DNA from: Candidatus Saccharimonadota bacterium
GTDB taxonomy: Bacteria > Patescibacteriota > Saccharimonadia > UBA4664
Direction: 5' to 3'
Assembly (NCBI GenBank): GCA_019352195.1
Contig: JACAFG010000005.1
Coordinates: forward strand, 156,287-220,286
DNA length: 64,000 nucleotides
Shown here: one piece after another, positions 1 through 64,000 of the stretch
Layout: each line of letters begins with the position of its first letter
Position numbering within the stretch: position 1 is the stretch's first letter
Made by a program: the position numbers and the translations under genes
Notes under the pieces: model-generated
The model's input: the letters and a program-made list of their open reading frames with translations, nothing else
What the model was told of the DNA's origin: nothing
Databases searched by the model: none

Positions 1-1271
1 CCGACAAAGTCATACTCGGCGCGAAGACCATTTTCAAGATAGCGCTTGTAGCTAAAGTGCACGAGCTCAGCGTAGCTCGTGAAAAAAGTGAACGCTGGCG
101 GGTTGGTACCGGTTTGGGTAGCGTATTGAATTTTAGGCTGACGATTTTTGAGACCGGCCGGGGGCTGGCGCTGAACCATTTTTTCAACTAAGCGATTGAG
201 TGGTCCGGTCGTAATAGTTTGGTGGCGACGTTCGGCAATTTCAGTTACGAGTTCTAGGAGCTGGGTAATGTGTAACCCAGTGGTAGCTGAGGTATACAGG
301 AGCGGGGCCCAGGAGGCAAACTGGAAGCTATTTTGGACTTTCGCCGTCATACGACTTTGGGTCTTGTCATCCTTGTCTTCGACCGCGTCCCATTTGTTCA
401 TGACGATAATAAGGCCTTTGCCGGCTTCCAAAATTTGACCAGCGAGATTCATATCGGTGGCGACAATACCGTCGGCGGCATCAAGCACGAGGGCGCAAAT
501 GTCGGCCTCGTTGATGGCGGCCAAGGTGCGCATGCTGCCGTACTTTTCGATACCGGGCTCAATTTTGCCGCGTCGGCGCAAGCCAGCGGTATCCACCAGC
601 TCAATGGTTTGGCCGTGATATTTGAGCTGTTGGCTCGTGGTATCGCGGGTGGTACCGGCAATGTTGGAGACAATGGCTGATTGTTTGCCGATGAGGGTAT
701 TGAGAATGCTTGATTTGCCGACATTGGGACGTCCAATGAGCGCCAATTTTATGGGCGCTTCGGCATTTTCGGGCGGCGTGGCAGGAATTAGTTTGGTGAT
801 TTCGTCGAGCAAATCGCCAGTGCCACGACCATGGATGGCCGAAACGGGGACAATGGTAGGGATTCCGAGACGGCGGAAGCTGTTTTCATCGATGTCGCGA
901 GCCGTGTCGGCTTTGCCCAGCGCCAAAATTACCGGCTTACCCGTTTTGAGTGCGAGGCGCGCGGCGGCCTCGTCTTCGGTGGTAATCATGTTGGCGGCGT
1001 CGACAACGACAATAATGACCGCGGCCGAAGTGGCCACCGAACGAATTTGATCCTGCGCTGCTAGCTCGATTTCGCCTTCGGCGCGGCTGAGACCAGCCGT
1101 GTCCACCATCGTAAAGTGACGGTCACGCCAGCTGACGCCCGCGTAGTTAGCGTCCCTAGTGGTGCCAGCAGTTTCGTGCGTGATAGCCTGACGCAAACCG
1201 ACCAGTCGGTTAAACAGGCTTGATTTGCCCACGTTGGGGCGGCCAACTATAGCGATGAGAGCGGTGCTCAT
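1..1271 (-). CDS. der: GTPase Der/EngA (tandem G-domains), C-terminus cut by window edge
   Basis: minus-strand translation from ATG (cat at 1269-1271): MSTALIAIVGRPNVGKSSLFN..DTAG..; second G-domain IGRPNVGKSSILN..DTAG; + strand ORFs here are antisense artefacts. Confidence 0.85.
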   Translation of the reverse strand, partial: MSTALIAIVGRPNVGKSSLFNRLVGLRQAITHETAGTTRDANYAGVSWRDRHFTMVDTAGLSRAEGEIELAAQDQIRSVATSAAVIIVVVDAANMITTEDEAAARLALKTGKPVILALGKADTARDIDENSFRRLGIPTIVPVSAIHGRGTGDLLDEITKLIPATPPENAEAPIKLALIGRPNVGKSSILNTLIGKQSAIVSNIAGTTRDTTSQQLKYHGQTIELVDTAGLRRRGKIEPGIEKYGSMRTLAAINEADICALVLDAADGIVATDMNLAGQILEAGKGLIIVMNKWDAVEDKDDKTQSRMTAKVQNSFQFASWAPLLYTSATTGLHITQLLELVTEIAERRHQTITTGPLNRLVEKMVQRQPPAGLKNRQPKIQYATQTGTNPPAFTFFTSYAELVHFSYKRYLENGLRAEYDFV

Positions 1272-1314
1272 AATAATGCTCCGGCGATGGCATTGATCTG
1301 CCAATTAAGCAGAT

Positions 1315-2220
1315 TTATAGCCATGTCCAGGTTTGTCCTATCCAGTTAACTAATGATTGCGTTTCGCCAAAGCGGTCGCTCGATCCCAGTACCACGGTAA
1401 TGACTTCGTGGCCGTTTATCTTGGTGAGACCAGCGAAGCATTCGCCGGCGGCTTCGGTGTATCCTGTTTTTATACCATAAAAACGGCCCGTCGCCAAGAG
1501 GTCGTTAGACGCCGTCATCGTAAGCGTTCGGCCCGCGGTATCGGTGACGGTCGTACCTTGTGTATTTATGAGTTGTCGGAAGAGCGGGTTAGTGAGGTCG
1601 AGGCTGGCAATTTTGGCGACGGCAGCTGCCGAAACATCGTTGCCCGTATCGTTGAGTCCGGAAGCACTCGTAAAGTGGGCATTCTTAATTCCCCACTGGG
1701 CGGCGCGTGCGTTCATGGCCGCATAGAATTTGGGCAAGGTGCCGCTTGTGGCTAGCGCCAGCGCGTCCGCGGCGTCATTATCCGATGGAATCAGGGCGGC
1801 CTTGAGGAGGGACATTACGCTTAATTGCTCTCCTGGCATAAGTCCCATGGTTTCATCAACGACATCATACTTCGGTAGGTCGCCGACCGTGACCATTTGG
1901 GTGGGCTTGAGGCTGCCGAGCGCTACCATAACCGTCATGAGCTTGGTGACCGACGCAATGGGACGCGGTTTGTCGGCGTTTTGGGCGTAGAGGACTTGCC
2001 CGCTCGCAACGTCGATGGCGTAGACGCTGGAGGCGCTGTCGAGGCTAAGCGGGGTCGGGCTGGCGGCTGGTATAGGTGCGCTGGGAGATACCGGTAGTGC
2101 GATCACCTGACCAGGCGGCGTCACGGCGGTGGCTAGTTTGGTTTGACTAGCGATACTCAAATGCGGCCACCAGCCGGTGAGCTGGAGCACTAAGGCGGTG
2201 ATTACGGCAATAGCCATCAT
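1315..2220 (-). CDS. D-alanyl-D-alanine carboxypeptidase (peptidase S11, PBP5-like)
   Basis: SxxK (ASVTKLMT), SxN (IPSDNDAA), KTG (IKTGYT) motifs; N-terminal signal/TM. Confidence 0.8.
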   Translation of the reverse strand: MMAIAVITALVLQLTGWWPHLSIASQTKLATAVTPPGQVIALPVSPSAPIPAASPTPLSLDSASSVYAIDVASGQVLYAQNADKPRPIASVTKLMTVMVALGSLKPTQMVTVGDLPKYDVVDETMGLMPGEQLSVMSLLKAALIPSDNDAADALALATSGTLPKFYAAMNARAAQWGIKNAHFTSASGLNDTGNDVSAAAVAKIASLDLTNPLFRQLINTQGTTVTDTAGRTLTMTASNDLLATGRFYGIKTGYTEAAGECFAGLTKINGHEVITVVLGSSDRFGETQSLVNWIGQTWTWL

Positions 2221-2873
2221 GGAGTAATGTCCCGCCACTCGCCGGGCGCTAAATCACCGAGCTCGTAGGCGCCGATGCTAAGGCGGTGCAGCTTGGTTAG
2301 TCCATAGCCGAGCGCCCCAAAGGTGCGCCGGAGTTGGCGATTACGCCCCTCTTCGAGTGAAACGGTAATCGTTCGGCCGTCGTGAGCCAGAATTTTTGGT
2401 CGGCTGGGCCCGTCCTCTAGCATAACGCCGGCGGCCAGTTGCGTGAGGTCGGTCTCGGAGAGTTTGTGATCGAGCTCGAGCTCGTAGACTTTTTGCTTGT
2501 CGGCCGAGGGGTGCGACATTTTTAGGATGAAGTCACCATCGTCACTGAGCAGCAGCAGCCCGCTGGAATCGCGATCAAGACGACCAGCGAGTCGCAGCTG
2601 ATGGTCGCTTGTAGGCAGGAGCTCGTAGACAATGGGGTCAGTCCCCTGCTTCTCGCGGCTGGAGACGTAACCAGGCGGTTTGTTGAGGGCCAGGTAGCGA
2701 AACGTCGTTGGTAACGTCAATTTCCTATCATCTAAGCAAACGACTTCATCAGTTATTGGTAGGCCTAAGGTGGCAATGTCACCATTAACCGTGACCCGGC
2801 CGTCTTGGATGGCCATATCGGCAGCGCGGCGGCTGAGGCCGCTGGCTGAGGCAACGTAACGATTGAGCCTCAT
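2217..2873 (-). CDS. rluB: 23S rRNA pseudouridine synthase RluB-like (S4 + PseudoU synthase)
   Basis: S4 domain MRLNRYVASASGLSRRAAD; catalytic GRLDRDSSGLLLL; ATGA overlaps with neighbours. Confidence 0.8.
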   Translation of the reverse strand: MRLNRYVASASGLSRRAADMAIQDGRVTVNGDIATLGLPITDEVVCLDDRKLTLPTTFRYLALNKPPGYVSSREKQGTDPIVYELLPTSDHQLRLAGRLDRDSSGLLLLSDDGDFILKMSHPSADKQKVYELELDHKLSETDLTQLAAGVMLEDGPSRPKILAHDGRTITVSLEEGRNRQLRRTFGALGYGLTKLHRLSIGAYELGDLAPGEWRDITP

Positions 2874-3382
2874 GAGGCGGGCTCGTCGACATCAAGCGGC
2901 GGTAGGTCGGCGAGACTGGCTAGCCCGACATGTTCGAGAAAACGGTGACTGACCGCGTACTGCATGGGTCGCCCGACGTCGTGGGCTCGCCCCGCTTCGG
3001 TGATGAGTCCGCGTTGGAGCAGGCCACGCAGCATGCTATCGGAGCCGACGCCGCGCAGTTCGTCAATTTGGGTGCGCGTGATGGGTCCGCGGTAAGCGAT
3101 CATAGCGAGGGTTTCTAGCGCGGCACGGCTGAGGTCGCTGCGGGACTCGGCGCTGAGATAGCGCTTGATGGCACTGGCGGCGACTGGGGCGGTGACGAGC
3201 TGCCACTGCTGGTTATGAGATTGCAGGAGTAGCCCGGTACCAATTAAGCTGCGACCGAGCTCGTCCACGGCGGCCAATACGTCTTCTTCGCCCGCCTCGG
3301 TGGCCGCAATGAGTGATGGGAGGCCCAATGGTTCGGCTGAGACAAAGAGAATGGCTTCGATGCTTGCGGCAAGTTCAGACAT
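2870..3382 (-). CDS. scpB: segregation and condensation protein B
   Basis: ScpB-like winged-helix pair; IEAILFVS..P motif; operon with scpA. Confidence 0.8.
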   Translation of the reverse strand: MSELAASIEAILFVSAEPLGLPSLIAATEAGEEDVLAAVDELGRSLIGTGLLLQSHNQQWQLVTAPVAASAIKRYLSAESRSDLSRAALETLAMIAYRGPITRTQIDELRGVGSDSMLRGLLQRGLITEAGRAHDVGRPMQYAVSHRFLEHVGLASLADLPPLDVDEPAS

Positions 3383-4064
3383 GGATAGGCTCCACCATAA
3401 TGGGTTGAAATTGGGCGGTTTGCGTTACGCGGCTGCGGCCGCTGCGGATGAGTTCGAGCAGCGCCGAAAACGTTACCACGACTTCGAGACGGTCGGTAAG
3501 GTCGGCCAGTAAATGACTGAGTTCAAAAGCCCCGAGACTGAGGCGGTGTTCGAGTTTTTTGAGCACCTCGGCCTGTGACAATTGCGCACTAATGACACGG
3601 CTTGGTTTGGCAGGTTCGAGGCGTGCCAGCGCCGTTTGAAAAGCGGCCGCCAGTTCAGTGATATCAATTTCTGGCAAAGGCAGTTCTTCACGGCTTAATT
3701 TGGCAGCGACGGGTCGGTGCCAAGATGGGGTGTTGGTCCGGGTTGCCAGCACTTTGGCGGCCGCCTGATAGCGTTTATATTCGGCGAGTTCGCGGGTTAA
3801 TTCACGCAGTTCGTCAGCTTGGTCATCGGTTTCGGCCAGTGGCAGCAAAGCCCGGCTTTTGATGTACACCAATCGTGAACCGAGCTGCAGAAAATCGCCT
3901 AAAGCTTCGGGCGTGAGCCCCTCGAGTTCGGCGATTTGCTGGAGATATTGGTTGGTAATTGCCGCCACAGCAATATCAGTCACTGGCATCTGATTACGCT
4001 CAACGAGCTCGAGCAACAGCGCAAGCGGACCTTCAAACTGATTAATTACGATGGATGGCGGCAT
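3375..4064 (-). CDS. scpA: segregation and condensation protein A (kleisin)
   Basis: FEGPLALLLELV N-terminal kleisin motif; start chosen at internal Met (ORF extends to 4085). Confidence 0.75.
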   Translation of the reverse strand: MPPSIVINQFEGPLALLLELVERNQMPVTDIAVAAITNQYLQQIAELEGLTPEALGDFLQLGSRLVYIKSRALLPLAETDDQADELRELTRELAEYKRYQAAAKVLATRTNTPSWHRPVAAKLSREELPLPEIDITELAAAFQTALARLEPAKPSRVISAQLSQAEVLKKLEHRLSLGAFELSHLLADLTDRLEVVVTFSALLELIRSGRSRVTQTAQFQPIMVEPIHV

Positions 4065-4126
4065 CACAAAACCCTTATCGTACAAATATTGCGGGGCGAC
4101 TTACCCATTTGACGCGAGCCAAAAAC

Positions 4127-4501
4127 CTAAGCGATGGCGCCGAGTTCTTGTTTGACGGCGTTGACGACGTCTTCGAGGGTAACTTGGCTTTTAATCAGGT
4201 ATTTGTTTACACCCAAACTTTCACCGCGCTGACGGTCGGTGTCTTGAGACAACGCGGTCATCATAATTACCTTGGTCTCTTTCGTTTCAGGAGTAGAACG
4301 CAAGATGTCGAGCACGTCGAAACCGGAGATTTTTGGCATCATAACATCGAGTACGATAAGGTCCGGACGCTCGCGGACCGCTGTGGCCAAAGCCTCTTCG
4401 CCGTCGCTTGCGGTAATTACTTGATAATTTTCGGCAGCAAACCGCGCGGAGTAAATTTCGCGTAGGTTTGTGTCATCTTCAACCAACATTACTTTAGCCA
4501 T
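4127..4501 (-). CDS. single-domain response regulator (CheY-like receiver)
   Basis: MLVEDD..D..LDVMMP..K receiver motifs, 124 aa, no output domain; downstream of HK. Confidence 0.8.
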   Translation of the reverse strand: MAKVMLVEDDTNLREIYSARFAAENYQVITASDGEEALATAVRERPDLIVLDVMMPKISGFDVLDILRSTPETKETKVIMMTALSQDTDRQRGESLGVNKYLIKSQVTLEDVVNAVKQELGAIA

Positions 4502-4544
4502 AATAGATATACTCTAACCTTTTTACTTATGCTTATGCAAGCGT

Positions 4545-6389
4545 TTAACTAAGCCGTCGATCGGTTTTGTGAGCTTCAGGCTGAAGTTCGGGGACAGGCA
4601 TGGCGATAGGGGTAACGGGGACTACAGGCGGCGGAACCGTGGGAACTTGGGCCACGGCTGCGGCCGCCGGCATGACGCGGGCCGCAGCTTCGCCGTCGGC
4701 GGAGGCGGCTTCGGCGGAGGCGGCAACTCGGACGAGCTCTTTGGCTTCCGCCTCGCTTAGGCGCGGTAACGAAATATGGAAGGTAGAGCCCTTACCTGGC
4801 TCCCCTTCGACCCATATCCGTCCGTTAAACAATTCCACCAGGGTGCGGCATAAGTATAATCCAAGTCCGGTACCACCAATGGTGCGGGTAGCCGAGTTGT
4901 CGATGCGATAAAACTTTTGAAACAAATGCGGAATATCCTCTTTGGCAATACCAACCCCGGTGTCGGCGACGCTAATCTCGACCGCTTTATTATCGCCGGC
5001 CAGGCTGACGGTAATACCGCCCTCGGCCGTAAACTTGATTGAGTTATCGATGAGGTTCATCACGACCTCTCGGAGCCGCTCGCTGCTCGCGCCGACATAG
5101 TAGATCGGCGAAATTTGTTTACCAGCGCTGGAGGCAAGTTGTAGTACCAAAGTGAGATTTTTCTTCGCGGCTACAAATTGCATGTCGCCGACCGCGCCTT
5201 CGAGGAGCTTACCGACATCGACTGGTTCAATTTTACCGATGAGCTTACCCTCTTCGGCTTTGGTCACACTTAGAAGGTCGCGGAAGAGTTCGCCGAGATG
5301 CTGAATAGTCTCATGGGCCTTGGTGAGATACTTCATGGCGCGGTCGTCGATGGTAGCGACATTGGCGTTCATGGCAAGCGATATATAGCCTTCGATGGCA
5401 GCCACTGGGGTACGCATTTCGTGTGAGGCTGTACTGACAAATTCCTCTTTTTGACGCTCCACGGCTTTTTCGCGACTGATATCACGAAACAGCGCAATGG
5501 CGCCCGTGACATGACCGCTGGAATCGGCGATCGGCGAAACCGACAAACTGAGTTGAATTTTGCGGCCCGCGTGAGTGGTCATAACGAGATCATCGCGGAC
5601 CACCAGTTGATTGGTCGTAATGGCAGCGGTAAACGGATCCGAACCGGCAATCAGTTCGTGCTCGTCAGCGGTGTGGAGCTGAAGCACCAGGTTGTAATCG
5701 ATGCCAACCGCGGTGTCTTGATCCCAGCCGGTCAGGAGGCCGGCCGCCTTGTTAAACAGGCCAATTTTGTTACTGACATCGACCACAATAACGCCTTCGC
5801 CGATGCTGCCCATGAGTACCTGCGCCTTGAGCTGCTCTTCACTGAGCTTACCCGACAACGACGCGAGCTTGGTGGTAGCAGCGGCGGCTCGCCGTGAACG
5901 CCGATGGACCCATTCGGCCAGAGCGCCGGCGGCTAGGGTAATAAATAGTTCAACGGAATGATCGCCCAGATTGCGTCCATTGCTAAGAATGAAAGCCCCG
6001 GCAAAGTAAGCGAGCGTAATCCCGAGCACAGCCAAGGTTTCGTTAGCGCCAAAGACGCCGGCGCCCACGATGGCTAGCAGCCATAAGGCGTAATAAGGTG
6101 AATCGAGACCGCCCGTTGAGATAATGACCAAAATAAAATTGATGGCAACGAGCACCGTGAGGATCATGGTCGAGCCGGCACGCCATTTTTTGCTTAAGAG
6201 TTGATGCAGCGAGATAAAGTAGCCCACCACTGCCAAGCCAAGCAAGGCAGTTGCAAGTGACAGGCCAGTGTCGCTTAAAAGCGACGGCCGTAGCCCGTAC
6301 ATTGCAAAAATGACAACGGCAACTGTGCCCGATGCCACCGCTAAAATACGGCCAAGGAGGATGAGATTTCGCTGTTGTTGATCCACCAT
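4545..6389 (-). CDS. membrane sensor histidine kinase (TM-PAS-HisKA-HATPase_c, Pro/Ala-rich tail)
   Basis: H-box SHEMRTP, N/G1/G2 boxes (DNSIKFT, DTGVGI, GGTGLGL); ~6 N-terminal TM helices. Confidence 0.85.
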   Translation of the reverse strand: MVDQQQRNLILLGRILAVASGTVAVVIFAMYGLRPSLLSDTGLSLATALLGLAVVGYFISLHQLLSKKWRAGSTMILTVLVAINFILVIISTGGLDSPYYALWLLAIVGAGVFGANETLAVLGITLAYFAGAFILSNGRNLGDHSVELFITLAAGALAEWVHRRSRRAAAATTKLASLSGKLSEEQLKAQVLMGSIGEGVIVVDVSNKIGLFNKAAGLLTGWDQDTAVGIDYNLVLQLHTADEHELIAGSDPFTAAITTNQLVVRDDLVMTTHAGRKIQLSLSVSPIADSSGHVTGAIALFRDISREKAVERQKEEFVSTASHEMRTPVAAIEGYISLAMNANVATIDDRAMKYLTKAHETIQHLGELFRDLLSVTKAEEGKLIGKIEPVDVGKLLEGAVGDMQFVAAKKNLTLVLQLASSAGKQISPIYYVGASSERLREVVMNLIDNSIKFTAEGGITVSLAGDNKAVEISVADTGVGIAKEDIPHLFQKFYRIDNSATRTIGGTGLGLYLCRTLVELFNGRIWVEGEPGKGSTFHISLPRLSEAEAKELVRVAASAEAASADGEAAARVMPAAAAVAQVPTVPPPVVPVTPIAMPVPELQPEAHKTDRRLS

Positions 6390-6491
6390 GATGCTTACGC
6401 TTAAGTATGCTCGGCTCAGCCATAATTGGCAAGCCTGAACCTAGACAGTGCTGCCTAAAGCTGTTAACGTATTATGGTCTTTGCGGACTGT

Positions 6492-6567
6492 GGTCCCGTC
6501 GTCTAGCGGTTAGGACATCCCCCTCTCACGGGGAAGATCAGGGGTTCGAATCCCCTCGGGACTACCA
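6492..6567 (+). tRNA. tRNA-Glu (anticodon CTC)
   Basis: cloverleaf GGTCCCG..TTCGAAT..CGGGACT-A-CCA; anticodon loop CTCTCAC between CCCC/GGGG stem. Confidence 0.8.
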
Positions 6568-6595
6568 GAAATTATTTTGGGCTCTGCGTAGCCAT

Positions 6596-7171
6596 TTAAA
6601 TAGACAATGTATTTCGAATATTGCGAAGCTCTCTCTCGATGCCGGCGTTATTTTGCTGGTTAACGTAGAATGACAGACCCGAAATAGGCAGGGCTCGAAA
6701 CCGAAGATTTACCTTGTGAACCAGGTTTTTGTCGGCGCTGTAGGCACTCAATGCAGCGTTGCGGATGGTGTCATCCCATAGGTTGCTAAAATCCTTAGAC
6801 TGGTCATAGTACCTAGCGTCTCCAAAGTCGATGACCCCGATTTGGTCGTGAGTATCAATGAGGATGTTATTTAGCAGCAAGTCTCCGTGACAAAATTTAG
6901 GTACGTACCCAAGTTTTGTTATTTCCTCGGGCAGCTCTTTATAGTAAAACCGTTTGAGCACTGCTCGCTCCGTTTTTGTGAATGCCGCCTCTATATACGC
7001 TAAGCCTCGTTGGTAATCATCTTGATATTTGGCAATTTCTTGCTGGAGCGTAGTATGCGGCATTTCTGTAGGCTTGAGCTCATGGAGTTGATCTAAAAAT
7101 CGTCCGAGAGAGGCTCCGATCTGCTCTTTTTGAGGTGTAGTAAGCTGCGTTATGCGGCTCTTAATACTCAA
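6596..7171 (-). CDS. aminoglycoside/choline-kinase-like phosphotransferase (APH family)
   Basis: catalytic HGDLLLNNILID and DFGDA motifs. Confidence 0.7.
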   Translation of the reverse strand: MSIKSRITQLTTPQKEQIGASLGRFLDQLHELKPTEMPHTTLQQEIAKYQDDYQRGLAYIEAAFTKTERAVLKRFYYKELPEEITKLGYVPKFCHGDLLLNNILIDTHDQIGVIDFGDARYYDQSKDFSNLWDDTIRNAALSAYSADKNLVHKVNLRFRALPISGLSFYVNQQNNAGIERELRNIRNTLSI

Positions 7172-7471
7172 GCCTGGGACGCCGATATATCCAAACCAGG
7201 CGGACTGCGGGCCTTCCCATTTGACGATAGGGGTTCGAAGCCAAAGGCGTACTGACTCAAGCAGGTTTAGGACAGCGATTTCTTTCTTGTATTTTTTGCA
7301 GCTACATCTGTGCGCGGGAACTTGAAGATGTATTCATTATCATTGATGGTGTATGCGCGACTATCCCCCCCTCGGTGATGAGCTGGATGCTGCTATTACT
7401 GTTAAGTTTGAGAACACGCTGGATGGTGGCCGATTCATTTATGATTGCATCTGACTCGGTTTGGTGGGAGA

Positions 7472-7813
7472 TCAAGAAAAGAACTCCCGCAGTCCATGGA
7501 GTACTTGCGCGCCCGTCAATGTGTCTACTTGGCCAATTCGACTCATCAAGCGCTGCTTGTCGATTACCCGTACTTGGTCTGTTGCTGCCTGACCGTCCTG
7601 GCCGCCAAATGTCAGGTTTGTCCTTGCCGTGTATTGATGCCTGGAGCTCGTCATCGGAACGACAACGACAGTGTTGAGATGACGATTTGCTTCGTCTGGT
7701 GACACGATGATGCAAGGCCTGGTTTTTTGGAATTCTGAGCCTAAGCTGGGATCGAGTGGAACGGTCCAAATATCGAAACGCTTGGCTACCATTGCCATTC
7801 GCTCTTGTCCCAC
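7472..7813 (-). CDS. mazF: MazF/PemK-family endoribonuclease toxin
   Basis: RGDIW-like (KRFDIWTVPLDP), RPCIIVSPD, VVVVPMTS motifs; overlaps antitoxin gene. Confidence 0.8.
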   Translation of the reverse strand: MGQERMAMVAKRFDIWTVPLDPSLGSEFQKTRPCIIVSPDEANRHLNTVVVVPMTSSRHQYTARTNLTFGGQDGQAATDQVRVIDKQRLMSRIGQVDTLTGAQVLHGLREFFS

Positions 7814-8067
7814 TCAGATGCTGGTTGCTCACCGATGAGGAGGCTATCCTCGCCGTTTTTGGCCATTTGTACGTAGGACTCTTCCCGGCCCACGCGGGTA
7901 TGTTGTAATGGGCGAATTACTAGCTCGTTATGAACCGTTATGAGTTCGACTTCTCCGCTCAAGCCCGTCTCATCAAGAGCTTTTTTTGGTAGTCTAATCC
8001 CCCGGGAATTACCTATTTGGATAATTTTGGCGGTTGTCTTCATGCACCGAGAATAGCTTGTAGACAA
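7786..8067 (-). CDS. mazE: MazE/AbrB-type antitoxin (SpoVT/AbrB swapped-hairpin)
   Basis: IGNSRGIRLPK motif; immediately upstream of mazF. Confidence 0.75.
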   Translation of the reverse strand: MSTSYSRCMKTTAKIIQIGNSRGIRLPKKALDETGLSGEVELITVHNELVIRPLQHTRVGREESYVQMAKNGEDSLLIGEQPASEWDKSEWQW

Positions 8068-8159
8068 TGTAATTACAAGTAGTTCCGTCTAACTATTACG
8101 CTCATCGCCGATGCCAAGTTCCTCGAGTCGATCACTCAATTTGGTCAATCTGGGCCATA

Positions 8160-8212
8160 ACGGGTTCCACAATTGGGACGTTGGGTCTACTAATGCACTT
8201 ATGCTTGTTACG
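8160..8212 (+). repeat. ~47-bp interspersed repeat copy A (GTTCCACAATTGGGACGTTGGGTCTACTAATGCACTTATGCTT)
   Basis: about 89% identical to copy at 9365-9416; shares ACTTATGCTT tail with island repeat family at 28-44 kb. Confidence 0.8.
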
Positions 8213-8693
8213 TCCGTGGTGTTTATTCTTCTATGAAGCGCTTGTTATTGAGCATATCAGTGGGTATATCGCCATTGGCCGGAATTTCGGCAATCAAATT
8301 CATCTATGTCGACCAGCCTGCATTCAAGGCTGAATTATAAGTGTGCTTCAAGGATCCACTTTGTGAGCCTTCGCCCAACCTCCTAGTCGGTTATCCATGG
8401 GCAATAGATAATTACGACGATAGCTCTAGTACGCTGCAAATACTGTCATGGGTAAGCCGATCTGGTGAAATGTATGGCCAGAGTCCAACACGCTTCTGGG
8501 TCGGTGCGCTGGGTAACTTTTTGCTTTACGGGACAATTTCCTTTGGCTGCCAAAACTACTACGCAAGAATAAATAAACTCCCCTTTTCTTTAGCGGTACA
8601 TTTTGTGCCAGTGCACCACTTCTGCTCTGATCTCCTTCCGACACGATGACAATAGGTTTACTTGTTCAAACATTCGTTTTGATGCGCTCGGTA

Positions 8694-8984
8694 TTACTTT
8701 CGGTATTCTTTGCTATGCCATACTCGAATGACCACAGGGATGCCTTCGGTTTCAAGCATATATCTAAGCACATAGGCTCCAGCGCCAAAGGCCACAAATA
8801 ACTCACGTCGGCCAGTGTCATCCGGCATGGGCCGTCCCAAGCGAGGCGAGGTAGCAAGCAGTCGTGAACCCTGTAGGATACAATCAGCTGCACGGGTGGC
8901 GGCTTCAATGTCTTTGTCTTTTAAGAAGGAGTAAAGCCGCTCGACATCAGCGATTGCTTCAGGAAGCCATTTTACTTTGGCCAC
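8694..8984 (-). CDS. parE: ParE/RelE-family type II toxin
   Basis: plasmid-stabilisation ParE fold signature (..VERLYSFL.. ..IRVWHSKE..); overlaps upstream RHH antitoxin. Confidence 0.7.
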   Translation of the reverse strand: MAKVKWLPEAIADVERLYSFLKDKDIEAATRAADCILQGSRLLATSPRLGRPMPDDTGRRELFVAFGAGAYVLRYMLETEGIPVVIRVWHSKEYRK

Positions 8985-9241
8985 GAAGTTTCCTTGTTCT
9001 GGGTGAGCTCAGTCAGCCAGTTTTCGACTGTTTCGCCATCGACGGCATTGCCGGTCGTGAGGTAGCGATTCCACCTGGCCATATCGTCAGATCTTTCGTT
9101 CTCGTAATGCTCTTCATGATCCAGATATTTTTCAATCGCTGTGCGCATCAACCAGTGTGATGATCGGCTTTTCTTTTCCGCCAACGCTTTAAGCCTTGAG
9201 AGTGTTTTGTCGTCTAGTTTTATGCCCTGGGTAGTGGCCAT
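8972..9241 (-). CDS. parD: ribbon-helix-helix (CopG/ParD-like) antitoxin
   Basis: RHH N-terminus (IKLDDKTLSRLKALAEKKSRS); start at internal ATG 9239-9241. Confidence 0.65.
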   Translation of the reverse strand: MATTQGIKLDDKTLSRLKALAEKKSRSSHWLMRTAIEKYLDHEEHYENERSDDMARWNRYLTTGNAVDGETVENWLTELTQNKETSWPK

Positions 9242-9364
9242 TGATCTTCTCCCTAATGATTGAATGGTAGCGCTTTTCGCAACCGAACGCAACCCGATCG
9301 AAAGCCTTCATGTGATGCCGAGTTTTACTAGACACTCGCTCATTTGAACTAAACCAGGCCGTAG

Positions 9365-9416
9365 CGTGTTCCACAATCGGGACGTTGGGACTACCAATGC
9401 ACTCGTGCTTATATTA
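9365..9416 (+). repeat. ~47-bp interspersed repeat copy B
   Basis: GTTCCACAATCGGGACGTTGGGACTACCAATGCACTCGTGCTT; direct repeat of copy A flanking the parDE cassette. Confidence 0.8.
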
Positions 9417-10053
9417 AGACTCTGCGGAGCTTTGTATCATAGTTAACATAAATTATTTTAGATTGTCGCTCATATTGCAGCGATTTGGCCAATCGGGTGA
9501 AAGTATGCTTGTTGTAAGATGCACGGTTTTAACGAATGTTGATGTTCGTCGGCATTGAACCGCGACAGGTGCCGGCGTTCGTAGAACTCTCCTGTCACCA
9601 AATGACTTTTTAATCATAAGCGTTTTGGCAGTGCCAAGTAACGTTTTTTCCTTGGCGAAGACAAAAACTAGGTTAATTCATCTATCTCAAAACTTAGATC
9701 GAGCAAACATTATGAGGCTCTTCATTGCCCATGCGGGTCCTGCGCCTTGGGCCTTGGCATGCGCAGACTAATTTTCCGTAAAATACCCACCGCCGGAATC
9801 ATTGAATTATGGCTATCAAAATACCCACTTATACCACTTTGTGCCATCGTTGAGCCCTAAACGATTCCCCCTATCATGAAAGGGCGAATTTGTTATGTCA
9901 TCTAAAGAACATGCTATTTTCGTTTAACATTTTTAGAATATCTACCAATTGTACGTGGGTGGGTAGTAAGGTAGTCTTCATCCTCGTGTGGCAGATATTT
10001 GTTGCACTCGGAGGGTGGTATTTATGCATTTATTGTGCCAACTCTCTGATAAG

Positions 10054-10060
10054 AAAGGAG
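10054..10060 (+). promoter_or_regulatory. Shine-Dalgarno AAAGGAG
   Basis: 4 nt upstream of ATG at 10065. Confidence 0.6.
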
Positions 10061-10064
10061 CAGA

Positions 10065-10706
10065 ATGAGTAATATTATTGCAGGCACCGTTGCCACTATT
10101 GGCGCGAGTTTGCTATTGGCCTCGAGCGGTGGGCACGCGGTGACACAGCCGTCCCCTACCCCGGCGGTTGTAACGCGCGCGCCCGTACCCACTCCGGCGC
10201 CAAAAACTTACACGGTGGCAAGTGGCGATAGTTTATCAGCTATTGCCTCAACCGAAGGGCTCGATTCGTGGCGACCATTATGGAACGTTAATACTGGTAT
10301 TTCCGACCCTAATCTAATCTACCCGAACCAGCAACTGACGATCCCGACGGCCCCTACGGTTGACCGCCCAGTTCCAGCTGAACAGGCTGCGACCGCAGCC
10401 GCGCTCGACCAAACCAGCGCTTACAATACGGCGGTGATTCAGCGCTCGGCTCCGACGCACGCAGTCACGTACGCAGCGGGTAGTGCAGGCATCTTCGCCC
10501 GCATCCGCGTCCGCGAATCCGGTGGCAACTACGCCGAGAACACTGGTAACGGTTATTACGGGGCTTACCAATACGATCTTGGTACCTGGGGTAATTACGA
10601 CGGTTACGCCCGCCCCGACTTGGCTCCGCCCGCAGTCCAAGACGCCAAAGCGGCCGCTACCTATGCCGCCCGCGGCTGTTCGCCCTGGCCCAACACCTGT
10701 TATTAG
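10065..10706 (+). CDS. secreted LysM + Rpf-like transglycosylase domain protein
   Basis: signal peptide; LysM (YTVASGDSLSAIAS); C-terminal ESGGNYAENTGNGYYGAYQY..GCSPWP resuscitation-promoting-factor-like motif. Confidence 0.7.
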   Translation: MSNIIAGTVATIGASLLLASSGGHAVTQPSPTPAVVTRAPVPTPAPKTYTVASGDSLSAIASTEGLDSWRPLWNVNTGISDPNLIYPNQQLTIPTAPTVDRPVPAEQAATAAALDQTSAYNTAVIQRSAPTHAVTYAAGSAGIFARIRVRESGGNYAENTGNGYYGAYQYDLGTWGNYDGYARPDLAPPAVQDAKAAATYAARGCSPWPNTCY

Positions 10707-10897
10707 ACAGGCCCATACCAAACAATGTCTTCATGCGGGAAAGAATGTAAAAAAAGAGCCCTTAGACCCCCTGATGAGCTGAACAATAACATATTTTACG
10801 AAAAGTTACAATACTTGCTGGAGAATACTAATAGGATTAAATAATGTTTGCAGGCTTATCTGCGGATATTGAAATAAGTTAATGCTTAACAGAGCTA

Positions 10898-11272
10898 TTA
10901 ACTAAGAATTTCTTTTACTACCGCCATGAGTTGACTGGGAATAATATCGGCCTTGACCAGATAGCCGTCAGCTTGAGATCTAATGGCTTCTTGGCTAGTT
11001 TTGTCTTGAGCGAGATTGGTAAGAATGATTATGCGCGTGGCATTAAAGCCTGGATTTTTACGCAGCTCGTGCAACACTTCAATGCCGGATTTACCAGGCA
11101 TCATAATGTCGAGCAAGATGAGGTCGTAAGACTTGGTGGCGCTTTTAGCTAAGGCTTCGAGGCCGTCGTAGGCAAAATCAACTTCGAAACCGGCCTTTAT
11201 AAGGAGCCTGGCGTACATTTCGCTAATCGGACGGTCGTCTTCAACGAACAGAATGGTCTTTGATCCAGCCAT
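10898..11272 (-). CDS. single-domain response regulator (receiver only)
   Basis: ILFVEDD..LLDIMMP..K; 124 aa; ATG at 11270-11272. Confidence 0.8.
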   Translation of the reverse strand: MAGSKTILFVEDDRPISEMYARLLIKAGFEVDFAYDGLEALAKSATKSYDLILLDIMMPGKSGIEVLHELRKNPGFNATRIIILTNLAQDKTSQEAIRSQADGYLVKADIIPSQLMAVVKEILS

Positions 11273-12770
11273 GAGCACCTCGTGTAGTTATCTTATTATG
11301 ACCAGCCTTATCACTCGGTGCAATTGGAGCCTGGGGCATGGTGAAGGAAAAGGTCGTCCCCTTGCCGACAGCCGTTATTACGCTAATCGTGCCGCCGTGG
11401 GCTTCCACGATTTGGCGACAGATAAACAGGCCGAGTCCAGTGCCGCGGGTGGGGTTGGTAAGCTCGTTGACCCGGTAAAATTTGGTGAAGAGCTTATTGA
11501 TGGCGCCTGGCGGAATGCCTTCGCCGTCATCACTAACGTGGGTCGTGATAAGACTGCCCGTTTGTTCGACGCTGACGACGACATGCCCCCCAGGCGCCGT
11601 ATGAATAAGGCCATTATCAACCAGATTTCGAATTATTTCGCGCAGGCCAACGGTGTCCGCCAAAATATTGGGGACCTGAGCGGGTAATTTGAGACTGACT
11701 TTGCGGCCGGTTAGCCGGCCGCGGTCTTCGAGGGCAGCCATTAATTCAATTAGAAACGCCCGGTAGTTGATAATTTCGGGCAGGTAATTAATTTCGCCGT
11801 GTTCGATGCGGGCCACGCTTAGTAGGTTGTTGATGAGACCTCCAAGCTGCTCCGCACTGGAGACAGCGTGATTAAGCAAGCTGGTTTCGTCTTTGGTCAG
11901 CCGCTTCAAGTCGTGGCGCAAAATATCCAGATAGCCGCGAACCTCGGTCAGCGGAGTTCGTAGTTCGTGAGCAGCTAGAGCCACAAAATCCACCTTCATC
12001 TCTTCAAGTTCATGGCCGGCCGTAACGTCATGAAAGGTAATAAGCGCGTCGATACCATTGGGATCGTGAGGCAAAACTACCGCCTGAACGTTGACATATA
12101 AGCTGGAGCCATCGGCGCGGTAGAGCTCGAGACCGTCCCACTGCCCCACTTTATGATCGGCGCCGCGCTCGGTGGCCAACCAGCGCGTCATCACCAGCTC
12201 CCCTTTTTGACGTAACGGGATGACTTTTTCGGCGAGTTGTCCACCAGCCTCCGCGATCGTACGGCCGGTTAACTTGGCGGCAGCGTGGTTAAACAAAATG
12301 ATGCGGCCAGCCGCGTCGAGGGCAAAGACTCCGTCGGTCATGGAGTTTAAGACGCCGCGAAGCTTGTTGCGTTCGGCCGCTACCAGATCACTTTGCGACT
12401 TCGTTTCGCTGAGCGTTTGTTCAAGTACGCGCGATAACTGGATGAGTGACAAGCCAATCTCGCCAAATTCGCCTTCCTGGTCGGTGTCGCCGGCGTGTAA
12501 AAAATTCCCGTCAGCTAGTTTGCTGACTGCATCATGAATGGTTCGGATGGGCCGCGTTAAGAGTTCAGCAAAAATAAAACTCAGGAGAACGGCCGGAATG
12601 ATCCCCAGCAGCATGACCGGTAAAATGAACGATTTGAAGCTGACGATGAGGACGGCAGTGTTGGAGCTGCTTGTCTGAAGATACCAAACCGCGGCCACAA
12701 CTAAGGCCGGAATGAGTGACACAATAAAGAACAGCGCGAGGGTTTGACGTTTAAAAGCGGTTGGTTGCAT
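11241..12770 (-). CDS. sensor histidine kinase (2 TM, HAMP, PAS, HisKA, HATPase_c)
   Basis: H-box AHELRTPL; DNGLIHT, DDGEGI, GTGLGL boxes. Confidence 0.85.
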   Translation of the reverse strand: MQPTAFKRQTLALFFIVSLIPALVVAAVWYLQTSSSNTAVLIVSFKSFILPVMLLGIIPAVLLSFIFAELLTRPIRTIHDAVSKLADGNFLHAGDTDQEGEFGEIGLSLIQLSRVLEQTLSETKSQSDLVAAERNKLRGVLNSMTDGVFALDAAGRIILFNHAAAKLTGRTIAEAGGQLAEKVIPLRQKGELVMTRWLATERGADHKVGQWDGLELYRADGSSLYVNVQAVVLPHDPNGIDALITFHDVTAGHELEEMKVDFVALAAHELRTPLTEVRGYLDILRHDLKRLTKDETSLLNHAVSSAEQLGGLINNLLSVARIEHGEINYLPEIINYRAFLIELMAALEDRGRLTGRKVSLKLPAQVPNILADTVGLREIIRNLVDNGLIHTAPGGHVVVSVEQTGSLITTHVSDDGEGIPPGAINKLFTKFYRVNELTNPTRGTGLGLFICRQIVEAHGGTISVITAVGKGTTFSFTMPQAPIAPSDKAGHNKITTRGAHGWIKDHSVR

Positions 12771-12841
12771 GTCATAATTCTAATGCTTAGGTGCAGCAAT
12801 AGCCAGTAATGGTAAGATAGAGTGATAACGGAGTTTCGGGT

Positions 12842-13324
12842 ATGGGTACGCGAGTACTGATTGTGGCTGGAAGTATCATTGTAATAATTGCGGTTATTGG
12901 AGGAGTAGTTATGTTAAACGGTAGCAACAGCAACACATCTAAGTCGACGGCCTCGCCCAGCGCGAGTCCCGTCGCCAACGCCTCTGCCAGCTCGTCGCCG
13001 TCGGCGTTGCAGTCGACCGACGTGGTTGTTGGTACCGGTGCCGAAGCGCAGGTTGGCAGTACCATTACGGTGAAATACACGGGTACGTTAGCTGATGGTA
13101 CCGTGTTTGATTCTACCGACAAGCAAGGCGGCACGCCGGCGACCTTTACGTTGGCGCAAGGTCAGCTGATTGATGGTTGGGTTCAGGGTATTCCGGGGAT
13201 GAAAGTTGGCGGTACCCGCAAACTGGTTATTCCAGCCAGCCTCGGCTATGGCTCTCAGTCGGTCGGCTCAATTCCGCCGAACTCAACCCTCGTCTTTACG
13301 ATTGAGTTGGTCGGCGTTAAGTAG
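12842..13324 (+). CDS. FKBP-type peptidyl-prolyl cis-trans isomerase, membrane anchored
   Basis: VKYTGTLADGTVFDS..GWVQGIPGMKVGG..IPASLGYG FKBP signature. Confidence 0.8.
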   Translation: MGTRVLIVAGSIIVIIAVIGGVVMLNGSNSNTSKSTASPSASPVANASASSSPSALQSTDVVVGTGAEAQVGSTITVKYTGTLADGTVFDSTDKQGGTPATFTLAQGQLIDGWVQGIPGMKVGGTRKLVIPASLGYGSQSVGSIPPNSTLVFTIELVGVK

Positions 13325-13346
13325 CCGCCTTGCGCGTAGTTCAAAA

Positions 13347-13371
13347 AGGGCAGCAACGAGCTGCCTTTTTT
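13347..13371. terminator. bidirectional intrinsic terminator
   Basis: AAAAAGGGCAGCaacgaGCTGCCTTTTTT between convergent genes. Confidence 0.7.
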
Positions 13372-13376
13372 GATGG

Positions 13377-14000
13377 TTAATCTTGACGATGAGTGTCGCA
13401 GAAGACTGACGTGTGGCCCTGAGAACATAGGCTGTAGCCGACGATGTCACCGATCTTGTATGGCGTAACCGGGAGTTTGACACCCGTGGTATTGGTGACC
13501 AGGCGGATTTCGACGGGAATTGTACCGCGGCCGAGGCTATCAACTACCTGGAAGGCGCCCCGGGATAAGTCGATCACGCGGCCGGTCCAGGCTTCGGGGC
13601 CGTAATCGTTGACGTGACAAATGACGTTGTGGCCGTTGTACAGGTCGGTAACCCGCAGATAACTGCCGCGTGGGAAGGTTCGTGAGGCGCAGGTAATGGC
13701 GTCGGGCTGAGGTAAGCCGTAAGCGTACCACGAGCCGCGACCGACCTGATCAGCGGCACCCGGGGCCTTGGTAACTGGCGTCGGCGTGGAAGGTGCCACA
13801 ATGAGCTGCCCGGCGCTCGGGCCGTGGACGGCCACCGTTACGACTGGTTTAGTGACGGCAATGGCGTAAGCCACGGCGCCCATTGATACTGAGGCGAGCA
13901 AGATGGCAAACCCACGCAAAATGTGGCGAGAGGTCTTACGCTTGACTAACTTTTTTTTGGTGACGAGATGCGTGATCCGTCGTTTTGTTTTAGCCTTCAT
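13377..14000 (-). CDS. 3D-domain (MltA/RlpA-like barrel) secreted protein
   Basis: C-terminal 3D domain (..NGHNVICHVNDYGP..GRVIDLSRGAF..); N-terminal K/R-rich TM anchor; start at ATG 13998-14000. Confidence 0.6.
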   Translation of the reverse strand: MKAKTKRRITHLVTKKKLVKRKTSRHILRGFAILLASVSMGAVAYAIAVTKPVVTVAVHGPSAGQLIVAPSTPTPVTKAPGAADQVGRGSWYAYGLPQPDAITCASRTFPRGSYLRVTDLYNGHNVICHVNDYGPEAWTGRVIDLSRGAFQVVDSLGRGTIPVEIRLVTNTTGVKLPVTPYKIGDIVGYSLCSQGHTSVFCDTHRQD

Positions 14001-14092
14001 TTGCCACCACCCTACCATAAGCGTTATAAAAGGGCAAGTTTTAGGGCGGCCGGAGAATTCCGGCCGCCCTAAGCGGTGATGGGGCCGCTTAA

Positions 14093-14770
14093 CTACGGTG
14101 CTGCCTGAACGCTCAGGCGGTCCAGCTTGACACGCAGCCGATCGCCGGCTGACTTCCATGCCAAATTGCTGAACAGCTCGTTGGCCCGGTTGAGGTGCGT
14201 ACGGGCTGGTGCGGTCAGACCTAAGGCAGTCTGGCGATTGGCGGCGGCCAGGTGATAGCAGCAGGACGCGATGGCAAAATGCAGCCACGCCTGATTGGGG
14301 ATCACGGCTGCGCAGCGATCGGAGCGCAGCGACTCCTCATAGGCGACAACTGCGCGTTCGTAGCTCTCAGCGATTTCGAGCTTGAGGCCACCGCGCAGGC
14401 ACGGGTCGATGAAGGGCTCGATTTGTGACCGAATCCAGTCGAACCGGTTGGCTTTGGCGATTGTCTGGGCTCGAAGCGCGTTGCGTTGGCTACGGTGGAG
14501 GTCGCCGGCTCGCTGCCATAGGAGAGCCAGATCGAGATAGCGCAAGACTTCCGAAACCGATTCATCGTCGGTCGTCAGCTTGGCCAAATATGAACGCGAG
14601 GCGGCGTGATAGTCGTTCCAGGCGCGAACCAATTCGTTGGGATCGGAGCCGTACTTGGTGGCTCTGCGGAGCGCGAACAGAAGACGGTCCTGTTCGACAT
14701 CGAGCACGGCGGGATCGAACTGATATTCCTGGAGCACATCGAGGATGAATAAGGGCTCGTTCATGCGCAT
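14093..14770 (-). CDS. hypothetical protein
   Basis: 225-aa ORF, no recognised motif. Confidence 0.45.
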   Translation of the reverse strand: MRMNEPLFILDVLQEYQFDPAVLDVEQDRLLFALRRATKYGSDPNELVRAWNDYHAASRSYLAKLTTDDESVSEVLRYLDLALLWQRAGDLHRSQRNALRAQTIAKANRFDWIRSQIEPFIDPCLRGGLKLEIAESYERAVVAYEESLRSDRCAAVIPNQAWLHFAIASCCYHLAAANRQTALGLTAPARTHLNRANELFSNLAWKSAGDRLRVKLDRLSVQAAP

Positions 14771-14835
14771 CTCCTTTCTGGTCGGCGAGATGAGACGGCG
14801 GAAGCGATGCCTATTTATACCATATTTTGGCGGCG

Positions 14836-15996
14836 TTAGTAGCTAACGGCATTGCCGATCGGGACGATTTCGTACCAGGTGTTGCCGGCATCGAGGGCAA
14901 TTGCCGTGCCAGAGGCATCGGTGAGCTGTGTACGAGCGTTGTGAGAGGCTTTACTCCAAGTTCCCTCTGCCGCGCCCCCGTCGCGTAGTACGGTGGCTCT
15001 GCCGGAGCCTACGGTGGGCATATTGATGTACTGCGAGTCGTGTGGCGCGGGGGTGTAGGTTATGGGCATATATTCAATGACGATATTTTTAACGGTAATG
15101 GGCTGGCCCGTATTGCGATCGACGTGCGGGACTCCACCCAGATAGCGAATATAGCTATTGATGGTCGGCGCGTAACGATACTGAACGGCGTAGGCACCGG
15201 AGCTAAAATTAATGCTAATGGTGGTATGCGTCGGGGTGGTCATGGGCGCGTCGGGTTGGCGTGGTGAGGGCGTAAAACTGGGGGCTTTGGTGTAGCCATG
15301 TCTGGCGTTGATGGCGTCGAGCAAAGCGCTTGACGTGTATAAATTGTGAGGCGCGTAGCGATCTGAGGTGCGGTAGTACGTGGGAGCACCAATCACTAAA
15401 GCGTTGAGATCGAGGACCCCGAGCGGTCCGACAAGATTCAGTGCGTCACTGGAGCCACCGGCGTGGCTAAGCGAGGCGCCAAATTCCAAGGCCCAGTCAA
15501 TGTAATACGGTCGCAAGCTCCGGACGGGACCAATGCTGGATGGCTGCTGATCGCCAAATAACGCCAGAAAACGGGTAATGCCGCCTTCAGCCAAGGCCTC
15601 ATAAACCACGCCGGCTTGGCTCAAGCCCGACTGAGGGCGCGCGTCGGGATATAAGTTCTCAATCATGACGGCGGAAATAGGGCGGGCAGCCAAAGCCGGT
15701 TCAACGGGCAGACCGGTGAGCGGTGCTGGCACGGTGGTGGGAGTTGGGGTTGGCGTGGGGGTGGGAACCGGGGTTTTGGTTGGTACGACGGCGGCTTGTT
15801 TGGGAGCTGGTTTGAGCACAGCGTAGGTGGCGGCTCCCCCGGCCAACAATAGAACTATGATCACAGGCGCAAGCCATTTCCAACTGTGCTTAAGCCAGCC
15901 TTTGAAACCAGGCTCTGACTGCGTGATAGCCTCGCCGACAGTAAGATCTTTGTTCGGCGTAGTGAGTTCGTTCGTACTGGTCTTGATAGGGTCCAT
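14836..15996 (-). CDS. DUF3048 (YerB-like) membrane-anchored protein with Pro/Thr linker
   Basis: ISAVMIENLYPDARPQSGLSQAGVVYEALAEGGITRFLALF matches DUF3048 core. Confidence 0.6.
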   Translation of the reverse strand: MDPIKTSTNELTTPNKDLTVGEAITQSEPGFKGWLKHSWKWLAPVIIVLLLAGGAATYAVLKPAPKQAAVVPTKTPVPTPTPTPTPTTVPAPLTGLPVEPALAARPISAVMIENLYPDARPQSGLSQAGVVYEALAEGGITRFLALFGDQQPSSIGPVRSLRPYYIDWALEFGASLSHAGGSSDALNLVGPLGVLDLNALVIGAPTYYRTSDRYAPHNLYTSSALLDAINARHGYTKAPSFTPSPRQPDAPMTTPTHTTISINFSSGAYAVQYRYAPTINSYIRYLGGVPHVDRNTGQPITVKNIVIEYMPITYTPAPHDSQYINMPTVGSGRATVLRDGGAAEGTWSKASHNARTQLTDASGTAIALDAGNTWYEIVPIGNAVSY

Positions 15997-16271
15997 AACT
16001 CTACCCTATCATCGCGGTTATGGTTCGACAACATTTCTGAGAATAATACCCAAGTGAAAGGCCCCGCAAGCGGAGCCAGTCACCCTTGCGGGTGGAGCTC
16101 CGGCTGCGGGGCCGGCGGAACGGGATCAGCACATGGTGACGGTCGCGATGGGGGCCATAATAACCTCTTTCGAGTCGAGGGAGGTGAAGATGAATCAAGG
16201 TTCGGTGAACTCAGGCTATAGTATTATAGCATAACAACTTTATAATTGCAATATGTTGGCTGTCGCAACGA

Positions 16272-16296
16272 AAAAGACTCCCGGAGGAGTCTTTTT
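16272..16296. terminator. intrinsic terminator hairpin
   Basis: AAAAAGACTCCcggaGGAGTCTTTTT. Confidence 0.7.
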
Positions 16297-16321
16297 CGAA
16301 TACTAGTCTTGCGACCGGAAA

Positions 16322-16561
16322 TTATTCGACGGGAGCGTCGAGCTTGTCCCAGTCGGCCTGACCAACAAACTTGGTGAGGTTGCGGCCGTCGTACTTGCCA
16401 CGCAGGGCGTAACGTACCTGAACTTTACCCTCTTTGGTGGTGCGCTCGTACTTGGTCTTGGAAACGTCGGACTCTGGAACTTCGACGGACTGGCGGGTCT
16501 TTACGTCATAAAACGAAATGGCCATGGCTGATTTAACCTCACTTACGTTAAGTGTTTGCAT
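16322..16561 (-). CDS. small hypothetical protein
   Basis: 79-aa ORF followed by terminator. Confidence 0.4.
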   Translation of the reverse strand: MQTLNVSEVKSAMAISFYDVKTRQSVEVPESDVSKTKYERTTKEGKVQVRYALRGKYDGRNLTKFVGQADWDKLDAPVE

Positions 16562-16594
16562 GATAGGCTAGGCGAAACCCGCTTGTCAAACCTC

Positions 16595-18025
16595 TCAAGG
16601 TGTCAAAACTGTCAAAGCGGCTTGGAGACGTCGTTTTGAGGCCTCTTGACCAAGTACGAAAAGAGTTTCAAATAGTCCCGGGGCGGCAGTTCTGCCGGTA
16701 ATACTAACGCGGATGATACCGAATAGAATGCCTGCCTTAAGCCCTAATTGGTCGACTAAGGGTCGGATAGCTGCCTCTAAGGTGCTTTCGCTCCAATGGT
16801 CTGGTAATACCACGATTATTTGCTCTAACGCCTGTTTTGCAATTTCTGGTTCGAGATTTTTTGTAAGCACATTTTTATCGAGTTTGGGGTCTTCAAAAAA
16901 GAAATCGGTCAGCTCCGGAAGCTCGTTGAGGGTTTTGAGTCGTTCCTGGACGAGCGCCAAGACTGACTCACGGTAGCTGGCTGGATAGGCGCTGGCAGCA
17001 GCGGGCCAGAAGGGCTCACAGCGCTGGTTTAGCTTGGCTAGCGGTAGCTGGCGAATGAGGAGGCCGTTCATCCAGGTCAGGCGCTCCTTATCGAATTTAG
17101 CGGGGCTTTTTTGGATGCGATCGAGCGTAAAGTTCTCGATGAGTTCGGGCGTCGAATACACTTCTTGGGTCGTGCCGTCGTTCCAGCCCAGGGAGGCTAA
17201 AAAGCTACGCAAAGCTTCCGGCAAGTAGCCTTCGTCAATGTATTCCTGCACGCTTTGGGCCCCGTCACGCTTGGATAGTTTTTTGTTACCGGTGGGTCCC
17301 AGGACGGCCGGCAAGTGAGCGTAAACGGGCGCATCCCAACCAAAAGCGGCAAATAAGAGTAAATGCTTAGGGGTGCTGGGAATCCACTCGTCGGCGCGCA
17401 TAACATGACTGATTTTCATTTCATAATCGTCGACCACGTTGGCAAAGTGATACGTGGGATAACTGTCGGCTTTGATGGCCACAAAATCGTCGAGTTCGGT
17501 AGTTTTGAATTCGAGGTGACCACGGACGGCATCGTCCCAGCCGACGACGAGCGGGACCTTGGGAATCATAAAACGCAGCACGTGCGGCTCGTCGAGTGAC
17601 TTTTGATGCGCCGGAGTGAGGCAATGGCGATCGTATTTGAAGGCCACACCGGCCGCTTGCGCCTGTTCTCGCAACGCCGTGAGACGCTCTGGACTGCACC
17701 AGCACGGGTACAGCGCGCCGCTTTGGACGAGCTTGTCAGCGTGCCCATTATAAACTTCCAGGCGTTCAGACTGGAGATACGGGCCGTACGAGCCGCCTTG
17801 GGATGGGCCTTCATCAGGCGTAATCCCGAGCGCGTCGAGACTAGCCACGATTTGGGCTAAGGCCCCGTCGACCAAGCGCGCCCGGTCGGTATCTTCAACG
17901 CGCAGCACAAACGTACCATCATTGTGGCGCGCCCATAACCAGTTAAACAGCGCGGAGCGAATGCTGCCGACGTGGAGATAACCAGTTGGGCTGGGAGCAA
18001 AGCGGACGCGTACGGCTTTTGACAT
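16595..18025 (-). CDS. gltX: glutamyl-tRNA synthetase
   Basis: HIGH (PTGYLHVGS) and KMSKS (KLSKR) class I motifs; start at ATG 18023-18025. Confidence 0.9.
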   Translation of the reverse strand: MSKAVRVRFAPSPTGYLHVGSIRSALFNWLWARHNDGTFVLRVEDTDRARLVDGALAQIVASLDALGITPDEGPSQGGSYGPYLQSERLEVYNGHADKLVQSGALYPCWCSPERLTALREQAQAAGVAFKYDRHCLTPAHQKSLDEPHVLRFMIPKVPLVVGWDDAVRGHLEFKTTELDDFVAIKADSYPTYHFANVVDDYEMKISHVMRADEWIPSTPKHLLLFAAFGWDAPVYAHLPAVLGPTGNKKLSKRDGAQSVQEYIDEGYLPEALRSFLASLGWNDGTTQEVYSTPELIENFTLDRIQKSPAKFDKERLTWMNGLLIRQLPLAKLNQRCEPFWPAAASAYPASYRESVLALVQERLKTLNELPELTDFFFEDPKLDKNVLTKNLEPEIAKQALEQIIVVLPDHWSESTLEAAIRPLVDQLGLKAGILFGIIRVSITGRTAAPGLFETLFVLGQEASKRRLQAALTVLTP

Positions 18026-18278
18026 AGCTTGTAGTATACCAAATGGAATCGCCACTAGCAAAAGGCGATGTTTTGCGAGACTCTCGCTTTGAACGTGTGG
18101 CCGCAGGTCGGGCCCTTCACCGTTCGCTTGGGTGTTGAGCCCGGAATACTGAAGAATGAGCCACCGAAACTGCCCAGGAAACCGTTGTTGTTTCCCGTAA
18201 CAATACGCCAATCTCTCGGGTTGGCTGGATGGTAGCCGGAAGTATAAGGCCAAGGTTGCTACCGATCAAGAGGCAGGG

Positions 18279-18647
18279 TTATAACCCCAAGGCGGATGGG
18301 TCGAGCTTCACCCACTCGCCCCCGTCGTCTTTGTAGTAATTGGTGTGGCGCGCGGTTTCGTGCGCGTCATAAATTGTTTCGTAACGCAGTTCGGCGCCGA
18401 CGCGTCGGCCGCCAATGGCCTTCTTGTCGATAATAGCGGGGCCGGTAATACGCTCGAGACGATATTTGTCGCCGTCACGCGTAAATTCGATAAAGGCGAC
18501 TTGTTCTGTGAGATCGAGATGATCGGCAATTGGCCTGTTGAGGCGGCCATGGTTGTCGAGGCCAAAATTGCCTTCAATGGCGTCTACAATGCGATCCCAG
18601 CTGGTGTCGTCGTGCATGAGTGGCTCCTGTTTGGGACATTTTAGCAC
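18279..18647 (-). CDS. hypothetical protein
   Basis: ORF only. Confidence 0.35.
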   Translation of the reverse strand: MLKCPKQEPLMHDDTSWDRIVDAIEGNFGLDNHGRLNRPIADHLDLTEQVAFIEFTRDGDKYRLERITGPAIIDKKAIGGRRVGAELRYETIYDAHETARHTNYYKDDGGEWVKLDPSALGL

Positions 18648-18730
18648 TTTTGAATCATTGGGGTTGGGCCGGGCACAATAAATGACAATTATGGCGTCAG
18701 CTTTAAGCGGCGCCGAGGCGACTTCAGCGC

Positions 18731-19855
18731 TTACAGGCCGTAGGCGATCTTTAGCACCTGATCGCGGCTGAGGCGCGCGGTGCCTTTAATGGTGTACCAA
18801 ATGCCGTGGTTAACCCAGGCAGCTTGGTTGTTGTTAAACATGTAGATCGTCAGACCCTGCCCGTCGATTGATGAATAGTTGGAGTCGGCGCCGGCGACGT
18901 AGTTATCGAGTAATGATTTTGAATCCCAGGTGGTACGTTGTTGCGCGATGGTGAGGTTGCTCGCTTGGCTGGGGCTCTTAAAGCTCAGGGTGAGGAGACC
19001 GGGCTCGGCTGAGGTGCTCGCGAGTGTATAACTGGTTGGCAAATAGCTGGGGTCGGTGGCGGCAACGCCAGCTTTGGTAGCGGCCGCTTGAATGGTGAGT
19101 TTGGGGTAGTTTTGCAGCCAAACGTATCCGGCCATGATGGCGACAGCGCCGGCAACGCCCGCGTACTGCTGCCATTTGGGACCTGGTTTGGGGTCATTTT
19201 GCGCTGGAGCCGCGGCAGGCACGAGTGGAGCCAAAGTTTGATGGGCCGTGATAGCGGCAGCGGGAGCAATCATCGTATCGGGCACGCGAGGGGTGGGCTG
19301 CGGCTGGTCTTCGGGCTGGACCAAACGGCTTTCGGGTTTACCAAAGCGCGAAATATGTTCGCTTTTACCGACGCTTTTGGCGCGCTCGAGCCGGGCGGCC
19401 ATAATCGGGGCTTCGTGACCGTGCTGGCGCGGCGCGCGAGGGTGGCCGGCGACAACGGGCTGCGAGCTGGCGGTAACGGCTGGAGCGGCCGCGACGACTG
19501 CTGGTGCCGCGACTGGTGGCGGCGGAGGGGCGGCTACGGCGGCGGGCTCGTCGGGAACGTGTACCGTGCCGCGTGGCTTGGGGGTTACCACCGGGCGTCG
19601 CAGGTCGAGCGACCGAGTGGGACTGACCGTGGTTTGGCGATGTAAGTTGTGCGCAGTGGTGCCGCGGGCACTTACCACCGGCGATCCGCCACGCGTAAAA
19701 TCCATGCTGCGCGGCTTGGTAACGGGGGCTGCGGCAGCTGCCGACGGGCTCCCGGCCGCAATGCGGCTACCACACAGCGCGCAGTACTGCGAGGTTCCAA
19801 TAGTAACCGCGGTTGTTTGGCGCTGACACGTTTCGCAGGTCACGGTTTCCGGCAC
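18731..19855 (-). CDS. zinc-ribbon / proline-rich membrane protein with extracytoplasmic C-terminal domain
   Basis: N-terminal CxxC..CxxC, long Pro/Ala-rich segment, one TM, ~130-aa C-terminal domain. Confidence 0.5.
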   Translation of the reverse strand: MPETVTCETCQRQTTAVTIGTSQYCALCGSRIAAGSPSAAAAAPVTKPRSMDFTRGGSPVVSARGTTAHNLHRQTTVSPTRSLDLRRPVVTPKPRGTVHVPDEPAAVAAPPPPPVAAPAVVAAAPAVTASSQPVVAGHPRAPRQHGHEAPIMAARLERAKSVGKSEHISRFGKPESRLVQPEDQPQPTPRVPDTMIAPAAAITAHQTLAPLVPAAAPAQNDPKPGPKWQQYAGVAGAVAIMAGYVWLQNYPKLTIQAAATKAGVAATDPSYLPTSYTLASTSAEPGLLTLSFKSPSQASNLTIAQQRTTWDSKSLLDNYVAGADSNYSSIDGQGLTIYMFNNNQAAWVNHGIWYTIKGTARLSRDQVLKIAYGL

Positions 19856-19929
19856 ACCCTTTATTACGCTTATGTTACAACAAAACGTGGGGGTTTGGGA
19901 AGACGCACGTGTAGTGCCGCTTGCCTACC

Positions 19930-20796
19930 TTATCGAGGTTCGCGGTAAACCTGCCAGATGAGCCGCGGAATAGCTAGCTGGCGTCCAAGACGGCTGGGGT
20001 TGTGGGCGAGGCGCCACAGCCATTCAAGACCGATGTTTTGGACGAGCTTGGGCGCGCGGACCTGGTGGCCGCCAAAACTGTCGTAATCAAAGGTGCCGCC
20101 TTCACCTATCATGACGCCGTGCCGCAGGAGGGGCTGGAGCCGCGACATTATGGCTTCTTGCAACGGGAAACCCATGCCAATAAGAATAATGTCCGCACCC
20201 GAGGTGTTGACCGTGGCGACGAGTTCAGTCAGGTCGAGACCCGCTTCTACCGCCGCTAACAGTTTCGGTCCCGTGAGACCGGCAATTTCACCCGGCAACT
20301 GCCCAACAATGGCTAAATTGGGCAATTTTGTTTGAATTGTCTGTACCGTTTTGGTAATCGACGAATTTTTGGGGGAGCCGATCAGGAAAACCTTGAGGCC
20401 ACGTTGCGCTGCTAGCTCCAACAGTGGCCAAGCGGCGTTCGGGCCGGCAAATTTTTCGGGCAAGAACTGATAGGCCGATTTAGGATGCAGGATAAGACTG
20501 ACACCGGTCGTTATGATGCGCCACCAGTGACGGCCGCCCCCATACCGAAACACGGTCGCCCAGCAAATACCGATGCCATCGGGCAGACATAAATTGGCCT
20601 GATCGAGATAGGCTTTGCGCGCGGGACTGGTGATGACGCCATCAATAAACTCTGAGTATGGTTTCGTAACATACCAGGCGGCACTGGTAGGGTTAGCCGC
20701 GTGATCGGTAATGAGGTGGTTGGCTTCGGCAATCGTCAGCGCATCAATTTCGACGTTAAGGACCTCGTACTTAGGGAAGGTCGTTTGCTTAGACAT
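19930..20796 (-). CDS. WecB/TagA/CpsF-family glycosyltransferase (GT26)
   Basis: family length and conserved ..PDGIGI.. region; ATG at 20794-20796. Confidence 0.65.
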   Translation of the reverse strand: MSKQTTFPKYEVLNVEIDALTIAEANHLITDHAANPTSAAWYVTKPYSEFIDGVITSPARKAYLDQANLCLPDGIGICWATVFRYGGGRHWWRIITTGVSLILHPKSAYQFLPEKFAGPNAAWPLLELAAQRGLKVFLIGSPKNSSITKTVQTIQTKLPNLAIVGQLPGEIAGLTGPKLLAAVEAGLDLTELVATVNTSGADIILIGMGFPLQEAIMSRLQPLLRHGVMIGEGGTFDYDSFGGHQVRAPKLVQNIGLEWLWRLAHNPSRLGRQLAIPRLIWQVYREPR

Positions 20797-22048
20797 AGCG
20801 GGCTCCCAGGCTGGCGCCGGCCAGACTAAAGACGGTGAGGGCGGTCGATGAATCGGTAAACGCCGGCAGGACAAGAGCGGTGACGCTGATACCAATTAAA
20901 GCAGCGCCGGTGGCGAGCGAGGTTTGGTTGTTGGGTCGGGCGACCAGTAGATAGCTCATGAGGCCAATAACCGTCATAAACAGTACGGTGCCCATCAGTC
21001 CCGCCTCATAGCCAATCTGGAGATAGTTGTTTTCGATAATATTAATGCTTGGTCCGGTTCGGAAGGTGGCCGGTCCCGCCGTCCCTAAGCCATGGCCAAG
21101 GGGCGTGGCGAACACGCTGTGGAGGCCGTTACCGAGTGAGGCGACGTGCTGAGAATCGGAACTTTTTACGCTCGTCGTGGTGCTGGGGTGGCGCAAATAG
21201 TTGGTTAAGAAGTTCCCCGTTGGGCCAAAGACCGCGACGGCGCCCACTACCACCGCGCCAGCGGCGAGAGCCAAACCGATGGGCAGCCGGCGTTTGGTGG
21301 GTGCACTCATGATCAAGGTCACTGCGACCGCCACTACGGCACCGATCCAAGCGCCGCGTGAGTAGGTGATAAACATTACCGGGAGAATGGCAGCACTGTA
21401 GATCCACCAAAGCCGTCGTTTGCGGCCCAAAAGCAAGGTTAGGGTGAGCGGCAAGATGAGGAAGGTACCGAGTTGATTCGGGCCGCCCAGAGTTGAACCA
21501 AAACGGTAGTGCGTCACGGTCCCCGATACCACGAGTTCGTACGGTGCGGTTTGACCGGGAGTGAAACTATAGCCTAGGTGAACGAGCGTATCGTGAGGCA
21601 AGACAGTGGCTTGCAGAAGCCCAAATATAATTACCGCCCCGGTGCTGATGAGGAGCGTGACCACGAGTTTTTTCACCAGCTCCTGCGTGGCGACGATGAG
21701 GGCAATGACAGCGGCGAGTAAAAATTCTAGGTCAGTTTTGGCCCCGTACGCGGCCGAATGGAGGCCCGGCCGCGTCAACAGCGTGACGACGATGGTTAGG
21801 ACGCCGAAGGCGGCCAGCACGTAGACGAGCGGCTGCCGCAGCCGGTTTCGTTTAGTGGGGTCGGTGATGGTGATGATAATAGTGAGAAGACTTAGAAGGA
21901 CCAGCAGGACTTCTTTCCAACTCGCCCAAATGGTTTGGTGACCAAACCAGTGGCCGAGGCTAATAACCGCAATAGCGTGCAGCGGCATGAGCGCTACGAG
22001 CACAATAAGCCCCCAACCCGTGACGCGCGTAAGCCAGCGTGACGTCAT
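20789..22048 (-). CDS. O-antigen ligase / Wzy-like polymerase membrane protein
   Basis: ~10 TM; YSRGAWIGAVVAV Wzy_C signature. Confidence 0.65.
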   Translation of the reverse strand: MTSRWLTRVTGWGLIVLVALMPLHAIAVISLGHWFGHQTIWASWKEVLLVLLSLLTIIITITDPTKRNRLRQPLVYVLAAFGVLTIVVTLLTRPGLHSAAYGAKTDLEFLLAAVIALIVATQELVKKLVVTLLISTGAVIIFGLLQATVLPHDTLVHLGYSFTPGQTAPYELVVSGTVTHYRFGSTLGGPNQLGTFLILPLTLTLLLGRKRRLWWIYSAAILPVMFITYSRGAWIGAVVAVAVTLIMSAPTKRRLPIGLALAAGAVVVGAVAVFGPTGNFLTNYLRHPSTTTSVKSSDSQHVASLGNGLHSVFATPLGHGLGTAGPATFRTGPSINIIENNYLQIGYEAGLMGTVLFMTVIGLMSYLLVARPNNQTSLATGAALIGISVTALVLPAFTDSSTALTVFSLAGASLGARYV

Positions 22049-23049
22049 CGGACGGCGACGAGACTCCGCTTGTATTCCTCGAGGTTGTCCAGCGCAATAC
22101 CAGTACCGCGCACCACGCACAACAGCGGTTCTTCGCCGACAACGCAGGGGACGCCGGTAACTTGGCTAAGCATTTTGTCGAGATTACCGAGGAGCGCTCC
22201 CCCGCCTGTGAGCACCATGCCGCGGTCGATGATATCGCTCGAAAGTTCGGGCGGAGTTTGCTCCAGCACAACTCGGATGGCCTGAATGATTTTTTCAAGC
22301 TCGTCTTGAATCGCGCCGGTGATTTCGTTGGATTTTATGGTGACCGTTTTAGGTAAACCGGCAATGATATCGCGGCCACGAATTTCCATGGTTTTGTCGC
22401 GCGTGAGCAACAAGGCGCTGCCGATTTGGATTTTGATGGTTTCAGCGGTGCGATCGCCAATGGCGAGCCCGTAGGTGCGGCGAATATAGTCGGCGATGGC
22501 GCTATCGAGGCGATTGCCACCGACGCGAATGCTGTGTTGTGCCACCACGCCGCCGAGGCTCAGGATAGCGATTTCGGTGGTACCGCCGCCAATGTCGACG
22601 ACCATATTACCGGCCGCCGAAGCGATGGGAATACCCGCGCCAATGGCCGCGGCCACCGGCTCACGAATAATGTAGGCGGCGCGGGCACCAGCAGCCAAAG
22701 TGGCGTCAGTGACGGCGCGACGCTCGGTACTGGTTGCCCCAGCGGGCACACAAATCATGACATCGGGCTTGGTAAGACGGAAGCCGCCGGTAACTTTGCC
22801 AATATAATGTCTAATCATGGCTTGGGTAATACGGTAATCGGCAATAACGCCATCGCGTAGGGGGCGGTTGGCGGTGATCGTGTCGGGGGTGCGGCCGAGC
22901 ATTTCTTTAGCTTCGGCGCCGATCGCGACGATCTTATTGTGATCGTCAACTGCTACCACACAGGGCTCGTTGATGATAATGCCCCGTTTGGGGACGTATA
23001 CGAGCACGTTGGCGGTGCCCAGATCAATTGCGATGCGTTTAGAGAACAT
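22045..23049 (-). CDS. mreB: rod-shape determining protein MreB
   Basis: actin-fold phosphate-1 IDLGTANVLVYV, ..DIGGGTTEIA.. Confidence 0.9.
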   Translation of the reverse strand: MFSKRIAIDLGTANVLVYVPKRGIIINEPCVVAVDDHNKIVAIGAEAKEMLGRTPDTITANRPLRDGVIADYRITQAMIRHYIGKVTGGFRLTKPDVMICVPAGATSTERRAVTDATLAAGARAAYIIREPVAAAIGAGIPIASAAGNMVVDIGGGTTEIAILSLGGVVAQHSIRVGGNRLDSAIADYIRRTYGLAIGDRTAETIKIQIGSALLLTRDKTMEIRGRDIIAGLPKTVTIKSNEITGAIQDELEKIIQAIRVVLEQTPPELSSDIIDRGMVLTGGGALLGNLDKMLSQVTGVPCVVGEEPLLCVVRGTGIALDNLEEYKRSLVAVR

Positions 23050-23127
23050 AGGCTTATTATAACGTGTTATTGACGCATGTGCTCGGCATTGGGGCTGATG
23101 GTTTGGTATACTGTCTCGTGAGTCTTT

Positions 23128-24516
23128 ATGCTACGACGCATCGCAACTATTTTTGGCTATCTGGCGCTCGCCTGCCTGATCGTGTTATTGACGGTCGGGC
23201 TGGTTGCGTATGGACAAGATTATTCGTATAGCATTTCGCAGCACCGCATTATCCGCAGCGGCAACGTCATTATTCAGACGGTACCAAGCGGAGTCGCGGT
23301 CAGTATTGATGGTCATCCCAACAAGAAACGAACCTCGTACCGGCTAGCCACGGGCAAATCGTATTTATTTGCGGTGTCGAAAACGGGCTTTCACACCTGG
23401 CAGAAAGCGCTGACCACCTTGGCCGGAAAAATTACTTTGGTGCAGTACATCGTGTTGGTACCCAATGAACTCATCCCGCAGGCGCTGGCCACGGCACCGA
23501 CGGTGATTTCGCAAGCGGCGTCGCACGATCGTCGGCATGTGGCATATATCACGGGTGGCTCGACCCCCGGGGTGTTCGTTGATAACTATGATAACCAGCC
23601 GGTAAAAATCTATTCCCCTGTCGCGGCCACGGCGGCTACGGGCGCGGAAACGCTCCAGAGCGTAACTTGGTCCGATGATGCTTCACACGTGCTTATTATG
23701 TCGAGTTTTAACGGAGCCACGGTGGCGCGGGTTATGGCGGCTGATGGCAGCGGCGCTGAGAATCTGACGGATAAATATCATTACGATTTCTCGACGCTAA
23801 AGTTTAGCGCCGGTAATTGGCGCCAGCTGTACTGGATTGCCCCCGACGGCTTGCGCCGGCTCGATCTCGATACCCAAACCGTTTCGGCGGTACTGGCCTC
23901 CGGCGTTAAGCAAATCGAGATTCTGGATAGCTCCGTCATGTACGTTCAAGAAACTACGCTGGGTCAATCACTGTGGTTACTCGACGGTAAAAATGGTAAG
24001 CCGCAGCAGCTCATCGCAGCCTTGCCTGCCAGCGATCATTACGGCTTGGCTTACACCAATTACCGCGGAACGGACGCTTTGGCAGTGGTACCTTCCGCGA
24101 CGCAGGCCGGGACGCTCTACACCAATATTTTCGGTGACACTCCCCAAGCCCAAACCGTGGCTCATGGCGTAACAGACGTCAGTTTTTCGCCCGACGGCCA
24201 TTTGGTGGCCTTTAGCGGTCTTGCCAATATCACCACCTACGATCTTGAGGCGTCGAGCATTTTTGATACGTCCACGCTCTACACGTTTGCGGTTAATAAC
24301 TTGTCTACTCCCCCCGCTTGGTTTGATAACTTTCATCTGCTCAGCAACCAAAATGGGCGTCTCATTTGGACCGATTTTGACGGTGCCAATGGTGTCGATT
24401 TGGGCCTGACGCAGGCAACGCTGAGCGCCGGTTCAAGTAGCGATGTGAAAAACGTCTACGTTTGGCAGCCGACGGCGAGCGCAGTCCAGCTCACGACGCT
24501 GACGATTAAACCGTAG
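23128..24516 (+). CDS. PEGA-domain + beta-propeller (TolB-like) membrane-anchored protein
   Basis: N-terminal TM, PEGA motif (IIQTVPSGVAVSIDG), repeated propeller-like segments. Confidence 0.5.
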   Translation: MLRRIATIFGYLALACLIVLLTVGLVAYGQDYSYSISQHRIIRSGNVIIQTVPSGVAVSIDGHPNKKRTSYRLATGKSYLFAVSKTGFHTWQKALTTLAGKITLVQYIVLVPNELIPQALATAPTVISQAASHDRRHVAYITGGSTPGVFVDNYDNQPVKIYSPVAATAATGAETLQSVTWSDDASHVLIMSSFNGATVARVMAADGSGAENLTDKYHYDFSTLKFSAGNWRQLYWIAPDGLRRLDLDTQTVSAVLASGVKQIEILDSSVMYVQETTLGQSLWLLDGKNGKPQQLIAALPASDHYGLAYTNYRGTDALAVVPSATQAGTLYTNIFGDTPQAQTVAHGVTDVSFSPDGHLVAFSGLANITTYDLEASSIFDTSTLYTFAVNNLSTPPAWFDNFHLLSNQNGRLIWTDFDGANGVDLGLTQATLSAGSSSDVKNVYVWQPTASAVQLTTLTIKP

Positions 24517-24527
24517 CAGTCGCCTAA

Positions 24528-25583
24528 TTAGTTGGCTGATGGCAGGCTTGAGGGCTGGTTTGAAGTGCTCGACTTAGGAGTTGTCGTTGGGTTGGGCTTC
24601 ATGCCAAAGAGTGATTTGAAGCTATTCACGAGGCTGCTCCAGGCGTTGCCAGCTTGACTGCCGAGGTTTGATGAGCCGCTGGGTAAGCTAGCCTTACCAG
24701 CCGCGGCCGTGGTCGGCGTACTGACGGCGGCATTGGGGTTGGGGTCTATTTGCTTAGCTGTCACGACGAGGCGCTTCCAAGAGGTCCCGGGAGGCGTACA
24801 GGTGATGAGGCTAAGGGTGGGGGTAGGCGTGGCGTTGAGCACGGCCACGTCGGTGGGATCGACCACGGAAGAGCCCGTGACTTCGTAGGTGTAGCGCGTG
24901 CCTTGGTAGTCGATGAGAATCTGGTCGCCGGGGGCGAGTTTATCGAGCAACACAAAGACAAACTTGTAATTGCCAGGTTGCCACCAGTCGTTGGAGCTGT
25001 GGCCAAAAATGGCGACGTTGCCATTTTGGCCTGGTACGGCGGTGTTGCCGTAGTGAACGACGCCATTTTGAAGCGCGTTTTCGAAGGTCGTTTCATTGGT
25101 GCTGGGCTCGTATACCACCGGCGCGTGAACGTTGATTTTGGGAATGGTGATGCTTGGGTCGGTGGGGATAATGCTGGCGGCGGCGTTGGACGCCGGAATA
25201 CTAGCCGTGGCTGGGGTTTTATGGAAGGCGTAGCTAATTTGACTAAGTATGACAGGCGATTTAAAGACAATCAGAATCAGTAAGAAAATGCCAACGGCGG
25301 TTAGAACTGGTTGGATGACGCTGGGCAGTATAGGCCGCGACTTGGCTGCGGGTTCGGCCGTTAAGGTGGCGCGCAAGCGTTCGCGGCTGGTGATGAGATC
25401 TTGCGTAGCGGCCGTGGGCACGTCGTGCGCGTTTTCGAGCGGGAACGTCTCGGGGAGTTCGGCGATGCGAGCTCGCGCGGCTTCGACCGCTTCCGGATGG
25501 GTATAACTCTCCACGGCCGCGATGGGAAGGTCGCGGTCGCGGCGGAATCCGTCAAGGCTAAATGTGTCTAAGGCAGTGGCCAT
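24528..25583 (-). CDS. sortase-family transpeptidase (class E-like)
   Basis: catalytic TLITC-type motif (TLSLITCTPPG), His (IFGHSSN), TM anchor. Confidence 0.75.
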   Translation of the reverse strand: MATALDTFSLDGFRRDRDLPIAAVESYTHPEAVEAARARIAELPETFPLENAHDVPTAATQDLITSRERLRATLTAEPAAKSRPILPSVIQPVLTAVGIFLLILIVFKSPVILSQISYAFHKTPATASIPASNAAASIIPTDPSITIPKINVHAPVVYEPSTNETTFENALQNGVVHYGNTAVPGQNGNVAIFGHSSNDWWQPGNYKFVFVLLDKLAPGDQILIDYQGTRYTYEVTGSSVVDPTDVAVLNATPTPTLSLITCTPPGTSWKRLVVTAKQIDPNPNAAVSTPTTAAAGKASLPSGSSNLGSQAGNAWSSLVNSFKSLFGMKPNPTTTPKSSTSNQPSSLPSAN

Positions 25584-25720
25584 AGTTGTCGAGCGCCTAG
25601 GTTATCGGTATGATTAATGCCGCGGCCCGTCCATAGATGGACGTTTAGGGGATCAGTTACTATAATACAACCTTGGCCGAAAATAAATAAGCGCTCGTAA
25701 GATAGATTCGTAACACGTGC

Positions 25721-25806
25721 GCCGCTGTGGTGGAATGGTAGACACAAGGGACTCAAAATCCCTCGAGGGCAACTTCATGTCAGTTCGACTCTGACCAGCG
25801 GTACCA
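25721..25806 (+). tRNA. tRNA-Leu (anticodon CAA), long variable arm
   Basis: GCCGCTGTGGTGGAATGGTAGACAC..anticodon loop CTCAAAA..T-arm GTCAGTTCGACTCTGAC..CAGCGGT-A-CCA. Confidence 0.85.
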
Positions 25807-25823
25807 GCAATGATCAAACTAAA

Positions 25824-25853
25824 ATAACGCCTTTGTTAAGGCGTTATTTTAGT
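25824..25853 (+). terminator. hairpin + T-run after tRNA-Leu (ATAACGCCtttgttaaGGCGTTATTTT)
   Basis: 8-bp stem; same hairpin recurs at ~29050 and ~34640. Confidence 0.65.
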
Positions 25854-26020
25854 TCTGTAAAAGGTGGGTGCCACTGCGTATATCGGAAAGTCATTATTCG
25901 AATCAAGTGTAGTAATTTTACAAGCTAAGCTTGCACTTGCATTAAGTGGATTAAATTCGGTAAAAGTTATATAATATTCAACGTCCATTCGTTGTTTGAC
26001 ATCGGTGTAGCAGAAATGAG

Positions 26021-28150
26021 TTGATTTATGTGTATCAGCCATACCCATACCAGGTCCCGGTTTTACATGCCATCGACTTAGCCCGTAAGTCGGGCAAAAG
26101 AAGTGCTCTCGTTGTCTTGGCCTCTGGTCTTGGCAAAACGGTAGTAGCAGGATTTGATATTCGTCGCTTCATGAGCAGCCACCCTGGGGCAAAGGTCTTG
26201 TACCTGTGCCACCAGAACTAAATACTGCGGCAGGCTCGTAGGGAACTAGAGGAGAATATCCTGCCTAACAAGTACAATCATGGGTTCATGATTGGCGACG
26301 ATCGGGCGATCCATGGCGTCGATTTGTTGTATGCGTCATTCCAAACGATGCATCGCCATCGTCGACGTTTTCGGTCCGATGAGTTTGACTACGTTGTAGT
26401 CGACGAAAGTCACCACGGTCCAGCGCCCACGTATCTTCCGACACTGGAATACTTCACCCCGAAGTTTCTGTTGGCTATCACCGCTACTCCAGACCGTATG
26501 GATCAGCAAGATATTGGTGAAATTTTTGGCGATCCGATCTTCAGGATCGAGCTAGAAGACGCTTGGGCACGCGGTTTGCTCGCGCCAGTTGATTACCGTG
26601 TAATGACCGACGAATGGCAAAATTTGGAGGTACTCGACACGCCAATTGGGAAACTGAGCATAAAACAGCTCAATAAGACCATTTTTGCGACCAAGCGTGA
26701 TGAAGAGATTGTCCGCATCATTGAGGGCAGGATCATGCACCTCTTTGAGCCGCGGGTAATGATTTTCTGCCCGCGTATTAGTCATGCCGAGCACATTGCT
26801 GACCTCATGGAAGGCGCGACCGCTATTCACTCCATGCTTACGAGCACCGAGCAAGAAGATCGGCTAAACGGTTTTCGTGATGGTAAGTACCGTGTCGTCA
26901 GCACCGTCGACATGTTTAACGAGGGCATTAATGTTCCAGAAGCGAATGTCATCGTGTTCCTACGCTCAACGGCTTCGCGTACGATTTTTTTCCAGCAACT
27001 GGGCCGTGGGCTCCGCAAGAGCAAAACAAAGAAACATGTCCTGGTTCTTGATTTTGTAGCGAACTGTGACCGTTTGCTTATACTCGATGAACTCAGGGGC
27101 GGCGTTAACGAGCGGCTCACCAAGCTGCGCTCAAGGACGCCCGGAGGCGATACACCAATCGTGATCGACTCAGGGGATTTTATATTCGACGAGGCCGTAC
27201 GTGACGTACTTAAGATACTCGCATCGATCAGGGGTAGGTACTCGAACGAGGAGCTGATAGAGATTTTCCGAGCCAAGGCGCTAGAGCTTGGGCGCAATCC
27301 GACCGGTGATGATGTCGACGCCGATCCGGCGTTGCCAAGTAGGGCGCTGTACTATAAGCGATTCGGTAATTGGAGCAAACTGCTGCGACTCGTAGATCTA
27401 GACGCGGCCTTCTTCAGGTCTGATGATCGTCTGATTCATGAACTCAAGAAACTAGCGGACCAACTGGAAAGAGCGCCCTCGACCAAGGACGTTAAGGATA
27501 CACATTGGATGGCGGCACCAAAGACTTACTACCAGCGATTTGGCAAGAGTTGGTCTGAGGTTCTCGCTAAAATCGGTCTTACTCCTGCTAGAAAATTCCT
27601 CTCCGACAAGGAGCTGCTCGATAAGTTGCGAGCCAAGTATCAAAGTTGGACTGAGCAATTTCTTACCATGGCGAATATAGATGCCGATTCGGAGATGGCT
27701 CATTCTTCGACATACAGGGAGAGGTTTGGCTCGCTAGATAGCGCGTTATTGCGAGCGGGTGTCACGGAAGATATTCAAGTTCAACACCAAAAAGCGGTGC
27801 TGACAAAGCGTCTGAAAGAGCTTGGAGACCGACTCGGCCGTACACCTGGGCGTCGAGACGTCGATAAAGCCTCAGATATGGCGGACAGCAGCACTTATCG
27901 GAAGCTGTTCGGAAGTTGGAACAGTGCACTAGGTACCGCTGGATATCCGCAAATTCGGGTGCGTCGGACCCCAGAGATGATGCTTGCGGACCTCCGAATG
28001 CTCGTCGATAAATACGGTAAGTTGTCGCAACCTATCATCAATTCCGAATCAGGAGTTGCTTCATCATCCACGTATGCATTGAAGTTCGGCTCAATAGCGA
28101 ACGCTGCTAGGCTTGCGGGAGTTGAACCGAATAACTCTCGTATCAAATAA
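26021..28150 (+). pseudogene. DEAD/DEAH (SF2, res-subunit-like) helicase fused to 5 tandem ~50-aa HEAR-like repeats; interrupted by in-frame TAA at 26219-26221
   Basis: ORFs 26021-26221 and 26288-28150 are in the same frame; Q-motif PYPYQ, Walker A ASGLGKT, then stop, then DESHH (motif II), helicase C-domain; C-terminal repeats ..LGRxP..S.TY..RFGSW..AL..AG. Confidence 0.7.
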
Positions 28151-28304
28151 TTTCCGGTCATGTGTTAGCATGACGTAATTCTTGATGACCACATCGAGAA
28201 AGCCGGTACGATAACCCGGTGCAGTCACTAAATGTTATTTAGTCTGATGAGTCTGAAAAGACGAAACTGCAAATCACCCGCTACTTTTTGGCGAGTACTA
28301 TTTT

Positions 28305-28353
28305 AGTTCGAACGTCGTTGACGGTGGTGTACCAAAGAACTTATGCTCATACG
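28305..28353 (+). repeat. island repeat copy C (AGTTCGAACGTCGTTGACGGTGGTGTACCAAAGAACTTATGCTCATA)
   Basis: member of GTTCGAAC..GGTGGTGTACCA..ACTTATGCT family. Confidence 0.8.
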
Positions 28354-28369
28354 AGAGTCTCTCCACAAA

Positions 28370-28630
28370 CTAGTAGTGGTAACGACAGGCAAATATTCGA
28401 ATTTCTTCATTTATCACTGTGTAAACGAGACGATGCTCATCTGTTATTCTTCTAGACCAAGATCCAGCCAAGTCTTCGCGTAAAGGCTCAGGCTTGCCTA
28501 GGCCTTCAAATGGGCTCCGCTGGCAGTCTCTAACTAGTTGATTTATCTTCTTGAGAATTTTTTTGTACTGAGATTGCCAATAGACGTAATCATCCCAACC
28601 GTCTGGAGTAAAACTAATTTGTCTGCTCAT
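28370..28630 (-). CDS. yoeB: YoeB/Txe-family toxin
   Basis: WDDYVYWQ..PFEGLGKPEPL..WSRRITDEHRLVY..ACRYHY near-canonical YoeB. Confidence 0.9.
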   Translation of the reverse strand: MSRQISFTPDGWDDYVYWQSQYKKILKKINQLVRDCQRSPFEGLGKPEPLREDLAGSWSRRITDEHRLVYTVINEEIRIFACRYHY

Positions 28631-28881
28631 TATTCAGAAATAGCGTGAGATGATACATTCCCGCTCGCTGCGTCGGCAAACCCGCGACGCAAACGCTTGG
28701 CATTATTTTTATTTCCAAGCAAATAGTCAGTTTCTACTTTTGAGTTGTATTGCTCGAGCGGCATAGCGACGATCGTGCTGCCATCAGTACGAGTAATTAG
28801 TAAAACATCCTGATCGTCAATCACCTGATCAAAGTACTTCTTTGAATCTTTGCGAAAATTAGAAATGGTAGTTACTTTCAT
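28630..28881 (-). CDS. yefM: YefM/Phd-family antitoxin
   Basis: Phd/YefM N-terminal fold (TTISNFRKDSKKYFDQV..LLITR); 1-nt overlap with yoeB. Confidence 0.85.
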   Translation of the reverse strand: MKVTTISNFRKDSKKYFDQVIDDQDVLLITRTDGSTIVAMPLEQYNSKVETDYLLGNKNNAKRLRRGFADAASGNVSSHAISE

Positions 28882-29004
28882 GGTTGTCTCCTTGTATGTT
28901 AAATTGTACGCTAAAACGTACGTTAATACAATGAATTTAGCACGGTTCGTAAATTATGGGCTCTCAGTATAAAAGCCTACCCATTCTTTTCGAACCAATA
29001 GTTT

Positions 29005-29083
29005 GGTTCGAACGTCTAGCACGGCGGTGTACAGCGCAGATCGAACTAAAATAACGACTTTGTGTGAAGGCGTTATTTTAGTT
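29005..29083 (+). repeat. island repeat copy D plus copy of tRNA-Leu 3' flank hairpin
   Basis: GGTTCGAACGTCTAGCACGGCGGTGTACAGC..GATCGAACTAAAATAACGACTTTGTGTGAAGGCGTTATTTTAGTT. Confidence 0.8.
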
Positions 29084-29302
29084 TTTGGAATAGTGGGTAC
29101 CAACCAATACCTTGTAGTTCCAAAACGGAAAGAGCCCCCGGCTGCGGAGGATTTCCTATGCTGGAGGCTATAAGTCGAAGGCCAGTTGTGGGTCTTGATT
29201 GCCACGGCTAATCTCCGTGACATATTTGGGTAATTCCTTGCTCGTCGGATAGTAATGCTGACGGCAGGCACAGCGTGATTCACCCAACCACGACTCATAG
29301 CA

Positions 29303-29848
29303 TTAGTGAGTTTTGCTTAACGGTTTGCCGCATTGAAGACAGAGCACACGACCTTCGTAGCGAAATATGGTTGGTAGATCACCGGCGGCCGCTTTTTGTA
29401 GCAGAACATCGTCAACATCAACACCAAAGTAAGTAGCGATTTTTTCTGGCTGAAAGAAAACAAGATTTTGCAGCCAGGTTTTTGGTAAGAATAGCTCTCT
29501 GACGATTGAATTGACGAACGCTTCTAGGAGCCAGTACTGCCTAGAGGAATATACATCCTTTATTCCAAAACTCTTAATGAGGTACCAGTGAACGATCTCA
29601 TGGACAACCGAGAAGCGAAACTCGTTTTGACTAGAGTCGCTTTTTACCTTCACCACATAACCTTGGCCGCTATGAAATAGCGCTGCAGGTCCAGCTAAAT
29701 CTGACGAAATAGTAAGTCCGAGGCCTAACAATTCACACATGTGGATCGGGTCGAGAATAAATCCTTGGTCTCGGCGCAATACTTTCGAACGAGAAAGAGC
29801 GTCCAAATGTGTCGCCGAGCCATAAGCTAACACCTCTTCTCTTGCCAC
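29303..29848 (-). CDS. ImmA/IrrE-family zinc metallopeptidase (DUF955) with C-terminal zinc ribbon
   Basis: HEIVHWYL (HExxH) motif; C-terminal CLQCGKP..; no partner HTH gene seen. Confidence 0.65.
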   Translation of the reverse strand: MAREEVLAYGSATHLDALSRSKVLRRDQGFILDPIHMCELLGLGLTISSDLAGPAALFHSGQGYVVKVKSDSSQNEFRFSVVHEIVHWYLIKSFGIKDVYSSRQYWLLEAFVNSIVRELFLPKTWLQNLVFFQPEKIATYFGVDVDDVLLQKAAAGDLPTIFRYEGRVLCLQCGKPLSKTH

Positions 29849-29980
29849 TTTAGCCTCCTGTACCGTTTGGTTTTTAAGGGACGTGGTTACGTAATCAGTT
29901 TATTGAGCGCGGACGAATCTATCTAGTCAACAATTCTTGCCTTAATTTGCTTTTAGTAAAATCTCGTTGCGCCTAAGTAC

Positions 29981-30030
29981 AGTTCGAACATCCCCCACGG
30001 TGGTGTACCATTTGGATCGAACTCGACATA
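29981..30030 (+). repeat. island repeat copy E
   Basis: AGTTCGAACATCCCCCACGGTGGTGTACCATTTGGATCGAACTCGAC. Confidence 0.8.
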
Positions 30031-30421
30031 GCGAAGCTAAAGATAGTAGGCTGATTTGATGATGGTTAAGTAAACTGCGATAGAGCGCTTTTGCTTAATC
30101 AAGTTTTCATTTGCATTAGTATTGGATCGATCGAGCAGATTCATGCAATCGCCCCTAGCTATTCGCAGAAAGTATCACCATACTGATGAGCACGCTAGTA
30201 TAAGGTTCTACTCAATGAAGCGCCGGGATCACAAGTACCGCAACGAATCGGGTAAAATCACGGTATAATTCTTGGTTATGCCTACCATCATTCTGAACTT
30301 GCTGCTGACACTGCTTTTGAATTCCATACTTCATCATCGATTCTATAGCAATCTCAGGATTAGTTGCCCTATCAATGCACGTTAGGCATGGCGCATAGTA
30401 ACAACCTTATGAGGAGCTTTC

Positions 30422-30958
30422 ATGACCGAATTACCACCCGAGATAAATAGTTTTGTCGCTGATACTCGCGAAGACTTAATTGTAAATGCCATCGAAATAT
30501 TTGACACTATCAAGCAGTCACTGCTCGTGCTAGATAAAAATCTTACAGTCGTACTGGCTAATGCTTCGTTTTACCGAAACTTTCAATTTACCAAAAAGGA
30601 AACTGAAGGTACCCGTATTTATGATGTCGGCAACGGACAATGGCAAAGTGCTCGGCTCAAATCATTGCTCGAAAAAATTATTCCAGAACAAAAAGAAGTG
30701 AACGACTACGAGCTTGTACATACATTTGATCACGTTGGCGAGCGGGCAATGCTGCTGAATGCGCGAGAAATTATTCGTCAAGACAATCGCCAAGAAGTTA
30801 TTTTGCTGGCCATCGAGGATATAACAAATAAGAAGTTTATGGAGCAGCAGACAAAGGATGCCGAATCGCGCATCAACAAGATTCTCGAGAATTTGGTTGG
30901 GTCCTCCGAACGATACACGGGTGGGACAGGTTCCCCATTGGCCAAGCCGCTGAAATGA
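30422..30958 (+). CDS. stand-alone PAS-domain protein
   Basis: PAS fold pattern (..LVLDKNLTVVLANASFYRNF..); no output domain; translationally coupled to next gene. Confidence 0.6.
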   Translation: MTELPPEINSFVADTREDLIVNAIEIFDTIKQSLLVLDKNLTVVLANASFYRNFQFTKKETEGTRIYDVGNGQWQSARLKSLLEKIIPEQKEVNDYELVHTFDHVGERAMLLNAREIIRQDNRQEVILLAIEDITNKKFMEQQTKDAESRINKILENLVGSSERYTGGTGSPLAKPLK

Positions 30959-31332
30959 CCGACCGACGTTCTTCAAACGCGGTTTATATGCGCGAAGATC
31001 TATTGTGGATCGAGGTGGTGGGCGATCAAAACGGTGAAACAATTCGCGCTATGGGAGAGCTTATTGACGCGCAGATTACTATCTTGCGTAGGGCTCATAA
31101 GCCCGTATTAGTACTTGATGACCTAACGCGTATCGGCAATGCCAATACCGATGCCCTGAAAGGTGTGGCCATTTTAGCTCGGATGCTCGACTATGATCTC
31201 GCCGCCATGCTCGACAAAAAATCGGCGCTGATGCGCGGAGGCACTAACCTCCTGCTCACATCCATTGGGAGAGCCGATGCGCGTTATTTTTCTGACCGAG
31301 ATAAAGCTATGAATTGTCTTCGCAACGGATAA
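30955..31332 (+). CDS. STAS-like (anti-sigma-antagonist fold?) small protein
   Basis: 4-nt overlap with PAS gene; weak STAS-like pattern (VLVLDDLTRIGNANTDALKGVAILARML). Confidence 0.35.
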   Translation: MTDRRSSNAVYMREDLLWIEVVGDQNGETIRAMGELIDAQITILRRAHKPVLVLDDLTRIGNANTDALKGVAILARMLDYDLAAMLDKKSALMRGGTNLLLTSIGRADARYFSDRDKAMNCLRNG

Positions 31333-31391
31333 TTTCAGTATTTTGCGCTAAACATAAGAGGCACTCGAGAGAGTGCCTCTTATGTTTAGAA

Positions 31392-31580
31392 ATTGGTCGG
31401 GGCGGGACTGGTCATGGAAGACGTCGCGGCGGTGTGGCTTACTAACTAACAAAGCAACGGGCTCAAACGACGGACTTAACTAAATCAGACTCTATTTGAA
31501 CCGGACATTCTTAACTCGATGTGCCACATCTAGGAGCTAATTTATATCCTCCTGTGTTCCGAAATTAATATATCAAATTA
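31392..31580 (+). repeat. ~190-bp repeat, copy 1 (GGTCGGGGCGGGACTGG...CTAGGAGCTAATTTAT..CCTCC...TATCAAAT)
   Basis: ~85% identical to 37666-37850; directly preceded by hairpin 31357-31380. Confidence 0.8.
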
Positions 31581-31647
31581 ATTTATTGTGAATCAAGTAT
31601 TTATATACAGTCAGGCGGTGGCTAATTTATACTCGATGTGGCTTGCG

Positions 31648-31695
31648 CATTTCGGGCGTCGCCCACGGTGGTGTACCAATGTTCTTATGCTTATA
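31648..31695 (+). repeat. island repeat copy F
   Basis: CATTTCGGGCGTCGCCCACGGTGGTGTACCAATGTTCTTATGCTTATA. Confidence 0.8.
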
Positions 31696-31820
31696 ACGGC
31701 CTATCAAGGGCGCTATTTGCGTATTAAGCTTCTATAATGAACAACAGTGGACATTTGAAGCGAGCTATTGAGCTAGTAGTCCAATACTGAGCGGACTCAC
31801 TATAAGCGCCGAATTAAAAA

Positions 31821-31849
31821 AGTGCCCTCATGGTTGAGGGTACTTTTTT
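31821..31849. terminator. bidirectional terminator hairpin
   Basis: AAAAAAGTGCCCTCatggttGAGGGTACTTTTTT. Confidence 0.7.
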
Positions 31850-31856
31850 ATTGTTT

Positions 31857-32039
31857 TTAGCTTGTTCTCGGATGACCATGAGCGGCGTATTCGTCGAGTA
31901 GCTCTTTCTGCTCGATGTTTGAGTGAGCAGCAGCCGTTTCGATAAGGCGCTTCTGATCCTTCGCCTTTAACTCGTAGAAATGATTGTCGGTCTTGGGGGG
32001 AGAGAAAAGTTTAGAAAGTTTGCGTAGAATGCGTGTCAT
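31857..32039 (-). CDS. small protein downstream of zeta-like kinase (possible cognate partner)
   Basis: 60-aa ORF overlapping zeta-like gene by 4 nt. Confidence 0.4.
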   Translation of the reverse strand: MTRILRKLSKLFSPPKTDNHFYELKAKDQKRLIETAAAHSNIEQKELLDEYAAHGHPRTS

Positions 32040-32737
32040 TTGAGCTTCTCCTCTAGCAGCTCCCTAGTATAGGGCGCTTTTAGATAATGATCAACGTTTG
32101 TAATATTTATTACGTATTTATATTGTAACGTATCAGCGTTCTTATTAATGAGGTATAAGTAAATTTTGTTTCCGAACTCTTCTTTGCAACGATTTACATT
32201 TTCTTTTGCCGAAAAGTATGCATTGATGAAGGTTTCTTTTGGAACCATCCGACCTTCGCGTAGCTCACGCGCTTTGGTTATGTCCCAAGCTACTAAGGGA
32301 TCTTGGTGCACATAAAGAATTACAGGTTGTCGGCCGTGTTTTATTGCACGCTCAATGTTTTTGTAAGCTAAGTCGTATCTAGCAAACGTACCGTCAAAGA
32401 GAAAACTAAGTTGCTTGTTTAGTGCATGGTCTAAAATCTTTTGAACCGCTAACGATGCTGCGCCTTGAACTTCATCAGAGTTATTCCCGGTGTAACCCGG
32501 TATAGTTGCTCGGATATCATCAGGATCTATTCGTAATATACCGCTTACGCCATGAACTTCTTTGTAGGCTTGTAAAAAGTTGCGAGACCACTCTGTTTTG
32601 CCTGCGCCTGGCGATCCGGCCATGAAAAACGTTTCTGGATGAGGGTTGGGAGTGAACTTTTGAGGATCAACAAATTGCTCGACTAAGCTGCGCTTGTTGG
32701 CTTTGACGAATTTTACGGCTTCTTCAGATAAACTCAT
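32036..32737 (-). CDS. zeta-toxin-family P-loop kinase
   Basis: Walker A GSPGAGKT, ..IDPDDIR..P.Y.., ..LFDGTFARYD collinear with PezT/zeta. Confidence 0.65.
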   Translation of the reverse strand: MSLSEEAVKFVKANKRSLVEQFVDPQKFTPNPHPETFFMAGSPGAGKTEWSRNFLQAYKEVHGVSGILRIDPDDIRATIPGYTGNNSDEVQGAASLAVQKILDHALNKQLSFLFDGTFARYDLAYKNIERAIKHGRQPVILYVHQDPLVAWDITKARELREGRMVPKETFINAYFSAKENVNRCKEEFGNKIYLYLINKNADTLQYKYVINITNVDHYLKAPYTRELLEEKLK

Positions 32738-32778
32738 GTTCTGATAATATCAGTTTTTACATGCGCCACTTGAATCCT

Positions 32779-32826
32779 AGTTCGAACGTCGCCCACGGTG
32801 GTGTACCATTAAACTTATGCTTCGAA
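32779..32826 (+). repeat. island repeat copy G (near-consensus)
   Basis: AGTTCGAACGTCGCCCACGGTGGTGTACCATTAAACTTATGCTTCGAA. Confidence 0.85.
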
Positions 32827-33412
32827 TGCTGTACTTAGTTGTCAGTGTTAAAACGCACTAATGAATTCTCCTCGTACTCGTCTCACGCTAATTATGTTTA
32901 TTCTAGTGGCAGTTGTACTTGGTCGGTTGGCTACTCAAATTGCCAACTACTCCATCTATCGAATACAACCTGGTGCCTCGTCCTGCCAAAGAATTTCTGG
33001 GCCTAGCCTATGCCCTATCCTTGAGTCGTCATCGAGAAATTACGGATAGCCGATAGTTACAAGTACTGTTCTAATCAAACCTAAAATTTCGGATGGGGCA
33101 TACCAATTTTCGGAGGAGGCCTTTGAACGCTCCCCGGCCTTACGGCCAGCTTTCTCTCCGTATATTAATGCCTTTGAAGACGACTGGATATTATGGAGCG
33201 TCTTTTTTCTCTTAGCCTTAATAGTTATGCGGTCTCATCAAAAAAAACCGTCGCTCGCTTTAATGTAGTCTTCTTATTTGGTGCATTGCACAATATTAGC
33301 AGCGTGCCGTAGCGGTGACCGTAATAGCTTATACAAACCCTCAAGTGGCGAAATATAGAGCTTATTTTCACAGTCTCCCATGGAAGTCTATTTCTTTTGA
33401 TATTATTAGGTC

Positions 33413-33808
33413 ATGAATACTCTCGTAAAGCGGCTTCGGGACGGGCAGGATCTCATGTTAGAGATAACTAAACTCGTCGGGGAAAATCACGTACAGGCAG
33501 GTATCATCCTGTCGGCTGTAGGCAGTCTAAAAGAATCAAATATACGCGTACCTATTATCGACGGCGCCGTGAAATACATTAATCCGACTAATTTAGAGAT
33601 CGACAACTTGCATGGAACGGTGTCGGTAAATGGCTGCCACCTTCATATTTCTGTGTCTGATATCGACGGTAAAGTTATGGGCGGCCATTTAAAAACCGGT
33701 TGCATTGTTCGAACAACATGCGAGCTGGTGATTGGAGTATTGGACGATCATTCATTCCGACGAGAGCCCGATTCCGATACTGGTTACGATGAGCTGGCGG
33801 TCACTTGA
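33413..33808 (+). CDS. DUF296 / PPC-domain protein
   Basis: ..GIILSAVGSLKESNIR..GHLHISVSD.. pattern typical of PPC/DUF296. Confidence 0.55.
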   Translation: MNTLVKRLRDGQDLMLEITKLVGENHVQAGIILSAVGSLKESNIRVPIIDGAVKYINPTNLEIDNLHGTVSVNGCHLHISVSDIDGKVMGGHLKTGCIVRTTCELVIGVLDDHSFRREPDSDTGYDELAVT

Positions 33809-34002
33809 TTCGCTGCTGACGAGGTTACATCGCATTTCGAACGTCTTTTACGATGGTTTTCCAGCAGCCATCGAACCAAAACAGCGCATTTCTAGTGTCT
33901 TTCTCTTGTGCATTCAAAAATAAACTTGTTTAGATTGAGGGAGTTAGTTGTCGGAGCTTTAACCTTGACCGCGACTAACTGTGTAGCTATAATGTAATTA
34001 CT

Positions 34003-34239
34003 ATGAAGGCATCAATCGTCACCATCGGCAATTCAAAGGGTATACGCATTCCGAAGCCCCTGCTCGAGGAAAGTGGCTTAAGCGGTGACGTTGAATTAAA
34101 AGCTGTTAAGGGTGAAATCAAGATTGTTGCAGCAACACGCGATCCGAAGATATCGGAAACCATGCTTCTTTCCGAAAAAGTGCTTGCACGAGACTGGCTA
34201 CGCCCCGAAGAGGATGAGGCATGGTCAAGTTTACAGTAG
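34003..34239 (+). CDS. mazE: MazE/AbrB-type antitoxin
   Basis: IGNSKGIRIPKPLLEESGL; paralogue of 7786-8067 product. Confidence 0.75.
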   Translation: MKASIVTIGNSKGIRIPKPLLEESGLSGDVELKAVKGEIKIVAATRDPKISETMLLSEKVLARDWLRPEEDEAWSSLQ

Positions 34240-34553
34240 GGCAAGTCGTCACAAGTGCCTTTCCATTTTCTGATCTCACGACACAGAAGTTGAGGCCAGC
34301 ACTAGTTGTTGCGATCGGGGACTTCGAAGACATAATTTTATGCCAAATCACCTCAAAAACGTATTCGAGCTCTAATCCTATCAAGTTAACAGCTGCAGAT
34401 TTTGTCGAGGGTAGCCTGCCGGTGGATAGTTTTATACGTCCTGACAAATTATTTACGGCCGATCAATCAATCGTACATTAAGCATATGGCAGAGTCAGTG
34501 ATGCAAAGCTGCAGCACGTTCTGGCCGATATTCGCCAGTTATTTACGACCTAG
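34221..34553 (+). pseudogene. mazF: MazF/PemK toxin with in-frame TAA at 34479-34481
   Basis: N-terminal 86 aa (..RPALVVAIG..ITSKT..) then TAA; the same frame continues AYGRVSDAKLQHVLADIRQLFTT*, the expected MazF C-terminus. Confidence 0.65.
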
Positions 34554-34586
34554 ACGTAGTGGTCGAGTATCTTGAAGTTGAATTGC

Positions 34587-34662
34587 AGTTCGAACGTCGC
34601 CCACCGTGGTGTACCAGCAATAATCAAACTATGATAACGCCTTTATTAAGGCGTTATCTTTG
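34587..34662 (+). repeat. island repeat copy H plus second copy of tRNA-Leu 3' flank
   Basis: AGTTCGAACGTCGCCCACCGTGGTGTACCA + GCAATAATCAAACTATGATAACGCCTTTATTAAGGCGTTAT (compare 25807-25850). Confidence 0.85.
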
Positions 34663-34749
34663 TATATATCGCTTTGGGTCCCAAGTATTATTCAAAACTT
34701 TTTTTAACGGAAAGAGCCCCCAGGCGCGGAGGATTTACGGGCTTGAGGG

Positions 34750-35355
34750 CTAAGCGGTTAGTTTGATGGGATCAGCAACTTTGTGGCGCTGATATCCAGG
34801 ATGCCAGAGCCGGACCACAGCCTGAACGACTGCGAGCTGGCTGCCGGGAATGAACATGAGCGATGCCCTCGTGAGCAATCGCACCTTGCGTTCCTGCGAG
34901 GCGTAATTTGCCTCTTCGTCGCAGGACAATGGGAAGGCGTATTCGCTCGTGGTTGTGGTGATGTTGAACCCGCGCCCTAGTATTTTGCGGCCCAAGAACA
35001 GAATACGTGGTTCAGCGTGGCGGATCGTCACAAAAATTACATCTGCGACCTTGATACCGTTACGTGCCATTACGTGCTTGGCGCAAGTCATATTGCTGAT
35101 GTTATCTCGGGATTGATCCTCGAAGAGGATGTGGTCTGCTGGTACTCCCAAGTCAATCATGATGGCGCGCATTTCGGCGGCTTCGGTGAATTCGTTCTGA
35201 TTAGTGTCAAGGACACTCCAGCGTCCGCACGCCGTAACATAATCGACTTTGCCCGACAGCCACAACGCGGCAGCTTTGCGGGCAATCGATTTCGTGCCTT
35301 CAGCGCCCGGTCCACGACCAAAGGCAATGGCAATAGTTGTCAATCGAAACACCAT
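34750..35355 (-). CDS. DUF218 / YdcF-ElyC-SanA family protein
   Basis: YdcF-like Rossmann-like core; family assignment by overall pattern. Confidence 0.5.
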   Translation of the reverse strand: MVFRLTTIAIAFGRGPGAEGTKSIARKAAALWLSGKVDYVTACGRWSVLDTNQNEFTEAAEMRAIMIDLGVPADHILFEDQSRDNISNMTCAKHVMARNGIKVADVIFVTIRHAEPRILFLGRKILGRGFNITTTTSEYAFPLSCDEEANYASQERKVRLLTRASLMFIPGSQLAVVQAVVRLWHPGYQRHKVADPIKLTA

Positions 35356-35439
35356 CCTCAGTTAGGGCGGATAGAGTAGTATATAGTAACATTAATTTAA
35401 CTATAGTGCAACATTATTGCGTTGTAATAATCGTATCGA

Positions 35440-35471
35440 AGTTCGAACGTCGCTTACGGTGGTGTACCATT
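35440..35471 (+). repeat. island repeat copy I
   Basis: AGTTCGAACGTCGCTTACGGTGGTGTACCATTG. Confidence 0.8.
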
Positions 35472-35549
35472 GTGTACAAAGTAAATAGTTACGACGTCTT
35501 GACGTCATAACGTTATTAGATCATACTCAAAGTATATAAGGAGACCCAT

Positions 35550-35780
35550 ATGGCAACCCTAACCGAGCGCACCACGGTATATCTTAATCCGTATGTAAAA
35601 AAGTATCTGCAGCATGAGGCCGTTGAACAGAATAAATCGATATCCGAATTGATCAACGAGCAATTGGCTGAGTTGCTGGAAGACGCTGAGGATTCGGCAG
35701 CCATTAATTCTCGTAAGACCGAATCTCTTACGTCGTGGGACAAGGTTAAGGCCGATTTAGTGCGAGACGGATTGCTTTAG
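35550..35780 (+). CDS. relB: RHH (RelB/CopG-like) antitoxin
   Basis: RHH N-terminus (TTVYLNPYVKKYLQHEAVEQNKSISELI). Confidence 0.65.
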   Translation: MATLTERTTVYLNPYVKKYLQHEAVEQNKSISELINEQLAELLEDAEDSAAINSRKTESLTSWDKVKADLVRDGLL

Positions 35781-35785
35781 CCCCG

Positions 35786-36037
35786 ATGTACGTAATTGTC
35801 TTGCGAACCAGCGCCACGAAAGAGTTACGCAAGCTGCCTAGTCCTATCCGGCAGCAAATCATTATCCTGATTGATTCGCTGGCAAGCGATCCAAGACCTC
35901 ATGGCGTGAAGAAAATGGCGGGGGTTGAAGCTTGGCGAATACGTTTTGGTGACTACCGAGTAATTTTCTCGATTCAAGATACCCGGTTATTGATTGAGAT
36001 TATCAAAATTGGTAACCGACGTGATGTCTACCGGTAA
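35786..36037 (+). CDS. relE: RelE/ParE-family toxin
   Basis: ..GVKKMAGVEAWRIRFGDYRVIFSI..LIEIIKIGNRRDVY RelE/StbE signature. Confidence 0.8.
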   Translation: MYVIVLRTSATKELRKLPSPIRQQIIILIDSLASDPRPHGVKKMAGVEAWRIRFGDYRVIFSIQDTRLLIEIIKIGNRRDVYR

Positions 36038-36063
36038 CATTAACTCATCGTTATTTTGATCGC

Positions 36064-36110
36064 AGTTCGAACGTGGGTGACGGTGGTGTACCAATGAACT
36101 TATGTTTGTA
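36064..36110 (+). repeat. island repeat copy J
   Basis: AGTTCGAACGTGGGTGACGGTGGTGTACCAATGAACTTATGTTTGTA. Confidence 0.8.
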
Positions 36111-36160
36111 TTTACAACTAAGAGCCTCGGACGCGCCGAGATCTCTCAGTCGTCCAAGGC

Positions 36161-36697
36161 TCATTTCAGGGGCTTTCGCCAAACGCTACCGTCATATTCC
36201 CCTTCGGCATCATTGAAGTATCTTTCGGCAATGCCAACTGGTCTACCATACAGCCTCCGCCAGAATGGCCAGCCACTCCACCGAAAGCGGGGCCCGCTGA
36301 CGAGAACTATCTCGGTGTGCCCATCAGCACGGGCTTTGTTTTCCATGTGGGCGACAAGTGCACGGCCAATGCCTGTTCGGCGTGTGAGAACGTATGCGTC
36401 AGTGAGCTCGATTGGGTTTTCGCTGCGAGCAAAGCCGCGGATAATTTTGTCGGGTGGTTTGAGCGTCATCACGCCCAATAGCACCTGGCTTCCAGGTTGT
36501 TTTGCAACGACGCAATATCCTTGTGAGGGTTGGTTGCGATAGCTCAGTATAGCCGCCAATACCTCGGTAATCTCGTCCATGGCAACTTCGTCAGTGGGCG
36601 GATTGCGAATGGCGCTGATAAGTACCGGCAGCAAACTCTCCCTGGGGTTGTGAATCGTGAATAGGTCGCAAATTTCGATGTCACTGGTCATGTTCAT
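36161..36697 (-). CDS. GNAT-family N-acetyltransferase
   Basis: acetyl-CoA site RRTGIGRALVAHMENKA. Confidence 0.6.
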   Translation of the reverse strand: MNMTSDIEICDLFTIHNPRESLLPVLISAIRNPPTDEVAMDEITEVLAAILSYRNQPSQGYCVVAKQPGSQVLLGVMTLKPPDKIIRGFARSENPIELTDAYVLTRRTGIGRALVAHMENKARADGHTEIVLVSGPRFRWSGWPFWRRLYGRPVGIAERYFNDAEGEYDGSVWRKPLK

Positions 36698-36962
36698 CTC
36701 CGCCGGAGAAGGAATGGGTTGCTAGATATAACAGCTTTGGCTGTCGGCATTACCATAGCTTCTTTCCCGTAATACATCAAGTCTTGGTAAGTACGTAAGG
36801 ATGCCGCTTGCGGGGTTCTTACTTTGCTCCACCACTTTGCAAATTGGTTCGACTGTCCTGGATGGTGGTAAACCAGTACTAATGAACTTAAATATCGTCG
36901 TTGTTAGCGTATTTAGGGTGTGATATAGCCAGGTAGCTGGTCGGAATTGTTGGTAGGGTGAG

Positions 36963-37529
36963 CTAGTATCCGAACGATTTAGGCTGCGTCTTTTCAGCCG
37001 ACAATACCATCTCGTATTCGGGCCGTAGTTTACCATTGGAGAGTCTTGTCTCGGATTCAGGCAATTGGCTCGTGATCTTAAATCCGAGCCGTTTATAAAA
37101 CGATACTGCATTCGTGTTATAGGTTACTACGTTGAGTACGATATCGTCATCTCGTCCGAGCCACTTGAGCGCTTCAGCGGTTAAGGCGTAACCCGCGCCC
37201 TGGCCTTGATACTCTGGCAACACATAGAGCGCGCGAAGCTTGTGTTTGCCATCTTGCTTACGCGCTTCACAGTGGCCTACAACTTTATACCCTATAGTCG
37301 CTACCAGCCGAATAGTGGTTGAGTCGTGCTTCTCATTCGCGATTCTGTCAGTGAACTCCTGGATTGCGTCAGGTTGGTCCCACCAGTTCGTTGCCGCAAC
37401 AATATCCGCGTAGGTAATGCCATATTCAACGTTTGGATAGGTTGCTCGCCAGGTAAGCGTCTGCACCTCTCGAATGCCTGCAGCGTCGCTTGGAACCGCG
37501 CGGCGGATCTTGATATCGTAGCTTGTCAT
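36963..37529 (-). CDS. GNAT-family N-acetyltransferase
   Basis: YVLPEYQGQGAGYAL motif A; start at ATG 37527-37529. Confidence 0.7.
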   Translation of the reverse strand: MTSYDIKIRRAVPSDAAGIREVQTLTWRATYPNVEYGITYADIVAATNWWDQPDAIQEFTDRIANEKHDSTTIRLVATIGYKVVGHCEARKQDGKHKLRALYVLPEYQGQGAGYALTAEALKWLGRDDDIVLNVVTYNTNAVSFYKRLGFKITSQLPESETRLSNGKLRPEYEMVLSAEKTQPKSFGY

Positions 37530-37665
37530 GGGTTCAGTATATCTGAGCCACGACGCTAAGTAATAGCTTGGCTTTTTCTGTGTCATTCGAACATGCTCCC
37601 ATGACTCATTGACTATGACGTAAAACGCAAAAGCAGAGACGCTCGTTAGAGCCTCTCTGCTTTTG

Positions 37666-37850
37666 ATTGGTCGGGGCCGGACTTGGACTGGAAGACGTCG
37701 CGGCGGTGTGGCCGACTAACTAACAACGAAGCGGACAAAACTTACTACTACTTAGTAACGCGGACTGAACGGGACATTCTTAACTTGATGGGCCACATCT
37801 AGGAGCTAATTTATGTCCTCCTGTGTCTTCCGTAGTTAATATATCAAATC
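37666..37850 (+). repeat. ~190-bp repeat, copy 2
   Basis: preceded by hairpin AAAAGCAGAGAc..TCTCTGCTTTTG at 37628-37664. Confidence 0.8.
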
Positions 37851-37997
37851 TCGGAAACGAAGATCAAGAGTTTTTTTGGGTTAAATTATTTTACGCGGCC
37901 GGCTTGCCAGTTAGAATTTTCAATTCGCGAAGCTGCGGCGCCAAATACTGACCGGGTTTTTTGACACCCCTCCATTTGCATCGGGGTTTGGTATACT

Positions 37998-38612
37998 TTG
38001 CCCATGATTAAGGCAATTACTTTCGATTTGGACGGCGTGTACTTCCCTAGCGGCAAGGCTAATTTCATAAAAGCTGTCGTTTCGCTTGGTGTAGCAGAAG
38101 ACGAGGTGAAGCGGGTTTTTCTTAAGAGTTTTGAAATGAATGAGCGTTACAAAATAGGCGTCATGACTGATGATGAGTTTTGGACTTGGGCGGCGGAGCA
38201 ATGGCAGTTAGACATGGCTCCAAAGCAGCTGATCGAACTATTAGGCGACAGCTATGAGGTAGATCCGAAGGTCGTAGAAGTCGTGAGAATGGCGCGTCGC
38301 AGTGGTTATAAGACACTGGTTTGCTCCAATAATTTTCCCGCGCGCGTCAATGAGTTGCAGCGTAAGTTTGCGTTTCTCGATAACTTTGATGCGGCGGTAT
38401 TCTCTTATGAAATTGGTGCCGTGAAGCCGTCTGAGGCCATCTTCCAGGAGCTGGTCAAGCGATCGGGTGTTATGGCCGAAGAAATTGCATTTGCTGATGA
38501 TGATGCGGAAAAAATATCCGGAGCGGTGGCTATCGGGATGACCGCTTTCGTATACGATGGTTTTGAACCGTTTATTGATCACCTCAATTCACTAGGAGTG
38601 AAATTAGCGTGA
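37998..38612 (+). CDS. HAD-superfamily hydrolase
   Basis: motif I ITFDLDGV; capped HAD length. Confidence 0.7.
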   Translation: MPMIKAITFDLDGVYFPSGKANFIKAVVSLGVAEDEVKRVFLKSFEMNERYKIGVMTDDEFWTWAAEQWQLDMAPKQLIELLGDSYEVDPKVVEVVRMARRSGYKTLVCSNNFPARVNELQRKFAFLDNFDAAVFSYEIGAVKPSEAIFQELVKRSGVMAEEIAFADDDAEKISGAVAIGMTAFVYDGFEPFIDHLNSLGVKLA

Positions 38613-39091
38613 TCATCAAAAGTCATGCTCCCGAAAACTACGATTGCCCTATTTGCTTGGGCCTACTAGGCAGTGCTAGTCAAAAGACGTTGATAAAAGC
38701 ATCAGATTTTGTCTATCGAGATGAGCTGGTGAGCGCGTTTATAAACACGTTTTTCATTGGCAAGAATGGCGGGCATGTAATCGTCGTGCCAAACGAGCAC
38801 TTCGAAAATATCTACACATTACCCGTCGCTCATGGCCATCGTATTTTTGATGTGGCCCAAATGATTGCCTTAGCAATGAAAGCAGCCTATGACTGCGACG
38901 GCATTACCACGCGCAACAATAACGAGCCTGCTGGTGACCAGCACGCATTTCATTATCATTTTCACGTTTTTCCGAGATATGTGGACGACGACTATAACTC
39001 AGTGTCACCGGCCGAAAAACGACTAACAGAGCCTGCTGAACGGGCCGGATATGCCGCTAAAATTAAAGCCGCGCTTGCAGCAGGAGAATAG
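38609..39091 (+). CDS. HIT-family (histidine triad) protein
   Basis: HYHFHVFPR triad; 4-nt overlap with HAD gene. Confidence 0.65.
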   Translation: MIIKSHAPENYDCPICLGLLGSASQKTLIKASDFVYRDELVSAFINTFFIGKNGGHVIVVPNEHFENIYTLPVAHGHRIFDVAQMIALAMKAAYDCDGITTRNNNEPAGDQHAFHYHFHVFPRYVDDDYNSVSPAEKRLTEPAERAGYAAKIKAALAAGE

Positions 39092-39137
39092 CTAGCTGCC
39101 CCGGTGGGCTCTCGCTGCTTTGTCCCCTTCACGAACA

Positions 39138-39175
39138 CATTTCGAACTTCGCCCCCCCCGGTGACGTATCAACAG
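39138..39175 (+). repeat. degenerate island repeat copy K
   Basis: CATTTCGAACTTCGCCCCCCCCGGTGACGTATCAACA; resembles copy F 5' half. Confidence 0.5.
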
Positions 39176-39454
39176 GAATGTAACTAACGTAACGCCCTCA
39201 TGAAGGCTCTGGGTTAGGTGGCGCAATCGTGGTTACGCATTGTGCTTTGATTCGGGAAACTCCTCAGGCCATACGTATTGCTGAGGAGTTATGGGTTGTC
39301 ATATCTTAGTCAGCGAAGATGGCATCAAACGCGTGATCAGACAAGCCGAAGTGTTTTTGGTAGTAGTAGCGAGTCGAAGCCGCCATGTCGGCCCTACGCT
39401 GCTTCTAATAGCAGTCACTAAATTCATCGTCACGGTAGCTGTTATTATTAACGT

Positions 39455-40027
39455 ATGACTACGCCAAACGCCATCATTGTACATGGTATGACGAGCCGGG
39501 ATGAATATTACGATGATGCTATGCCATCAATGAGTAATAATCACTGGGTACCGTGGTTGCAGAAGCAGCTACTGATTCGGGGAATAGCGACGGCTACTCC
39601 TGAAATGCCGTTAGCATATGCGCCAGATTACGAGGTGTGGCGGCGCGAGTTTGAACGCTATGAGATTGGACCCGAGACGATTTTGGTGGGTCACAGTTGT
39701 GGGGGTGGTTTTTTAGTGCCCTGGCTGAGCGAACATCAGGACAAGCGCGTCAAACAAGTTTTGCTGGTGGCACCCTGGCTTGATCCGTTTCGAGAAGATA
39801 CTACCGACTTCTTTGAGTTTGATATCGATCCCGGCCTCGCAACGCGTTCACCGACATGGTTGTTTCATTCAGATGACGATAGCGTGGGGGTCCAGACTAG
39901 CGTCACTACGATCCGCGTGGCCCTGAAGGACATTCGCGACGTGGGATTTCATGGGTATGGTCATTTTACCTTCAACGACCTTGGGACAACGGCGTTTCCG
40001 GAATTGTTATCCACCTTACGTAGTTAG
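39455..40027 (+). CDS. alpha/beta serine hydrolase, YdeN/RBBP9 family
   Basis: nucleophile elbow VGHSCGG; family size 190 aa. Confidence 0.6.
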   Translation: MTTPNAIIVHGMTSRDEYYDDAMPSMSNNHWVPWLQKQLLIRGIATATPEMPLAYAPDYEVWRREFERYEIGPETILVGHSCGGGFLVPWLSEHQDKRVKQVLLVAPWLDPFREDTTDFFEFDIDPGLATRSPTWLFHSDDDSVGVQTSVTTIRVALKDIRDVGFHGYGHFTFNDLGTTAFPELLSTLRS

Positions 40028-40144
40028 AAAACTGGGTAGGCTACCGGGTGCTTGAACGTGAGTCATCACGATAATTCCCCAATGGCACGGCGTATTTGGT
40101 AATAGCTAGATTTTTGACCGCGGGATTTTTTCATCTGGTAACGG

Positions 40145-41371
40145 TTACTTAGCGACGGGTTGGTTAAGGGTTAAGTAAAAGAAGTCTTTGTTATATCCGT
40201 GCAGATAAGCATAGCCACCATTTGCAAGCGTGTTTAATATGCTCTGATAGGAGTAGCTGCCATTACCGAGCGGCTGAAACGTGACGTACCGAACCCAGAA
40301 AGCGTTTATATCCAGTTGAATTGCTTCGGTAGCGCCCCCGGCTTTAAGGGCGCTTGCTAGGGTTGCTGCCGTGAGCGACGGGCCAACGGCGTAAATAAGA
40401 TTACCGTTAGGGGTTAATCCGACACCCGAGCGCCAGGTATAAATCGAGTTGGTCGTAGTTCTGCCCCAGACAGCATAACCTCCTGAGATAGCGTCAGACG
40501 TAACCGTGCCATTATCTAAGATCAGCGGTCCATTTTGTCGTATGGCCTCGATTGGCTTGGTTGATGATGCTGGCGTCTGGTATCTGTTAATCATCAGGCT
40601 GCCATCTTTGTAAATGGTCAGGGTGCCCAGGCCAGTTTGAAGCGGAACATAGGTCGTTGGTCCAACTACCATGCCGTAGTGGCCGTCTTTATATTGAAAA
40701 CCGCCGTTAAAGCCCGCGACGAGCTCATTGCTGGCAATATCTGAGGCCGGAATAAGCCCAGGTCCGGGATGGCCAAGAATTGCACCCGGGTGTTCGGTAC
40801 CGGCCACAGAATGCAGATGCAGCTGATGCGCGTTCATTTGCACAAGCGCAACGATGGCGTAGCTTCGTGCCGAGTCTGGCCTGACAAATGTCTTCGCCAT
40901 GAGAGACTGCCCTTTAAACTGTGGCAGTTCAACCAGACTCCAATTTCCTTCGCCGGGTAATTTGGCGAAATTCGGCTGAAAGTAATTCAAGGGCGCAAGA
41001 TTGAGGGCTTGTAGATTGGCGGTGGCGTCGACAGTTGGGCTTAAGGCTGCTGGATTTGGGAAAGTTGCTGGTTGAGATGGTCCCGTGCTGAAGATGTTGC
41101 TATTTGGTTTAGCGATAGTACCATACGCGAGCTGCTTGAGGTGGTCACTGAGCGAAAGCATCGATGCCTCGAGGGCAATCGTAGCCCGATTACCAATGGC
41201 GGGCCGAAGATAATTGTCGGCAAAGTTAGCTACCAATGATGGCTGAAACTCTATGGTGGCAAGCCCAATGAGTCCAACAGCTACCACAGCAACCATGCCG
41301 GTAAGAAGCTTGCGTAGAGTACGCTTCTTCCTGGGTCCATCTAACGTATATTTGGGTTTTGGTGAGAACAA
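40145..41371 (-). CDS. phosphodiester glycosidase-family (DUF2233/NAGPA-like) secreted protein
   Basis: N-terminal TM anchor; AGFNGGFQ and GVGLTPNGNLIYAVG regions. Confidence 0.5.
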   Translation of the reverse strand: MFSPKPKYTLDGPRKKRTLRKLLTGMVAVVAVGLIGLATIEFQPSLVANFADNYLRPAIGNRATIALEASMLSLSDHLKQLAYGTIAKPNSNIFSTGPSQPATFPNPAALSPTVDATANLQALNLAPLNYFQPNFAKLPGEGNWSLVELPQFKGQSLMAKTFVRPDSARSYAIVALVQMNAHQLHLHSVAGTEHPGAILGHPGPGLIPASDIASNELVAGFNGGFQYKDGHYGMVVGPTTYVPLQTGLGTLTIYKDGSLMINRYQTPASSTKPIEAIRQNGPLILDNGTVTSDAISGGYAVWGRTTTNSIYTWRSGVGLTPNGNLIYAVGPSLTAATLASALKAGGATEAIQLDINAFWVRYVTFQPLGNGSYSYQSILNTLANGGYAYLHGYNKDFFYLTLNQPVAK

Positions 41372-41623
41372 ACTAGCTGGATTCCGTTTCCTAGAACGTA
41401 CGCTCTATGTAATAAAATTGATAATGGCCGGGCTACGTCTATGATACCAGAGTAAGCGAACGTTGCTCGCTTTGGAAGTCGCTGACTGTCGCTCCATTGA
41501 CGGTGCTTTCACGGCTCTCTGGGTTTGCCACGGGAGCCCACGCTGCTCAAATTGTCAGTTGAGCCAGCCGCCTTCTCGGGCTTAACTCCTTGCCCAGGCT
41601 TGTCTCCGAGACGTAGACGAGCG

Positions 41624-42010
41624 CTACCGGTTGGTGGATGAGCCGGCGCGTCTTCGCAAGCTTCGCGCCATGAGTAACAGGAGAATCAGGGCGTGAATAG
41701 CAACAGCGGCTGCGATGCTGAGCAGCACGATTGTGGTGGCGCCCTGATAGTGCAGAAGGGTCAGAATGTAGCTAAATAGGACGATGCCAAGCAAGCGGAG
41801 GATAAATCCGATTCGGTTGGATCGGAGCTCACGCCAATTGATGCGCGCGACATAGACGTAGAAGATCCAAATATGGATGAGCAGGAGGGCCCCAATGTAA
41901 AGAAGCGTTGGGATGATGAGTTTGTAGTGGATGAGCGGGACCAGGACAATCGTAGTTCCAAGTAAGGTTGCGAGCTTGCCGACAAACAAGCGGGGCTGGT
42001 TGATTTGCAT
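41624..42010 (-). CDS. small polytopic membrane protein
   Basis: 4 predicted hydrophobic helices; downstream of cytochrome b gene. Confidence 0.45.
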   Translation of the reverse strand: MQINQPRLFVGKLATLLGTTIVLVPLIHYKLIIPTLLYIGALLLIHIWIFYVYVARINWRELRSNRIGFILRLLGIVLFSYILTLLHYQGATTIVLLSIAAAVAIHALILLLLMARSLRRRAGSSTNR

Positions 42011-42019
42011 CTTGCGCTG

Positions 42020-43492
42020 CTACCGCGTGGGTGGTTTGCGCCAGATGAGCTTATAGAGACCGAGTTTTTCGGGTAGGCGGTTAACGAAGGGAATGAACGG
42101 GAACGCCAGGAGCAGGAGGATAAAGGTCCCGATGATGATGGCAGCGTCACGGTCGCCGTTGTCGTCACTGGCGAGGACCGTGTGGTTCAACAATCCGATG
42201 GGGGCAAGCCACCACGCGCCCGGGGGAATGCTGCCTGATTCTTCACGAACCATGCCGTATTGGTCAGTCGTCATTTTGAGACTGGTGGCAGTGTCGTCGG
42301 GCACGCCCGTATCGGCGAGGAAGCGAGTAACATAGGTGGTCTCGTAACCGGAGCCGTTGTTGTTGCGCAGAGCTGCCTCGTACAGACCACTGCCTGCCAT
42401 CGTCGTGAGCTTATCGACCACCGCAACCACGGGGTTAGCTTTCGGGGTGGCGGGTTTTGGGTCCGCGGCGTAATAGTCGGTGGCGGCTTTGAGCTGGGCA
42501 TCTTGGATCGCGGTTGGCTCAGCGTTGAAAACGTCCATCTGATTGGTACCGACTTGGACCGCGAGGAGTTGGTGATACGGGGTTTCAATATACACTTGGC
42601 GTGAATCAAAGGTGTAAGGGTTAATGTTATCGAGATAGGTGGCAGTATCGGATGAGTGGTCGAACTCTTTGGTTAGGGTTTGCGAGATGAGGGCCGGGTC
42701 GTCGGCGGCAATTTTGCTGATGGTGAGCGGGGCGAGATAGGGCGACGGATACATATACGCGAGAGCTGCCACGGCCAGGACCACGGTGCCGCCGCGCCAC
42801 GCCAGTAAGGTGTGGTTGGCTTTAACAACTGGGTAGTTATCGGCCAGTTTGGCCGGCTTGCCGATGCCAAGCACCCGCACCAGAAAGTAATGACCCAGGA
42901 TTAAGGCGATGAGCAGGAGCGGGATTACCACCACGTGAATACCCATGACCTGGCCCGTGTTGAGGTTATTGAGAACCCAACCAATGCCGCTGCCGTTGTA
43001 GAGGTCGGCGCCTTGGAGGCTACGGTATTGGGACGAGAAGTCGCCGCGGAGCACATAGCCGAATTCAGCTTCAGCTAGGGCGAACAGGAACATGAACACC
43101 CCTAGTACCCAGGTTAGCTTGCGGCCGCCGCGGAAGCCGGAGGTGAGGAAGACGATGGTCAGGTGAAGCAATATGAACACGACGAAGGCTTGAGTGGCCC
43201 AGAGGTGGAAGCTGCGCGTATATTGGCCGACGGTACTGGTGATCCACCAGTGGGGCCCAGCTGCAGCCATAATGGTGCCAGTAACTAGCAGGAGCAAAAA
43301 CGAGACAGCCGAGAGAAAGCCGAGCGAGTAGAAGAATTTGTTGGCAAACGACGGCACGTCGCGGATCATGAGGTTTTGGAGGCCGTTGCGTATCAGTTGG
43401 AACGGGGGCTGTGATTGAGCCATTAGTGTTATCTCTTTGGCAGTGGACGAGGGGCCATCGCTTCGCCGTGTAGTGTTACTTGGCGTCATCAT
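42020..43492 (-). CDS. di-haem cytochrome b (b6-like) fused to a ~260-aa extracytoplasmic C-terminal domain
   Basis: His pairs spaced 14 and 15 residues apart in helices (SFHLW..ILLHL; GIHVVV..LGHYF), b6-type spacing; possible start at internal Met 43423. Confidence 0.55.
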   Translation of the reverse strand: MMTPSNTTRRSDGPSSTAKEITLMAQSQPPFQLIRNGLQNLMIRDVPSFANKFFYSLGFLSAVSFLLLLVTGTIMAAAGPHWWITSTVGQYTRSFHLWATQAFVVFILLHLTIVFLTSGFRGGRKLTWVLGVFMFLFALAEAEFGYVLRGDFSSQYRSLQGADLYNGSGIGWVLNNLNTGQVMGIHVVVIPLLLIALILGHYFLVRVLGIGKPAKLADNYPVVKANHTLLAWRGGTVVLAVAALAYMYPSPYLAPLTISKIAADDPALISQTLTKEFDHSSDTATYLDNINPYTFDSRQVYIETPYHQLLAVQVGTNQMDVFNAEPTAIQDAQLKAATDYYAADPKPATPKANPVVAVVDKLTTMAGSGLYEAALRNNNGSGYETTYVTRFLADTGVPDDTATSLKMTTDQYGMVREESGSIPPGAWWLAPIGLLNHTVLASDDNGDRDAAIIIGTFILLLLAFPFIPFVNRLPEKLGLYKLIWRKPPTR

Positions 43493-43711
43493 ACCACTTA
43501 TGCTTCGATTATCAGTGTGAGTTACGTCACAGTGTCCATAGATGTACCGGCACGGAGCTAGATAGAATCTATCGCCTTCATAGTTAGAGACGGCATTTTG
43601 TATCTTTAAAAAGAGTTTATGATGTCAAGATTGCAGTGCGAGGCTTGATATCGACCTGGAGTATTTACTAAATCAATTGGCCATAGGTCCGGTCCAATAG
43701 TTCATGACTAT

Positions 43712-43760
43712 GGTTCGAACGGCGCCTACGGTGGTGTACTCATGTACTTTTGAGTGTACC
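43712..43760 (+). repeat. island repeat copy L (last); partial copy at 43487-43515
   Basis: GGTTCGAACGGCGCCTACGGTGGTGTACTCATGTACTTTTGAGTGTA; 43487-43515 CATCATACCACTTATGCTTCGATTATC. Confidence 0.75.
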
Positions 43761-43897
43761 GTGCCAGTGATTGGAGAAGGTAGCATAAGAGCCGCCTACT
43801 GGCGACACTTATCCGAGTTTGCCAACTAAGACATTGCCATTAATTGGCTTATGAAACAAATTTCCGCTTCGGCTCAGTCCGGCGGGCGTGAGGCAGA

Positions 43898-44335
43898 CTA
43901 GAGCTTCACCTTCCTTGTGGGTAGCTCGGCGGCTAAGGTCTGCTCTATTACTCCGGCAAAGGTTATGGCGGCGGTGTTATTCACCTTGTTGATCTCGATA
44001 TCGCCAATGTGAGTGTGCAGCGTCACGCTTGAGAATAAGCCGTAGGTCACGAGGCGCACGCCAGTGATGATGGCGTACGAGAACTCCTCACTATCGGTAA
44101 TCATGGGGCGATGGCCAACCATGATAAGACGATGATTGGTGGCGACGAGGATGGTTCGGGCTTTGCCGTGGAAACCGCCAATGGCGGCAATGAGTTGCTC
44201 ATTGCCATTCAGATCGCGGGTGATGATGCGGGCTGCCTGATGCATGCGCCACATGCCCGTAACGCCCAAGTCGCCCAGTCGGGCGATCATACGCTCTTCG
44301 TCGTTGGCTGCCATGTGAGTTGCAGAGTGAAGCAT
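43898..44335 (-). CDS. bacterial PH (bPH_2/YokE-like) domain protein
   Basis: start at ATG 44333-44335; pattern consistent with bPH_2. Confidence 0.4.
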   Translation of the reverse strand: MLHSATHMAANDEERMIARLGDLGVTGMWRMHQAARIITRDLNGNEQLIAAIGGFHGKARTILVATNHRLIMVGHRPMITDSEEFSYAIITGVRLVTYGLFSSVTLHTHIGDIEINKVNNTAAITFAGVIEQTLAAELPTRKVKL

Positions 44336-44568
44336 TAGCTTATCCTCCCAAGGGTTGAAGTGGCGAAGGAGCGCTGATGGATGTTTGCCAGGCGGCTTAA
44401 TTCTTTGAGGCAGCGCTCGTATTTGTCGCGACCAATGTCGTTGACAGGTGCACGGCGATGATAGGCCGACCATGACCCGAGCAGGATTTGCTCGTAAACG
44501 TCGATACAAGCAATATCGACGGGTTTGTCCGCATTTAATTGAGGAAGATTGGATTTAGTCTGCGCCAT
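44335..44568 (-). CDS. small hypothetical protein coupled to bPH gene
   Basis: stop overlaps downstream start by 1 nt. Confidence 0.4.
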   Translation of the reverse strand: MAQTKSNLPQLNADKPVDIACIDVYEQILLGSWSAYHRRAPVNDIGRDKYERCLKELSRLANIHQRSFATSTLGRIS

Positions 44569-44675
44569 GGCTGGTCCTCCTAGCTACAGTTTCATCCTAG
44601 ATAGCGGGACGGGATTTGACTATCAGGTTGGTCAATTAACGCGCGTGATACGTGTCACAACGGGTAGAGACTTCG

Positions 44676-45323
44676 CTACAGATCGCGACCGAGGGTGGTT
44701 TCGAGTTCGGTTAAATTTGGTACGAGGAGAATTTTATTGTTGAGTTCAATGATACCGCTGGCGCGCAGTTTCACCATTTCCCGGCTGACAGTTTCGCGGC
44801 TCAGCCCCGAGCGGGCAGCAATATCAGACTCAGTCAGATTCATAACGAAGCCATCACCTGACGGCTCACCGAAGCGGCGGCACTCGATAATGAGTTCATA
44901 TATGACTCGGCTTTTGGCGGAGCTGGCCATAAGGTGAGCCATACGTTGCAGGACGCCGTCGGTGCCGCTATAGACGCGCGCGAGTAAGTTAAAGAGCACA
45001 TCGGGATTAGCCTTGATGAAGTCTAAGACCTGCTCGACGGGAGCTTTATGAAGCATAATGTTGTCTTCGGCTTCAAAAAAATAGAGATTTGGGGTGCGGT
45101 TAATGACATATGACATGGGGAAAAAGGCGCCGGTTTTGAAGATATTAAGAACGACTTCGTCACCGCGATACGTGAGGTCATACATCTTAACTCGTCCCGA
45201 TGTCAGGTAGTGGACACCATCGGGATCATCGCCAGCGTGAATGAGAATCTGGCCTTTTTTGTAGTCGCGGGTTGGAAATTGACCGAAAAAATCATTAACT
45301 TTAGCTGTTACTGCCGTGTCCAT
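44676..45323 (-). CDS. Crp/Fnr-family transcriptional regulator
   Basis: cNMP-binding beta-roll plus C-terminal HTH (ESDIAARSGLSRETVSREMVKL); GGGAGGA SD before ATG at 45323. Confidence 0.75.
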   Translation of the reverse strand: MDTAVTAKVNDFFGQFPTRDYKKGQILIHAGDDPDGVHYLTSGRVKMYDLTYRGDEVVLNIFKTGAFFPMSYVINRTPNLYFFEAEDNIMLHKAPVEQVLDFIKANPDVLFNLLARVYSGTDGVLQRMAHLMASSAKSRVIYELIIECRRFGEPSGDGFVMNLTESDIAARSGLSRETVSREMVKLRASGIIELNNKILLVPNLTELETTLGRDL

Positions 45324-45615
45324 TGGTCCTCCCGTGTCCCTCGAGTGTATAGGTTCTAGGGCGGCATTGATACTGGCTGAAGCCAAAAGTGCTCTCTGGT
45401 AGCGGTCCACTAACGGCTTGGCACCAGCCGGCGCCGTCTCACGGTAATCCCATCTGCTATACGGTAGGATGGCATCATTAAAGAACTCACCTGTTTAGGA
45501 TCCTCTACCGTATGTTTACTCCGCTCGTCCGAACCAACCCATTAGTACACAACTTCTCAGATATGGCTCAGACTGACATAAGCTTGTTATCAGCGCGTTG
45601 CGGTAAGGTAGCAGC

Positions 45616-46653
45616 ATGATTAACCGATATTCTTATAAGGTCAAAACGTCTATGGCCGTGTCGCGCGGCGTTAATGTAGTGCGGCTGGCTCCAACTTCGG
45701 GCAACGCCCTGACTGCTTTTGAGCCTGGTCAATATGTGGCTGTGAGCTATTACCGTTCGGGGCGACCTTCACCGGTACGCTGTTTTTCGCTGCTTAGTGT
45801 TGCTAACGCACGCGGCGAGCTGGAGCTTGGTATGCGTACAGGCGGTTTGTTTACGACCGCGTTTACGAAGCTCGCTCCCGGCGACATGGTGAGTGTACAA
45901 GGCCCATTTGGTAGCTTTACGGCCGAGAGGAATGATCCGTCGCCCATCGTTATGTTTGCCGGCGGCATCGGTATTACACCCTTTATCAGCATGATCCGTT
46001 CAGCGGCTGCGGCTGGCTTCCCGACTCCGATGCGTCTTATTTATAGCTTTAACGTCATCGACGCCGTGCCATTCCTCGATGAACTGACCGCCTACGCGGC
46101 GGACTCGGATAAGTTCCGCTTCCGCGTTTACGGTGGGCCGGCGGCGAGCCAGTTCGCGAACAGTAATGTGAGTTCGGAACGGATGGCTCCGCTGATCGTG
46201 CAGCAATTGGCTACCAATATTACCTCGGGGAGGTTTTTCTTGTGTGGTCCGGCCGGTTTTATGTCGACATACGGCAAAACCCTGCGTAAAGCCGGGATTA
46301 GCTCGGACGCCATAATAACCGAATCGTTTATGGCGATTGCGCCGGGTTCGCCGAAGAAGCGGTTTGGCATGCTGCCAATGGCGTACGCGCTTACGGCCAT
46401 GGCAATTGTGCTGGGAACGCTCACCATTAGCGGCGTCGATCTGGTTCGGTATTTGCCCGCGCACGCGGAGTCGAGCGCCCCGAGTGCCCCTTTATCTGCG
46501 CCGTCAGATTCGACGTCGGCCGTGGATACAACGAGTAATGAGACCGTGCCGGTGAGTACGGCTACGCCAACGGTATCTTCATCTTCAATAAGCTCTAGTT
46601 CGTCATCAAATTATTCAAGCTACTACCAAGCGCCCCGCAGCTCGGTGTCGTAA
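45616..46653 (+). CDS. FNR-type FAD/NAD(P)-binding oxidoreductase with C-terminal TM and Ser/Thr-rich tail
   Basis: RxxS FAD motif (RCFSL), GGIGITPF NAD motif. Confidence 0.65.
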   Translation: MINRYSYKVKTSMAVSRGVNVVRLAPTSGNALTAFEPGQYVAVSYYRSGRPSPVRCFSLLSVANARGELELGMRTGGLFTTAFTKLAPGDMVSVQGPFGSFTAERNDPSPIVMFAGGIGITPFISMIRSAAAAGFPTPMRLIYSFNVIDAVPFLDELTAYAADSDKFRFRVYGGPAASQFANSNVSSERMAPLIVQQLATNITSGRFFLCGPAGFMSTYGKTLRKAGISSDAIITESFMAIAPGSPKKRFGMLPMAYALTAMAIVLGTLTISGVDLVRYLPAHAESSAPSAPLSAPSDSTSAVDTTSNETVPVSTATPTVSSSSISSSSSSNYSSYYQAPRSSVS

Positions 46654-46654
46654 C

Positions 46655-47581
46655 ATGCACCATTTTCAGCAAGCGCGGCAGGCTCTTGGCTCAGAGGTAA
46701 TTCTGACCATTTTGACAGCGCGCCGTGACGCGCAGCTTGATAGCATGTTTGACGGGCTCTGGAATCACTTAGAAGGTTTTGAAGAGCGTTTTAGCAGATT
46801 TCGGACTACCAGCGAAACCACGCGTGTCAATGTGGGGGCAGGCAGTTGGGTTGAGGTGTCGCCGGAGTTCATGGAAATGCTGCGGCTATGCACCTACTGG
46901 AATCAAAAGACGGCCGGGTTATTTAACCCGCTCGTTTTGCCGCAGCTGCAGCGAGCAGGTTACGTTGGTTCCTGGCCCGACGCTGCGACGGTTACTCCTC
47001 AGCTTGATTACCGGCAGCGTAACGTAGCAGCTTGGACTGAAATCGAAACTCACGGCTCGCGGGTGCGACTTCCCAAATCGAGCGCGCTTGATTTGGGCGG
47101 CATTGGTAAGGGTCTCGCGTTAGATCAGCTGGCAGCTGTCGTGGCTTCAGTCTACCCTGACTTTTGCCTGTCATTGGGCGGCGACATCGTGTGCGGTGGG
47201 CGGGGCTTGACTGGTGCTTGGGAAATCGAGGTGATGCGGGCCTCAAATACCGACGAAGCCGCCGCCGTCTACCAGCCAGCGGGCGACGAAATTTTTGCTC
47301 TCGCTACTTCTGGGGTGACGAATCGCCAAGGCATTACCAATGGACAGCCCTGGCATCATATTATCGATCCGCGTACCGGCATGAGCAGTAAGTCGAACGT
47401 CCTGACAGCTAGTGTCGTGGCCGAGACGGGGATAGCGGCTGACATTTTGGCCAAATGCGTGGTTATTACGGGGTCCAAGAATGCCGAGATGTTGTTGACC
47501 CAGCTTGCTGCCTCGGCGTGGCTGCTTCAAACTGAGGATGAAGCACTTATTATTCAAAACGGAGGATTTCGCATATGTTGA
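46655..47581 (+). CDS. apbE: FAD:protein FMN transferase (ApbE family)
   Basis: ..ALDLGGIGKGLALDQ.. and C-terminal ApbE motifs. Confidence 0.75.
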   Translation: MHHFQQARQALGSEVILTILTARRDAQLDSMFDGLWNHLEGFEERFSRFRTTSETTRVNVGAGSWVEVSPEFMEMLRLCTYWNQKTAGLFNPLVLPQLQRAGYVGSWPDAATVTPQLDYRQRNVAAWTEIETHGSRVRLPKSSALDLGGIGKGLALDQLAAVVASVYPDFCLSLGGDIVCGGRGLTGAWEIEVMRASNTDEAAAVYQPAGDEIFALATSGVTNRQGITNGQPWHHIIDPRTGMSSKSNVLTASVVAETGIAADILAKCVVITGSKNAEMLLTQLAASAWLLQTEDEALIIQNGGFRIC

Positions 47582-48186
47582 CGTTGTTTGCTGCCACCAG
47601 TGTTGCAACCAGAGTAGCGCAGGCTTGGCCATGGTATGTGGTGCGGGCGGCGGGCTTTATTGCGGTTGGCTTGTTGATTTTATTGATTATTTCGGGCATC
47701 GCTCAGGTGACGGGTTTGATGTATCGCTTTTTTGAGCCGGTTAAGGCATGGGCTATCCACAAAGCGCTTGGCTACGCTTTGGCGTTGGCCGTAATGGTGC
47801 ACGTCGGGTTTTTGCTCATCGACACGTATCTTCCCTTCTCCTTATCTCAAGCCCTGATTCCGTTTGTATCGGGTTACAAACCCGTTTCAATTGCTGGAGT
47901 ACAGGTATCGCTGTGGGTGGCGGCCGGGATTGTTGGACTCTATGGACTCGCTATAATTCTCGTGACTTCTTGGCTATTGATTGACCGCCAGCGCAAACTT
48001 TGGAAGGGTTTTCACTACCTCAGTTACGCGGTAATGGCACTTATATTTGTCCACGCGCTCTATCTTGGTAGCGACCTGCGCTACGGCACGTTTCGGTCGG
48101 CCTGGCTCGCAATTGGCGGCCTTATCATACTAGCGATTGGGACGAGGCTGTGGCGGGCGGGGCTGCTAAAGCATCGCAGCTCGTGA
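47575..48186 (+). CDS. ferric-reductase-like transmembrane (haem-binding) domain protein
   Basis: 6 TM with paired His (..MVHVGF.. ..FVHALY..). Confidence 0.55.
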   Translation: MLTLFAATSVATRVAQAWPWYVVRAAGFIAVGLLILLIISGIAQVTGLMYRFFEPVKAWAIHKALGYALALAVMVHVGFLLIDTYLPFSLSQALIPFVSGYKPVSIAGVQVSLWVAAGIVGLYGLAIILVTSWLLIDRQRKLWKGFHYLSYAVMALIFVHALYLGSDLRYGTFRSAWLAIGGLIILAIGTRLWRAGLLKHRSS

Positions 48187-48686
48187 GCGAGCCTGTGGCC
48201 GAAGCGCCAATTTCAAATTCCGAAGCGCGAATTAAACGCCTGTTTTATATCTCGCTCATCATCAAAGGTGTCGACGCGGTGCTGCAGCTGGTTGGCGGCG
48301 TTTTGCTGCTGACGCTGCGCTCAACCCAAGTTGATTCAGCCGTGCGGTTTTTGGCGGATCATAGTTACGGCGGCGACCTCGACGATGCGTTATTTCGTCA
48401 TGCTTCCGGCTACTTGAGCCATCTGACCGGTGGGACAATTCGCTTTGTGGCGATTTATATCATTGTAGACGCGCTCCTGAAGTTGATTTTGATTCATGAA
48501 ATCTTTCATAAGCGGTACTGGGCCTATATTGGACTTATCTCGATCTTATCGGTATTGGTGGTCTATCAAACGTACCGGATTATTTTGAACCACTCGGTGA
48601 TCTTGATGGTTTTGACGGCGTTTGATCTTGTGATCATTTACTTGTCGGCGCATGAATATCGTCGTCATATGATGGCCGTCCACTAA
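48150..48686 (+). CDS. hypothetical membrane protein
   Basis: 4 TM ORF overlapping upstream gene end. Confidence 0.4.
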   Translation: MAGGAAKASQLVSEPVAEAPISNSEARIKRLFYISLIIKGVDAVLQLVGGVLLLTLRSTQVDSAVRFLADHSYGGDLDDALFRHASGYLSHLTGGTIRFVAIYIIVDALLKLILIHEIFHKRYWAYIGLISILSVLVVYQTYRIILNHSVILMVLTAFDLVIIYLSAHEYRRHMMAVH

Positions 48687-48708
48687 GCCTCTGAGGGCAC
48701 GGTTGTCC

Positions 48709-50229
48709 TTAGTAGCCAGAGAAATGGTCGGTTTTGATACTGCTCGTGGCGACTCCCAGGTCCTGAAGATACGCCTTCGTGGCATCGACCATGACGTTGG
48801 GGCCAGAAATGTAGAAGGTCCGCTGGACGGCGTCAGGAATGAGGCTCGAGAGCAGGTTGGTCGACAGTTTGCCGGTTATGGCGCCGGGCGCTGATACCCC
48901 AGTTTGGGTGATGATGGGGATAGTGGTCACGCCAACTTGGCGGGCGGCCTCAAATTCAGTCATGTAAGCGAGCTCGGCTGGATCTGATACGACGTAGAGT
49001 ACGACGACATCACTTTGGATACCTGAGTCAGTCAAATACTTCACCATGCTGCGAAACGGGGTTACCCCAATGCCGCCCGCAATGAGCGCCAGTTTTTGGT
49101 GGTCGTGTTTGCCTAAGGTGAAGTTCCCGCCCAACTGACTGGCGTAGAGCAAATCGCCTGGTTGGAGCTGCGCCATGGCGGCTTTAAAACTACTGGCCGG
49201 TTCATAGTACTTGATGCCGAGCTGCACGGTATTTTCCGTGGGAGAAGAGGCAATGGTAAACGTTCGGCGGTTGCCGCGGCTATCGTACGGTACGCCGGCT
49301 AAGGTCCACTCCATGTACTGACCTGGCAGAAACGTAAACGGCTGGTCGGGCTTAAAAACGTAGTTGTAGACGCGGTCGGAAATACGCTGAACTTCTTGGA
49401 GTTCGAGCCGCAACCGGAATTTTGGTGATACCAAGTAGGCGTAAACGTTACCAAGCAGGAGGGCTACCTCGGGGTAAATGATCAGGGGGCCAATTTGCCA
49501 AGCGGTGGCATATAAAATTCCGACGAAGACGCCAAAAACTAATTGCTTGTTCAGTCGTGGCGGCATTGTCGCTGGTTCAGTAAGCATAATGGTAGCTAAG
49601 AAGATGAGGGGCGAGCTAATCAGGGCCGCCTTCATATTGCTGCCAAAGGCCTGCTGGCCAAGGGAAAAGCTGAGTGCCTGCGTCACGATCGCGGTGGCGA
49701 CGAAACTTAGTACCATGGGAAAACGGCGGATCTTGCGGACGACCAGGAGCCCAAGAACCAGGGTAAACGGCCAGAAAATCGCGCTGCCAATCCACCAGGT
49801 AGTGGACTGAAGACCGGTGAGCCCAAGAATGGTGGCGGCTAACGCGGCCGGATTAAAGAAGTGCTTGGCGTTACGGGCGAGGAGAAATTTAGACGCGCTC
49901 GAGATGGCGCCACCTAGGATTAGGGCTACGGCCGAGGCGGAACTGGTCGCCGGATGGACAATCAAAAATAATATCAGCGCCGTAATGAGCCATGATTGGT
50001 TGTTGGTGGGCACGTCAAATAGTTTGGAAAAGCTAAAGTCGGTAATGAAGGCCGAGCCAAGCAGCAAAAATAGTGACACCACCATGGCCGTGGGACTGGC
50101 CGATAAGCGTCCGAGCATTGAGGCGCCAATGCCGATGGCTGCCAGAAGACTGAGCACGTAGACCACGAGGCGATACATGGTGATGCGGTTAAGCACAGCA
50201 TTAATGGGCTCAGAGATAGTTTTAAGCAT
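48709..50229 (-). CDS. polytopic membrane domain (NqrB/RnfD-like, ..HFFNPAA..) fused to FNR-type FAD/NAD-binding module
   Basis: C-terminal RTFTIAS (FAD) and GGIGVTPF (NAD); N-terminal ~8 TM. Confidence 0.55.
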   Translation of the reverse strand: MLKTISEPINAVLNRITMYRLVVYVLSLLAAIGIGASMLGRLSASPTAMVVSLFLLLGSAFITDFSFSKLFDVPTNNQSWLITALILFLIVHPATSSASAVALILGGAISSASKFLLARNAKHFFNPAALAATILGLTGLQSTTWWIGSAIFWPFTLVLGLLVVRKIRRFPMVLSFVATAIVTQALSFSLGQQAFGSNMKAALISSPLIFLATIMLTEPATMPPRLNKQLVFGVFVGILYATAWQIGPLIIYPEVALLLGNVYAYLVSPKFRLRLELQEVQRISDRVYNYVFKPDQPFTFLPGQYMEWTLAGVPYDSRGNRRTFTIASSPTENTVQLGIKYYEPASSFKAAMAQLQPGDLLYASQLGGNFTLGKHDHQKLALIAGGIGVTPFRSMVKYLTDSGIQSDVVVLYVVSDPAELAYMTEFEAARQVGVTTIPIITQTGVSAPGAITGKLSTNLLSSLIPDAVQRTFYISGPNVMVDATKAYLQDLGVATSSIKTDHFSGY

Positions 50230-50232
50230 ATT

Positions 50233-50748
50233 TTAGGCCTGGGCCTGCGAAGCGATTTGGTTTAGCGTCTGGACGAATCCGGAGGTTGTATCAGAAGCGC
50301 CTGAGATAACGTCAAGACTGAGCCCGCTCAGGCTTTTGCCGACGACATAGTTTTTGTAAGACGAGGCAAAATCTTGTTGGTAACTCGCAGAGGTGCTGTC
50401 GCCTTCACTATTTTGAATCGAAGCGTTGGTAATAACTCCGCCGACTAGTTTCACCTCGACACTAATAGATTCCTGACTGTGGGGCACCCGGTAGTTGGCT
50501 GATGCAGAATAGGTGCCATCTTTGTAGCCATTCGTGGTAGACGAGGCGGCTCCGGTCGCTGAGGGAGTGGCGGGCGTAGTTGTCGGCAGGCTGGAAGCTG
50601 ACGTCGAGACGGTTGACAGCGTGCTGACGGCGGAGGTTTGGTTGGATTTGATCTTATCAATCGTGATAACGGTACCCCCGATGACGGCGACGCTAATCAG
50701 GGTTGCTAAAATTTTAGTCTTGCCGTGTTGTTCGTACGTTGTCAGCAT
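50233..50748 (-). CDS. membrane-anchored extracytoplasmic FMN-binding (FMN_bind) protein, probable ApbE substrate
   Basis: TM, Ser/Thr linker, ..DGTYSASANY.. and D-V-I-S-G-A-S-D-T-T flavinylation-type motif. Confidence 0.6.
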   Translation of the reverse strand: MLTTYEQHGKTKILATLISVAVIGGTVITIDKIKSNQTSAVSTLSTVSTSASSLPTTTPATPSATGAASSTTNGYKDGTYSASANYRVPHSQESISVEVKLVGGVITNASIQNSEGDSTSASYQQDFASSYKNYVVGKSLSGLSLDVISGASDTTSGFVQTLNQIASQAQA

Positions 50749-50815
50749 GCGGTCTCCGTCATTATTGTTACGTTAGTACCAGTCTAATGAAGCTGGTTGA
50801 GTCTATCCTGAGGAC

Positions 50816-51463
50816 TTATTGAGCTATATCTGAAGCCTTGGCGAAGGGAATATACCAGTGCGCAATCGCACCGATGAGGAGTAGGCTCAGGCACCAGCCA
50901 GCCAGGACATCGCTCGGATAATGGACGCCTAAATAGATGCGCGAGGCGCCGACGGCCAAGGCGTACATGACACCTAAGGTGAGCGCAAGGTAGCGCCATT
51001 TCGTGTTCCATACCAAATAGATAATGGCGAGCGCAAAGGCGCTACTGATGAGGCTGTGCCCGCTCGGAAACGACTGCCCTGTCTCCACCACTAGATGAGA
51101 TAAATAGCTGGGGCGCACGCGGCCAATGATGACTTTGAAGACGTAAGCTAGAACAACGGCGCCGAGAACTCCGGCGGTGATGATGCCGAGCTCAAAGTGT
51201 TTGCGTTTTGAAATGAGCCCAAATCCAAGAATAGCCACTGAGACTAAGACAACGGGAGTGCTTCCCACATCAGTAATGAGATGAAATAAAACCGTGTGGT
51301 TGGGCGAGCGGAGGTTGCCAAAAAACTGCATTATGGGTTGGTCGAACCATATTTGACGATGGGAGACGACCGCAATAGCTAAGGCGATAAAAATGGTGGC
51401 CGGAATCAGGTAAGCGAGATAATAGGGGCTAACTGAGCGGTTGGGATTAGGTGTGAGTTTCAT
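50816..51463 (-). CDS. PAP2-family membrane phosphatase
   Basis: KxxxxxxRP / PSGH / SRxxxxxHxxxD (SFPSGHSL; ASRIYLGVHYPSDV). Confidence 0.75.
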   Translation of the reverse strand: MKLTPNPNRSVSPYYLAYLIPATIFIALAIAVVSHRQIWFDQPIMQFFGNLRSPNHTVLFHLITDVGSTPVVLVSVAILGFGLISKRKHFELGIITAGVLGAVVLAYVFKVIIGRVRPSYLSHLVVETGQSFPSGHSLISSAFALAIIYLVWNTKWRYLALTLGVMYALAVGASRIYLGVHYPSDVLAGWCLSLLLIGAIAHWYIPFAKASDIAQ

Positions 51464-51515
51464 GCTGCCTTATTATACGGTTTTCGCATGGGACTAGCGT
51501 GAGAATGGACCCGCT

Positions 51516-52523
51516 CTAGCTATGATGAGGGTTGGCTTGTGGCACAACGAGGGTAACCGTCGTACCTTTACCGACGGTTGATTTTATGTCAATTCGTCCG
51601 TTATGCAGCTTGATGATTTGGCGCACCAGCGCGAGCCCCAGTCCATGTCCGGGTGAATTCCGGGCGGCCTCGGCGCGCCAAAACCGCCGGGACGTTGCTC
51701 TGATCTCCTCGTCGGTCATGCCTATCCCCTGGTCGGTCACGGTGATGATGATGTCAGCGTTGTGGGACGTGGCGGCAACCGTTATGGGGGTATCGACCGC
51801 GGAGTATTTGACGGCGTTATCAATGAGATTCTTGATAGCTTGCTCGAGCAGAGCGGAGGAGCCCATCACCGTCAGATTGGTCGGGGTATTCAGATGGATA
51901 CGACTCGCAACGTCCGGCGCTGCGGTTCGCGTAGCTCTGACACTGCGAGTCATGAGCTGATACACATTGAGAGGTTGAAACTGCGCCGTCACTTGATCTG
52001 CCTTGCCTCTCGCTAGCAGCAGGAGGCTTGCGACCAGGTCAGACAAGGCTTTGGTTTCGGTCAGACTGGCAGCAATTGACGCCTGGTAATGCTCGGGACT
52101 ACGTGGGCGGCGGAGCGCAAGTTCGAGTTCGCCTTGAATAATACTGAGCGGTGTTCGCAGCTCGTGGGAGGCGTCATCAACGAATCGCTGCTGCGTTTCG
52201 TAAGACACTTGAATCGGTCTCAGGGCGCGCCGAGCCATTTGGTAACTTACAATCGGGATAATAAGGACGACTAAAGCGTCGGCAATAAGCAAGCCAGCCT
52301 GAAGCTCGTCGAGTCCCTCGTCGACCGTATTATGGATGTCTCGTTGGCGGATACTACTGTGCTCAAGATCACTATGCTGCAAGTCTGAGGTAATATTTGA
52401 CTCATAGTTGCTGGCGAACGTGCGGTTCATATAGTAGTAAATGCTCACACTAAAGAGCCCGACCAAGCCAATGAGTAGAATCGAGTATTGCCAAGTAAGG
52501 TTAATGACAGTTTTACGAAACAT
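51516..52523 (-). CDS. sensor histidine kinase
   Basis: H-box SHELRTPL, N/G boxes DNAVKYS, DQGIGM, GHGLGL. Confidence 0.85.
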   Translation of the reverse strand: MFRKTVINLTWQYSILLIGLVGLFSVSIYYYMNRTFASNYESNITSDLQHSDLEHSSIRQRDIHNTVDEGLDELQAGLLIADALVVLIIPIVSYQMARRALRPIQVSYETQQRFVDDASHELRTPLSIIQGELELALRRPRSPEHYQASIAASLTETKALSDLVASLLLLARGKADQVTAQFQPLNVYQLMTRSVRATRTAAPDVASRIHLNTPTNLTVMGSSALLEQAIKNLIDNAVKYSAVDTPITVAATSHNADIIITVTDQGIGMTDEEIRATSRRFWRAEAARNSPGHGLGLALVRQIIKLHNGRIDIKSTVGKGTTVTLVVPQANPHHS

Positions 52524-53203
52524 TAGGCCTGTTTGCCGATCATATAGCCAGCGCCTCGGCGGGTCTCAATGATATCGGGCTCGCCGCCTGCGGTGAGTTT
52601 CTTGCGAACGTAGCGAATATAGGTTTCGACGACATTGCTGAGACCGTCATACTCATAGTCCCAAGCGTGCTCGAGCAGTTCAGATTGACTGACAATTCTG
52701 CCGGCATGCCGCACCAGATAATCAAGAACAGCGTACTCCTTGGCGGTAAGCTCGATAACTCGGCTGCCTCGGACAGCGCGGCGCGTGGCAGGCTCTAGGG
52801 TGAGGTCATCAATCGTGAGTGAAGTCAGCTGGGCCTTGGCGGCTCGTCGCAGCAGAGCGCGGATTCTGGCCAACAGCTCGTCTAAGTTAAACGGTTTCGT
52901 GAGGTAATCATCGGCCCCAGCATCAAGTCCGGAAACTTTGCTGTCTGGTGAGTCGAGCGCGGTTAGCATGAGGATCGGCAGGTGGTGTCCCCGCCCCCGA
53001 ATTTGGCGGCATAACTCGATACCGCCACCGGCGATTCCCGGAATGAGTAAATCGAGAATGACCAAATCATACGCTTCAGCGTCGAGCGCGTCGTTAGCCT
53101 GGGCCGCGTCTAAAGCCACGCGCACCGTATAGCTGGCTTCGGTTAGAGCGCGGTTGATGAGGCTGGCGATTTTGACTTCATCTTCAATGACTAATAGTTT
53201 CAT
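52523..53203 (-). CDS. OmpR-family response regulator
   Basis: receiver (LLVIEDE..DLLIPG) plus winged-helix (..LTAKEYAVLDYLV..). Confidence 0.85.
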   Translation of the reverse strand: MKLLVIEDEVKIASLINRALTEASYTVRVALDAAQANDALDAEAYDLVILDLLIPGIAGGGIELCRQIRGRGHHLPILMLTALDSPDSKVSGLDAGADDYLTKPFNLDELLARIRALLRRAAKAQLTSLTIDDLTLEPATRRAVRGSRVIELTAKEYAVLDYLVRHAGRIVSQSELLEHAWDYEYDGLSNVVETYIRYVRKKLTAGGEPDIIETRRGAGYMIGKQA

Positions 53204-53281
53204 GCAGCTCCGTGTAGCTGTAGTACACCATATTCATCCTGATATGACCATGAGAAAGCTCACCGCGACATCGATTAAGTC

Positions 53282-54190
53282 CTATTTTAAGGTCGCAATG
53301 TCGATAACAAAGCGGTAACGCACGTCAGATTTTACGACGCGTTCGTACGCCTCATCAATAGCGTCGGCGGAGATAACTTCGATCTCGGCACCTAAATGAT
53401 GTTCGGCGCAAAAATCGAGCATTTCCTGAGTTTGCTCGATACCGCCAATCAGCGACCCGGCAAAGGAGCGGCGTTGCCCAATGAGCGAGAAGACGTTGAG
53501 CGATAGCGGTTTGGGCGGAGCGCCGACATTTACCAGCTTGAGGCCATCATCTTTTTTCGATAGCGACTGCGACAACACGGTGACTTCGGCGCCGAGGGCA
53601 TGCGCCAGCTTGACGGCCATGTGACCGAGACCCCCAAGACCGACAATCGCAACTTGTTTACCAGGACCAGCGCCCCAGTGCTTAAGCGGCGAGTAGGTGG
53701 TGATGCCGGCACACAACAACGGTGCCGCGGCGTCCAGTTCGATGTCTTCGGGGATGCTAAGGACAAAGCCTTCGGTTACCACCACATGCGTTGAGTAGCC
53801 GCCAAGGGTTGGGCTGCCGTCGCCATAGGTATCGACGGAGGCGTACGTCCCGGTCATACCACGCAGGCAAAATCGTTGCTCGCCTTTCAGGCAGTTAGCG
53901 CACTCGCCGCACGAGTTAACCATACAGCCGACGCCGACCCGGTCGCCGACTTTGTGCTTGGTGACTTCAGAACCTACTTCGGCCACGATGCCCGCTATCT
54001 CGTGTCCGGGGACGAGGGGGTAGGTTTCAGACTGCCACTCGCCACGGACGTGATGAATGTCGGAATGACAAATGCCAGCGTATTTAATTTCGATGAGGAC
54101 GTCCCTCGCGCCGACCTCGCGGCGATCGATGGTTGCGGGTTCGAAACTGCCATTGGCCTCTAAAATGGCGCGTGCCTTAACTTGCTTCAT
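53282..54190 (-). CDS. zinc-dependent alcohol dehydrogenase (MDR family)
   Basis: GHEIAGIV, structural Zn CGECANC, GLGGLGH Rossmann motif. Confidence 0.8.
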   Translation of the reverse strand: MKQVKARAILEANGSFEPATIDRREVGARDVLIEIKYAGICHSDIHHVRGEWQSETYPLVPGHEIAGIVAEVGSEVTKHKVGDRVGVGCMVNSCGECANCLKGEQRFCLRGMTGTYASVDTYGDGSPTLGGYSTHVVVTEGFVLSIPEDIELDAAAPLLCAGITTYSPLKHWGAGPGKQVAIVGLGGLGHMAVKLAHALGAEVTVLSQSLSKKDDGLKLVNVGAPPKPLSLNVFSLIGQRRSFAGSLIGGIEQTQEMLDFCAEHHLGAEIEVISADAIDEAYERVVKSDVRYRFVIDIATLK

Positions 54191-54479
54191 AAAATTCTCC
54201 TTTCTATGGGTTTACCCTATAGCCAGATGTAAGTCATTGGCGATTATTGCAGGGTGCGAAGTAAATTGATGATGCTAATTGATTTAATTGGCAAAATATT
54301 GTTTTCTTTTGGCACGTCGGTGGCAGAGGTGAGACAATGATCACAGCTAGGAACGTGATGGTCTGTGGCCTGCATTATGTTGATTTGGTTTGATGGCGCT
54401 GAGCTGCCATCAAATTATCTCCTTATTCAAGCGCATTAATGCTCTATTATCGCTGGCCGATGAGTTAGCAGGGAGCCAT

Positions 54480-54839
54480 ATGAAATCACTTTCACCCGAA
54501 GAGGCACTTAAAATTGCCGTTGAAAAACGAATCCTGAATGAATTTGGGTCAAAAATTCTCAACGAGGAACGCCTAGACAAAGTCCTCAGTTACCATGATA
54601 AAGCTGACCGTCGACTGGCCGTCCACTCGGTCATGTCGTTTCATTGTGAGTGCGATGACGCCACTTGTGAGGAAACGATCGAGTTATCGACCGAAGAATA
54701 CGTCCAAATGCACCATAAAACCAAGCAGTTTATCGTCGTGCCATCGCACGTGCGATTGGATCTCGAAGAGATTATTAGCAGTTTTGGAAAGTACGCTCTC
54801 GTAGCTAAGTATTTCCCCCACACCAACTTTTCCGATTAG
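54480..54839 (+). CDS. hypothetical Cys-containing small protein
   Basis: ORF; start at internal Met. Confidence 0.35.
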   Translation: MKSLSPEEALKIAVEKRILNEFGSKILNEERLDKVLSYHDKADRRLAVHSVMSFHCECDDATCEETIELSTEEYVQMHHKTKQFIVVPSHVRLDLEEIISSFGKYALVAKYFPHTNFSD

Positions 54840-55306
54840 TTGGTTGGCTTGGGGGTGTCTTCGAGCTGGATCTCCATGTGCTTGAGGAGGCGGCCGTTCA
54901 GCTCTTCAATTTTGAGCAGGGCGGTCTGGAAGTCAGTTATATCGATGGCAATGGTATAAATTCCAACGACCACGTCATCTTCAATAATCGGCTCGACCCG
55001 GATGTCGTTGTAGAAGATCTCCCCGTTCTTACCTTCAACTAAGGTACTCTTAAACATTTCTCGCACGCCGTGCTTACCTTTGAGGGCTCGTTGTTTGATG
55101 GCCGTCAGCTTAGCGGCTTCGCGAGCCGGCAGCCAATCGGCATCGGTTTTACCGACCAGGTTTTCGCGCGCCATTCCTTCATGCGTGTTGAAGAAATGAG
55201 TGTAGCGCAAATGCACATCCTGCTGTGAGACAGTGACGCCGGAATTTTGCAGGGCTTTTTCAAGGACGTTTCGACTCGCGATAATCTCGGATAAAATCTT
55301 GTCCAT
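54836..55306 (-). CDS. stand-alone PAS-domain protein
   Basis: PAS-like core; GAGGA SD before ATG 55304-55306. Confidence 0.5.
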   Translation of the reverse strand: MDKILSEIIASRNVLEKALQNSGVTVSQQDVHLRYTHFFNTHEGMARENLVGKTDADWLPAREAAKLTAIKQRALKGKHGVREMFKSTLVEGKNGEIFYNDIRVEPIIEDDVVVGIYTIAIDITDFQTALLKIEELNGRLLKHMEIQLEDTPKPTN

Positions 55307-55487
55307 GGTGGGTCCTCGTTGTCGATACTTGGTTGATGTGACTACTATACGTTCCAGTTTGCACCATAACGGGGTCATTGCCATTGGGTAGTTCTCCTAC
55401 AATGTGAAGCAACTTGCAGTGAGTTCTGTGAATGGCCTGAGTCTACGAAAAACCCCAAGCGCGGGGTTTTCCGTAGCTTGGGGCGGG

Positions 55488-55817
55488 TTAGTCCACCGTG
55501 AGGCGGTAGACCATATAGCTGGTGTCGACGTTGTTTTGGCCGGTAGCTTCATCGAAGGTGATGAGGTAGCTGGCGTGGACCGACACGAAGGGCATGAGAT
55601 GTACTTCGGCGGCGAGGCGGTCAGTGAAGAGGCGTTGGAGGGTCAAGAGTTCGAGTCCCGAGGCGCCCGATCGGCAGATCACGAGCTCCACTTTGAAGCG
55701 ACGATCGCCGTTGGCGTAGCGCTTTTCGAGCTCACTGAAGGCCATGACCGCAAACCATTCCACCTGCCGAACGAACTCTTCGAGTCTGGAAGCACGGCTG
55801 TCGAGTAGTGTCGTCAT
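55488..55817 (-). CDS. hypothetical protein
   Basis: ORF coupled to upstream gene. Confidence 0.35.
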   Translation of the reverse strand: MTTLLDSRASRLEEFVRQVEWFAVMAFSELEKRYANGDRRFKVELVICRSGASGLELLTLQRLFTDRLAAEVHLMPFVSVHASYLITFDEATGQNNVDTSYMVYRLTVD

Positions 55818-55819
55818 GA

Positions 55820-56245
55820 CTACTCCTTGGACGGGTTGGCGGCGGAGGTCGCGAGGCGGGTTGGTTCGTTGCGTTCGAGTAGTTCCAGATGGAGTGTGAG
55901 GTGCCTGATCAATTCGGCGCTGGTGATGCCGCACTCGGCGAGACCGATGTATTCATGGCTGATCAGACGCGTCAACTCAGCCGCGTAGGAACTGCCAGGG
56001 TGAGACTTGAGCCAGTCAACGGCTCGTTTGGCATCTGCTAGGGCGCAGGGTCGCCTGAAACCTGAGACCTCACGGTGGTTCGTCCCCAGTGCCTCGTAGT
56101 TGTCACCACTCTGGCTTAGGTACTGGACCAAAGCGAAGTAGGCAGCCAAAGTGCATTCATCGGGGTGATTGCGGAGGGTATCCAGATACTGCCGGGCAAT
56201 GTAGTAAGCTGCTTCGTCGTGTATTCCCATATAGCTCACATCCAA
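55820..56245 (-). CDS. hypothetical protein
   Basis: ORF. Confidence 0.35.
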   Translation of the reverse strand: MDVSYMGIHDEAAYYIARQYLDTLRNHPDECTLAAYFALVQYLSQSGDNYEALGTNHREVSGFRRPCALADAKRAVDWLKSHPGSSYAAELTRLISHEYIGLAECGITSAELIRHLTLHLELLERNEPTRLATSAANPSKE

Positions 56246-56363
56246 AGTGTTTTGAGGTGGGTGAAACGAATAATCTATTATAGCATTAATCTAGTTAAAA
56301 GCAAGGGGATGAGCAGACAAACAAGCCGGACAAATTGTCCGGCTTGTTTGCGGTGCGTGAGGC

Positions 56364-56717
56364 CTAATTCCAGGGCGCGGCTACCTGCAGGTAGTTACCG
56401 TCGGGATCCGCTACAGTGGCCAGCCACATCGGGTTATCAGGGCTGGGATGATAGGGCTCGGCGATGCTCGTGGCGCCCAGCTTAATGAGCTCATTATATG
56501 AGGCTGGTACGTCTTCGACTTCAAGGGTGAGCATAATGCGGGCGGGGGCGGTGTTTTGACCGGTCACTTCGCTATGGCCGCCAATCATGATTTGGGCGCC
56601 GTCTTGCCAGCCGTACCAGGTATCTTCTTGCATGCCAGGTTTACCGAGAATTTTAGTGTAGAATTCGCCGAGAGCTTTGGGGTTGTCCGATCCAACCATA
56701 GTGCCGCTAAACTTCAT
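56364..56717 (-). CDS. VOC/glyoxalase-family protein
   Basis: 117 aa, paired beta-alpha-beta-beta-beta pattern. Confidence 0.55.
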   Translation of the reverse strand: MKFSGTMVGSDNPKALGEFYTKILGKPGMQEDTWYGWQDGAQIMIGGHSEVTGQNTAPARIMLTLEVEDVPASYNELIKLGATSIAEPYHPSPDNPMWLATVADPDGNYLQVAAPWN

Positions 56718-56739
56718 GAACGTGCTCCTTATATGGAAG

Positions 56740-57618
56740 CTAAAAACCTGATCTAGTTTCTAATTCGGCTTTTATCAGGCGCCCAAGATCGCTGATGGTA
56801 AAACGCTTATCGGTTTGGATGTGGCGGCTGATCTGGCCCAAAATAAAGGCACCAGTAGCCAGACCCTCTCGTCGCCGGGCGGGGTTTTGCATCCAAAATA
56901 CGCTCGCCAGCGCATAATAAGCGGCTGGATACAGACTCAAGCGATAGTCGGTAGGGGTCACAATGAGCGGTTGGCCGGGCACGGCAATAATAATTTCAGT
57001 GCCATAAACGAGCATAGAAGCGGCCATCTGGGCCGACACCGAGGCCACGATCTCGAGCTTGTTGATGAGGCCGCCACCGGGACGGATTTGGACAGCGACA
57101 CCGAGCTGATCGGCAAGTTTGAAGACTTGGGGCATAGTCAGTACGAGCAAATTATCAGCGCTTTTAAGCAAGGTGTGCGGGTTCGATAGACTGAGCGTAA
57201 TAGCTTCGTCAAACGCGATGACGGGGCGCACGGTTTCACCAATAAACCGGTCGATCAGAATGGCTGTTTCGCTATTGCTCGACAGGCTTACCCCGAGCGC
57301 GACGGCTTCCATATCTTCGCTTAGCTCGAGTAAACGCCCAAGCGCTTCACGGCCCAGCGAGCCCGATGGGCTTGAGGCGACGAAAGTGGTGCTCGGGGTA
57401 CCTGCGAGCAATTTTAACAGCGCGTCGGGCAGCGCCACCAGGCACTCCCCTGCCCCAGCGGCCCCGGCCAGCGCAAAGAGGGCCGTGGGTTGGCTCAGCT
57501 CCCCGGTATGGCCGCCTGCAATTAGCAAACGCCCTGCCCCACCACGGGTAACAGGGCGATTGAAGAGAATGGCCGGGAAAAGCGGGCTGTCGTCTTGGCG
57601 GATAAAGTTGGGCGTCAT
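56740..57618 (-). CDS. YjeF C-terminal-domain carbohydrate kinase (NAD(P)H-hydrate dehydratase-like)
   Basis: ..RGGAGRLLIAGG..ALFALAGAAGAGECLVALP.. matches YjeF_C N-terminal region. Confidence 0.5.
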   Translation of the reverse strand: MTPNFIRQDDSPLFPAILFNRPVTRGGAGRLLIAGGHTGELSQPTALFALAGAAGAGECLVALPDALLKLLAGTPSTTFVASSPSGSLGREALGRLLELSEDMEAVALGVSLSSNSETAILIDRFIGETVRPVIAFDEAITLSLSNPHTLLKSADNLLVLTMPQVFKLADQLGVAVQIRPGGGLINKLEIVASVSAQMAASMLVYGTEIIIAVPGQPLIVTPTDYRLSLYPAAYYALASVFWMQNPARRREGLATGAFILGQISRHIQTDKRFTISDLGRLIKAELETRSGF

Positions 57619-57650
57619 GCGGGTATTATAGGGACGCTTCCTACTTGAGG

Positions 57651-57914
57651 CTAGGCTTGGCCGCTTTTCGTCTCGGGTTCAATGGGACTTTCGTCGTACA
57701 TCGCCAGTTCATCGGGACGCAGACTTTCGTAATACATGGGAGCTTTAGCGCCCAATTGACTGCGTTCAACCAGCTCGTCAGCAAATTCCGGTTCAAAGCC
57801 GAGCCGGATAATTTGTTGCGCTTTACTCGCCGCGTCAACGCCGGAAGTTAATATTTCTTCTAGTCGTCGTTCTTGCCACATGGCGTCTTTCTCGCTCATG
57901 GTACCCTCCACCAC
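57651..57914 (-). CDS. small acidic hypothetical protein
   Basis: ORF. Confidence 0.35.
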   Translation of the reverse strand: MVEGTMSEKDAMWQERRLEEILTSGVDAASKAQQIIRLGFEPEFADELVERSQLGAKAPMYYESLRPDELAMYDESPIEPETKSGQA

Positions 57915-58032
57915 TTATTGAATTTCACTATACGACGTGACACATTATGCCAGCATTGGCGTTTTATCCAATCGCATAACAAATTTGCGTCCGCTTTTTG
58001 GACTCGTCTGGACGTCCGTGCATAATAGCGTC

Positions 58033-59235
58033 ATGGCCTACTCGTTATCTCCAGATCAAGCCGAAGCGCTGCGTCAAATTGGGGTATGGTACCGCACCCG
58101 CGCGACGCCCTACATTACCTTGGGCGGCTACGCGGGTAGCGGTAAATCAACCTTGGTGGCGTATTTACGACTGAAGCTGCGCGAATTTGATGACGACGCG
58201 AGAGTGGCGTTCTGCGCTTATACCGGTAAGGCCACGCGCGTCCTCACGGAGCGGCTGCGAGAGCAAAAGGTGCCACGTCGCAGTGACACCGTCAGTACGA
58301 TTCACTCACTGATCTACACTACGAGCGAGACCGCGAGTAGCGCGCCCACCTGGACGCTTAAAGACAAGCTCGAGCGTGATCTCATCATTGTTGATGAAGC
58401 GTCAATGGTTGATGAGGCGATTTGGCGCGACTTACTTAGTTTTGGAGTACCAGTGCTGGCGGTGGGCGACCATGGTCAGCTGCCACCAGTGGGATCAAGT
58501 TTTAATTTGATGGCTGATCCGCAGCTGCGGTTGGAGCGGATTTGGCGCCAGGCTGAAGATTCGCCGATTATTGAAGTGGCAACGCTGGCGCGAACGAGCG
58601 GCCAGTTGCCGGTGCGGCAATTTGGTTTTGGGGTACGTAAGCTCGATAAGAGCGTGGCCGAAACGGGCCAAAATGTCGGCGAAATGCTGGAAAATTGGCG
58701 TCCTGATTTATTGGTCTTGTGCGGTTACAACCATACGCGCATTAAGCTGAACCAGGCCATCCGTCAGGCTACCGGCGCCGAAGTGGTTGAGCCACAGCCC
58801 GGGGACCGGGTGGTGTGCCTGAGTAATAACCGGGCGTCTAAAATTTATAACGGCATGCTTGGCACGCTGACGTCGATAGGGCCCGCCACTAATGATCCCG
58901 GGCAATTATGGTATGAAGCCGAAATAGAGCTCGACGGCGAAGATTATCGGTATCAGGGAGTTTTGCTGCGGGCCCAGTTTGGCGCCACCGAGACCGCGCG
59001 TGATGTGGCGGTCATGCCAACTGGTTTACGACCTGACTTGTGGGATTTTGGCTACGCGCTGACCGTGCATAAAGCGCAGGGCTCGCAGTCGCCGAAGGTG
59101 CTGGTGTTTGAAGAGCGTTCAGCCAAAATGAGTGATGACGATTGGCGACGGTGGCTTTATACCGCGGTGACCAGAGCGCAGGAGGAATTGACGGTGGTTG
59201 GGGTAGATCCTGAGGCCGAAGGAGTTGCGCCGTAG
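58033..59235 (+). CDS. RecD/TraA-like SF1 helicase (AAA_30 + UvrD_C_2)
   Basis: Walker A GYAGSGKST; IVDEASMV; GDHGQLPPV; C-terminal ..LTVHKAQGSQ.. Confidence 0.75.
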   Translation: MAYSLSPDQAEALRQIGVWYRTRATPYITLGGYAGSGKSTLVAYLRLKLREFDDDARVAFCAYTGKATRVLTERLREQKVPRRSDTVSTIHSLIYTTSETASSAPTWTLKDKLERDLIIVDEASMVDEAIWRDLLSFGVPVLAVGDHGQLPPVGSSFNLMADPQLRLERIWRQAEDSPIIEVATLARTSGQLPVRQFGFGVRKLDKSVAETGQNVGEMLENWRPDLLVLCGYNHTRIKLNQAIRQATGAEVVEPQPGDRVVCLSNNRASKIYNGMLGTLTSIGPATNDPGQLWYEAEIELDGEDYRYQGVLLRAQFGATETARDVAVMPTGLRPDLWDFGYALTVHKAQGSQSPKVLVFEERSAKMSDDDWRRWLYTAVTRAQEELTVVGVDPEAEGVAP

Positions 59236-59291
59236 CGTAAGGCGTCATATCATAACGCTAAAGCTAAATCAGATATGGAGCCCCACTCGTC

Positions 59292-59675
59292 ATGGAAGAA
59301 GATAAGACCACTCTTGAAGCCGTTCACCGCCTCATGCTCGAGCTCGCCGAAACGCGCGAGAAAATGAAGCACATCAAAGACGACCTTAAAGATATCGCTG
59401 AGCAAAACGACGAATACCGCGCCTTGGCCGAAGAGCTCAAAGAAGCATCGGTGAAGCGCCAAACCGCCAAAAAACTGCTTGAGGCCGATAAGGATTATCA
59501 AACGGTTAATTCGGAGCTCGAAGAGCTGAAGTTCAAATACAAAGACTTGCAGGAAATTATGAGTCACCACTTGGTAACCTATTTTAGCGAAACCAACGAA
59601 ACCCAAATTGCTTCGCCCGAAGGCGATAGTATGCAGGTGGTAGTGTCGGCCAAACTGGGTAAAGCCACCGCCTAA
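59292..59675 (+). CDS. coiled-coil hypothetical protein
   Basis: E/K-rich heptad-like sequence. Confidence 0.4.
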   Translation: MEEDKTTLEAVHRLMLELAETREKMKHIKDDLKDIAEQNDEYRALAEELKEASVKRQTAKKLLEADKDYQTVNSELEELKFKYKDLQEIMSHHLVTYFSETNETQIASPEGDSMQVVVSAKLGKATA

Positions 59676-59704
59676 TCTCGTGTTGGCTCGCTGCCGAGAC
59701 GTGC

Positions 59705-59737
59705 AAACGCCCGCCCCTTACGGGGCGGGCGTTTTTG
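59705..59737. terminator. strong bidirectional intrinsic terminator
   Basis: AAACGCCCGCCCCttacGGGGCGGGCGTTTTTGG between convergent genes. Confidence 0.85.
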
Positions 59738-60341
59738 GTTGCGGCCGCTCGGCGCCCTGGCGATGGTACGGGACGTTGTTGGCGGCGAAGTAACAGAGCT
59801 TTTCGATGTTCGGGTGCAGCCAGTCGCCGTTGACGGTGAACAGACCCCGGCTGGTGAGCTCCTGGACCGTGGGGTCGACGGGCGTTCTGTGGGCGATGAC
59901 CCACGCCCAGAAGTTGATGTCACGGTGCCGGGCGTTGACCAACTTGACCATGGCAGGGCTGCTCAGATGATGCTCGTCATGGATCAGGACGCCGGAGCCG
60001 AGGAGCTCGGGGATACGTCGCCACCTCAATTGCAAGGCCAGCAGAACGGCGTGGCGCCGCTTGAGCGACTCGTACTTGGCCACAAATGCGGCCTCGGTGT
60101 CAGCTGCTTCTTTGATGTGCGCATCGATGTTGGCCTGCAGGACCGGCAGGCTGGCGTCCGCGAAGGAGCCAATGGTGTTCATCTCAAGGATCAGGATGCC
60201 GACGAGGCGTTCCCAGTCCGGGAAGTACAGGGCAGTGCCCCACTGCTTGACGTTCGACGCCGCCTTCGCGAGTTCATCAGAACTGAACGTAGGCAGGGCA
60301 CGAAGCAGCTGGTCGCGCTGACGATCTAGCAAGTAAGTCAT
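59718..60341 (-). CDS. hypothetical protein (3' end runs into terminator hairpin)
   Basis: 207-aa ORF. Confidence 0.35.
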   Translation of the reverse strand: MTYLLDRQRDQLLRALPTFSSDELAKAASNVKQWGTALYFPDWERLVGILILEMNTIGSFADASLPVLQANIDAHIKEAADTEAAFVAKYESLKRRHAVLLALQLRWRRIPELLGSGVLIHDEHHLSSPAMVKLVNARHRDINFWAWVIAHRTPVDPTVQELTSRGLFTVNGDWLHPNIEKLCYFAANNVPYHRQGAERPQPKTPAP

Positions 60342-60488
60342 GACCCATCCTCGGGGTTGTCGGTACGATTAATCCATATATAATACTACTTTTCTCTGAC
60401 ATTGTCAAAAAATGTATCGTGTGCCGGGGTTTGAGAATGGGCCTGATTAAGGTAAATAAAAGCAACCATAATTTATCAGTGGCTGTCG

Positions 60489-60995
60489 TTATACCGATGA
60501 GGGGCTCGTCATAATTTCGGCTGGATTTATTGGACGGGGCGGCGGATCTAATCTGATAATATCGCCCAGTTTGGTGCCGGTCATTTCAAGGCTCAGTCCC
60601 AAGGCCTGCCGCACCCGTCCAGGACCAGACGCGAGCATGCTGGTACTGGTTTGATGGCGGCGGCGCTGCATGAGCGGGAGGCCAATGGTGGGGCGCAAGC
60701 TGCGAATCAGAATGGCTTGAGCGCTGCCGGCGGGGCCTGTCACCAAATTTAGGCACAGATGAATACCGTATGAGCGGTAAACGTAAACTACCCCAGCCGC
60801 CTCAAACATTGGTTGGTTACGAGTCGAGGGACCACGATGGGCATGAGAGGCGGCATCACGCTCACCATGGTAGGCTTCGACTTCGGTGATAACGCCGCCG
60901 GTTGTTCCGTCGGCTGCGGTGCTGGTGAGCTGCCAACCAAGCAGACGCGGCGGCGCCTGTAAGACGTTAGCCGAAAGTAGCGTTAACGAGTCCAT
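60489..60995 (-). CDS. mpg: 3-methyladenine DNA glycosylase (AAG/Mpg family)
   Basis: ..GGVITEVEAYHG..D.ASHA.RG.T.RN..MF..GG..YVY..YG family motifs. Confidence 0.75.
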   Translation of the reverse strand: MDSLTLLSANVLQAPPRLLGWQLTSTAADGTTGGVITEVEAYHGERDAASHAHRGPSTRNQPMFEAAGVVYVYRSYGIHLCLNLVTGPAGSAQAILIRSLRPTIGLPLMQRRRHQTSTSMLASGPGRVRQALGLSLEMTGTKLGDIIRLDPPPRPINPAEIMTSPSSV

Positions 60996-61033
60996 ACCGA
61001 TATGCTACCATTTGGCAATAACAAAGGGCGCAC

Positions 61034-61462
61034 ATGCTAAAAGACTTTAAACAATTTCTCTTGCGCGGCAACGTGGTCGACCTGGCGGTAGCGGTCGTGA
61101 TTGGCGCGGCCTTTAACAGTGTCGTGCAAAGTATGGTCAAAGATCTCATCACGCCGCTCATTGCAGCGGTCGGGGGCAAGCGCGACTTTAGCGCGCTGAG
61201 TTTTACCATTAACGGGTCGACTTTCTTGTACGGCGAGTTTTTGAACCAGCTTATTTCTTTTGTGGTGGTGGCCGCGGTGGTATTCTTCTTTGTCGTTAAG
61301 CCAATTAACCACCTCATTTCGTTATCGAAGCGCAGAGAAGCGCCCGCCGATCCGACCACGCGTAAGTGTCCGGAATGCGTTAGCGAAATCCCCCGCGAAG
61401 CTTCACGCTGCGCGTTTTGTACGGCCAAGGTTGAGCCGACGAAAGTTACTGCCCTAACCTAG
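61034..61462 (+). CDS. mscL: large-conductance mechanosensitive channel MscL with C-terminal CxxC..CxxC extension
   Basis: MLKDFKQFLLRGNVVDLAVAVVIGAAF; extra CPECV...CAFC tail. Confidence 0.85.
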   Translation: MLKDFKQFLLRGNVVDLAVAVVIGAAFNSVVQSMVKDLITPLIAAVGGKRDFSALSFTINGSTFLYGEFLNQLISFVVVAAVVFFFVVKPINHLISLSKRREAPADPTTRKCPECVSEIPREASRCAFCTAKVEPTKVTALT

Positions 61463-61474
61463 ATTGGATGTTTT

Positions 61475-61876
61475 ATGAGATCGTTTGGTGCCCCTATATC
61501 ACGAGACCGCATTGCCGAAATTACGGCAGCCATTGCTGAGATTGCGCCACGTCTGCCGCTGCATCGCGATGTCACTGGCGCCGACTATCTGATGGAGCCA
61601 GATGACATGGTGGTGATTCATTTGGCGGAACTCAATATCAAAAAAGGTCCGCGGCTGCGCATTGGCGCCACGATGCCCGAAGCCCGGCCGCCCTTTGATT
61701 GGCTCTACGAGCTATCGTCCGATGTCACTCCGGCCGATTACTTTAAGCATTATTTGGTACTGGATGATCAGATCGTGTTGGCACATCTGAAAGTCTTAAC
61801 TCCGATTGACGACGTGGAGGCTGATCTCATCATGGCTGATTTGGCGGTGGCCTCCGAACTCCTTATGACGATTTAG
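61475..61876 (+). CDS. hypothetical protein
   Basis: ORF. Confidence 0.35.
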
Positions 61877-63509
61877 TGGCTTTTGGGCTGGGAGCGGCCG
61901 CGTTCGAGGTGCGCAGCTCCGCGGTGGGAATGAGATAAAACAGCACGACGCAGACCGCGCACAAAGCCATAGCGACGATGAAGACCGTGGCAATGGCATC
62001 GGCGATGGTGGCACGCGTAAGGGCGAGGTAGGCGTTAATGGCGGCGGTAATGGGCGCTACCGCGGCCGCCGGAATGACTTTGGTAATAGCACTCATAATG
62101 CCCGCAACGGCTTGATGTGACGTCACGATGTTGGGGTCGCGTAACTTAACGACCAGAGCGGACAAATGCGGATCTGATAGCCCCGTGAGCGGCAGCGCGG
62201 CCAAACCCGAACGGACCTGATTGTTAAACACGGTCCCAAGTACGCTTGAGCCAATGGCGCCGCCAATCGTTCGGAAAAAGGTGGCGGCACCGGTAACCAC
62301 GCCAATATCTTCAGGTCCAAAGGCGTTTTGAATAATGATTGGCATAAGTGGCAATGACGGTCCAAAGCCGAGACCGAGGATGACGCTATTTAAGATAATG
62401 GTAGCGTTGCTGGTAGTGCTCGTGAGGTGTGATAGTAAAAACAGACCTAGGGTGGCCACGAGCAGGGCGACGATACCGACGGCACGGTACTTGCCGGTGC
62501 GCGACACGATTTGCCCCGAGGCAATGGACGATACCACGATGCCGGCCGTTAGGGGGAGCAAAATAAGCCCCGAATTGGTGGCACTTTGGCCGACAACGAT
62601 TTGAACAAAGATGGGTATGTAGAGGATGCCGCCAAATAAGACCCCAGCCGACAGCACAATGATGGCGTTTCCTAGGGTGAAAGTGGTATTGCCAAACAGC
62701 CGCAGCGGTAGGAGCGGGTCGGCAGCAATCGCCTCCACGCCGATAAATACCGCGGTCATAAGGGCGCTTGAGAGGAACAAGCCAATGATGACGCCACTGG
62801 ACCACGGGTGTGTGACACCGCCCCAGGTTAGGGCCAAAACTAGCGGCACGACCGCGGCAGCGAGAGTAATCGCCCCCAGCCAATCGACACTACCATGAGC
62901 ATCACGTTTGATATTGGGTAGCGCATAACTAGCGATTATCAGAGCTCCAATTCCGATGGGAACATTGATGAAAAAGATCCAGTGCCAACCGTAATGGTCG
63001 GTAATATAGCCTCCCAGCGTGGGTCCAATAACACTCGAGAGACCAAAGACCGCGCCAATCAGGCCGGTCCACTTGCCTCGCTCACGCGGCGGGAAAATAT
63101 CGGCAATAATGGTGAAGGCAGCGGCCGCTAGTCCCCCACCGCCAATGCCCTGGATAACGCGGGCGCCGATCAACCAGTGGATGTTGGTGGCAAAACCACA
63201 TAATACGGAGCCGAGCAGAAAGATCAGCACGTTAAAGAAAAACATGACCTTGCGGCCATAGATATCACTGAGTTTTGAGGTGATGGGAACGGCCACGGCT
63301 TGGGCAATGAGATAGGCGGCGACCACCGAGGTGTAGCTGGAGAAACTATTTAAGTCACGTAGGATGGTCGGCAAGGCCGTACCAACAATGGTTTGATCAA
63401 GAGCCGCTAAAAACATCCCCGCGATCACACTTACCAAGATGCCGGCTTTGGCGCGGCCCGATAATTCTTGCAGCAACGGTATCATCTCCTTTAGTTGGTA
63501 GGTTCTCAT
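61863..63509 (-). CDS. MFS transporter, DHA2 (EmrB/QacA-like, 14 TMS)
   Basis: MFS motif A ([13 protein letters not shown]), 14 hydrophobic segments. Confidence 0.8.
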
Positions 63510-63576
63510 AACCTGGCGACCGGGTGCAAGTAAAATGCTTGGCTCGCTCTCAGCTGTTTTGGCTTACAATAGAACT

Positions 63577-64000
63577 ATGAAACGCACCACTCATAAACGT
63601 GCGACTGCCGGACTCATAATTTTGTGCGTCTATCTTGGTTTGGTCATTACCTTTGAACTCGTGCGAGCGCTGACGTCCATTCCGATCGTCGAGTGGCTGG
63701 CATCGAGTCCGGCGGGTCTAGCGCGCGGTGAATGGTGGCGTCTGGTAACGAGCGCCTTCGTCGTCGAAGGCCCGGTCGCGCCGCAAATTGCCATTACGGC
63801 AATCCTGGGTGGCCTCATTATATGGTTCCGGGGATCGTGGATGTTCTGGGGCATTGCCACTGCCGGACATATTTTTGGAACACTATTTACCTACGTGGCA
63901 GTTATTGGCGCGGGCACCCTAACACTCCATCAGCTGCATCACTTTCTGGGTGCGCCGGATTACGGGATATCACTGATTTGGAGCTCCGCTTTGGGGGCGC
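63577..64000 (+). CDS. polytopic membrane protein, possibly rhomboid-like; 3' end beyond window
   Basis: ATG 63577, open to window end; GEWWRLVTSAF resembles rhomboid WRLxT motif. Confidence 0.35.
   Translation, partial: MKRTTHKRATAGLIILCVYLGLVITFELVRALTSIPIVEWLASSPAGLARGEWWRLVTSAFVVEGPVAPQIAITAILGGLIIWFRGSWMFWGIATAGHIFGTLFTYVAVIGAGTLTLHQLHHFLGAPDYGISLIWSSALGA

Follow-up and report, generated by a model that had tools for sequence, protein, structure and literature searches.

The window analysed here, a stretch of 64,000 nucleotides from a Saccharimonadota bacterium, carries a tRNA-Glu(CTC) gene with an encoded CCA at 6492-6567 on the + strand, detected by ARAGORN and scoring 64.6 bits against the Rfam tRNA family. 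The repeats described below copy its final 10 nt, GGGACTACCA, and an exact copy of this 10-mer lies at 9387-9396. The gene is followed by a trailer termed G2 (6568-6593, + strand; GAAATTATTTTGGGCTCTGCGTAGCC), an AT-rich run with a small hairpin, defined by sequence and cross-locus comparison. G2-type trailers were found in other genomes behind real tRNA-Glu genes or behind pseudo-3'-end sites. The copy at 1494-1536 of the related locus L086, with 82% identity over 44 nt, sits after a pseudo-3'-end site.

A first-pass annotation had placed an APH-like kinase, mazEF and parDE in succession after tRNA-Glu. This order holds, with the correction that the APH gene is a fragment. The APH-family phosphotransferase ORF (6596-7171, − strand; Pfam PF01636, E = 1.4e-17) covers only positions 87-218 of the 239 in the profile, so the gene is N-terminally truncated; the source assembly calls a gene of 121 aa. 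A MazF/PemK toxin follows at 7472-7813 (− strand; PF02452, E = 1.5e-26), overlapped by a MazE-like antitoxin at 7786-8067 (7786-8043 in the source assembly; − strand; PF04014, E = 1.1e-4), for which the match is weak at 22.5 bits against a curated cut-off of 24.7. The second pair consists of a ParE/RelE-family toxin (8694-8984, − strand; PF05016, E = 3.8e-12), with 1008 homologues at E ≤ 1e-10, and an RHH (CopG-type) antitoxin, ParD (8972-9292, or 8972-9241 in the source assembly; − strand; PF01402, E = 1.2e-7). From their family domains, PF04014 being the weak one, and their overlapping gene pairs, parDE and mazEF are predicted type II toxin-antitoxin modules.

The 487 bp at 8207-8693 hold no supported gene, with no Pfam match and no gene call in the assembly. 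A short ORF previously counted with the parDE unit (8341-8649) is unsupported: it lacks a Pfam match, the source assembly does not call it, and tblastx matched it to nothing in the related loci. The 487-bp stretch is missing from the homologous parDE modules of L082 and L086, in which the site lies 30-100 nt from the parE stop codon. The gene-free stretch behind the second repeat, earlier put at about 770 bp and called AT-rich, measures 648 bp (9417-10064) and is only moderately AT-rich, with 40-46% GC against 52-60% in the flanks; the island has 44-50%. Its main part (9431-10064), which ends at a conserved LysM-transglycosylase gene, yielded no significant ORF or similarity, no further tRNA 3'-end copy and no terminal junction before LysM, and is possibly a decayed terminal cassette. 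A candidate terminal junction near 9935-9960 (CTACCAATTGTAC) is just a 6-mer match and is not claimed.

Neither blastn nor tblastx, used to look for remnant genes, matched 7172-7471, 8213-8693, 9417-10064 or the whole of 8207-8693 to any of the related loci. Comparison of 6000-11000 with Rfam at permissive thresholds returned the tRNA alone, with no known RNA family at either repeat. Promoter and terminator scans were uninformative.

Anatomy of the composite sites

The parDE unit is bracketed, as had been proposed, by two copies of one element, here called sites A and B. Their cores (A, 8164-8206; B, 9368-9410) are identical at 38 of 43 positions and lie 1204 nt apart, start to start. Weaker homology extends further upstream, at 73% over 97 nt (8110-8206 versus 9314-9410). 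Each repeat is made up of a 29-nt left arm, which starts with GTTC and ends with the tRNA-Glu 3' terminus, and a 14-nt right arm, the tail ATGNACTTATGCTT.

The extended left arm of site A occupies 8110-8192 (+ strand), with the 29-nt core GTTCCACAATTGGGACGTTGGGTCTACTA at 8164-8192. The core is a degenerate tRNA-Glu 3' end in which CTACTA replaces CTACCA, matching the tRNA terminus at 8 of 10 positions. The right arm of A, of the common type T1, is the tail ATGCACTTATGCTT at 8193-8206 (+ strand). It is read as the putative start of the parDE cassette; the same tail precedes a parE homologue in L082. In site B, the left arm (9314-9396, + strand) has the 29-nt core GTTCCACAATCGGGACGTTGGGACTACCA at 9368-9396, which closes with an exact copy of the terminal 10 nt of tRNA-Glu. 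The right arm of B (9397-9430, + strand) comprises the T1 tail ATGCACTCGTGCTT at 9397-9410, followed by an AT-rich spacer and, at 9418-9430, the small hairpin GACTCTGCGGAGC.

All composite sites lie in the orientation of the tRNA and between unrelated gene modules, both at the Glu locus and in the tRNA-Leu island. The right arm is conserved over +1 to +14 only and has no obvious zinc-ribbon motif or dyad symmetry; 17 aligned sites inspected by eye revealed no clear dyad. Folding of six sites as single-strand DNA gave z-scores of −0.59 to +0.86, and the sites therefore have no structure above that of shuffled controls. At about 7400-7446, between the APH fragment and mazF, a decayed site of the Leu type had been suspected, but the profile search did not support it.

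Recurrence at tRNA-Leu and in related genomes

The 3' half of A and B had been reported to resemble the repeats of the tRNA-Leu island, and the statistics bear this out. The 14-nt tail is matched at 10 or more of its 14 positions in five of the 12 Leu-type sites, at the same offset after CCA, against an equally good match at 0.16% of 2521 background CCA sites (binomial P about 8e-12). A profile built from the Leu sites alone recovered both repeats, at E = 0.003 for A and E = 0.12 for B. The pattern AATGCACTYRTGCTT, allowing up to two mismatches, gave four matches where 0.52 were expected, and the two extra ones are located directly after Leu-type repeats.

The tail common to A, B and the Leu repeats thus points to one kind of boundary serving two tRNA loci. 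The claim that the same bounding element is used at both stands for the tail and the 29-nt geometry, which are all that the two loci have in common, but not for the left arms, which are tRNA-specific, each ending in the 3' terminus of its own tRNA. In the Leu island, the genes beside the sites have unrelated functions and lie in both orientations.

In related loci (L numbers), the T1 tail is fused directly to real tRNA genes: tRNA-Glu(CTC) in L009 and L012, tRNA-Glu(TTC) in L142 and L143, and tRNA-Leu(CAA) in L137. These fusions are attL-like junctions. The left arm varies with the host tRNA across genomes, with GGGACTACCA in the window and GGGGCTACCA in L019. The last 12 nt of tRNA-Glu recur downstream on the same strand in 16 copies, distributed over 12 of 48 loci, with two copies on the opposite strand and a chance expectation of about 0.9 by our own estimate.

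The parDE module of L086 has 80.5% nucleotide identity to 9283-8694 of the window, and the homology resumes at the site. In L082, ParE is 78% identical and the same site and tail lie 30 nt past its stop codon. Orthology between the APH gene of the window and that of L086 was rejected, as the two have nothing but the CHGD catalytic motif in common. None of the five island proteins had a tblastn match downstream of tRNA-Glu in 47 related loci, whereas the flanking LysM, response-regulator and kinase genes do match. At the same place the relatives carry different cargo, among others aldehyde dehydrogenase, Gp49/HTH and CopG genes, and the region downstream of tRNA-Glu is a hot spot.

The proposed array and its candidate recombinase

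The region is probably a short array of recombinase-less cassettes that arose by site-specific recombination at the 3' end of a tRNA gene. We infer this origin, as well as the class of enzyme and the position of the crossover. Each cassette would begin with a right arm or tail, continue with cargo and end with a left arm of 29 nt that starts with GTTC and ends in the 3' terminus of the host tRNA. At the meeting point of two cassettes, the first would contribute its left arm and the next its tail, creating the composite of about 47 bp. The first unit would run from tRNA-Glu through its trailer, the APH fragment and mazF-mazE to left arm A; the second would comprise a tail, the 487 bp, parE-parD and left arm B; and the third, a tail and gene-free remnant, would extend up to the conserved LysM gene. 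The 3' end of the tRNA gene would serve as the chromosomal target, and the toxin-antitoxin cargo may stabilize the array. The repeats do bracket the parDE unit, yet they are better read as junctions of a multi-cassette array than as the direct repeats of a single insertion. The array is not neatly bounded, since the tRNA-Glu of the window is followed by the G2 trailer and not by the common T1 tail, and since there is no terminal junction before LysM.

Mobility of the cassettes is a deduction from sequence, because no empty-site allele was found. Exact-protein look-ups for empty-site or strain variants returned only the source assembly for ParE and LysM, the 126-aa response-regulator ORF was not on record, and neither a circular junction nor strain polymorphism was obtained. 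The tested ORFs of the island and the window include no recombinase or integrase gene, and the cassette arrays of relatives have none except in L008 (a remnant) and L042. The recombinase would be encoded outside the window and act in trans.

Within the cassette-array explanation, a large serine recombinase is the leading candidate, which we rate as nearly an even prospect, because of the GTTC spacing (29 versus 24 nt) and because serine recombinase genes abut tRNA-Glu in relatives. In 20 of 24 sites, which represent at least six dissimilar sequence lineages, GTTC starts precisely 29 nt before the end; in real tRNAs it starts at 24 nt. In serine integrases, the zinc-ribbon motif of attB half-sites is 5 bp nearer the centre than that of attP half-sites (PMC3783163). 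The position of GTTC in the left arm therefore matches the attP/attB shift: in an arm of the element type, 5 bp more separate the motif from the junction than in the attB-type arm, the tRNA. On a serine reading the composite sites would be attP-like (P/P') and the tRNA end would be the attB left half-site. The conserved span of the composite, about 43-47 bp, is also like that of the att sites of phiC31-, Bxb1- and LI-type recombinases. In L042, L146, L147 and L148, a large serine recombinase of 571 aa overlaps with the 3' end of tRNA-Glu. In L008 a resolvase-domain fragment abuts tRNA-Glu, and the far junction there also has the 29-nt geometry.

The right arm appears to suit a serine enzyme poorly, its conservation stopping short of the expected position of the zinc-ribbon motif. 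The recombinase junction of the L042 type at tRNA-Glu has a different right arm without the T1 tail, and the far junction of these elements was not located within 10 kb. Viral contigs searched for relatives of the recombinase, with the aim of obtaining an intact attP, contained none; a scan of viral contigs with CCAWWGNACTTATGCTT gave 49 matches, which are taken as chance because none has a tRNA-like left flank. Strict serine integrases recombine attP with attB only, and serial insertion is at odds with such an enzyme. Serine integrases are not known to produce arrays of attP-like sites.

Alternatives and parallels with known systems

It is unlikely, though less so than the other alternatives, that a tyrosine integrase built an array of this kind in the manner of classical tRNA islands and tycheposons. 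Serial integration at the 3' end would push older elements outward and leave partial tRNA copies between them, the integrase genes having since been lost or acting from elsewhere. Serial accretion would be explained by the ability of tyrosine integrases to use attL-type sites again, and an array formed by repeated insertion is easier to obtain with them because serine integrases join only attP and attB. For elements with tyrosine recombinases, arrays in which partial tRNA copies separate the members have been described (bioRxiv 10.1101/2020.12.28.424599). In addition, the identity block in the so-called S-type sites of relatives spans 17-20 nt, beginning in the T-loop and ending at CCA, as is typical for att sites in tRNA genes. 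Nevertheless, no tyrosine recombinase was detected in the window and about 95 related loci by a search that found those of control contigs, its sensitivity being limited by a single XerD seed and a small profile. Moreover, the invariant +5 spacing of GTTC is unexplained by a tyrosine enzyme, and the recombinases found beside tRNA-Glu are of the serine type only.

The likeness to the tandem tRNA-targeting elements and tycheposons of Prochlorococcus is otherwise close. Integration is at tRNA 3' ends, partial tRNA copies lie between units, and cargo modules and degenerate remnants gather in a hot spot of a streamlined genome. Two hallmarks of tRNA islands are present: the 3' segment of the tRNA is directly repeated, in tRNA orientation, where the element is bounded, and site occupancy varies among related genomes, the island proteins being absent from 47 related loci with conserved flanking genes and relatives having different cargo. 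No integrase gene was found inside the element among the ORFs tested. The units here differ in being only 0.6-1.7 kb and without an integrase, in having a re-spaced 29-nt arm and not a plain tRNA copy, in the conserved 14-nt tail common to sites at different tRNAs, and in the host, a bacterium of the Saccharimonadia (Patescibacteria).

An integron-like or single-strand mechanism is very improbable; in it, the sites would fold as hairpins and be the substrate of an IntI-like integrase, of an HUH/Y1 transposase or of an RNA-guided enzyme for which the tRNA-identical 3' segment is the guide. In its favour, the small-cassette array is rich in toxin-antitoxin genes and lacks a local recombinase; IS200-type (Y1) and IS110-type transposase genes lie within the arrays of L013 and L012; and relatives possess a multi-hairpin element ending in 17-20 nt identical to the tRNA. 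Against this, the folding scores are those of shuffled controls, the sites are direct and not inverted repeats, no IntI was found, the transposases occur in two loci only and resemble ordinary insertion sequences, and the multi-hairpin element is not detectable in the window. As in chromosomal integrons, small cassettes, many of them toxin-antitoxin modules, form an ordered array with one site orientation and a recombinase outside the cassettes. Unlike integrons, the array has no IntI or attI, its sites do not fold like attC, its cargo lies in either orientation with its own upstream regions, and it is anchored at a tRNA gene. The genes preceding the tRNAs encode a histidine kinase and a sortase.

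The most improbable reading takes the repeats as promoter or operator DNA of two toxin-antitoxin operons, or as a local segmental duplication, with an incidental resemblance to tRNA: on the − strand A and B do each precede, by 70-150 nt, a toxin-antitoxin operon (mazE, parD) of the same orientation, and the 97-nt homology reaches toward these operons, but the sites of L082 and L086 are past the parE stop codon and not upstream of parD, those of the Leu island flank unrelated genes in either orientation, real tRNA genes elsewhere carry the tail as a direct fusion, B holds an exact 10-nt copy of the tRNA-Glu terminus, left arms co-vary with the host tRNA in other genomes, and a simple promoter scan was empty at the sites.

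The cassette array also resembles IMEX/pdif modules, which are recombinase-less, bounded by short recombination sites, sometimes tandem and often equipped with toxin-antitoxin genes. The tail described here also has TTATG in common with the XerD arm of dif. Sites of the Xer/dif type measure 28 bp and have two 11-bp arms that are palindromic at their inner ends, on either side of a 6-bp centre. Here, however, there is no dif-like CATAA-N6-TTATG dyad; the 17 aligned sites have TTATG only on the right, the left being the tRNA end ...TACCA. Furthermore, pdif modules have inverted site pairs, whereas the present sites are direct repeats. Within the literature collection searched, no relevant paper dealt with arrays of this kind or with serine recombinases of Saccharibacteria.

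Saccharimonadia and other Patescibacteria have very small genomes with few recognized mobile elements, and their gene gain and loss are poorly understood. It is conceivable, if rather doubtful, that Saccharimonadia hold an integron-like gene-capture system of new design, with a large serine recombinase acting in trans and the multi-hairpin element of relatives, which ends in 17-20 nt identical to the tRNA, as a functional part. If so, the recombinase would shuffle cassettes that are small and self-expressed between two kinds of place: attP-like sites, each consisting of the re-spaced 29-nt arm and the 14-nt tail, and the 3' ends of tRNA-Glu(CTC), tRNA-Glu(TTC) and tRNA-Leu(CAA). In these reduced epibiont genomes, arrays stabilized by toxin-antitoxin genes would then be one of the main routes of gene flux. 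Organisms of the Saccharimonadia type have become genetically tractable only recently, and should a serine recombinase drive the system, tRNA ends and 47-bp sites may be natural landing pads for genetic tools. The recurrent site grammar of tRNA end, 29-nt arm and 14-nt tail would provide a concrete, testable mechanism for genome plasticity, and a simple sequence signature with which accessory genes might be located in metagenome-assembled genomes. A metagenome scan with STACCAATGNACTTATGCTT gave nine matches; leaving aside those that were coding or chance, such as one inside a glycosyltransferase gene (L145), four were real members of the family (L137, L138, L142 and L143).

The tRNA-Glu locus and its flanking repeats

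The window belongs to contig JABBYD010000014.1 of assembly GCA_017884045.1. The tRNA-Glu(CTC) gene was placed at 6492-6567 of the window by both ARAGORN and Rfam. It adjoins a histidine kinase gene, as it does in many relatives, and a homologue search showed that the nearest relatives of this kinase all come from Saccharimonadia/Saccharibacteria metagenome-assembled genomes. Five genes lie 3' of the tRNA, every one on the minus strand: an APH-family ORF restricted to the C-terminal two thirds of the domain, PemK/MazF, a weakly matching MazE, ParE and a ribbon-helix-helix antitoxin. The gene calls of the source assembly concur with this set, the APH fragment being called at 121 aa only. The short ORF that the first-pass annotation had placed beside parDE was unsupported, and the source assembly calls no gene between mazE and parE. 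The gene-free stretch that it described after the second repeat is present, with a length of 648 bp rather than about 770 bp and a GC content of 40-46%. No terminal junction was found before LysM. The two target tRNAs of the window, at 6492-6567 and 25721-25806, terminate in TACCA, and in both the acceptor stem is topped by a G1-U72 wobble, a feature common to all related tRNA-Glu genes of this clade.

The two repeats reported on either side of parE-parD, here termed A and B, are real. Their cores (8164-8206 and 9368-9410) are identical at 38 of 43 positions, and the homology reaches upstream to a total of 97 nt (73% identity); the copies are spaced 1204 nt apart. The left part of each consists of 29 nt starting with GTTC and ending in the tRNA-Glu 3' terminus. 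In copy B the last 10 nt of tRNA-Glu, GGGACTACCA, are reproduced exactly; copy A has a degenerate end, GGGTCTACTA. The right part is the tail ATGCACT(T/C)(A/G)TGCTT, referred to below as the T1 tail, and the general form of the site is GTTC-N25-(tRNA end)-ATGNACTTATGCTT. Repeats of the tRNA-Leu island, a second array in the same window, have the same build: a 29-nt left arm, GTTCGAACGTCGCCCACGGTGGTGTACCA, resembles the tRNA-Leu end, and what comes after it is the same tail or else the trailer of the real tRNA-Leu. One simple grammar fits every array examined: a tRNA end or left arm is continued by a trailer, of which there are few types. These are the T1 tail, a long terminator hairpin pairing with ACCA, and a 'G2' trailer made up of G(N)AATTATTT and a small hairpin. 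The tRNA-Glu of the window bears the G2 trailer, not the T1 tail. A folding signal is absent from the sites.

Relationship, geometry and cargo of the sites

The proposed similarity of A and B to the tRNA-Leu repeats was assessed against background. With the offset from CCA kept the same, at least 10 of the 14 positions of the A/B tail are matched by five of the 12 Leu-type sites, compared with 0.16% of the window's 2521 remaining CCA sites (binomial P ~8e-12). A profile HMM made from Leu-type sites only detected A over both arms (E=0.003) and B with E=0.12. The tail-offset statistics and the HMM matches therefore establish a family relationship beyond chance, as had been claimed. The tail and the geometry are what the two tRNA loci have in common, the left arms being tRNA-specific.

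For comparison, 47 related tRNA-Glu loci were oriented on the tRNA and the downstream side was searched. The host's own last 12 nt gave 16 same-strand copies in 12 loci versus two on the opposite strand; we estimate about 0.9 chance copies per strand. The copied terminus follows the host tRNA, for example GGGGCTACCA in locus L019. Across related loci from other Saccharimonadia genomes, the tail is fused directly to real tRNA-Glu(CTC) (L009, L012), tRNA-Glu(TTC) (L142, L143) and tRNA-Leu(CAA) (L137), and it also follows further 29-nt arms (L012, L013, L014, L082, L138). Right-arm conservation in 17 sites is limited to positions +1 to +14 after CCA and is inflated at ACTTATGCTT, as some of these sites were found by a pattern containing it.

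The left arms follow a strict spacing. GTTC starts exactly 29 nt before the last base in 20 of 24 pseudo-3'-end sites; of the remaining four, two have TTTC at 29 nt, and in the other two the spacing is 28 nt and 30 nt, respectively. The same T-loop motif starts at 24 nt in real tRNA-Glu and tRNA-Leu. The sites belong to at least six lineages dissimilar in sequence, and the L019 arm is simply the tRNA end into which 5 nt have been inserted after GGTTC. A junction in L008, paired with a serine recombinase remnant, is also of 29 nt. In serine integrases, the zinc-ribbon-domain motif is 5 bp nearer the centre in attB than in attP half-sites, and a minimal attB takes up about 10 bp less than an attP (Rutherford et al. 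2013, PMC3783163). By analogy, we infer that the 24/29 rule is as would be expected if the tRNA end were a B-type and the 29-nt arm a P-type half-site. The right arm showed no confident fit to a serine-integrase half-site.

None of the five island proteins was found at this locus in any of the 47 relatives; LysM, a response regulator and a second kinase do occur there. Cargo of the relatives at the same place includes an aldehyde dehydrogenase, an aminoacyl-tRNA-synthetase-like gene, Gp49/HTH and CopG toxin-antitoxin parts, and IS110-type and IS200-type transposases. The IS110-family transposase in L012 (4466-5446) and the IS200-type Y1 transposase in L013 (6195-6677) both lie within tRNA-Glu cassette arrays, the latter directly after a left-arm/T1-tail site.

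ParE has many relatives at 70-83% identity. The parDE operon of L086 is 80.5% identical to that of the window over 590 nt. The 487-bp spacer of the window is missing from L086, where homology picks up again at the site GTTCCACAATTGGGTCGCATGCCTACTA, about 40-100 nt past the parE stop. A second site, GGTTCCAATATTGCCACCTTGGGACTACCA, lies further on and is followed by the trailer type of the window's real tRNA-Glu. In L082, GTTCCAATTCTATGGTAGCAGGACTACTA plus ATACACTTATGCTT is located 30 nt past the stop codon of a 78%-identical ParE. The tail therefore travels with parE-parD, which fits a cassette laid out as tail, genes and left arm.

Candidate enzyme and alternative readings

The best reading of these arrays is that recombinase-less cassettes were probably assembled at tRNA 3' ends through site-specific recombination by an enzyme that acts in trans. 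No recombinase was detected by Pfam scans, which covered the island, the tRNA-Leu island and most of the window's large ORFs. A further search covered 2293 ORFs, taken from the window and about 95 related loci; its XerD and gamma-delta resolvase seeds were validated by matches in unrelated viral contigs. Two serine recombinases were found, in L042 and L008.

The large serine recombinase of L042 (1124-2839; 571 aa) has Resolvase, Recombinase and zinc-ribbon domains. Its frame enters the tRNA-Glu 3' end by 41 nt on the opposite strand, and a Replic_Relax gene adjoins it. L008 has a resolvase-domain fragment 42 nt from the tRNA-Glu 3' end and an attR-like junction 2.4 kb off. The L042-type family is very large in Saccharibacteria (1589 proteins at E<=1e-20), and its gene again overlaps tRNA-Glu in L146, L147 and L148 (9001-10716 or thereabouts); in all four of these loci the gene, lying on the strand opposite to tRNA-Glu (CTC or TTC), extends into the tRNA's 3' end. 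The consensus C-terminus corresponds to the reverse translation of the tRNA end. Elements with this enzyme carry Replic_Relax, TraG/TrwB-like, sortase or restriction-modification genes and look integrative, possibly conjugative. The window contains no remnant of the L042 or L008 recombinase, and the T1 tail does not occur on L042-type junctions.

Among candidate enzymes, a large serine recombinase comes first, with a tyrosine integrase as the main alternative. Serial accretion is not readily explained by a strict serine integrase. The search of the 2293 ORFs of the window and related loci detected no tyrosine recombinase. Reading the repeats as regulatory DNA, or as products of a single-strand mechanism of the integron or HUH kind, fits poorly because of the parE-side site in L082 and L086, the lack of a folding signal, the direct orientation of the repeats and the presence of the tail on real tRNAs.

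Tandem elements separated by partial tRNAs (bioRxiv 10.1101/2020.12.28.424599) and the site rules of serine integrases (PMC3783163) are already known. The literature searched held no description, in Saccharibacteria or elsewhere, of integrase-less cassettes below 2 kb, of a re-spaced 29-nt tRNA-end arm or of a 14-nt tail common to different tRNA targets.

The tRNA-Leu island and other elements

The tRNA-Leu island spans 25806-43760, and its cassettes are bounded by 12 Leu-type sites. Among the cargo are YoeB/YefM, a zeta toxin, ParE, GNAT acetyltransferases, and HAD, HIT, PCC, DUF218 and PAS/STAS-like proteins; the ORFs tested yielded no recombinase. The T1 tail follows about half of the sites, and after the others come copies of the trailer and terminator of the real tRNA-Leu (GCAATGATCAAACTAAAATAACGCC...).

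A multi-hairpin element of 90-190 nt follows a terminator in L004, L014, L015, L017 (two copies), L023, L041, L045, L047 (two copies) and L050, at most about 270 nt 3' of tRNA-Glu except in L014 (about 2.8 kb). It was not detectable in the window and matched no Rfam family. In most copies the end repeats the final 17-20 nt of the tRNA-Glu of that host, this terminal copy being degenerate in L050 and in the second copies of L017 and L047. Compensatory changes were seen by eye in the stems AAGC/GCTT, GAAG/CTTC, GGAG/CTCC, GATGC/GCATC and GGTGC/GCACC; RNAalifold on 10 copies gave one conserved hairpin only. The element may be a structured RNA, or it may serve some other cassette family as its element-side arm.

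Two direct repeats unrelated to the site family were found in the tRNA-Leu island at 31392-31557 and 37666-37826; one has 69 nt at 86% and the other 61 nt at 93%, and their spacing is about 6.27 kb. At 28219-28272 on the plus strand, the 3' region of a helicase/HNH-repeat gene holds a complete hammerhead ribozyme of type III (RF00008), which the first Leu-type site follows at a distance of about 33 nt. The ribozyme scored 47.4 bits against a gathering score of 48.5, falling below threshold in the whole-window gathering search, and had E=1.4e-9 in a local search.

Follow-up and report, generated by a model that had tools for sequence, protein, structure and literature searches.

In a metagenome-assembled genome of Candidatus Saccharibacteria, about 12 one- or two-gene cassettes lie just 3' of a tRNA-Leu gene, and a conserved sequence that resembles the 3' end of this tRNA marks the boundaries of each. 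We put it at about an even chance that this stretch consists of about 12 small non-autonomous gene cassettes in tandem, accreted immediately 3' of tRNA-Leu(CAA) via site-specific recombination with the recombinase supplied in trans. Within the window (the whole 64-kb stretch of DNA that was analyzed), positions 28300 to 43740 contain 11 strong copies of a core sequence, a single degenerate copy, and a remnant consisting of the tail alone (Table 1). The cores cut a low-GC stretch (0.43 to 0.49 over 27 to 40 kb, versus 0.53 to 0.60 in the flanks, as a preliminary description of greater AT-richness had indicated) into units of 0.6 to 4.6 kb, and those of 0.6 to 1.7 kb are too small for autonomy. 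The units contain toxin-antitoxin, acetyltransferase, hydrolase, and restriction-like genes; the toxin-antitoxin modules number four, and a single fragment is restriction-like. The toxin-antitoxin, stress, or defense flavor first ascribed to them fits about half; the others encode GNATs, HAD and HIT proteins, PAS/STAS, PCC, and DUF218 proteins, a hydrolase, and a NAGPA/cytochrome b unit (unit 12, 4.6 kb, with GC near the genome average). Repeats of 35 to 110 bp could in principle confuse metagenome assembly; the same neighborhood is present on an independent contig.

Table 1 Features of the tRNA-Leu array, in order of position in the window
Feature	Coordinates	Strand	Content and evidence
tRNA-Leu(CAA)	25721..25806	+	ARAGORN; Rfam tRNA 55.1 bits; array anchor, with GTTCGACTCTGACCAGCGGTACCA at the 3' end serving as first left half-site
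Native downstream flank (B tail)	25807..25873	+	GCAATGATCAAACT, long hairpin (arms within 25818-25854, a bidirectional terminator), GGTGGGTGCCA; repeat families D4-D6, inverted repeat I1; read directly, alignment
Unit 1	26021..28150	+	ResIII/Helicase_C helicase with four HNH_repeat domains (Pfam); broken by a stop near 26219 into ORFs 26021-26221 and 26288-28150; resembles a type IV methyl-directed restriction enzyme fragment (PADLOC mREase_IV 5.5e-39, profile positions 313-568 of 945)
Site 1	28300..28350	+	Core, A tail (AAGAAC TTATGCTCATA); nhmmer E 1.6e-10, alignment
Unit 2	28370..28881	-	YoeB toxin 28370-28630 (Pfam 1.7e-39), Phd/YefM antitoxin 28630-28881 (8.4e-17); homologous pair directly after tRNA-Leu in L037
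Site 2	29000..29085	+	Core, B tail with terminator hairpin; tail 43/50 identical to own tRNA flank
Unit 3	29303..29848	-	181-aa protein; weak Peptidase_M78/IrrE-like match (Pfam E 0.0073, below family cut-off)
Site 3	29976..30030	+	Core, L014-kind B-type tail (TTTGGATCGAACT); 35/50 to another genome's tRNA flank vs 23/50 to own
Unit 4	30422..31332	+	PAS-domain protein 30422-30958, SpoIIAA/STAS-like protein 30955-31332 (Pfam)
Site 4	31644..31695	+	Core (TTTCGGGC replaces GTTCGAAC), A tail (ATGTTC TTATGCTTATAACGG)
Unit 5	31857..32737	-	Zeta toxin 32036-32737 (Pfam Zeta_toxin 6.2e-37), 60-aa partner 31857-32039 (homologue adjoins tRNA-Leu in L030)
Site 5	32774..32825	+	Core, A tail (TTAAAC TTATGCTTCGA); nhmmer E 1.1e-10
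Unit 6	33413..33808	+	PCC (DUF296) domain protein (Pfam 7.4e-25)
Site 6	33829..33893	+	Degenerate core, degenerate B-type tail; nhmmer E 1e-6, families D2-D5
Unit 7	34003..34481	+	MazE-like antitoxin 34003-34239, PemK/MazF-like toxin 34221-34481 (Pfam; toxin only 86 aa against a profile of 109 positions)
Site 7	34582..34663	+	Core, B tail with terminator hairpin; tail 42/50 identical to own tRNA flank
Unit 8	34750..35355	-	DUF218 protein (Pfam 5.3e-12)
Site 8	35435..35469	+	Core, tail of neither class; runs directly into RHH-ParE operator/promoter
Unit 9	35550..36037	+	RHH antitoxin 35550-35780, ParE/RelE toxin 35786-36037 (Pfam)
Site 9	36059..36110	+	Core, A tail (ATGAAC TTATGTTTGTA); 21 nt past ParE stop codon
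Unit 10	36161..36697	-	GNAT acetyltransferase, weak match (Pfam 8.7e-5)
Site 10	36841..36890	+	Degenerate core, A-like tail; nhmmer E 5e-6
Unit 11	36963..39091	mixed	GNAT 36963-37586 (-), HAD hydrolase 37998-38612 (+), HIT protein 38609-39091 (+); Pfam
Site 11	39133..39218	+	Very degenerate core, degenerate B-type tail; alignments, families D4/D5; HMM E only 1.7
Unit 12	39455..43492	mixed	Serine hydrolase 39455-40027 (+), NAGPA-domain protein 40145-41371 (-) (Pfam); 128-aa protein 41624-42010 (-); cytochrome-b-like membrane protein 42020-43492 (-)
Tail-only remnant	43480..43510	+	...CATACCA-CTTATGCTTCGA; no core; 12 nt identical to site 5 tail
Site 12	43707..43760	+	Last core (ends GTGTACTC), degenerate A-like tail; nhmmer E 2.2e-8

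A profile HMM built from the copies gave 11 strong matches in an nhmmer search of the 64-kb window (E 1e-10 to 5e-6; starts as for sites 1 to 10 and 12 in Table 1, the last at 43707/43708), all on the + strand, which is that of tRNA-Leu(CAA); all other matches have E > 1. A 21-nt sub-pattern has six matches versus 0.01 expected by chance, and no further copies follow site 12 up to 64 kb. This agrees with the preliminary description of at least 11 same-orientation repeats 3' of tRNA-Leu. The strong copies listed there are confirmed, but those at 33829 and 36841 were missed, the one at about 39138 is very degenerate (39133, E 1.7) and visible only in alignment with its tail, and the "partial" copy at 43487 is only a downstream tail (ACCA-CTTATGCTTCGA) that has no core. 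Several copies (33829, 36841, 39133, and 43487) are decayed, which relics would fit equally.

The boundaries are directional sites of att type, about 50 to 110 bp long and made up of two halves. The left half-site is the genuine tRNA 3' end in some cases and in others the core, a sequence of about 31 to 35 nt (GTTCGAAC-RTCGYYG-ACGGTGGTGTACCA, N7 spacer) that is akin to the tRNA 3' end but diverged from it and 5 nt longer; the true tRNA 3' end has no further copy within six edits. The right half-site is a version of the flank that follows the tRNA itself, either A (N6-TTATGCTTATAA, then a terminator) or B (N6-8-TCGAACTAA, then a long terminator hairpin), and the two are probably allelic forms of the native flank. 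The (AT)GAACTTATGCTTATA tail previously thought to be shared by the copies is present in only about half of them (class A), and the rest carry the class B copy of the tRNA flank with its terminator hairpin. In most B tails, 42 to 48 of 50 positions agree with the tRNA flank of the host; the tail of site 3 is foreign, of the L014 type. Whereas classical tyrosine-recombinase core sites have dyad-symmetric arms around a short spacer, no clear arms of this kind are present in the site, and a reading as GTGGTGTACCA-N6-TTATGCTTATA is only suggestive. A core non-identical to the tRNA 3' end is also unusual for attP/attB pairs.

Another reading is a functional RNA or regulatory punctuation, that is, a tRNA-like 3' module (a substrate of RNase P/Z or the CCA enzyme) or a terminator or promoter between genes. 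Intrinsic terminators follow many copies, the tRNA itself is terminated by the B tail, and one copy matches TTGACG-18-TATGCT. However, the consensus folds only trivially (-0.92 kcal/mol, three pairs, no covariation), folding z-scores of class A copies are about 0 on both strands, and ARAGORN and Rfam have no matches on the repeats, so the earlier suggestion of tRNA-like or RNase P/Z mimicry is not borne out. Core orientation is independent of gene orientation, only 1 of 12 copies is promoter-like, and promoter-like sites in total equal the shuffle expectation. This explanation is largely refuted and very improbable.

The core is also found downstream of the same tRNA-Leu in 10 other Saccharimonadia loci, in one of them as six or seven copies (loci compared with the window are given L-numbers). 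Non-redundant Saccharimonadia sequence totaling 1.42 Mb contains 29 cores at E < 0.05. Of these, 28 have the tRNA-Leu at the same locus, and every one of them is situated 3' of it on the same strand. No core lies away from the tRNA-Leu downstream region on either strand of the window or of the 1.42 Mb of related loci, and exact-pattern scans of sequence collections gave no multi-copy contigs. The anatomy of the site, its orientation, and its confinement to this locus are established. The repeat is short, conserved, and intergenic, as a generic dispersed (REP- or MITE-like) element that is dense here by chance would be, but this confinement in the sequence available and the lack of a palindromic hairpin make such an element, for which the preliminary description had anticipated copies at other sites, the least probable explanation.

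Of 79 GTDB-representative loci, 72 have the tRNA-Leu beside the same sortase gene as here, and the sortase-PEGA-MreB-Wzy-WecG...GluRS side is syntenic in all relatives, whereas the downstream side is wholly different in every genome compared. Outside the sites, there is hardly any similarity between the islands in DNA or protein. Genomes whose neighboring sortases are only 52% to 70% identical have a nearly invariant core, a conservation that, judged from sequence comparison, exceeds the neutral expectation. All four half-site combinations are found across genomes, as expected for attB, attP, attL, and attR: tRNA/B in the window, L013, L014, and L024; tRNA/A in L012, L021, L023, L031, L032, L033, and L108; and core/A and core/B in many copies. 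L021 has the classical attL...attR layout (tRNA/A, 525 bp, core/B). The att-derived origin suggested earlier is supported by the kinship of the att-like repeats with the 3' end and flank of tRNA-Leu and by the four junctions, but not in the form of an exact copy. Since the A and B tails are probably alleles, part of the four-junction argument could also come from homologous exchange of whole segments.

Homologues of the RHH-ParE cassette are present in L007, L108/L109, and L043. Flanked by a core on each side, the unit occupies about position 9 of the array in the window and position 2 of that in L108; in L007, a core comes next and then a different neighbor. The core begins 0 to 25 nt past the ParE stop codon in the window, L108, and L007. 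This occurrence at different array positions in three genomes upholds the cassette-like character proposed for the units. Conservation of the site across genera, the four junction types, and the recurrence of one cassette in several arrays are likewise established. No within-population cassette polymorphism was seen, places with an identical sortase or identical ParE having kept the same gene order, and the lineages sharing these are without cores. Neither an excised circle nor an empty site was seen.

In location, orientation, and tRNA-3'-end-like repeats, the array matches tandem tRNA/tmRNA islands (PMC3146451; 10.1101/2020.12.28.424599), and there is precedent for tandem accretion of att-flanked units without an integrase in cis-mobilizable elements (PMC5704250) and Dehalococcoides ssrA islands (PMC3146451). 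The units could be relics of integrase-bearing phage- or IME-like islands (as in tycheposons and Dehalococcoides ssrA) that integrated serially at tRNA-Leu and lost their integration modules, leaving fixed cargo between decaying att scars and small units that are immobile. The degenerate copies, the broken restriction-like gene of the first unit, and the lack of observed polymorphism fit such a history. It is nevertheless unlikely: the arrays examined contain no integrase gene or fragment and no phage or replication genes, the units are all very small and closely spaced, the longer, derived form of the core is shared across genera, unlike neutral scars, and the same cassette-plus-core unit is found at different array positions.

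The array is similar to an integron in layout, but its sites differ, with neither a conserved fold nor an attC hairpin, and no recombinase gene was found nearby; the absence of canonical integron features and of an integrase from the window was correctly described before. The recombinase search covered the window and neighborhoods of +/-10 kb, with coverage and method varying by locus, and found no recombinase gene in the window (Pfam, every cassette ORF plus every ORF of at least 200 aa) or in L012 to L014, L108, and L110 (precomputed Pfam), and no integrase fragments by tblastn. This result for the arrays examined would suit shuffling by homologous recombination, in which repeats that arose when the 3' region of the tRNA was duplicated with its flank now serve as portable homology, and incoming DNA swaps or adds cassettes via RecA-dependent crossovers in cores and tails, a dedicated recombinase being unnecessary. 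Saccharibacteria are naturally competent, the repeats with their tails (50 to 110 bp) are long enough for RecA, and B tails mostly match the host flank, as gene conversion would give. The tRNA and first cassette are also common to L033 and L108 at raised identity (89% to 93%, versus about 70% to 73% in the core-genome flank), and this homology ends right after the core and TTATGCTT, which also counts as cassette-like behavior in favor of the main reading. However, junctions of a true tRNA end with a core-type tail need exchange within about six shared bases (GTACCA), too short unless a whole segment is imported, the sharply bounded, position-specific conservation of 31 nt resembles protein recognition, and homologous recombination alone should delete an array of direct repeats fast. 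We therefore regard this alternative, too, as having only a small chance of being correct.

Under site-specific recombination, which may still be active, cassettes would enter, leave, and move by conservative exchange between sites, catalyzed by a recombinase encoded outside the array and acting in trans; no candidate was identified in the sequence read, so this key actor is hypothetical. The crossover would take place at or just 3' of the GTACCA common to tRNA and core, so that the tRNA stays intact. If the tRNA site recombined with a core farther downstream, the excised circle would carry the donor's flank, which would account for the dispersal of tRNA-flank copies across the array. Loop-out deletion of the array is probably countered by its four toxin-antitoxin cassettes.

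Downstream of tRNA-Leu(CAA), the array of same-orientation repeats reported in the preliminary description is present in the window (table below). An HMM built from the copies gave 11 matches in the window (E 1e-10 to 5e-6), all on the plus strand, with all other matches at E > 1. A 21-nt piece of the repeat occurs six times in the window at up to three mismatches (0.01 expected), and GC content is 0.43-0.49 in the array compared with 0.53-0.60 outside it. The HMM, the pattern matches, and the drop in GC therefore confirm the array, and two previously unlisted copies were added to it. The same description had weighed a generic REP-like element against this reading. Dispersed repeats of the REP/BIME or MITE-like kind were rejected, since neither the window nor 1.42 Mb of related loci contains a copy away from this locus.

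Features of the tRNA-Leu(CAA) array, its surroundings, and related loci (window coordinates unless a locus is named)
Feature	Position	Strand	Basis or remark
tRNA-Leu(CAA)	25721-25806	+	ARAGORN
Strong core copies (starts)	28300, 29000, 29976, 31644, 32774, 33829, 34582, 35435, 36059, 36841, 43707	+	HMM
Twelfth core copy, badly decayed	~39133		Alignment
Tail-only remnant, downstream tail kept	~43487		
Class B sites with inverted repeat (examples)	34582-34640; L014 6240-6295		
Class B hairpin	34633-34658		11 pairs; terminator scan
Unit: broken ResIII helicase with HNH repeats	26021-28150 (gene)		Like a type IV restriction enzyme fragment; in-frame stop near 26219
Unit: YoeB/YefM			
Unit: M78-like protein			Weak match
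Unit: PAS and STAS-like proteins			
Unit: zeta toxin			With 60-aa partner
Unit: PCC protein			
Unit: MazE/MazF			
Unit: DUF218 protein			
Unit: RHH/ParE			
Units: two GNATs			
Unit: HAD and HIT			
Final unit: serine hydrolase, NAGPA protein, cytochrome-b-like protein			4.6 kb
Hammerhead ribozyme candidate, type III	28219-28272	+	RF00008, near threshold
Non-coding element, ~190 bp	31392-31578; 37666-37849; L013 ~4890-5090		
Accessory genes beyond last repeat	43898-50800		
tRNA-Glu	6492-6567		
Low-GC patch downstream of tRNA-Glu	~6568-9300		
L014 class-I aminoacyl-tRNA synthetase gene	8476-9468		tRNA-synt_1b, Trp/Tyr type
L014 metal-resistance operon	2397-4309		Trns_repr_metal, DUF305, ArsP permease
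L108 second core	9531		E 0.02 only, in smaller search
L033 IS200/IS605 insertion	8781-9371		591 bp; Y1_Tnp E 6.9e-41
L033 IS4-type DDE transposase	1937-3046		

The conserved block of the repeat core is A-N5-GTTCGAAC-[GA]TCG-N3-AC-N-GTGGTGTACCA. It aligns with the true end of tRNA-Leu (GTTCGACTCTGACCAGCGGTACCA) but is 5 nt longer, and it could neither pair with the 5' acceptor strand of the tRNA nor re-form the acceptor stem. Within six edits, the true tRNA-Leu 3' end has no second copy. Two versions of the right half follow the ACCA of the core. Class A tails consist of six variable bases and then TTATGCTTATAA, often with a small terminator after it, and class B tails are copies of the sequence downstream of the real tRNA of this genome, extending up to ~75 nt and including its long terminator hairpin. 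Because sequence A lies directly 3' of the real tRNA in the related loci L012, L021, L023, L031, L032, L033, and L108, A and B are two versions of the native tRNA flank. In class B sites, for example those of the window and of L014, an 840-kb JGI contig, the start of the tail (GATCRAACT) is the reverse complement of the AGTTCGA found at the left edge of the core and in the T-loop of the tRNA. A 7-8 bp inverted repeat thus surrounds the entire core (bottom-strand fold z = -3.9), with a spacing of 24 nt where tail B follows the tRNA and 29 nt where it follows a core.

The folding check suggested for tRNA-like or RNase P/Z mimicry went against that idea: the consensus fold is trivial (-0.92 kcal/mol, three invariant pairs, no covariation), class A copies fold no better than shuffles (z ~0 on both strands), and the ARAGORN and Rfam models matched only the real tRNA and no repeat. 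Folding is restricted to class B copies because of the tRNA terminator hairpin. With no conserved pairing or fold and no Rfam or ARAGORN match, the repeat is therefore neither a tRNA-like RNA nor an attC-type hairpin, and both candidates were rejected. Subterminal hairpins of the IS200/IS605 type are absent from the core. A role as an outward promoter was also rejected; TTGACG-18-TATGCT spans core and A tail in one copy only, and promoter-like sites occur just as often as expected from shuffled sequence.

The cassette genes of the window are carried on both strands, and the RHH-ParE cassette has its own operator/promoter. In the first unit, the in-frame stop splits the helicase gene, which also encodes four 'homing endonuclease associated' HNH_repeat domains; the gene is probably a pseudogene, as it aligns only to the central third of profiles for type IV restriction enzymes. 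Between the end of this broken gene and the first repeat, a local search placed the hammerhead candidate just under threshold (47.4 bits compared with a gathering score of 48.5, E 9e-10). The match spans the full model, including the CUGAUGAG and CGAAAC cores and each of the three helices; L012, L014, and L108 gave no hammerhead match. The ~190-bp non-coding element occurs twice in the window (86-93% identical) and once in L013, with invariant runs GAAGACGTCGCGGCGGTGTGGC, ACTAACTAACAA, GGGACATTCTTAAC, CCACATCTAGGAGCT...CCTCCTG, and AATATATCAAAT. Each window copy is preceded by a terminator hairpin, and the element has no Rfam match; it may encode a small RNA or, on the minus strand, a small peptide. 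L014 contributes unusual cargo for one-gene cassettes, an aminoacyl-tRNA synthetase gene as the first cassette after tRNA-Leu and a metal-resistance operon as another unit.

The interval from the array to a block running from PAP2 to an AAA_30 helicase encodes a bPH protein, a Crp-family regulator, a FAD/NAD oxidoreductase, ApbE, a ferric-reductase-like protein, and an NQR/Rnf-like protein. This block is only ~5-9 kb from the tRNA in L013, and the variable region probably reaches past the last repeat. A second, smaller low-GC accessory patch downstream of tRNA-Glu holds an APH-like fragment, a PemK toxin with its partner, and ParE with an RHH antitoxin. A search of this patch for repeated tRNA-Glu 3' ends was negative.

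Syntenic loci were reached through homologues of the sortase that adjoins tRNA-Leu on the side opposite the array. That side is conserved (sortase, PEGA-like protein, MreB, Wzy, WecG ... GluRS), and the downstream side of the tRNA differs in every genome compared. L014, whose sortase is 60% identical, has six strong core copies and a weak seventh within 10 kb. Two cores each are present in L021, L032, and L108, and one each in L012, L013, L023, L025, L030, and L033, as well as in L007, a 1.1-kb metagenome fragment. Across 1.42 Mb of non-redundant sequence from related loci there are 29 cores at E < 0.05, and the 28 found at a locus that also has the tRNA all lie downstream of it on the same strand. 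Among loci from GTDB representatives, the tRNA is present in 72 of 79 and a core in only six. Apart from the sites, the island of the window has almost nothing in common with the other islands. An exact-pattern scan of JGI metagenomes gave nine matches, of which only L007 is real; the match L004 was rejected since it falls inside a 653-aa ORF of an unrelated organism. Exact-pattern scans of GTDB representative genomes and of viral contigs gave no matches, and blastn of the site against phage and plasmid collections returned nothing meaningful.

Several features of these loci point to exchange at the sites. All four combinations of left and right halves were seen across loci (tRNA/B, core/A, tRNA/A, and core/B), so that attB-, attP-, attL-, and attR-type junctions are all recognisable. 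L021 has tRNA/A, then 525 bp, then core/B, which is the layout that an element integrated into an attB of type tRNA/B would have. The RHH-ParE cassette (71-82% protein identity among closest homologues) has a core on either side both in the window, where its position is about the ninth, and in L108, where it is the second, and in L007 a core and then a different neighbour come after RHH-ParE; in these three places the core starts 0-25 nt past the ParE stop codon. B tails usually resemble the host's own tRNA flank (42-48 of 50 positions). Site 3 of the window has an L014-type flank, with 35 matches to it compared with 23 to its own flank (of 50), as if that flank had been imported. Between L033 and L108, the tRNA and first (cupin) cassette are 89-93% identical and the flanking core genes ~70-73%, and the similarity stops right after core+TTATGCTT.

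The best-supported reading of this pattern, to which we give about an even chance, is site-specific accretion of non-autonomous cassettes at tRNA-Leu(CAA) by a recombinase encoded elsewhere. Crossover would occur at or just 3' of the GTACCA common to tRNA and core, leaving the tRNA intact. A circle excised between the tRNA site and a core farther downstream would carry the donor's flank, and re-integration of such circles would account for the copies of the flank scattered through the array. One of two main rival readings, which we consider improbable, is exchange by homologous recombination after DNA uptake, with the repeats as portable homology.

Cassette content is variable among related genomes, with a conserved flank. 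No variation within a population was seen, gene order being the same in places with identical copies of the sortase (P0008, 24 contigs), the zeta toxin, or ParE (P0135, 10 contigs); this comparison is uninformative on cassette variation because it involves lineages without cores or a single assembly only. Many ParE homologues lie on contigs of only 0.9-1.9 kb, which fits assembly breaks at repeated cassette boundaries. L002 (Logan contig SRR11551193_11315), from an independent assembly of the possible source sample, ends 166 bp past the sortase on the tRNA-Leu side, at the place occupied by the tRNA in the window. Together with the short ParE contigs, this suggests that short-read assemblies break at the repeats, and such arrays are therefore probably under-represented in MAGs.

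Pfam searches of all cassette ORFs and of all ORFs of at least 200 aa identified no recombinase of the tyrosine or serine type and no other transposase anywhere in the window, the array included, and a motif (regex) screen of the window for recombinases found none. Integrase fragments were also not found by phmmer and tblastn with segments of XerC, XerD, lambda Int, and Hin, a weak test of limited sensitivity; the reliable checks are the Pfam-based ones. Precomputed Pfam annotations show no recombinase or transposase in the islands of L012, L013, and L014 and no recombinase in the 10 kb past the left edge of the window. The sole transposase-type gene of L108 is of the IS30 type (HTH_38 + rve), ~9 kb beyond the last core. 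In L033, the IS200/IS605 insertion lies within the first cassette, bounded by a left and a right hairpin of its own, and is missing from the otherwise 89-93% identical L108, and the IS4-type gene is farther out. The IS200/IS605 TnpA was rejected as the cassette enzyme, since it belongs to a canonical self-contained IS with its own hairpin ends that is absent from L108, and neither L033 transposase accounts for the cassettes. No cognate integrase was found in the units of the window or of the other array-bearing loci examined. The other main rival reading, which we likewise consider improbable, is that the units are relics of ordinary integrase-bearing islands that have lost their integration modules.

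The array, like tandem tRNA/tmRNA islands, begins at the tRNA 3' end with all repeats in tRNA orientation, as holds for 28 of 28 copies across the loci. Among described cases, the ssrA islands of Dehalococcoides come nearest, with CIMEs and tycheposons also close. The ssrA islands lie in tandem downstream of the tmRNA gene with exact 20-bp repeats of the ssrA end; their units are several kb or larger, 16 have a serine-recombinase module (DsiB/DsiA), and others have been discussed as cis-mobilizable elements (PMC3146451). Shared features are a small-genome bacterium, tandem units directly 3' of a single-copy tRNA-like gene, same-orientation direct repeats related to the gene's 3' end, strain-variable content, and some units without an integration module (PMC3146451). 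However, the units here are 0.6-1.7 kb with no recombinase, and the repeat is a diverged, 5-nt-longer look-alike with a copy of the flank. Tycheposons of Prochlorococcus have tyrosine or large serine recombinases and often replication genes, and fragmented integrases occur in their islands (10.1101/2020.12.28.424599). Such islands are likewise tRNA-anchored, hypervariable, and found in streamlined genomes, with partial-tRNA repeats between tandem elements and remnants (10.1101/2020.12.28.424599), but no integrases or fragments were seen in the arrays here. CIMEs are decayed ICEs or IMEs beside a functional element that provides the integrase in cis, and they accrete in streptococci (PMC5704250). 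They too are att-flanked, integrase-less units, arranged one after another at a target gene's 3' end (PMC5704250), whereas here there are a dozen one- or two-gene units and no functional element in the arrays examined. From all three cases the array differs in its very small units, the lack of an integration module in the arrays examined, a conserved, diverged look-alike rather than a copy of the tRNA end, and duplication of the tRNA flank with the repeat.

The array also resembles integrons, especially sedentary chromosomal ones, in its many short one- or two-gene cassettes that each end in a recombination-type site, a fixed anchor at one end, a huge and diverse cassette pool, and enrichment in toxin-antitoxin genes. 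Toxin-antitoxin cassettes in chromosomal integrons are often inverted. As noted in the preliminary description, the canonical features are absent from the window, which has no intI, no attC-type hairpins, and no uniform cassette orientation. An adjacent intI is also absent from L012-L014 and L108, the sites lack the RYYYAAC/GTTRRRY cores that attC sites have along with imperfect inverted repeats of the form R''-L''...L'-R' (GTTCGAAC does not fit GTTRRRY), and the anchor is a tRNA gene, not attI. There is no common-promoter logic, with genes on both strands and a promoter in the RHH-ParE cassette itself. The array is thus integron-like in function, yet it lacks every defining integron feature that was tested.

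In being small, integrase-less, often toxin-antitoxin modules bounded by short sites, the units are also like IMEX at dif and the pdif modules of Acinetobacter plasmids, which depend on a host recombinase in trans for their movement. Sites recombined by host Xer in this way are 28-31 bp long, with two partly inverted arms of 11 bp and a 6-8 bp spacer between them. The A-type junction lends itself to an 11-6-11 division, in which the right arm starts with TTATG as XerD arms do. However, the arms here are not inverted repeats, and the sites are all direct whereas pdif sites alternate. There is no GC-skew switch at the tRNA-Leu locus.

As a more specific and more tentative proposal, which we hold as possible though doubtful, the array may be an integron-like but mechanistically distinct cassette platform of some Saccharimonadia (CPR bacteria). 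The tRNA-Leu(CAA) 3' end and its flank would be the fixed docking site, each one- or two-gene cassette would carry a conserved ~31-nt pseudo-tRNA site, and a trans-acting chromosomal recombinase, possibly a housekeeping Xer-type or an undescribed enzyme, would capture, excise, and reshuffle cassettes that are exchanged between genera. Full-text literature searches returned no account of arrays of this kind in Saccharibacteria.

Saccharibacteria are ultra-small episymbionts with ~1 Mb genomes and few recognisable mobile elements, and to our knowledge little is understood of how they gain accessory genes. Cassettes arrayed compactly at a tRNA gene would offer integron-like access to toxin-antitoxin, restriction, resistance, and metabolic add-ons. 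The interest of the array hinges on the existence of the recombinase. If a trans-acting enzyme exists, the array would represent a second, independent solution to single-gene cassette capture, and it would provide a natural docking site when these bacteria, which are hard to manipulate, are to be engineered. If the units are mere relics of island accretion, tRNA-Leu(CAA) would still be the main hypervariable locus of the lineage.

Follow-up and report, generated by a model that had tools for sequence, protein, structure and literature searches.

A putative array of gene cassettes behind tRNA-Leu(CAA) in a member of Candidatus Saccharibacteria

The part between 25.8 and 43.7 kb of the window (the whole 64-kb stretch of a Candidatus Saccharibacteria chromosome that was analysed) is best explained as a gene-cassette array at the 3' end of tRNA-Leu(CAA), a reading which is put at a probability of about 60% and according to which the array would have been made by site-specific recombination. 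The region is divided into units of 0.6–4.5 kb by a family of short sites that imitate a tRNA end. A sequence-only reading had described three copies of the tRNA-Leu 3' flank and had taken them as the borders of serial insertions (25.8–29.0, 29.0–34.6 and beyond 34.6 kb); the copies are real, but the three blocks dissolve into at least 12 units (Table 1).

The site family and the cassette starts

The repeated site, termed M, is a pseudo tRNA end of about 29 nt, GTTCGAAC-N7-ACGGTGGTGTACCA, of which the 64-kb window contains 12 copies (9 good, 3 degenerate), all on one strand and all between 28.3 and 43.7 kb. A scan with the pattern TTCGAAC-N7-ACGGTGGTGTAC at up to three mismatches gave 10 matches, all on the + strand and all within this interval, versus 0.02 expected; the degenerate copies at 36847 and 39140 come on top of these matches, and the copy at 33835 is degenerate, too. 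The full form at cassette ends is (W)ATCGCA-GTTCGAAC-N7-ACGGTGGTGTACCA. M mimics the segment of a tRNA from the T-loop to the CCA and is exactly 5 nt longer (29 versus 24 nt from GTTC to ACCA); the two are alike in GTTCGA ... GTACCA and differ at about 13 positions. Significant matches to a profile HMM were confined to the strand of the tRNA and to positions downstream of tRNA-Leu, in the window as well as in its relatives, and several Saccharibacteria species have M conserved in both sequence and length. In public collections, motif scans yielded almost no further matches.

The tRNA-Leu gene is intact and is neighboured in the window by genes for a sortase and a 462-aa surface-type protein. 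Its 3' end, GTTCGACTCTGACCAGCGGTACCA (site T), is proposed to be the anchor site, equivalent to attB or attI. The adjoining flank, GCAATGATCAAACTAAAATAACGCC..GGCGTTATTTTAGTT, has further copies at 29032-29063 (84% identity) and 34611-34663 (89%), in both cases directly 3' of GGTGTACAG or GGTGTACCA, as had been reported, and weaker copies are present at 33862 and 39170. The hairpin in this flank is not a common terminator of unrelated loci in the window: its core has 2 + strand matches at up to three mismatches, versus 0 expected from shuffles, and is absent from the rest of the 64 kb; the hairpin copy at 29 kb differs from the core by more than three mismatches. The earlier view of att-like junctions that arose by insertion at the tRNA-Leu 3' end can be retained, but the supposed pseudo-acceptor end is the 3' part of M, a separate site that is 5 nt longer and probably not a remnant of tRNA-Leu. 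The hairpin flank is just one among several alternative cassette-start modules, and in other genomes the genuine tRNA carries the other main module.

Table 1. Features of the tRNA-Leu and tRNA-Glu loci in the 64-kb window; all M sites are on the + strand.
Feature	Position	Strand	M site	Content
tRNA-Glu	6492-6567			three small units with two pseudo tRNA-Glu ends come after it
tRNA-Leu(CAA)	25721..25806	+		intact; ARAGORN; Rfam 55.1 bits; gene and synteny kept in relatives
Class B start module (flank copy 1)	25807..25873	+		GATCAAACT, terminator hairpin with 16-bp stem, GGTGGGTGCCA
Cassette 1	25874..28334	+	28306-28334	type IV restriction-like SF2 helicase with HNH repeats, in-frame TAA at 26219
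Hammerhead ribozyme in cassette 1	28219-28272
Cassette 2	28335..29034	+	29006-29034 (terminal ACAG)	class A start AAGAACTTATGCTC; YoeB/YefM toxin-antitoxin genes (-)
Cassette 3	29035..30010	+	29982-30010	class B start (flank copy 2, 29035-29103); 181-aa ORF (-), weak M78 peptidase-like match
Cassette 4	30011..31678	+	31650-31678	PAS and STAS-like ORFs
Conserved non-coding element (~190 nt), cassette 4	31392-31578
Cassette 5	31679..32808	+	32780-32808	class A start; zeta toxin and 60-aa ORF (-)
Cassette 6	32809..33863	+	33835-33863 (degenerate)	class A start; PCC-domain ORF
Cassette 7	33864..34616	+	34588-34616	degenerate class B start; MazE/MazF genes
Cassette 8	34617..35469	+	35441-35469	class B start (flank copy 3); DUF218 ORF (-)
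Cassette 9	35470..36093	+	36065-36093	RHH antitoxin and ParE toxin
Cassette 10	36094..36875	+	36847-36875 (degenerate)	class A start; GNAT acetyltransferase (-)
Cassette 11	36876..39171	+	39140-39171 (degenerate)	GNAT ORF (-), then HAD and HIT ORFs; probably two fused units; class B-like flank next
Second copy of the 190-nt element, cassette 11	37666-37849
Possible decayed M remnant, cassette 11	near 37915-37955
Cassette 12	39172..43741	+	43713-43741 (last)	serine hydrolase, NAGPA-like, membrane and cytochrome b-like ORFs
Possible decayed junction, cassette 12	43488-43505			ATACCACTTATGCTT

Directly behind ...GTACCA, the next cassette begins with one out of a small set of conserved start modules; it holds one gene or a few, on either strand, and has an M site at its end. 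The class A module is WWGAACTTATGCTT, often with a terminator next to it, and follows most M sites in place of the hairpin; the class B module consists of GATCGAACT, a long terminator hairpin and then GTGGGTACCA. All four combinations of left and right sides were found at junctions: the tRNA is joined to class A in 4 genomes and to class B in 4 genomes, and M is joined to class A 8 times and to class B at least 6 times. Of the 13 occurrences of the class A 10-mer in the 269 kb scanned, 11 lie 2–4 nt past the TACCA of a tRNA or an M site. The class B module follows a tRNA or M in four or more genomes with compensatory stem changes, and similarity stops at its own ..GGGTACCA. The copy next to tRNA-Leu folds strongly as DNA (z = -5.4), and such perfect terminator stems in class B flanks are the sole strong hairpins near M; where the flank is of class A, the folding of the M site does not surpass that of shuffles (z -0.9 to +1.3). 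The bases directly after ACCA vary in sequence and number, which is unusual for the core site of a recombinase.

The GC content of the array is 0.48, versus 0.54–0.55 in the flanks, and the related genomes L009 and L017 show this drop, too. Downstream of tRNA-Glu, at 6.5–9.4 kb, lies another array that is smaller but built alike; its pseudo tRNA-Glu ends are again 29 nt long, versus 24 nt in the tRNA, and a class A flank comes after each.

Exchange of cassettes among related genomes

About a dozen genomes were compared; the window itself was assigned to GCA_017884045.1, Candidatus Saccharibacteria. At least seven related genomes have an M site at the same locus on the tRNA strand, with different genes between the copies; M is present at least 6 times in L009, 3–4 times in L031, 2–3 times in L017, and once each in L007, L008, L015 and L020. 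In these relatives the neighbouring sortase is 53–70% identical, and the genes between M copies are unrelated. An independent assembly of the same sample has the identical cassette order.

Homology blocks of cassette size end at the sites. The DUF218 cassette (34634-35470) is 85.7% identical at the DNA level to a unit in L031 over 841 nt, versus 66–76% for the backbone, and has other neighbours on both sides there; the similarity extends from the preceding M site to ...GGTGGTGTACCA and stops at 35469/35470 (...GTACCA). The backbones of L008 and L031 are 91% identical, and their homology halts exactly at the ACCA of the tRNA and returns at the distal boundary; the two genomes have one internal cassette in common, a unit with a 101-aa ORF and M sites at its bounds. 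A homologue of the RHH-ParE pair (74% nucleotide identity to cassette 9) is located in the tRNA-Leu variable region of L025, with no recognisable M sites around it.

A recombinase gene of any class was not found in the window: Pfam scans of all ORFs of at least 150 aa and of the array ORFs revealed neither Phage_integrase nor any other recombinase domain. Likewise, no recombinase or integrase is present in the complete variable regions of L009 together with L027, L031 and L008, and no cognate integrase in L007. Since the window and three complete related arrays are devoid of such a gene, the enzyme would have to be encoded away from the locus and act in trans. The island also contains no integrase remnant, so that the serial integration of self-sufficient elements, as formerly proposed, is not what is seen here.

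A proposed mechanism and its alternatives

In the proposed scheme, a circular cassette would recombine, through its junction of M and start module, with the tRNA end or with an M already in the array; this conservative site-specific reaction would serve both the gain and the loss of cassettes, with strand exchange in the shared GTACCA or at its edge. Exchange at GTACCA would leave the tRNA with its own functional 3' half, let every cassette end in M, and provide the tRNA with the new trailer and terminator of the newcomer.

The insertion of two or three large islands into tRNA-Leu, serial or nested, each of which would have left an acceptor end plus terminator as attR, is quite improbable. It is true that the three hairpin-bearing copies exist and that the hairpin module looks like a native tRNA trailer in several genomes; however, nine further sites of the M family split the blocks into units of 0.6–2 kb, the repeated left half is M instead of the tRNA end, integrase genes and fragments are missing, and one unit of the block beyond 34.6 kb is exchangeable by itself. 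Alternatively, many integrase-bearing elements (phage-like or tycheposon-like) might have accumulated at the tRNA and lost their integrase and replication genes, so that cargo and att scars were left. This has a precedent in Prochlorococcus islands, where partial tRNAs lie between tandem elements and remnants are scattered about (bioRxiv 10.1101/2020.12.28.424599), and two observations would be in accordance with it: in L025 a one-gene unit lies between direct repeats of the true tRNA end, the only such repeat seen, and the helicase gene of cassette 1, adjoining the tRNA, is a dead, degraded pseudogene. Nevertheless, such decay is unlikely to be the explanation, as about 45 kb of arrays from seven genomes contain zero integrase fragments, the units are of regular, gene-like size and their ORFs are intact, the sequence and length of M are kept across species, unlike neutral scars, and a cassette travels as a unit with M sites at its bounds.

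It is very improbable that an HUH (Y1) transposase of the IS200/IS605 type moves the cassettes in single-stranded form and inserts them 3' of ...ACCA, with ACCA also at the right end of the element and small hairpins near both ends. Precise insertion after a fixed short sequence in a single orientation, without target duplication or inverted ends, would fit, as would the hairpin of the start module about 15 nt from the junction and a small CGT(C)-loop-(G)ACG stem within M, about 12 nt before ACCA. The only IS200-type TnpA, found in the related array of L015, however, belongs to a separate, self-contained IS with its own matching hairpin ends, apart from the M site; M without a terminator has no significant hairpin, the hairpins of the start modules resemble ordinary terminators, and a 4-nt target would not require a left half that copies the cognate tRNA, be it Leu or Glu. 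It is also distinctly unlikely that M and its flanks are regulatory signals (terminators, promoters, processing) that were copied with genes, remodelling being restricted to homologous recombination after DNA uptake. In favour of this, the class B flanks and many of those of class A are terminators, and M in its GTTGAC form plus class A reads TTGACG-N18-TATGCT. Furthermore, the difference between the strains L020 and L023 begins about 170 nt before the 3' end of the tRNA and includes compensatory changes in the anticodon stem; this swap was made by homologous recombination and not by exchange at ACCA. But the sites occur only at tRNA-anchored loci and on one strand, with genes in both orientations (in 3 of the window's 4 class A cassettes the genes lie on the other strand), M mimics the cognate tRNA end at two different tRNAs, and homology blocks stop exactly at ACCA. 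In the preferred reading, site-specific recombination of cassettes and homologous recombination would coexist, the latter swapping whole array heads between strains.

Relation to known systems

A classical tRNA-integrated island or prophage shares with the array the location at an intact tRNA 3' end; the cognate integrase inside is lacking here. Tycheposons encode their own tyrosine or serine recombinase together with replication genes and number 1–2 per genome (bioRxiv 10.1101/2020.12.28.424599). The islands of Prochlorococcus resemble the array in that a variable island of lower GC lies by a tRNA gene in a streamlined genome, with internal att repeats that resemble partial tRNAs, and newer insertions push older ones outward, which may also be the direction of growth here. 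In contrast, the 12 units are free of recombinase and replication genes, and the repeat is a conserved imitation, longer by 5 nt, and probably not a copy of a tRNA segment. In place of the recombinase and helicase/primase module at the tRNA-proximal end of a tycheposon, only the pseudogene of an SF2 restriction-type helicase is found, with no recombinase or primase. CIMEs and accretion arrays of streptococcal integrative elements, as well as SCC composite islands at rlmH, are tandem units that are bounded by att-type direct repeats and, like the proposed cassettes, depend on a recombinase in trans. These units usually measure several kb, are few, and stem from ICE or SCC elements that can be recognised as such, and they are anchored at the end of a protein gene instead of a tRNA, without a conserved pseudo-tRNA site.

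In large serine integrases, the distal recognition motif is 5 bp further from the crossover in attP than in attB half-sites (Rutherford et al. 2013, PMC3783163). Similarly, the distal GTTC box of M, on the cassette side, is 29 nt away from ACCA, and that of the tRNA, on the chromosome side, 24 nt, in both the Leu and the Glu array. However, no serine integrase gene was seen, the right half-sites are without convincing matching symmetry and vary in spacing by 1–2 nt, and attP-type junctions (M next to class A) lie inside the chromosome, which is not a product of simple attP x attB integration. Xer-dependent modules (IMEX, pdif) use dif-like sites of 28–30 bp with two inverted 11-bp arms and a 6–8 bp spacer; by inspection, the halves of the M consensus are not inverted copies, and all M copies are direct and not alternating.

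The closest likeness in organisation is found in integrons (IntI, attI, attC), especially the sedentary chromosomal ones, which also consist of ordered, one-directional, gene-sized modules with a conserved terminal site, the first of which abuts a fixed anchor. As in integrons, the contents are toxin-antitoxin pairs, acetyltransferases and small unknown ORFs, arrays vary between related genomes while the site is conserved, and a single cassette can be common to genomes with different neighbours. The 12 units would correspond to discrete exchangeable cassettes with one recombination site each, the DUF218 and 101-aa ORF units being shared. In contrast to integrons, intI is absent from the surroundings of the anchor and from the whole 64 kb, a tRNA gene provides the anchor with its 3' end, M is a linear site without the imperfect hairpin of attC (folding z of about 0), and genes occur in both orientations. 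M was rejected as an attC, since it has no R''/L''/L'/R' boxes (RYYYAAC ... GTTRRRY) and GTTCGAAC misfits the R-box consensus by inspection. The array thus looks integron-style, and what might have been taken for three large island insertions would instead be a gene-collecting site built on a tRNA gene.

A probable cassette array downstream of tRNA-Leu

The region following tRNA-Leu(CAA) is best described as a tRNA-anchored, integron-like cassette array, a reading to which we give a probability of roughly 0.6. Between 25.8 and 43.7 kb a short site, M, which resembles a tRNA end, splits it into 12 units, each 0.6-4.5 kb long, and the genes of these units point in either direction; about 18 kb are arrayed in this way beside one tRNA gene, with a GC content of 0.48 versus 0.54-0.55 in the flanks. 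The consensus of the ~29-nt M site is GTTCGAAC-N7-ACGGTGGTGTACCA, often with ATCGCA just before it; a pattern scan of the window yielded ten copies with at most three mismatches, compared with 0.02 expected by chance.

The tRNA-Leu gene is followed by GCAATGATCAAACT, a hairpin with a 16-bp stem and ..GGTGGGTGCCA, a flank that we call class B. The sequence-only reading had noted that this flank occurs three times, each recurrence lying directly behind a pseudo-acceptor end, and had taken this as a sign of at least two serial integrations. The observation is correct, since both further copies were recovered, GGTGTACAG or GGTGTACCA is found immediately 5' of each of them, and the hairpin core, rather than being a common terminator at unrelated loci, is present nowhere else in the 64 kb. 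The serial-integration reading itself is supported only in part: the copies are real, but the list was incomplete, and the pseudo-acceptor end is the 3' portion of M and thus belongs to a family of 12 copies.

Features of the two arrays and of related loci (window coordinates unless a locus is named)
Feature	Position	Strand	Remark
tRNA-Glu(CTC)	6492-6567	+	
tRNA-Glu array	6492-9410	+	
Pseudo tRNA-Glu end	8165-8193		GTTCCACAATTGGGACGTTGGGTCTACTA
Pseudo tRNA-Glu end	9369-9397		..GGGACTACCA
tRNA-Leu(CAA)	25721-25806	+	
tRNA-Leu flank copy	29032-29063		84% identity
tRNA-Leu flank copy	34611-34663		89% identity
M sites	28306, 29006, 29982, 31650, 32780, 33835, 34588, 35441, 36065, 43713	+	pattern scan
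Degenerate M sites	36847, 39140		
Possible M remnant	~37915-37955		
Cassette 1			type IV restriction-like helicase, in-frame stop
Helicase gene of cassette 1	26021-28150	+	in-frame TAA at 26219-26221
Type III hammerhead ribozyme	28219-28272	+	
Cassette 2			YoeB/YefM
Cassette 3			181-aa ORF
Cassette 4			PAS + STAS-like ORF
Cassette 5			zeta toxin
Cassette 6			PCC-domain protein
Cassette 7			MazEF
Cassette 8	34617-35469		DUF218
Cassette 9			RHH-ParE
Cassette 10			GNAT
Cassette 11			second GNAT + HAD-HIT
Cassette 12			four-gene unit
~190-nt element	31392-31578		
~190-nt element	37666-37849		
~190-nt element, L008	4876-5072	-	
Promoter-like M + class A	28318-28347	+	TTGACG-N18-TATGCT
Isolated class A 10-mer	4517-4534	+	
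Isolated class A 10-mer	43488-43505	+	ATACCACTTATGCTT
Isolated class A 10-mer, L025	19971	-	
IS200/IS605-type element, L015	8790-9355	-	
One-gene unit and its flanking repeat, L025	12160-12215		reverse complement

The class B hairpin flank is not the usual one behind M: after most M sites there is another conserved flank, class A (WWGAACTTATGCTT). Directly after the genuine tRNA, class B is found in the window and in the related loci L008, L009 and L020, and class A in L007, L015, L017, L023 and L031; M sites likewise precede either class, so that all four combinations of left and right junction halves exist. Of the 13 class A 10-mers in 269 kb, 11 are located 2-4 nt past a TACCA that belongs to a tRNA or M site. 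Classes A and B, as well as two rarer classes in relatives, have a terminator-type hairpin no more than ~15-25 nt from the junction, which would be a requirement for an insert right after the tRNA CCA to leave the tRNA gene working.

The class A 10-mer also occurs in isolation, with no M or tRNA left half recognisable before it, once in L025 and twice in the window, between histidine kinase and response regulator genes (4517) and abutting the start codon of a cytochrome b-like ORF (43488); the latter copy may be a decayed junction. Behind cassette 1, M in its GTTGAC form and class A together resemble a sigma-70 promoter directed towards the next cassette. A promoter function of this combination was rejected, because the genes of most of the window's class A cassettes lie on the opposite strand.

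The helicase gene of cassette 1 encodes ResIII and Helicase_C domains and four HNH repeats, its top PADLOC match is a type IV methyl-directed restriction enzyme, and it is probably a pseudogene. The hammerhead ribozyme lies 69 nt past this ORF and 34 nt ahead of the first M site. Its catalytic core is intact (CUGAUGA ... GAAA, with cleavage following GUC), and the ribozyme scores 47.4 bits, slightly below the Rfam cut-off of 48.5 (local E = 1.3e-9). It is not a general cassette feature, being confined to cassette 1 in the window and absent from seven related loci. A non-coding element of ~190 nt recurs in the window, in L008 and beside PAP2 in L031, always on the tRNA strand and preceded by a terminator hairpin. 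Its copies are 82-92% identical, also between genomes with ~70% identical proteins, and it marks the distal array end in L008 and L031. No match was found in Rfam; a possible structure consists of a long-range helix (GGUGUGGC/GCCACAUC), a hairpin UAGGAGC..UCCUCCU and a variable middle with GGAC repeats, and the element may act as a structured RNA or, alternatively, as a region to which a protein binds.

The M sites at 33835, 36847 and 39140 are decayed, which indicates that the array is in part old and, in those parts, probably no longer mobile. The adjoining stretch at 43.7-50.8 kb has no M sites and is missing in L008 and L031.

The same locus in related genomes

The window belongs to NCBI assembly GCA_017884045.1 (contig JABBYD010000014.1), a Candidatus Saccharibacteria bacterium. 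Relatives were retrieved through homologues of two proteins, the sortase that flanks the tRNA (53-70% identity) and a backbone protein on the distal side. In all of them the order is sortase, tRNA-Leu(CAA), a variable stretch, PAP2, an Nnr-like (NAD(P)H-hydrate repair-type) protein and a RecD-like helicase. The gene content of the variable stretch differs from genome to genome, and M is identical in kind and lies on the tRNA strand, with at least six copies in L009, three to four in L031, two to three in L017, one each in L007, L008, L015 and L020, and none in the L010 and L025 lineages. In the window and the relatives alike, neither the backbone sequences nor the strand opposite the tRNA gave a significant match to the M profile. 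That a non-coding sequence of 29 nt is near-invariant while proteins are only 55-70% identical argues that M is under selection or exchanged, and is not a neutral scar. In the M-free L025 lineage, a unit with one gene, for a short-chain dehydrogenase, has the tRNA-Leu end on one side; on the other, the true tRNA end is repeated in direct orientation together with its trailer (GCGGTACCAGYAATTATTCT + terminator). This is a classical attL/attR pair enclosing a single gene.

Pairwise alignments indicate that at least one module has been exchanged between genomes. Cassette 8 is also present in L031, with 85.7% identity over 841 nt compared with 66-76% for the two backbones, and its neighbours on either side differ between the two; similarity extends from the preceding M to exactly ...GGTGGTGTACCA and is at chance level outside both. 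The backbones of L008 and L031 are 91% identical, and their homology breaks precisely at the tRNA ACCA, where class B follows in L008 and class A in L031, and restarts at the distal boundary; a single M-bounded cassette in between is common to both.

The pair L020 (JGI 3300056832) and L023 (Logan SRR35816422) has the same sortase protein and ~4 kb of 100% identical backbone, and past ACCA the two sequences have nothing in common, one continuing with class B and APH and the other with class A and DUF6197. It was rejected as proof of exchange at ACCA, because divergence begins upstream of the tRNA: from ~170 nt before the 3' end of tRNA-Leu onward there are 19 differences, some of them compensatory changes in the anticodon stem. 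This pattern implies that homologous recombination also replaces array heads, the tRNA gene and the head being swapped together. Neither an excision circle nor a within-population polymorphism of a single cassette was seen, and the cassette order was unchanged in an independent assembly of the same sample.

Scans for the exact M pattern gave one match, by chance, in GTDB genomes, three single matches in metagenome contigs, among which only that in locus L006 appears genuine, and in viral contigs nothing, or chance matches and a phage tRNA cluster. They revealed no candidate donor element or phage bearing an attP site, and the array showed no similarity to known plasmids or phages except for the tRNA itself.

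A second array at tRNA-Glu and a proposed mode of insertion

A smaller array of the same design lies downstream of tRNA-Glu(CTC). On the same strand it carries an APH-like kinase, a MazEF pair and a RelE/RHH pair, and its GC content is low (0.45-0.50). Both pseudo tRNA-Glu ends lie within a 97-nt repeat, separate units of the array and are followed by a class A flank (ATGCACTTATGCTT; ..ACTTATGCTT). With the genuine tRNA-Glu end they have the GTTC box and the final 10-12 nt in common, and they measure 29 versus 24 nt, as does the distance from GTTC to ACCA in M versus the tRNA-Leu end. The Glu array mirrors the Leu array, and the design is therefore general: both loci have their right half in common, whereas each left half imitates the tRNA of its own locus.

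Searches of ORFs, end fragments and gaps with Pfam, NCBIfam and PADLOC detected no recombinase domain in the array or the rest of the window, nor was a recombinase found in the variable regions of L009+L027 (15.6 kb), L031 and L008, all three of them complete. Therefore, the enzyme must come in trans. On the simplest account, such a recombinase would carry out conservative site-specific recombination in which one partner is the junction of M and start module in a circular cassette and the other is either the 3' end of the tRNA or an M site already in place, and strand exchange would take place within, or at the edge of, the hexamer GTACCA that is common to the tRNA end and M. This mechanism would explain that the tRNA retains its own T-stem and acceptor strand, that M ends every cassette, and that start modules are interchangeable.

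Less probably, single-stranded DNA could be inserted 3' of ACCA by an HUH-type enzyme. The geometry fits, but the only Y1 transposase seen, in the related array of L015, is part of an independent IS that has ends of its own, and this IS200-type TnpA was therefore dismissed as the array enzyme. The IS is intact, lies within the first cassette of that array, encodes a TnpA with HUH and YxxxQ motifs, and has matching end hairpins (CCCTGGGCCTTTAGGCCAGGG and CCTCGGGCTTTAGCCCGAGG). Folded sites of the integron attC type were likewise rejected, as M sites without a terminator gave no signal in single-strand folding and intI is absent, and a dif/Xer-like reading was ruled out by inspection.

For site-specific recombination by an enzyme acting in trans, the class of that enzyme can be assigned with low confidence only. 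In large serine integrases, the distance between the distal recognition motif and the crossover is greater by 5 bp in attP half-sites than in those of attB (PMC3783163). By analogy, the lengths of 24 and 29 nt at two tRNA loci may be a lead towards such an integrase and are not a test of it; the right half-sites show no convincing symmetry and have variable spacing. On prior grounds, a tyrosine integrase is at least as likely. It is a tentative and rather doubtful proposal that the arrays represent a previously undescribed, integron-like form of gene capture in Saccharibacteria, and perhaps in other ultra-small CPR bacteria, in which insertion would occur at tRNA 3' ends (at least Leu-CAA and Glu-CTC) with a double-stranded pseudo-tRNA-end site longer by 5 bp, and one recombinase encoded elsewhere, which the attP/attB-type offset suggests may be a large serine integrase, would serve several tRNA loci.

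Known systems and biological meaning

The array resembles integrons in its proposed attI x attC logic and its succession of cassettes, but it lacks both features that define integrons: there is no intI, and in place of folded attC sites it has linear sites that imitate a tRNA end. Classical tRNA islands and the tycheposon islands of Prochlorococcus have the same location and repeated partial-tRNA-like sequences; however, they encode their own recombinase and replication genes, neither of which is present here, and their repeat copies a tRNA segment, whereas the array has a separate conserved site and numerous gene-sized units. Streptococcal cis-mobilisable elements are also recombinase-less units bounded by att repeats, but these are few, large and derived from ICEs. 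Full-text literature searches turned up no account of such arrays from Saccharibacteria or from other members of the CPR, and nothing on integrons or tRNA-Leu arrays of Saccharibacteria.

It should be noted that M is a simple marker with which such arrays can be found in metagenomes. If a dedicated recombinase exists, the system would provide a compact natural pair of att sites for genome engineering, and the arrays would represent integron-like acquisition with a different site logic, based on a linear tRNA-end mimic rather than a folded attC. Saccharibacteria have genomes of ~1 Mb, live attached to other bacteria and are believed to be poor in mobile elements, and their acquisition of accessory genes is poorly understood. 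Here, the array stores toxin-antitoxin, defence-type and small metabolic genes as modules, and its site has been kept across species.
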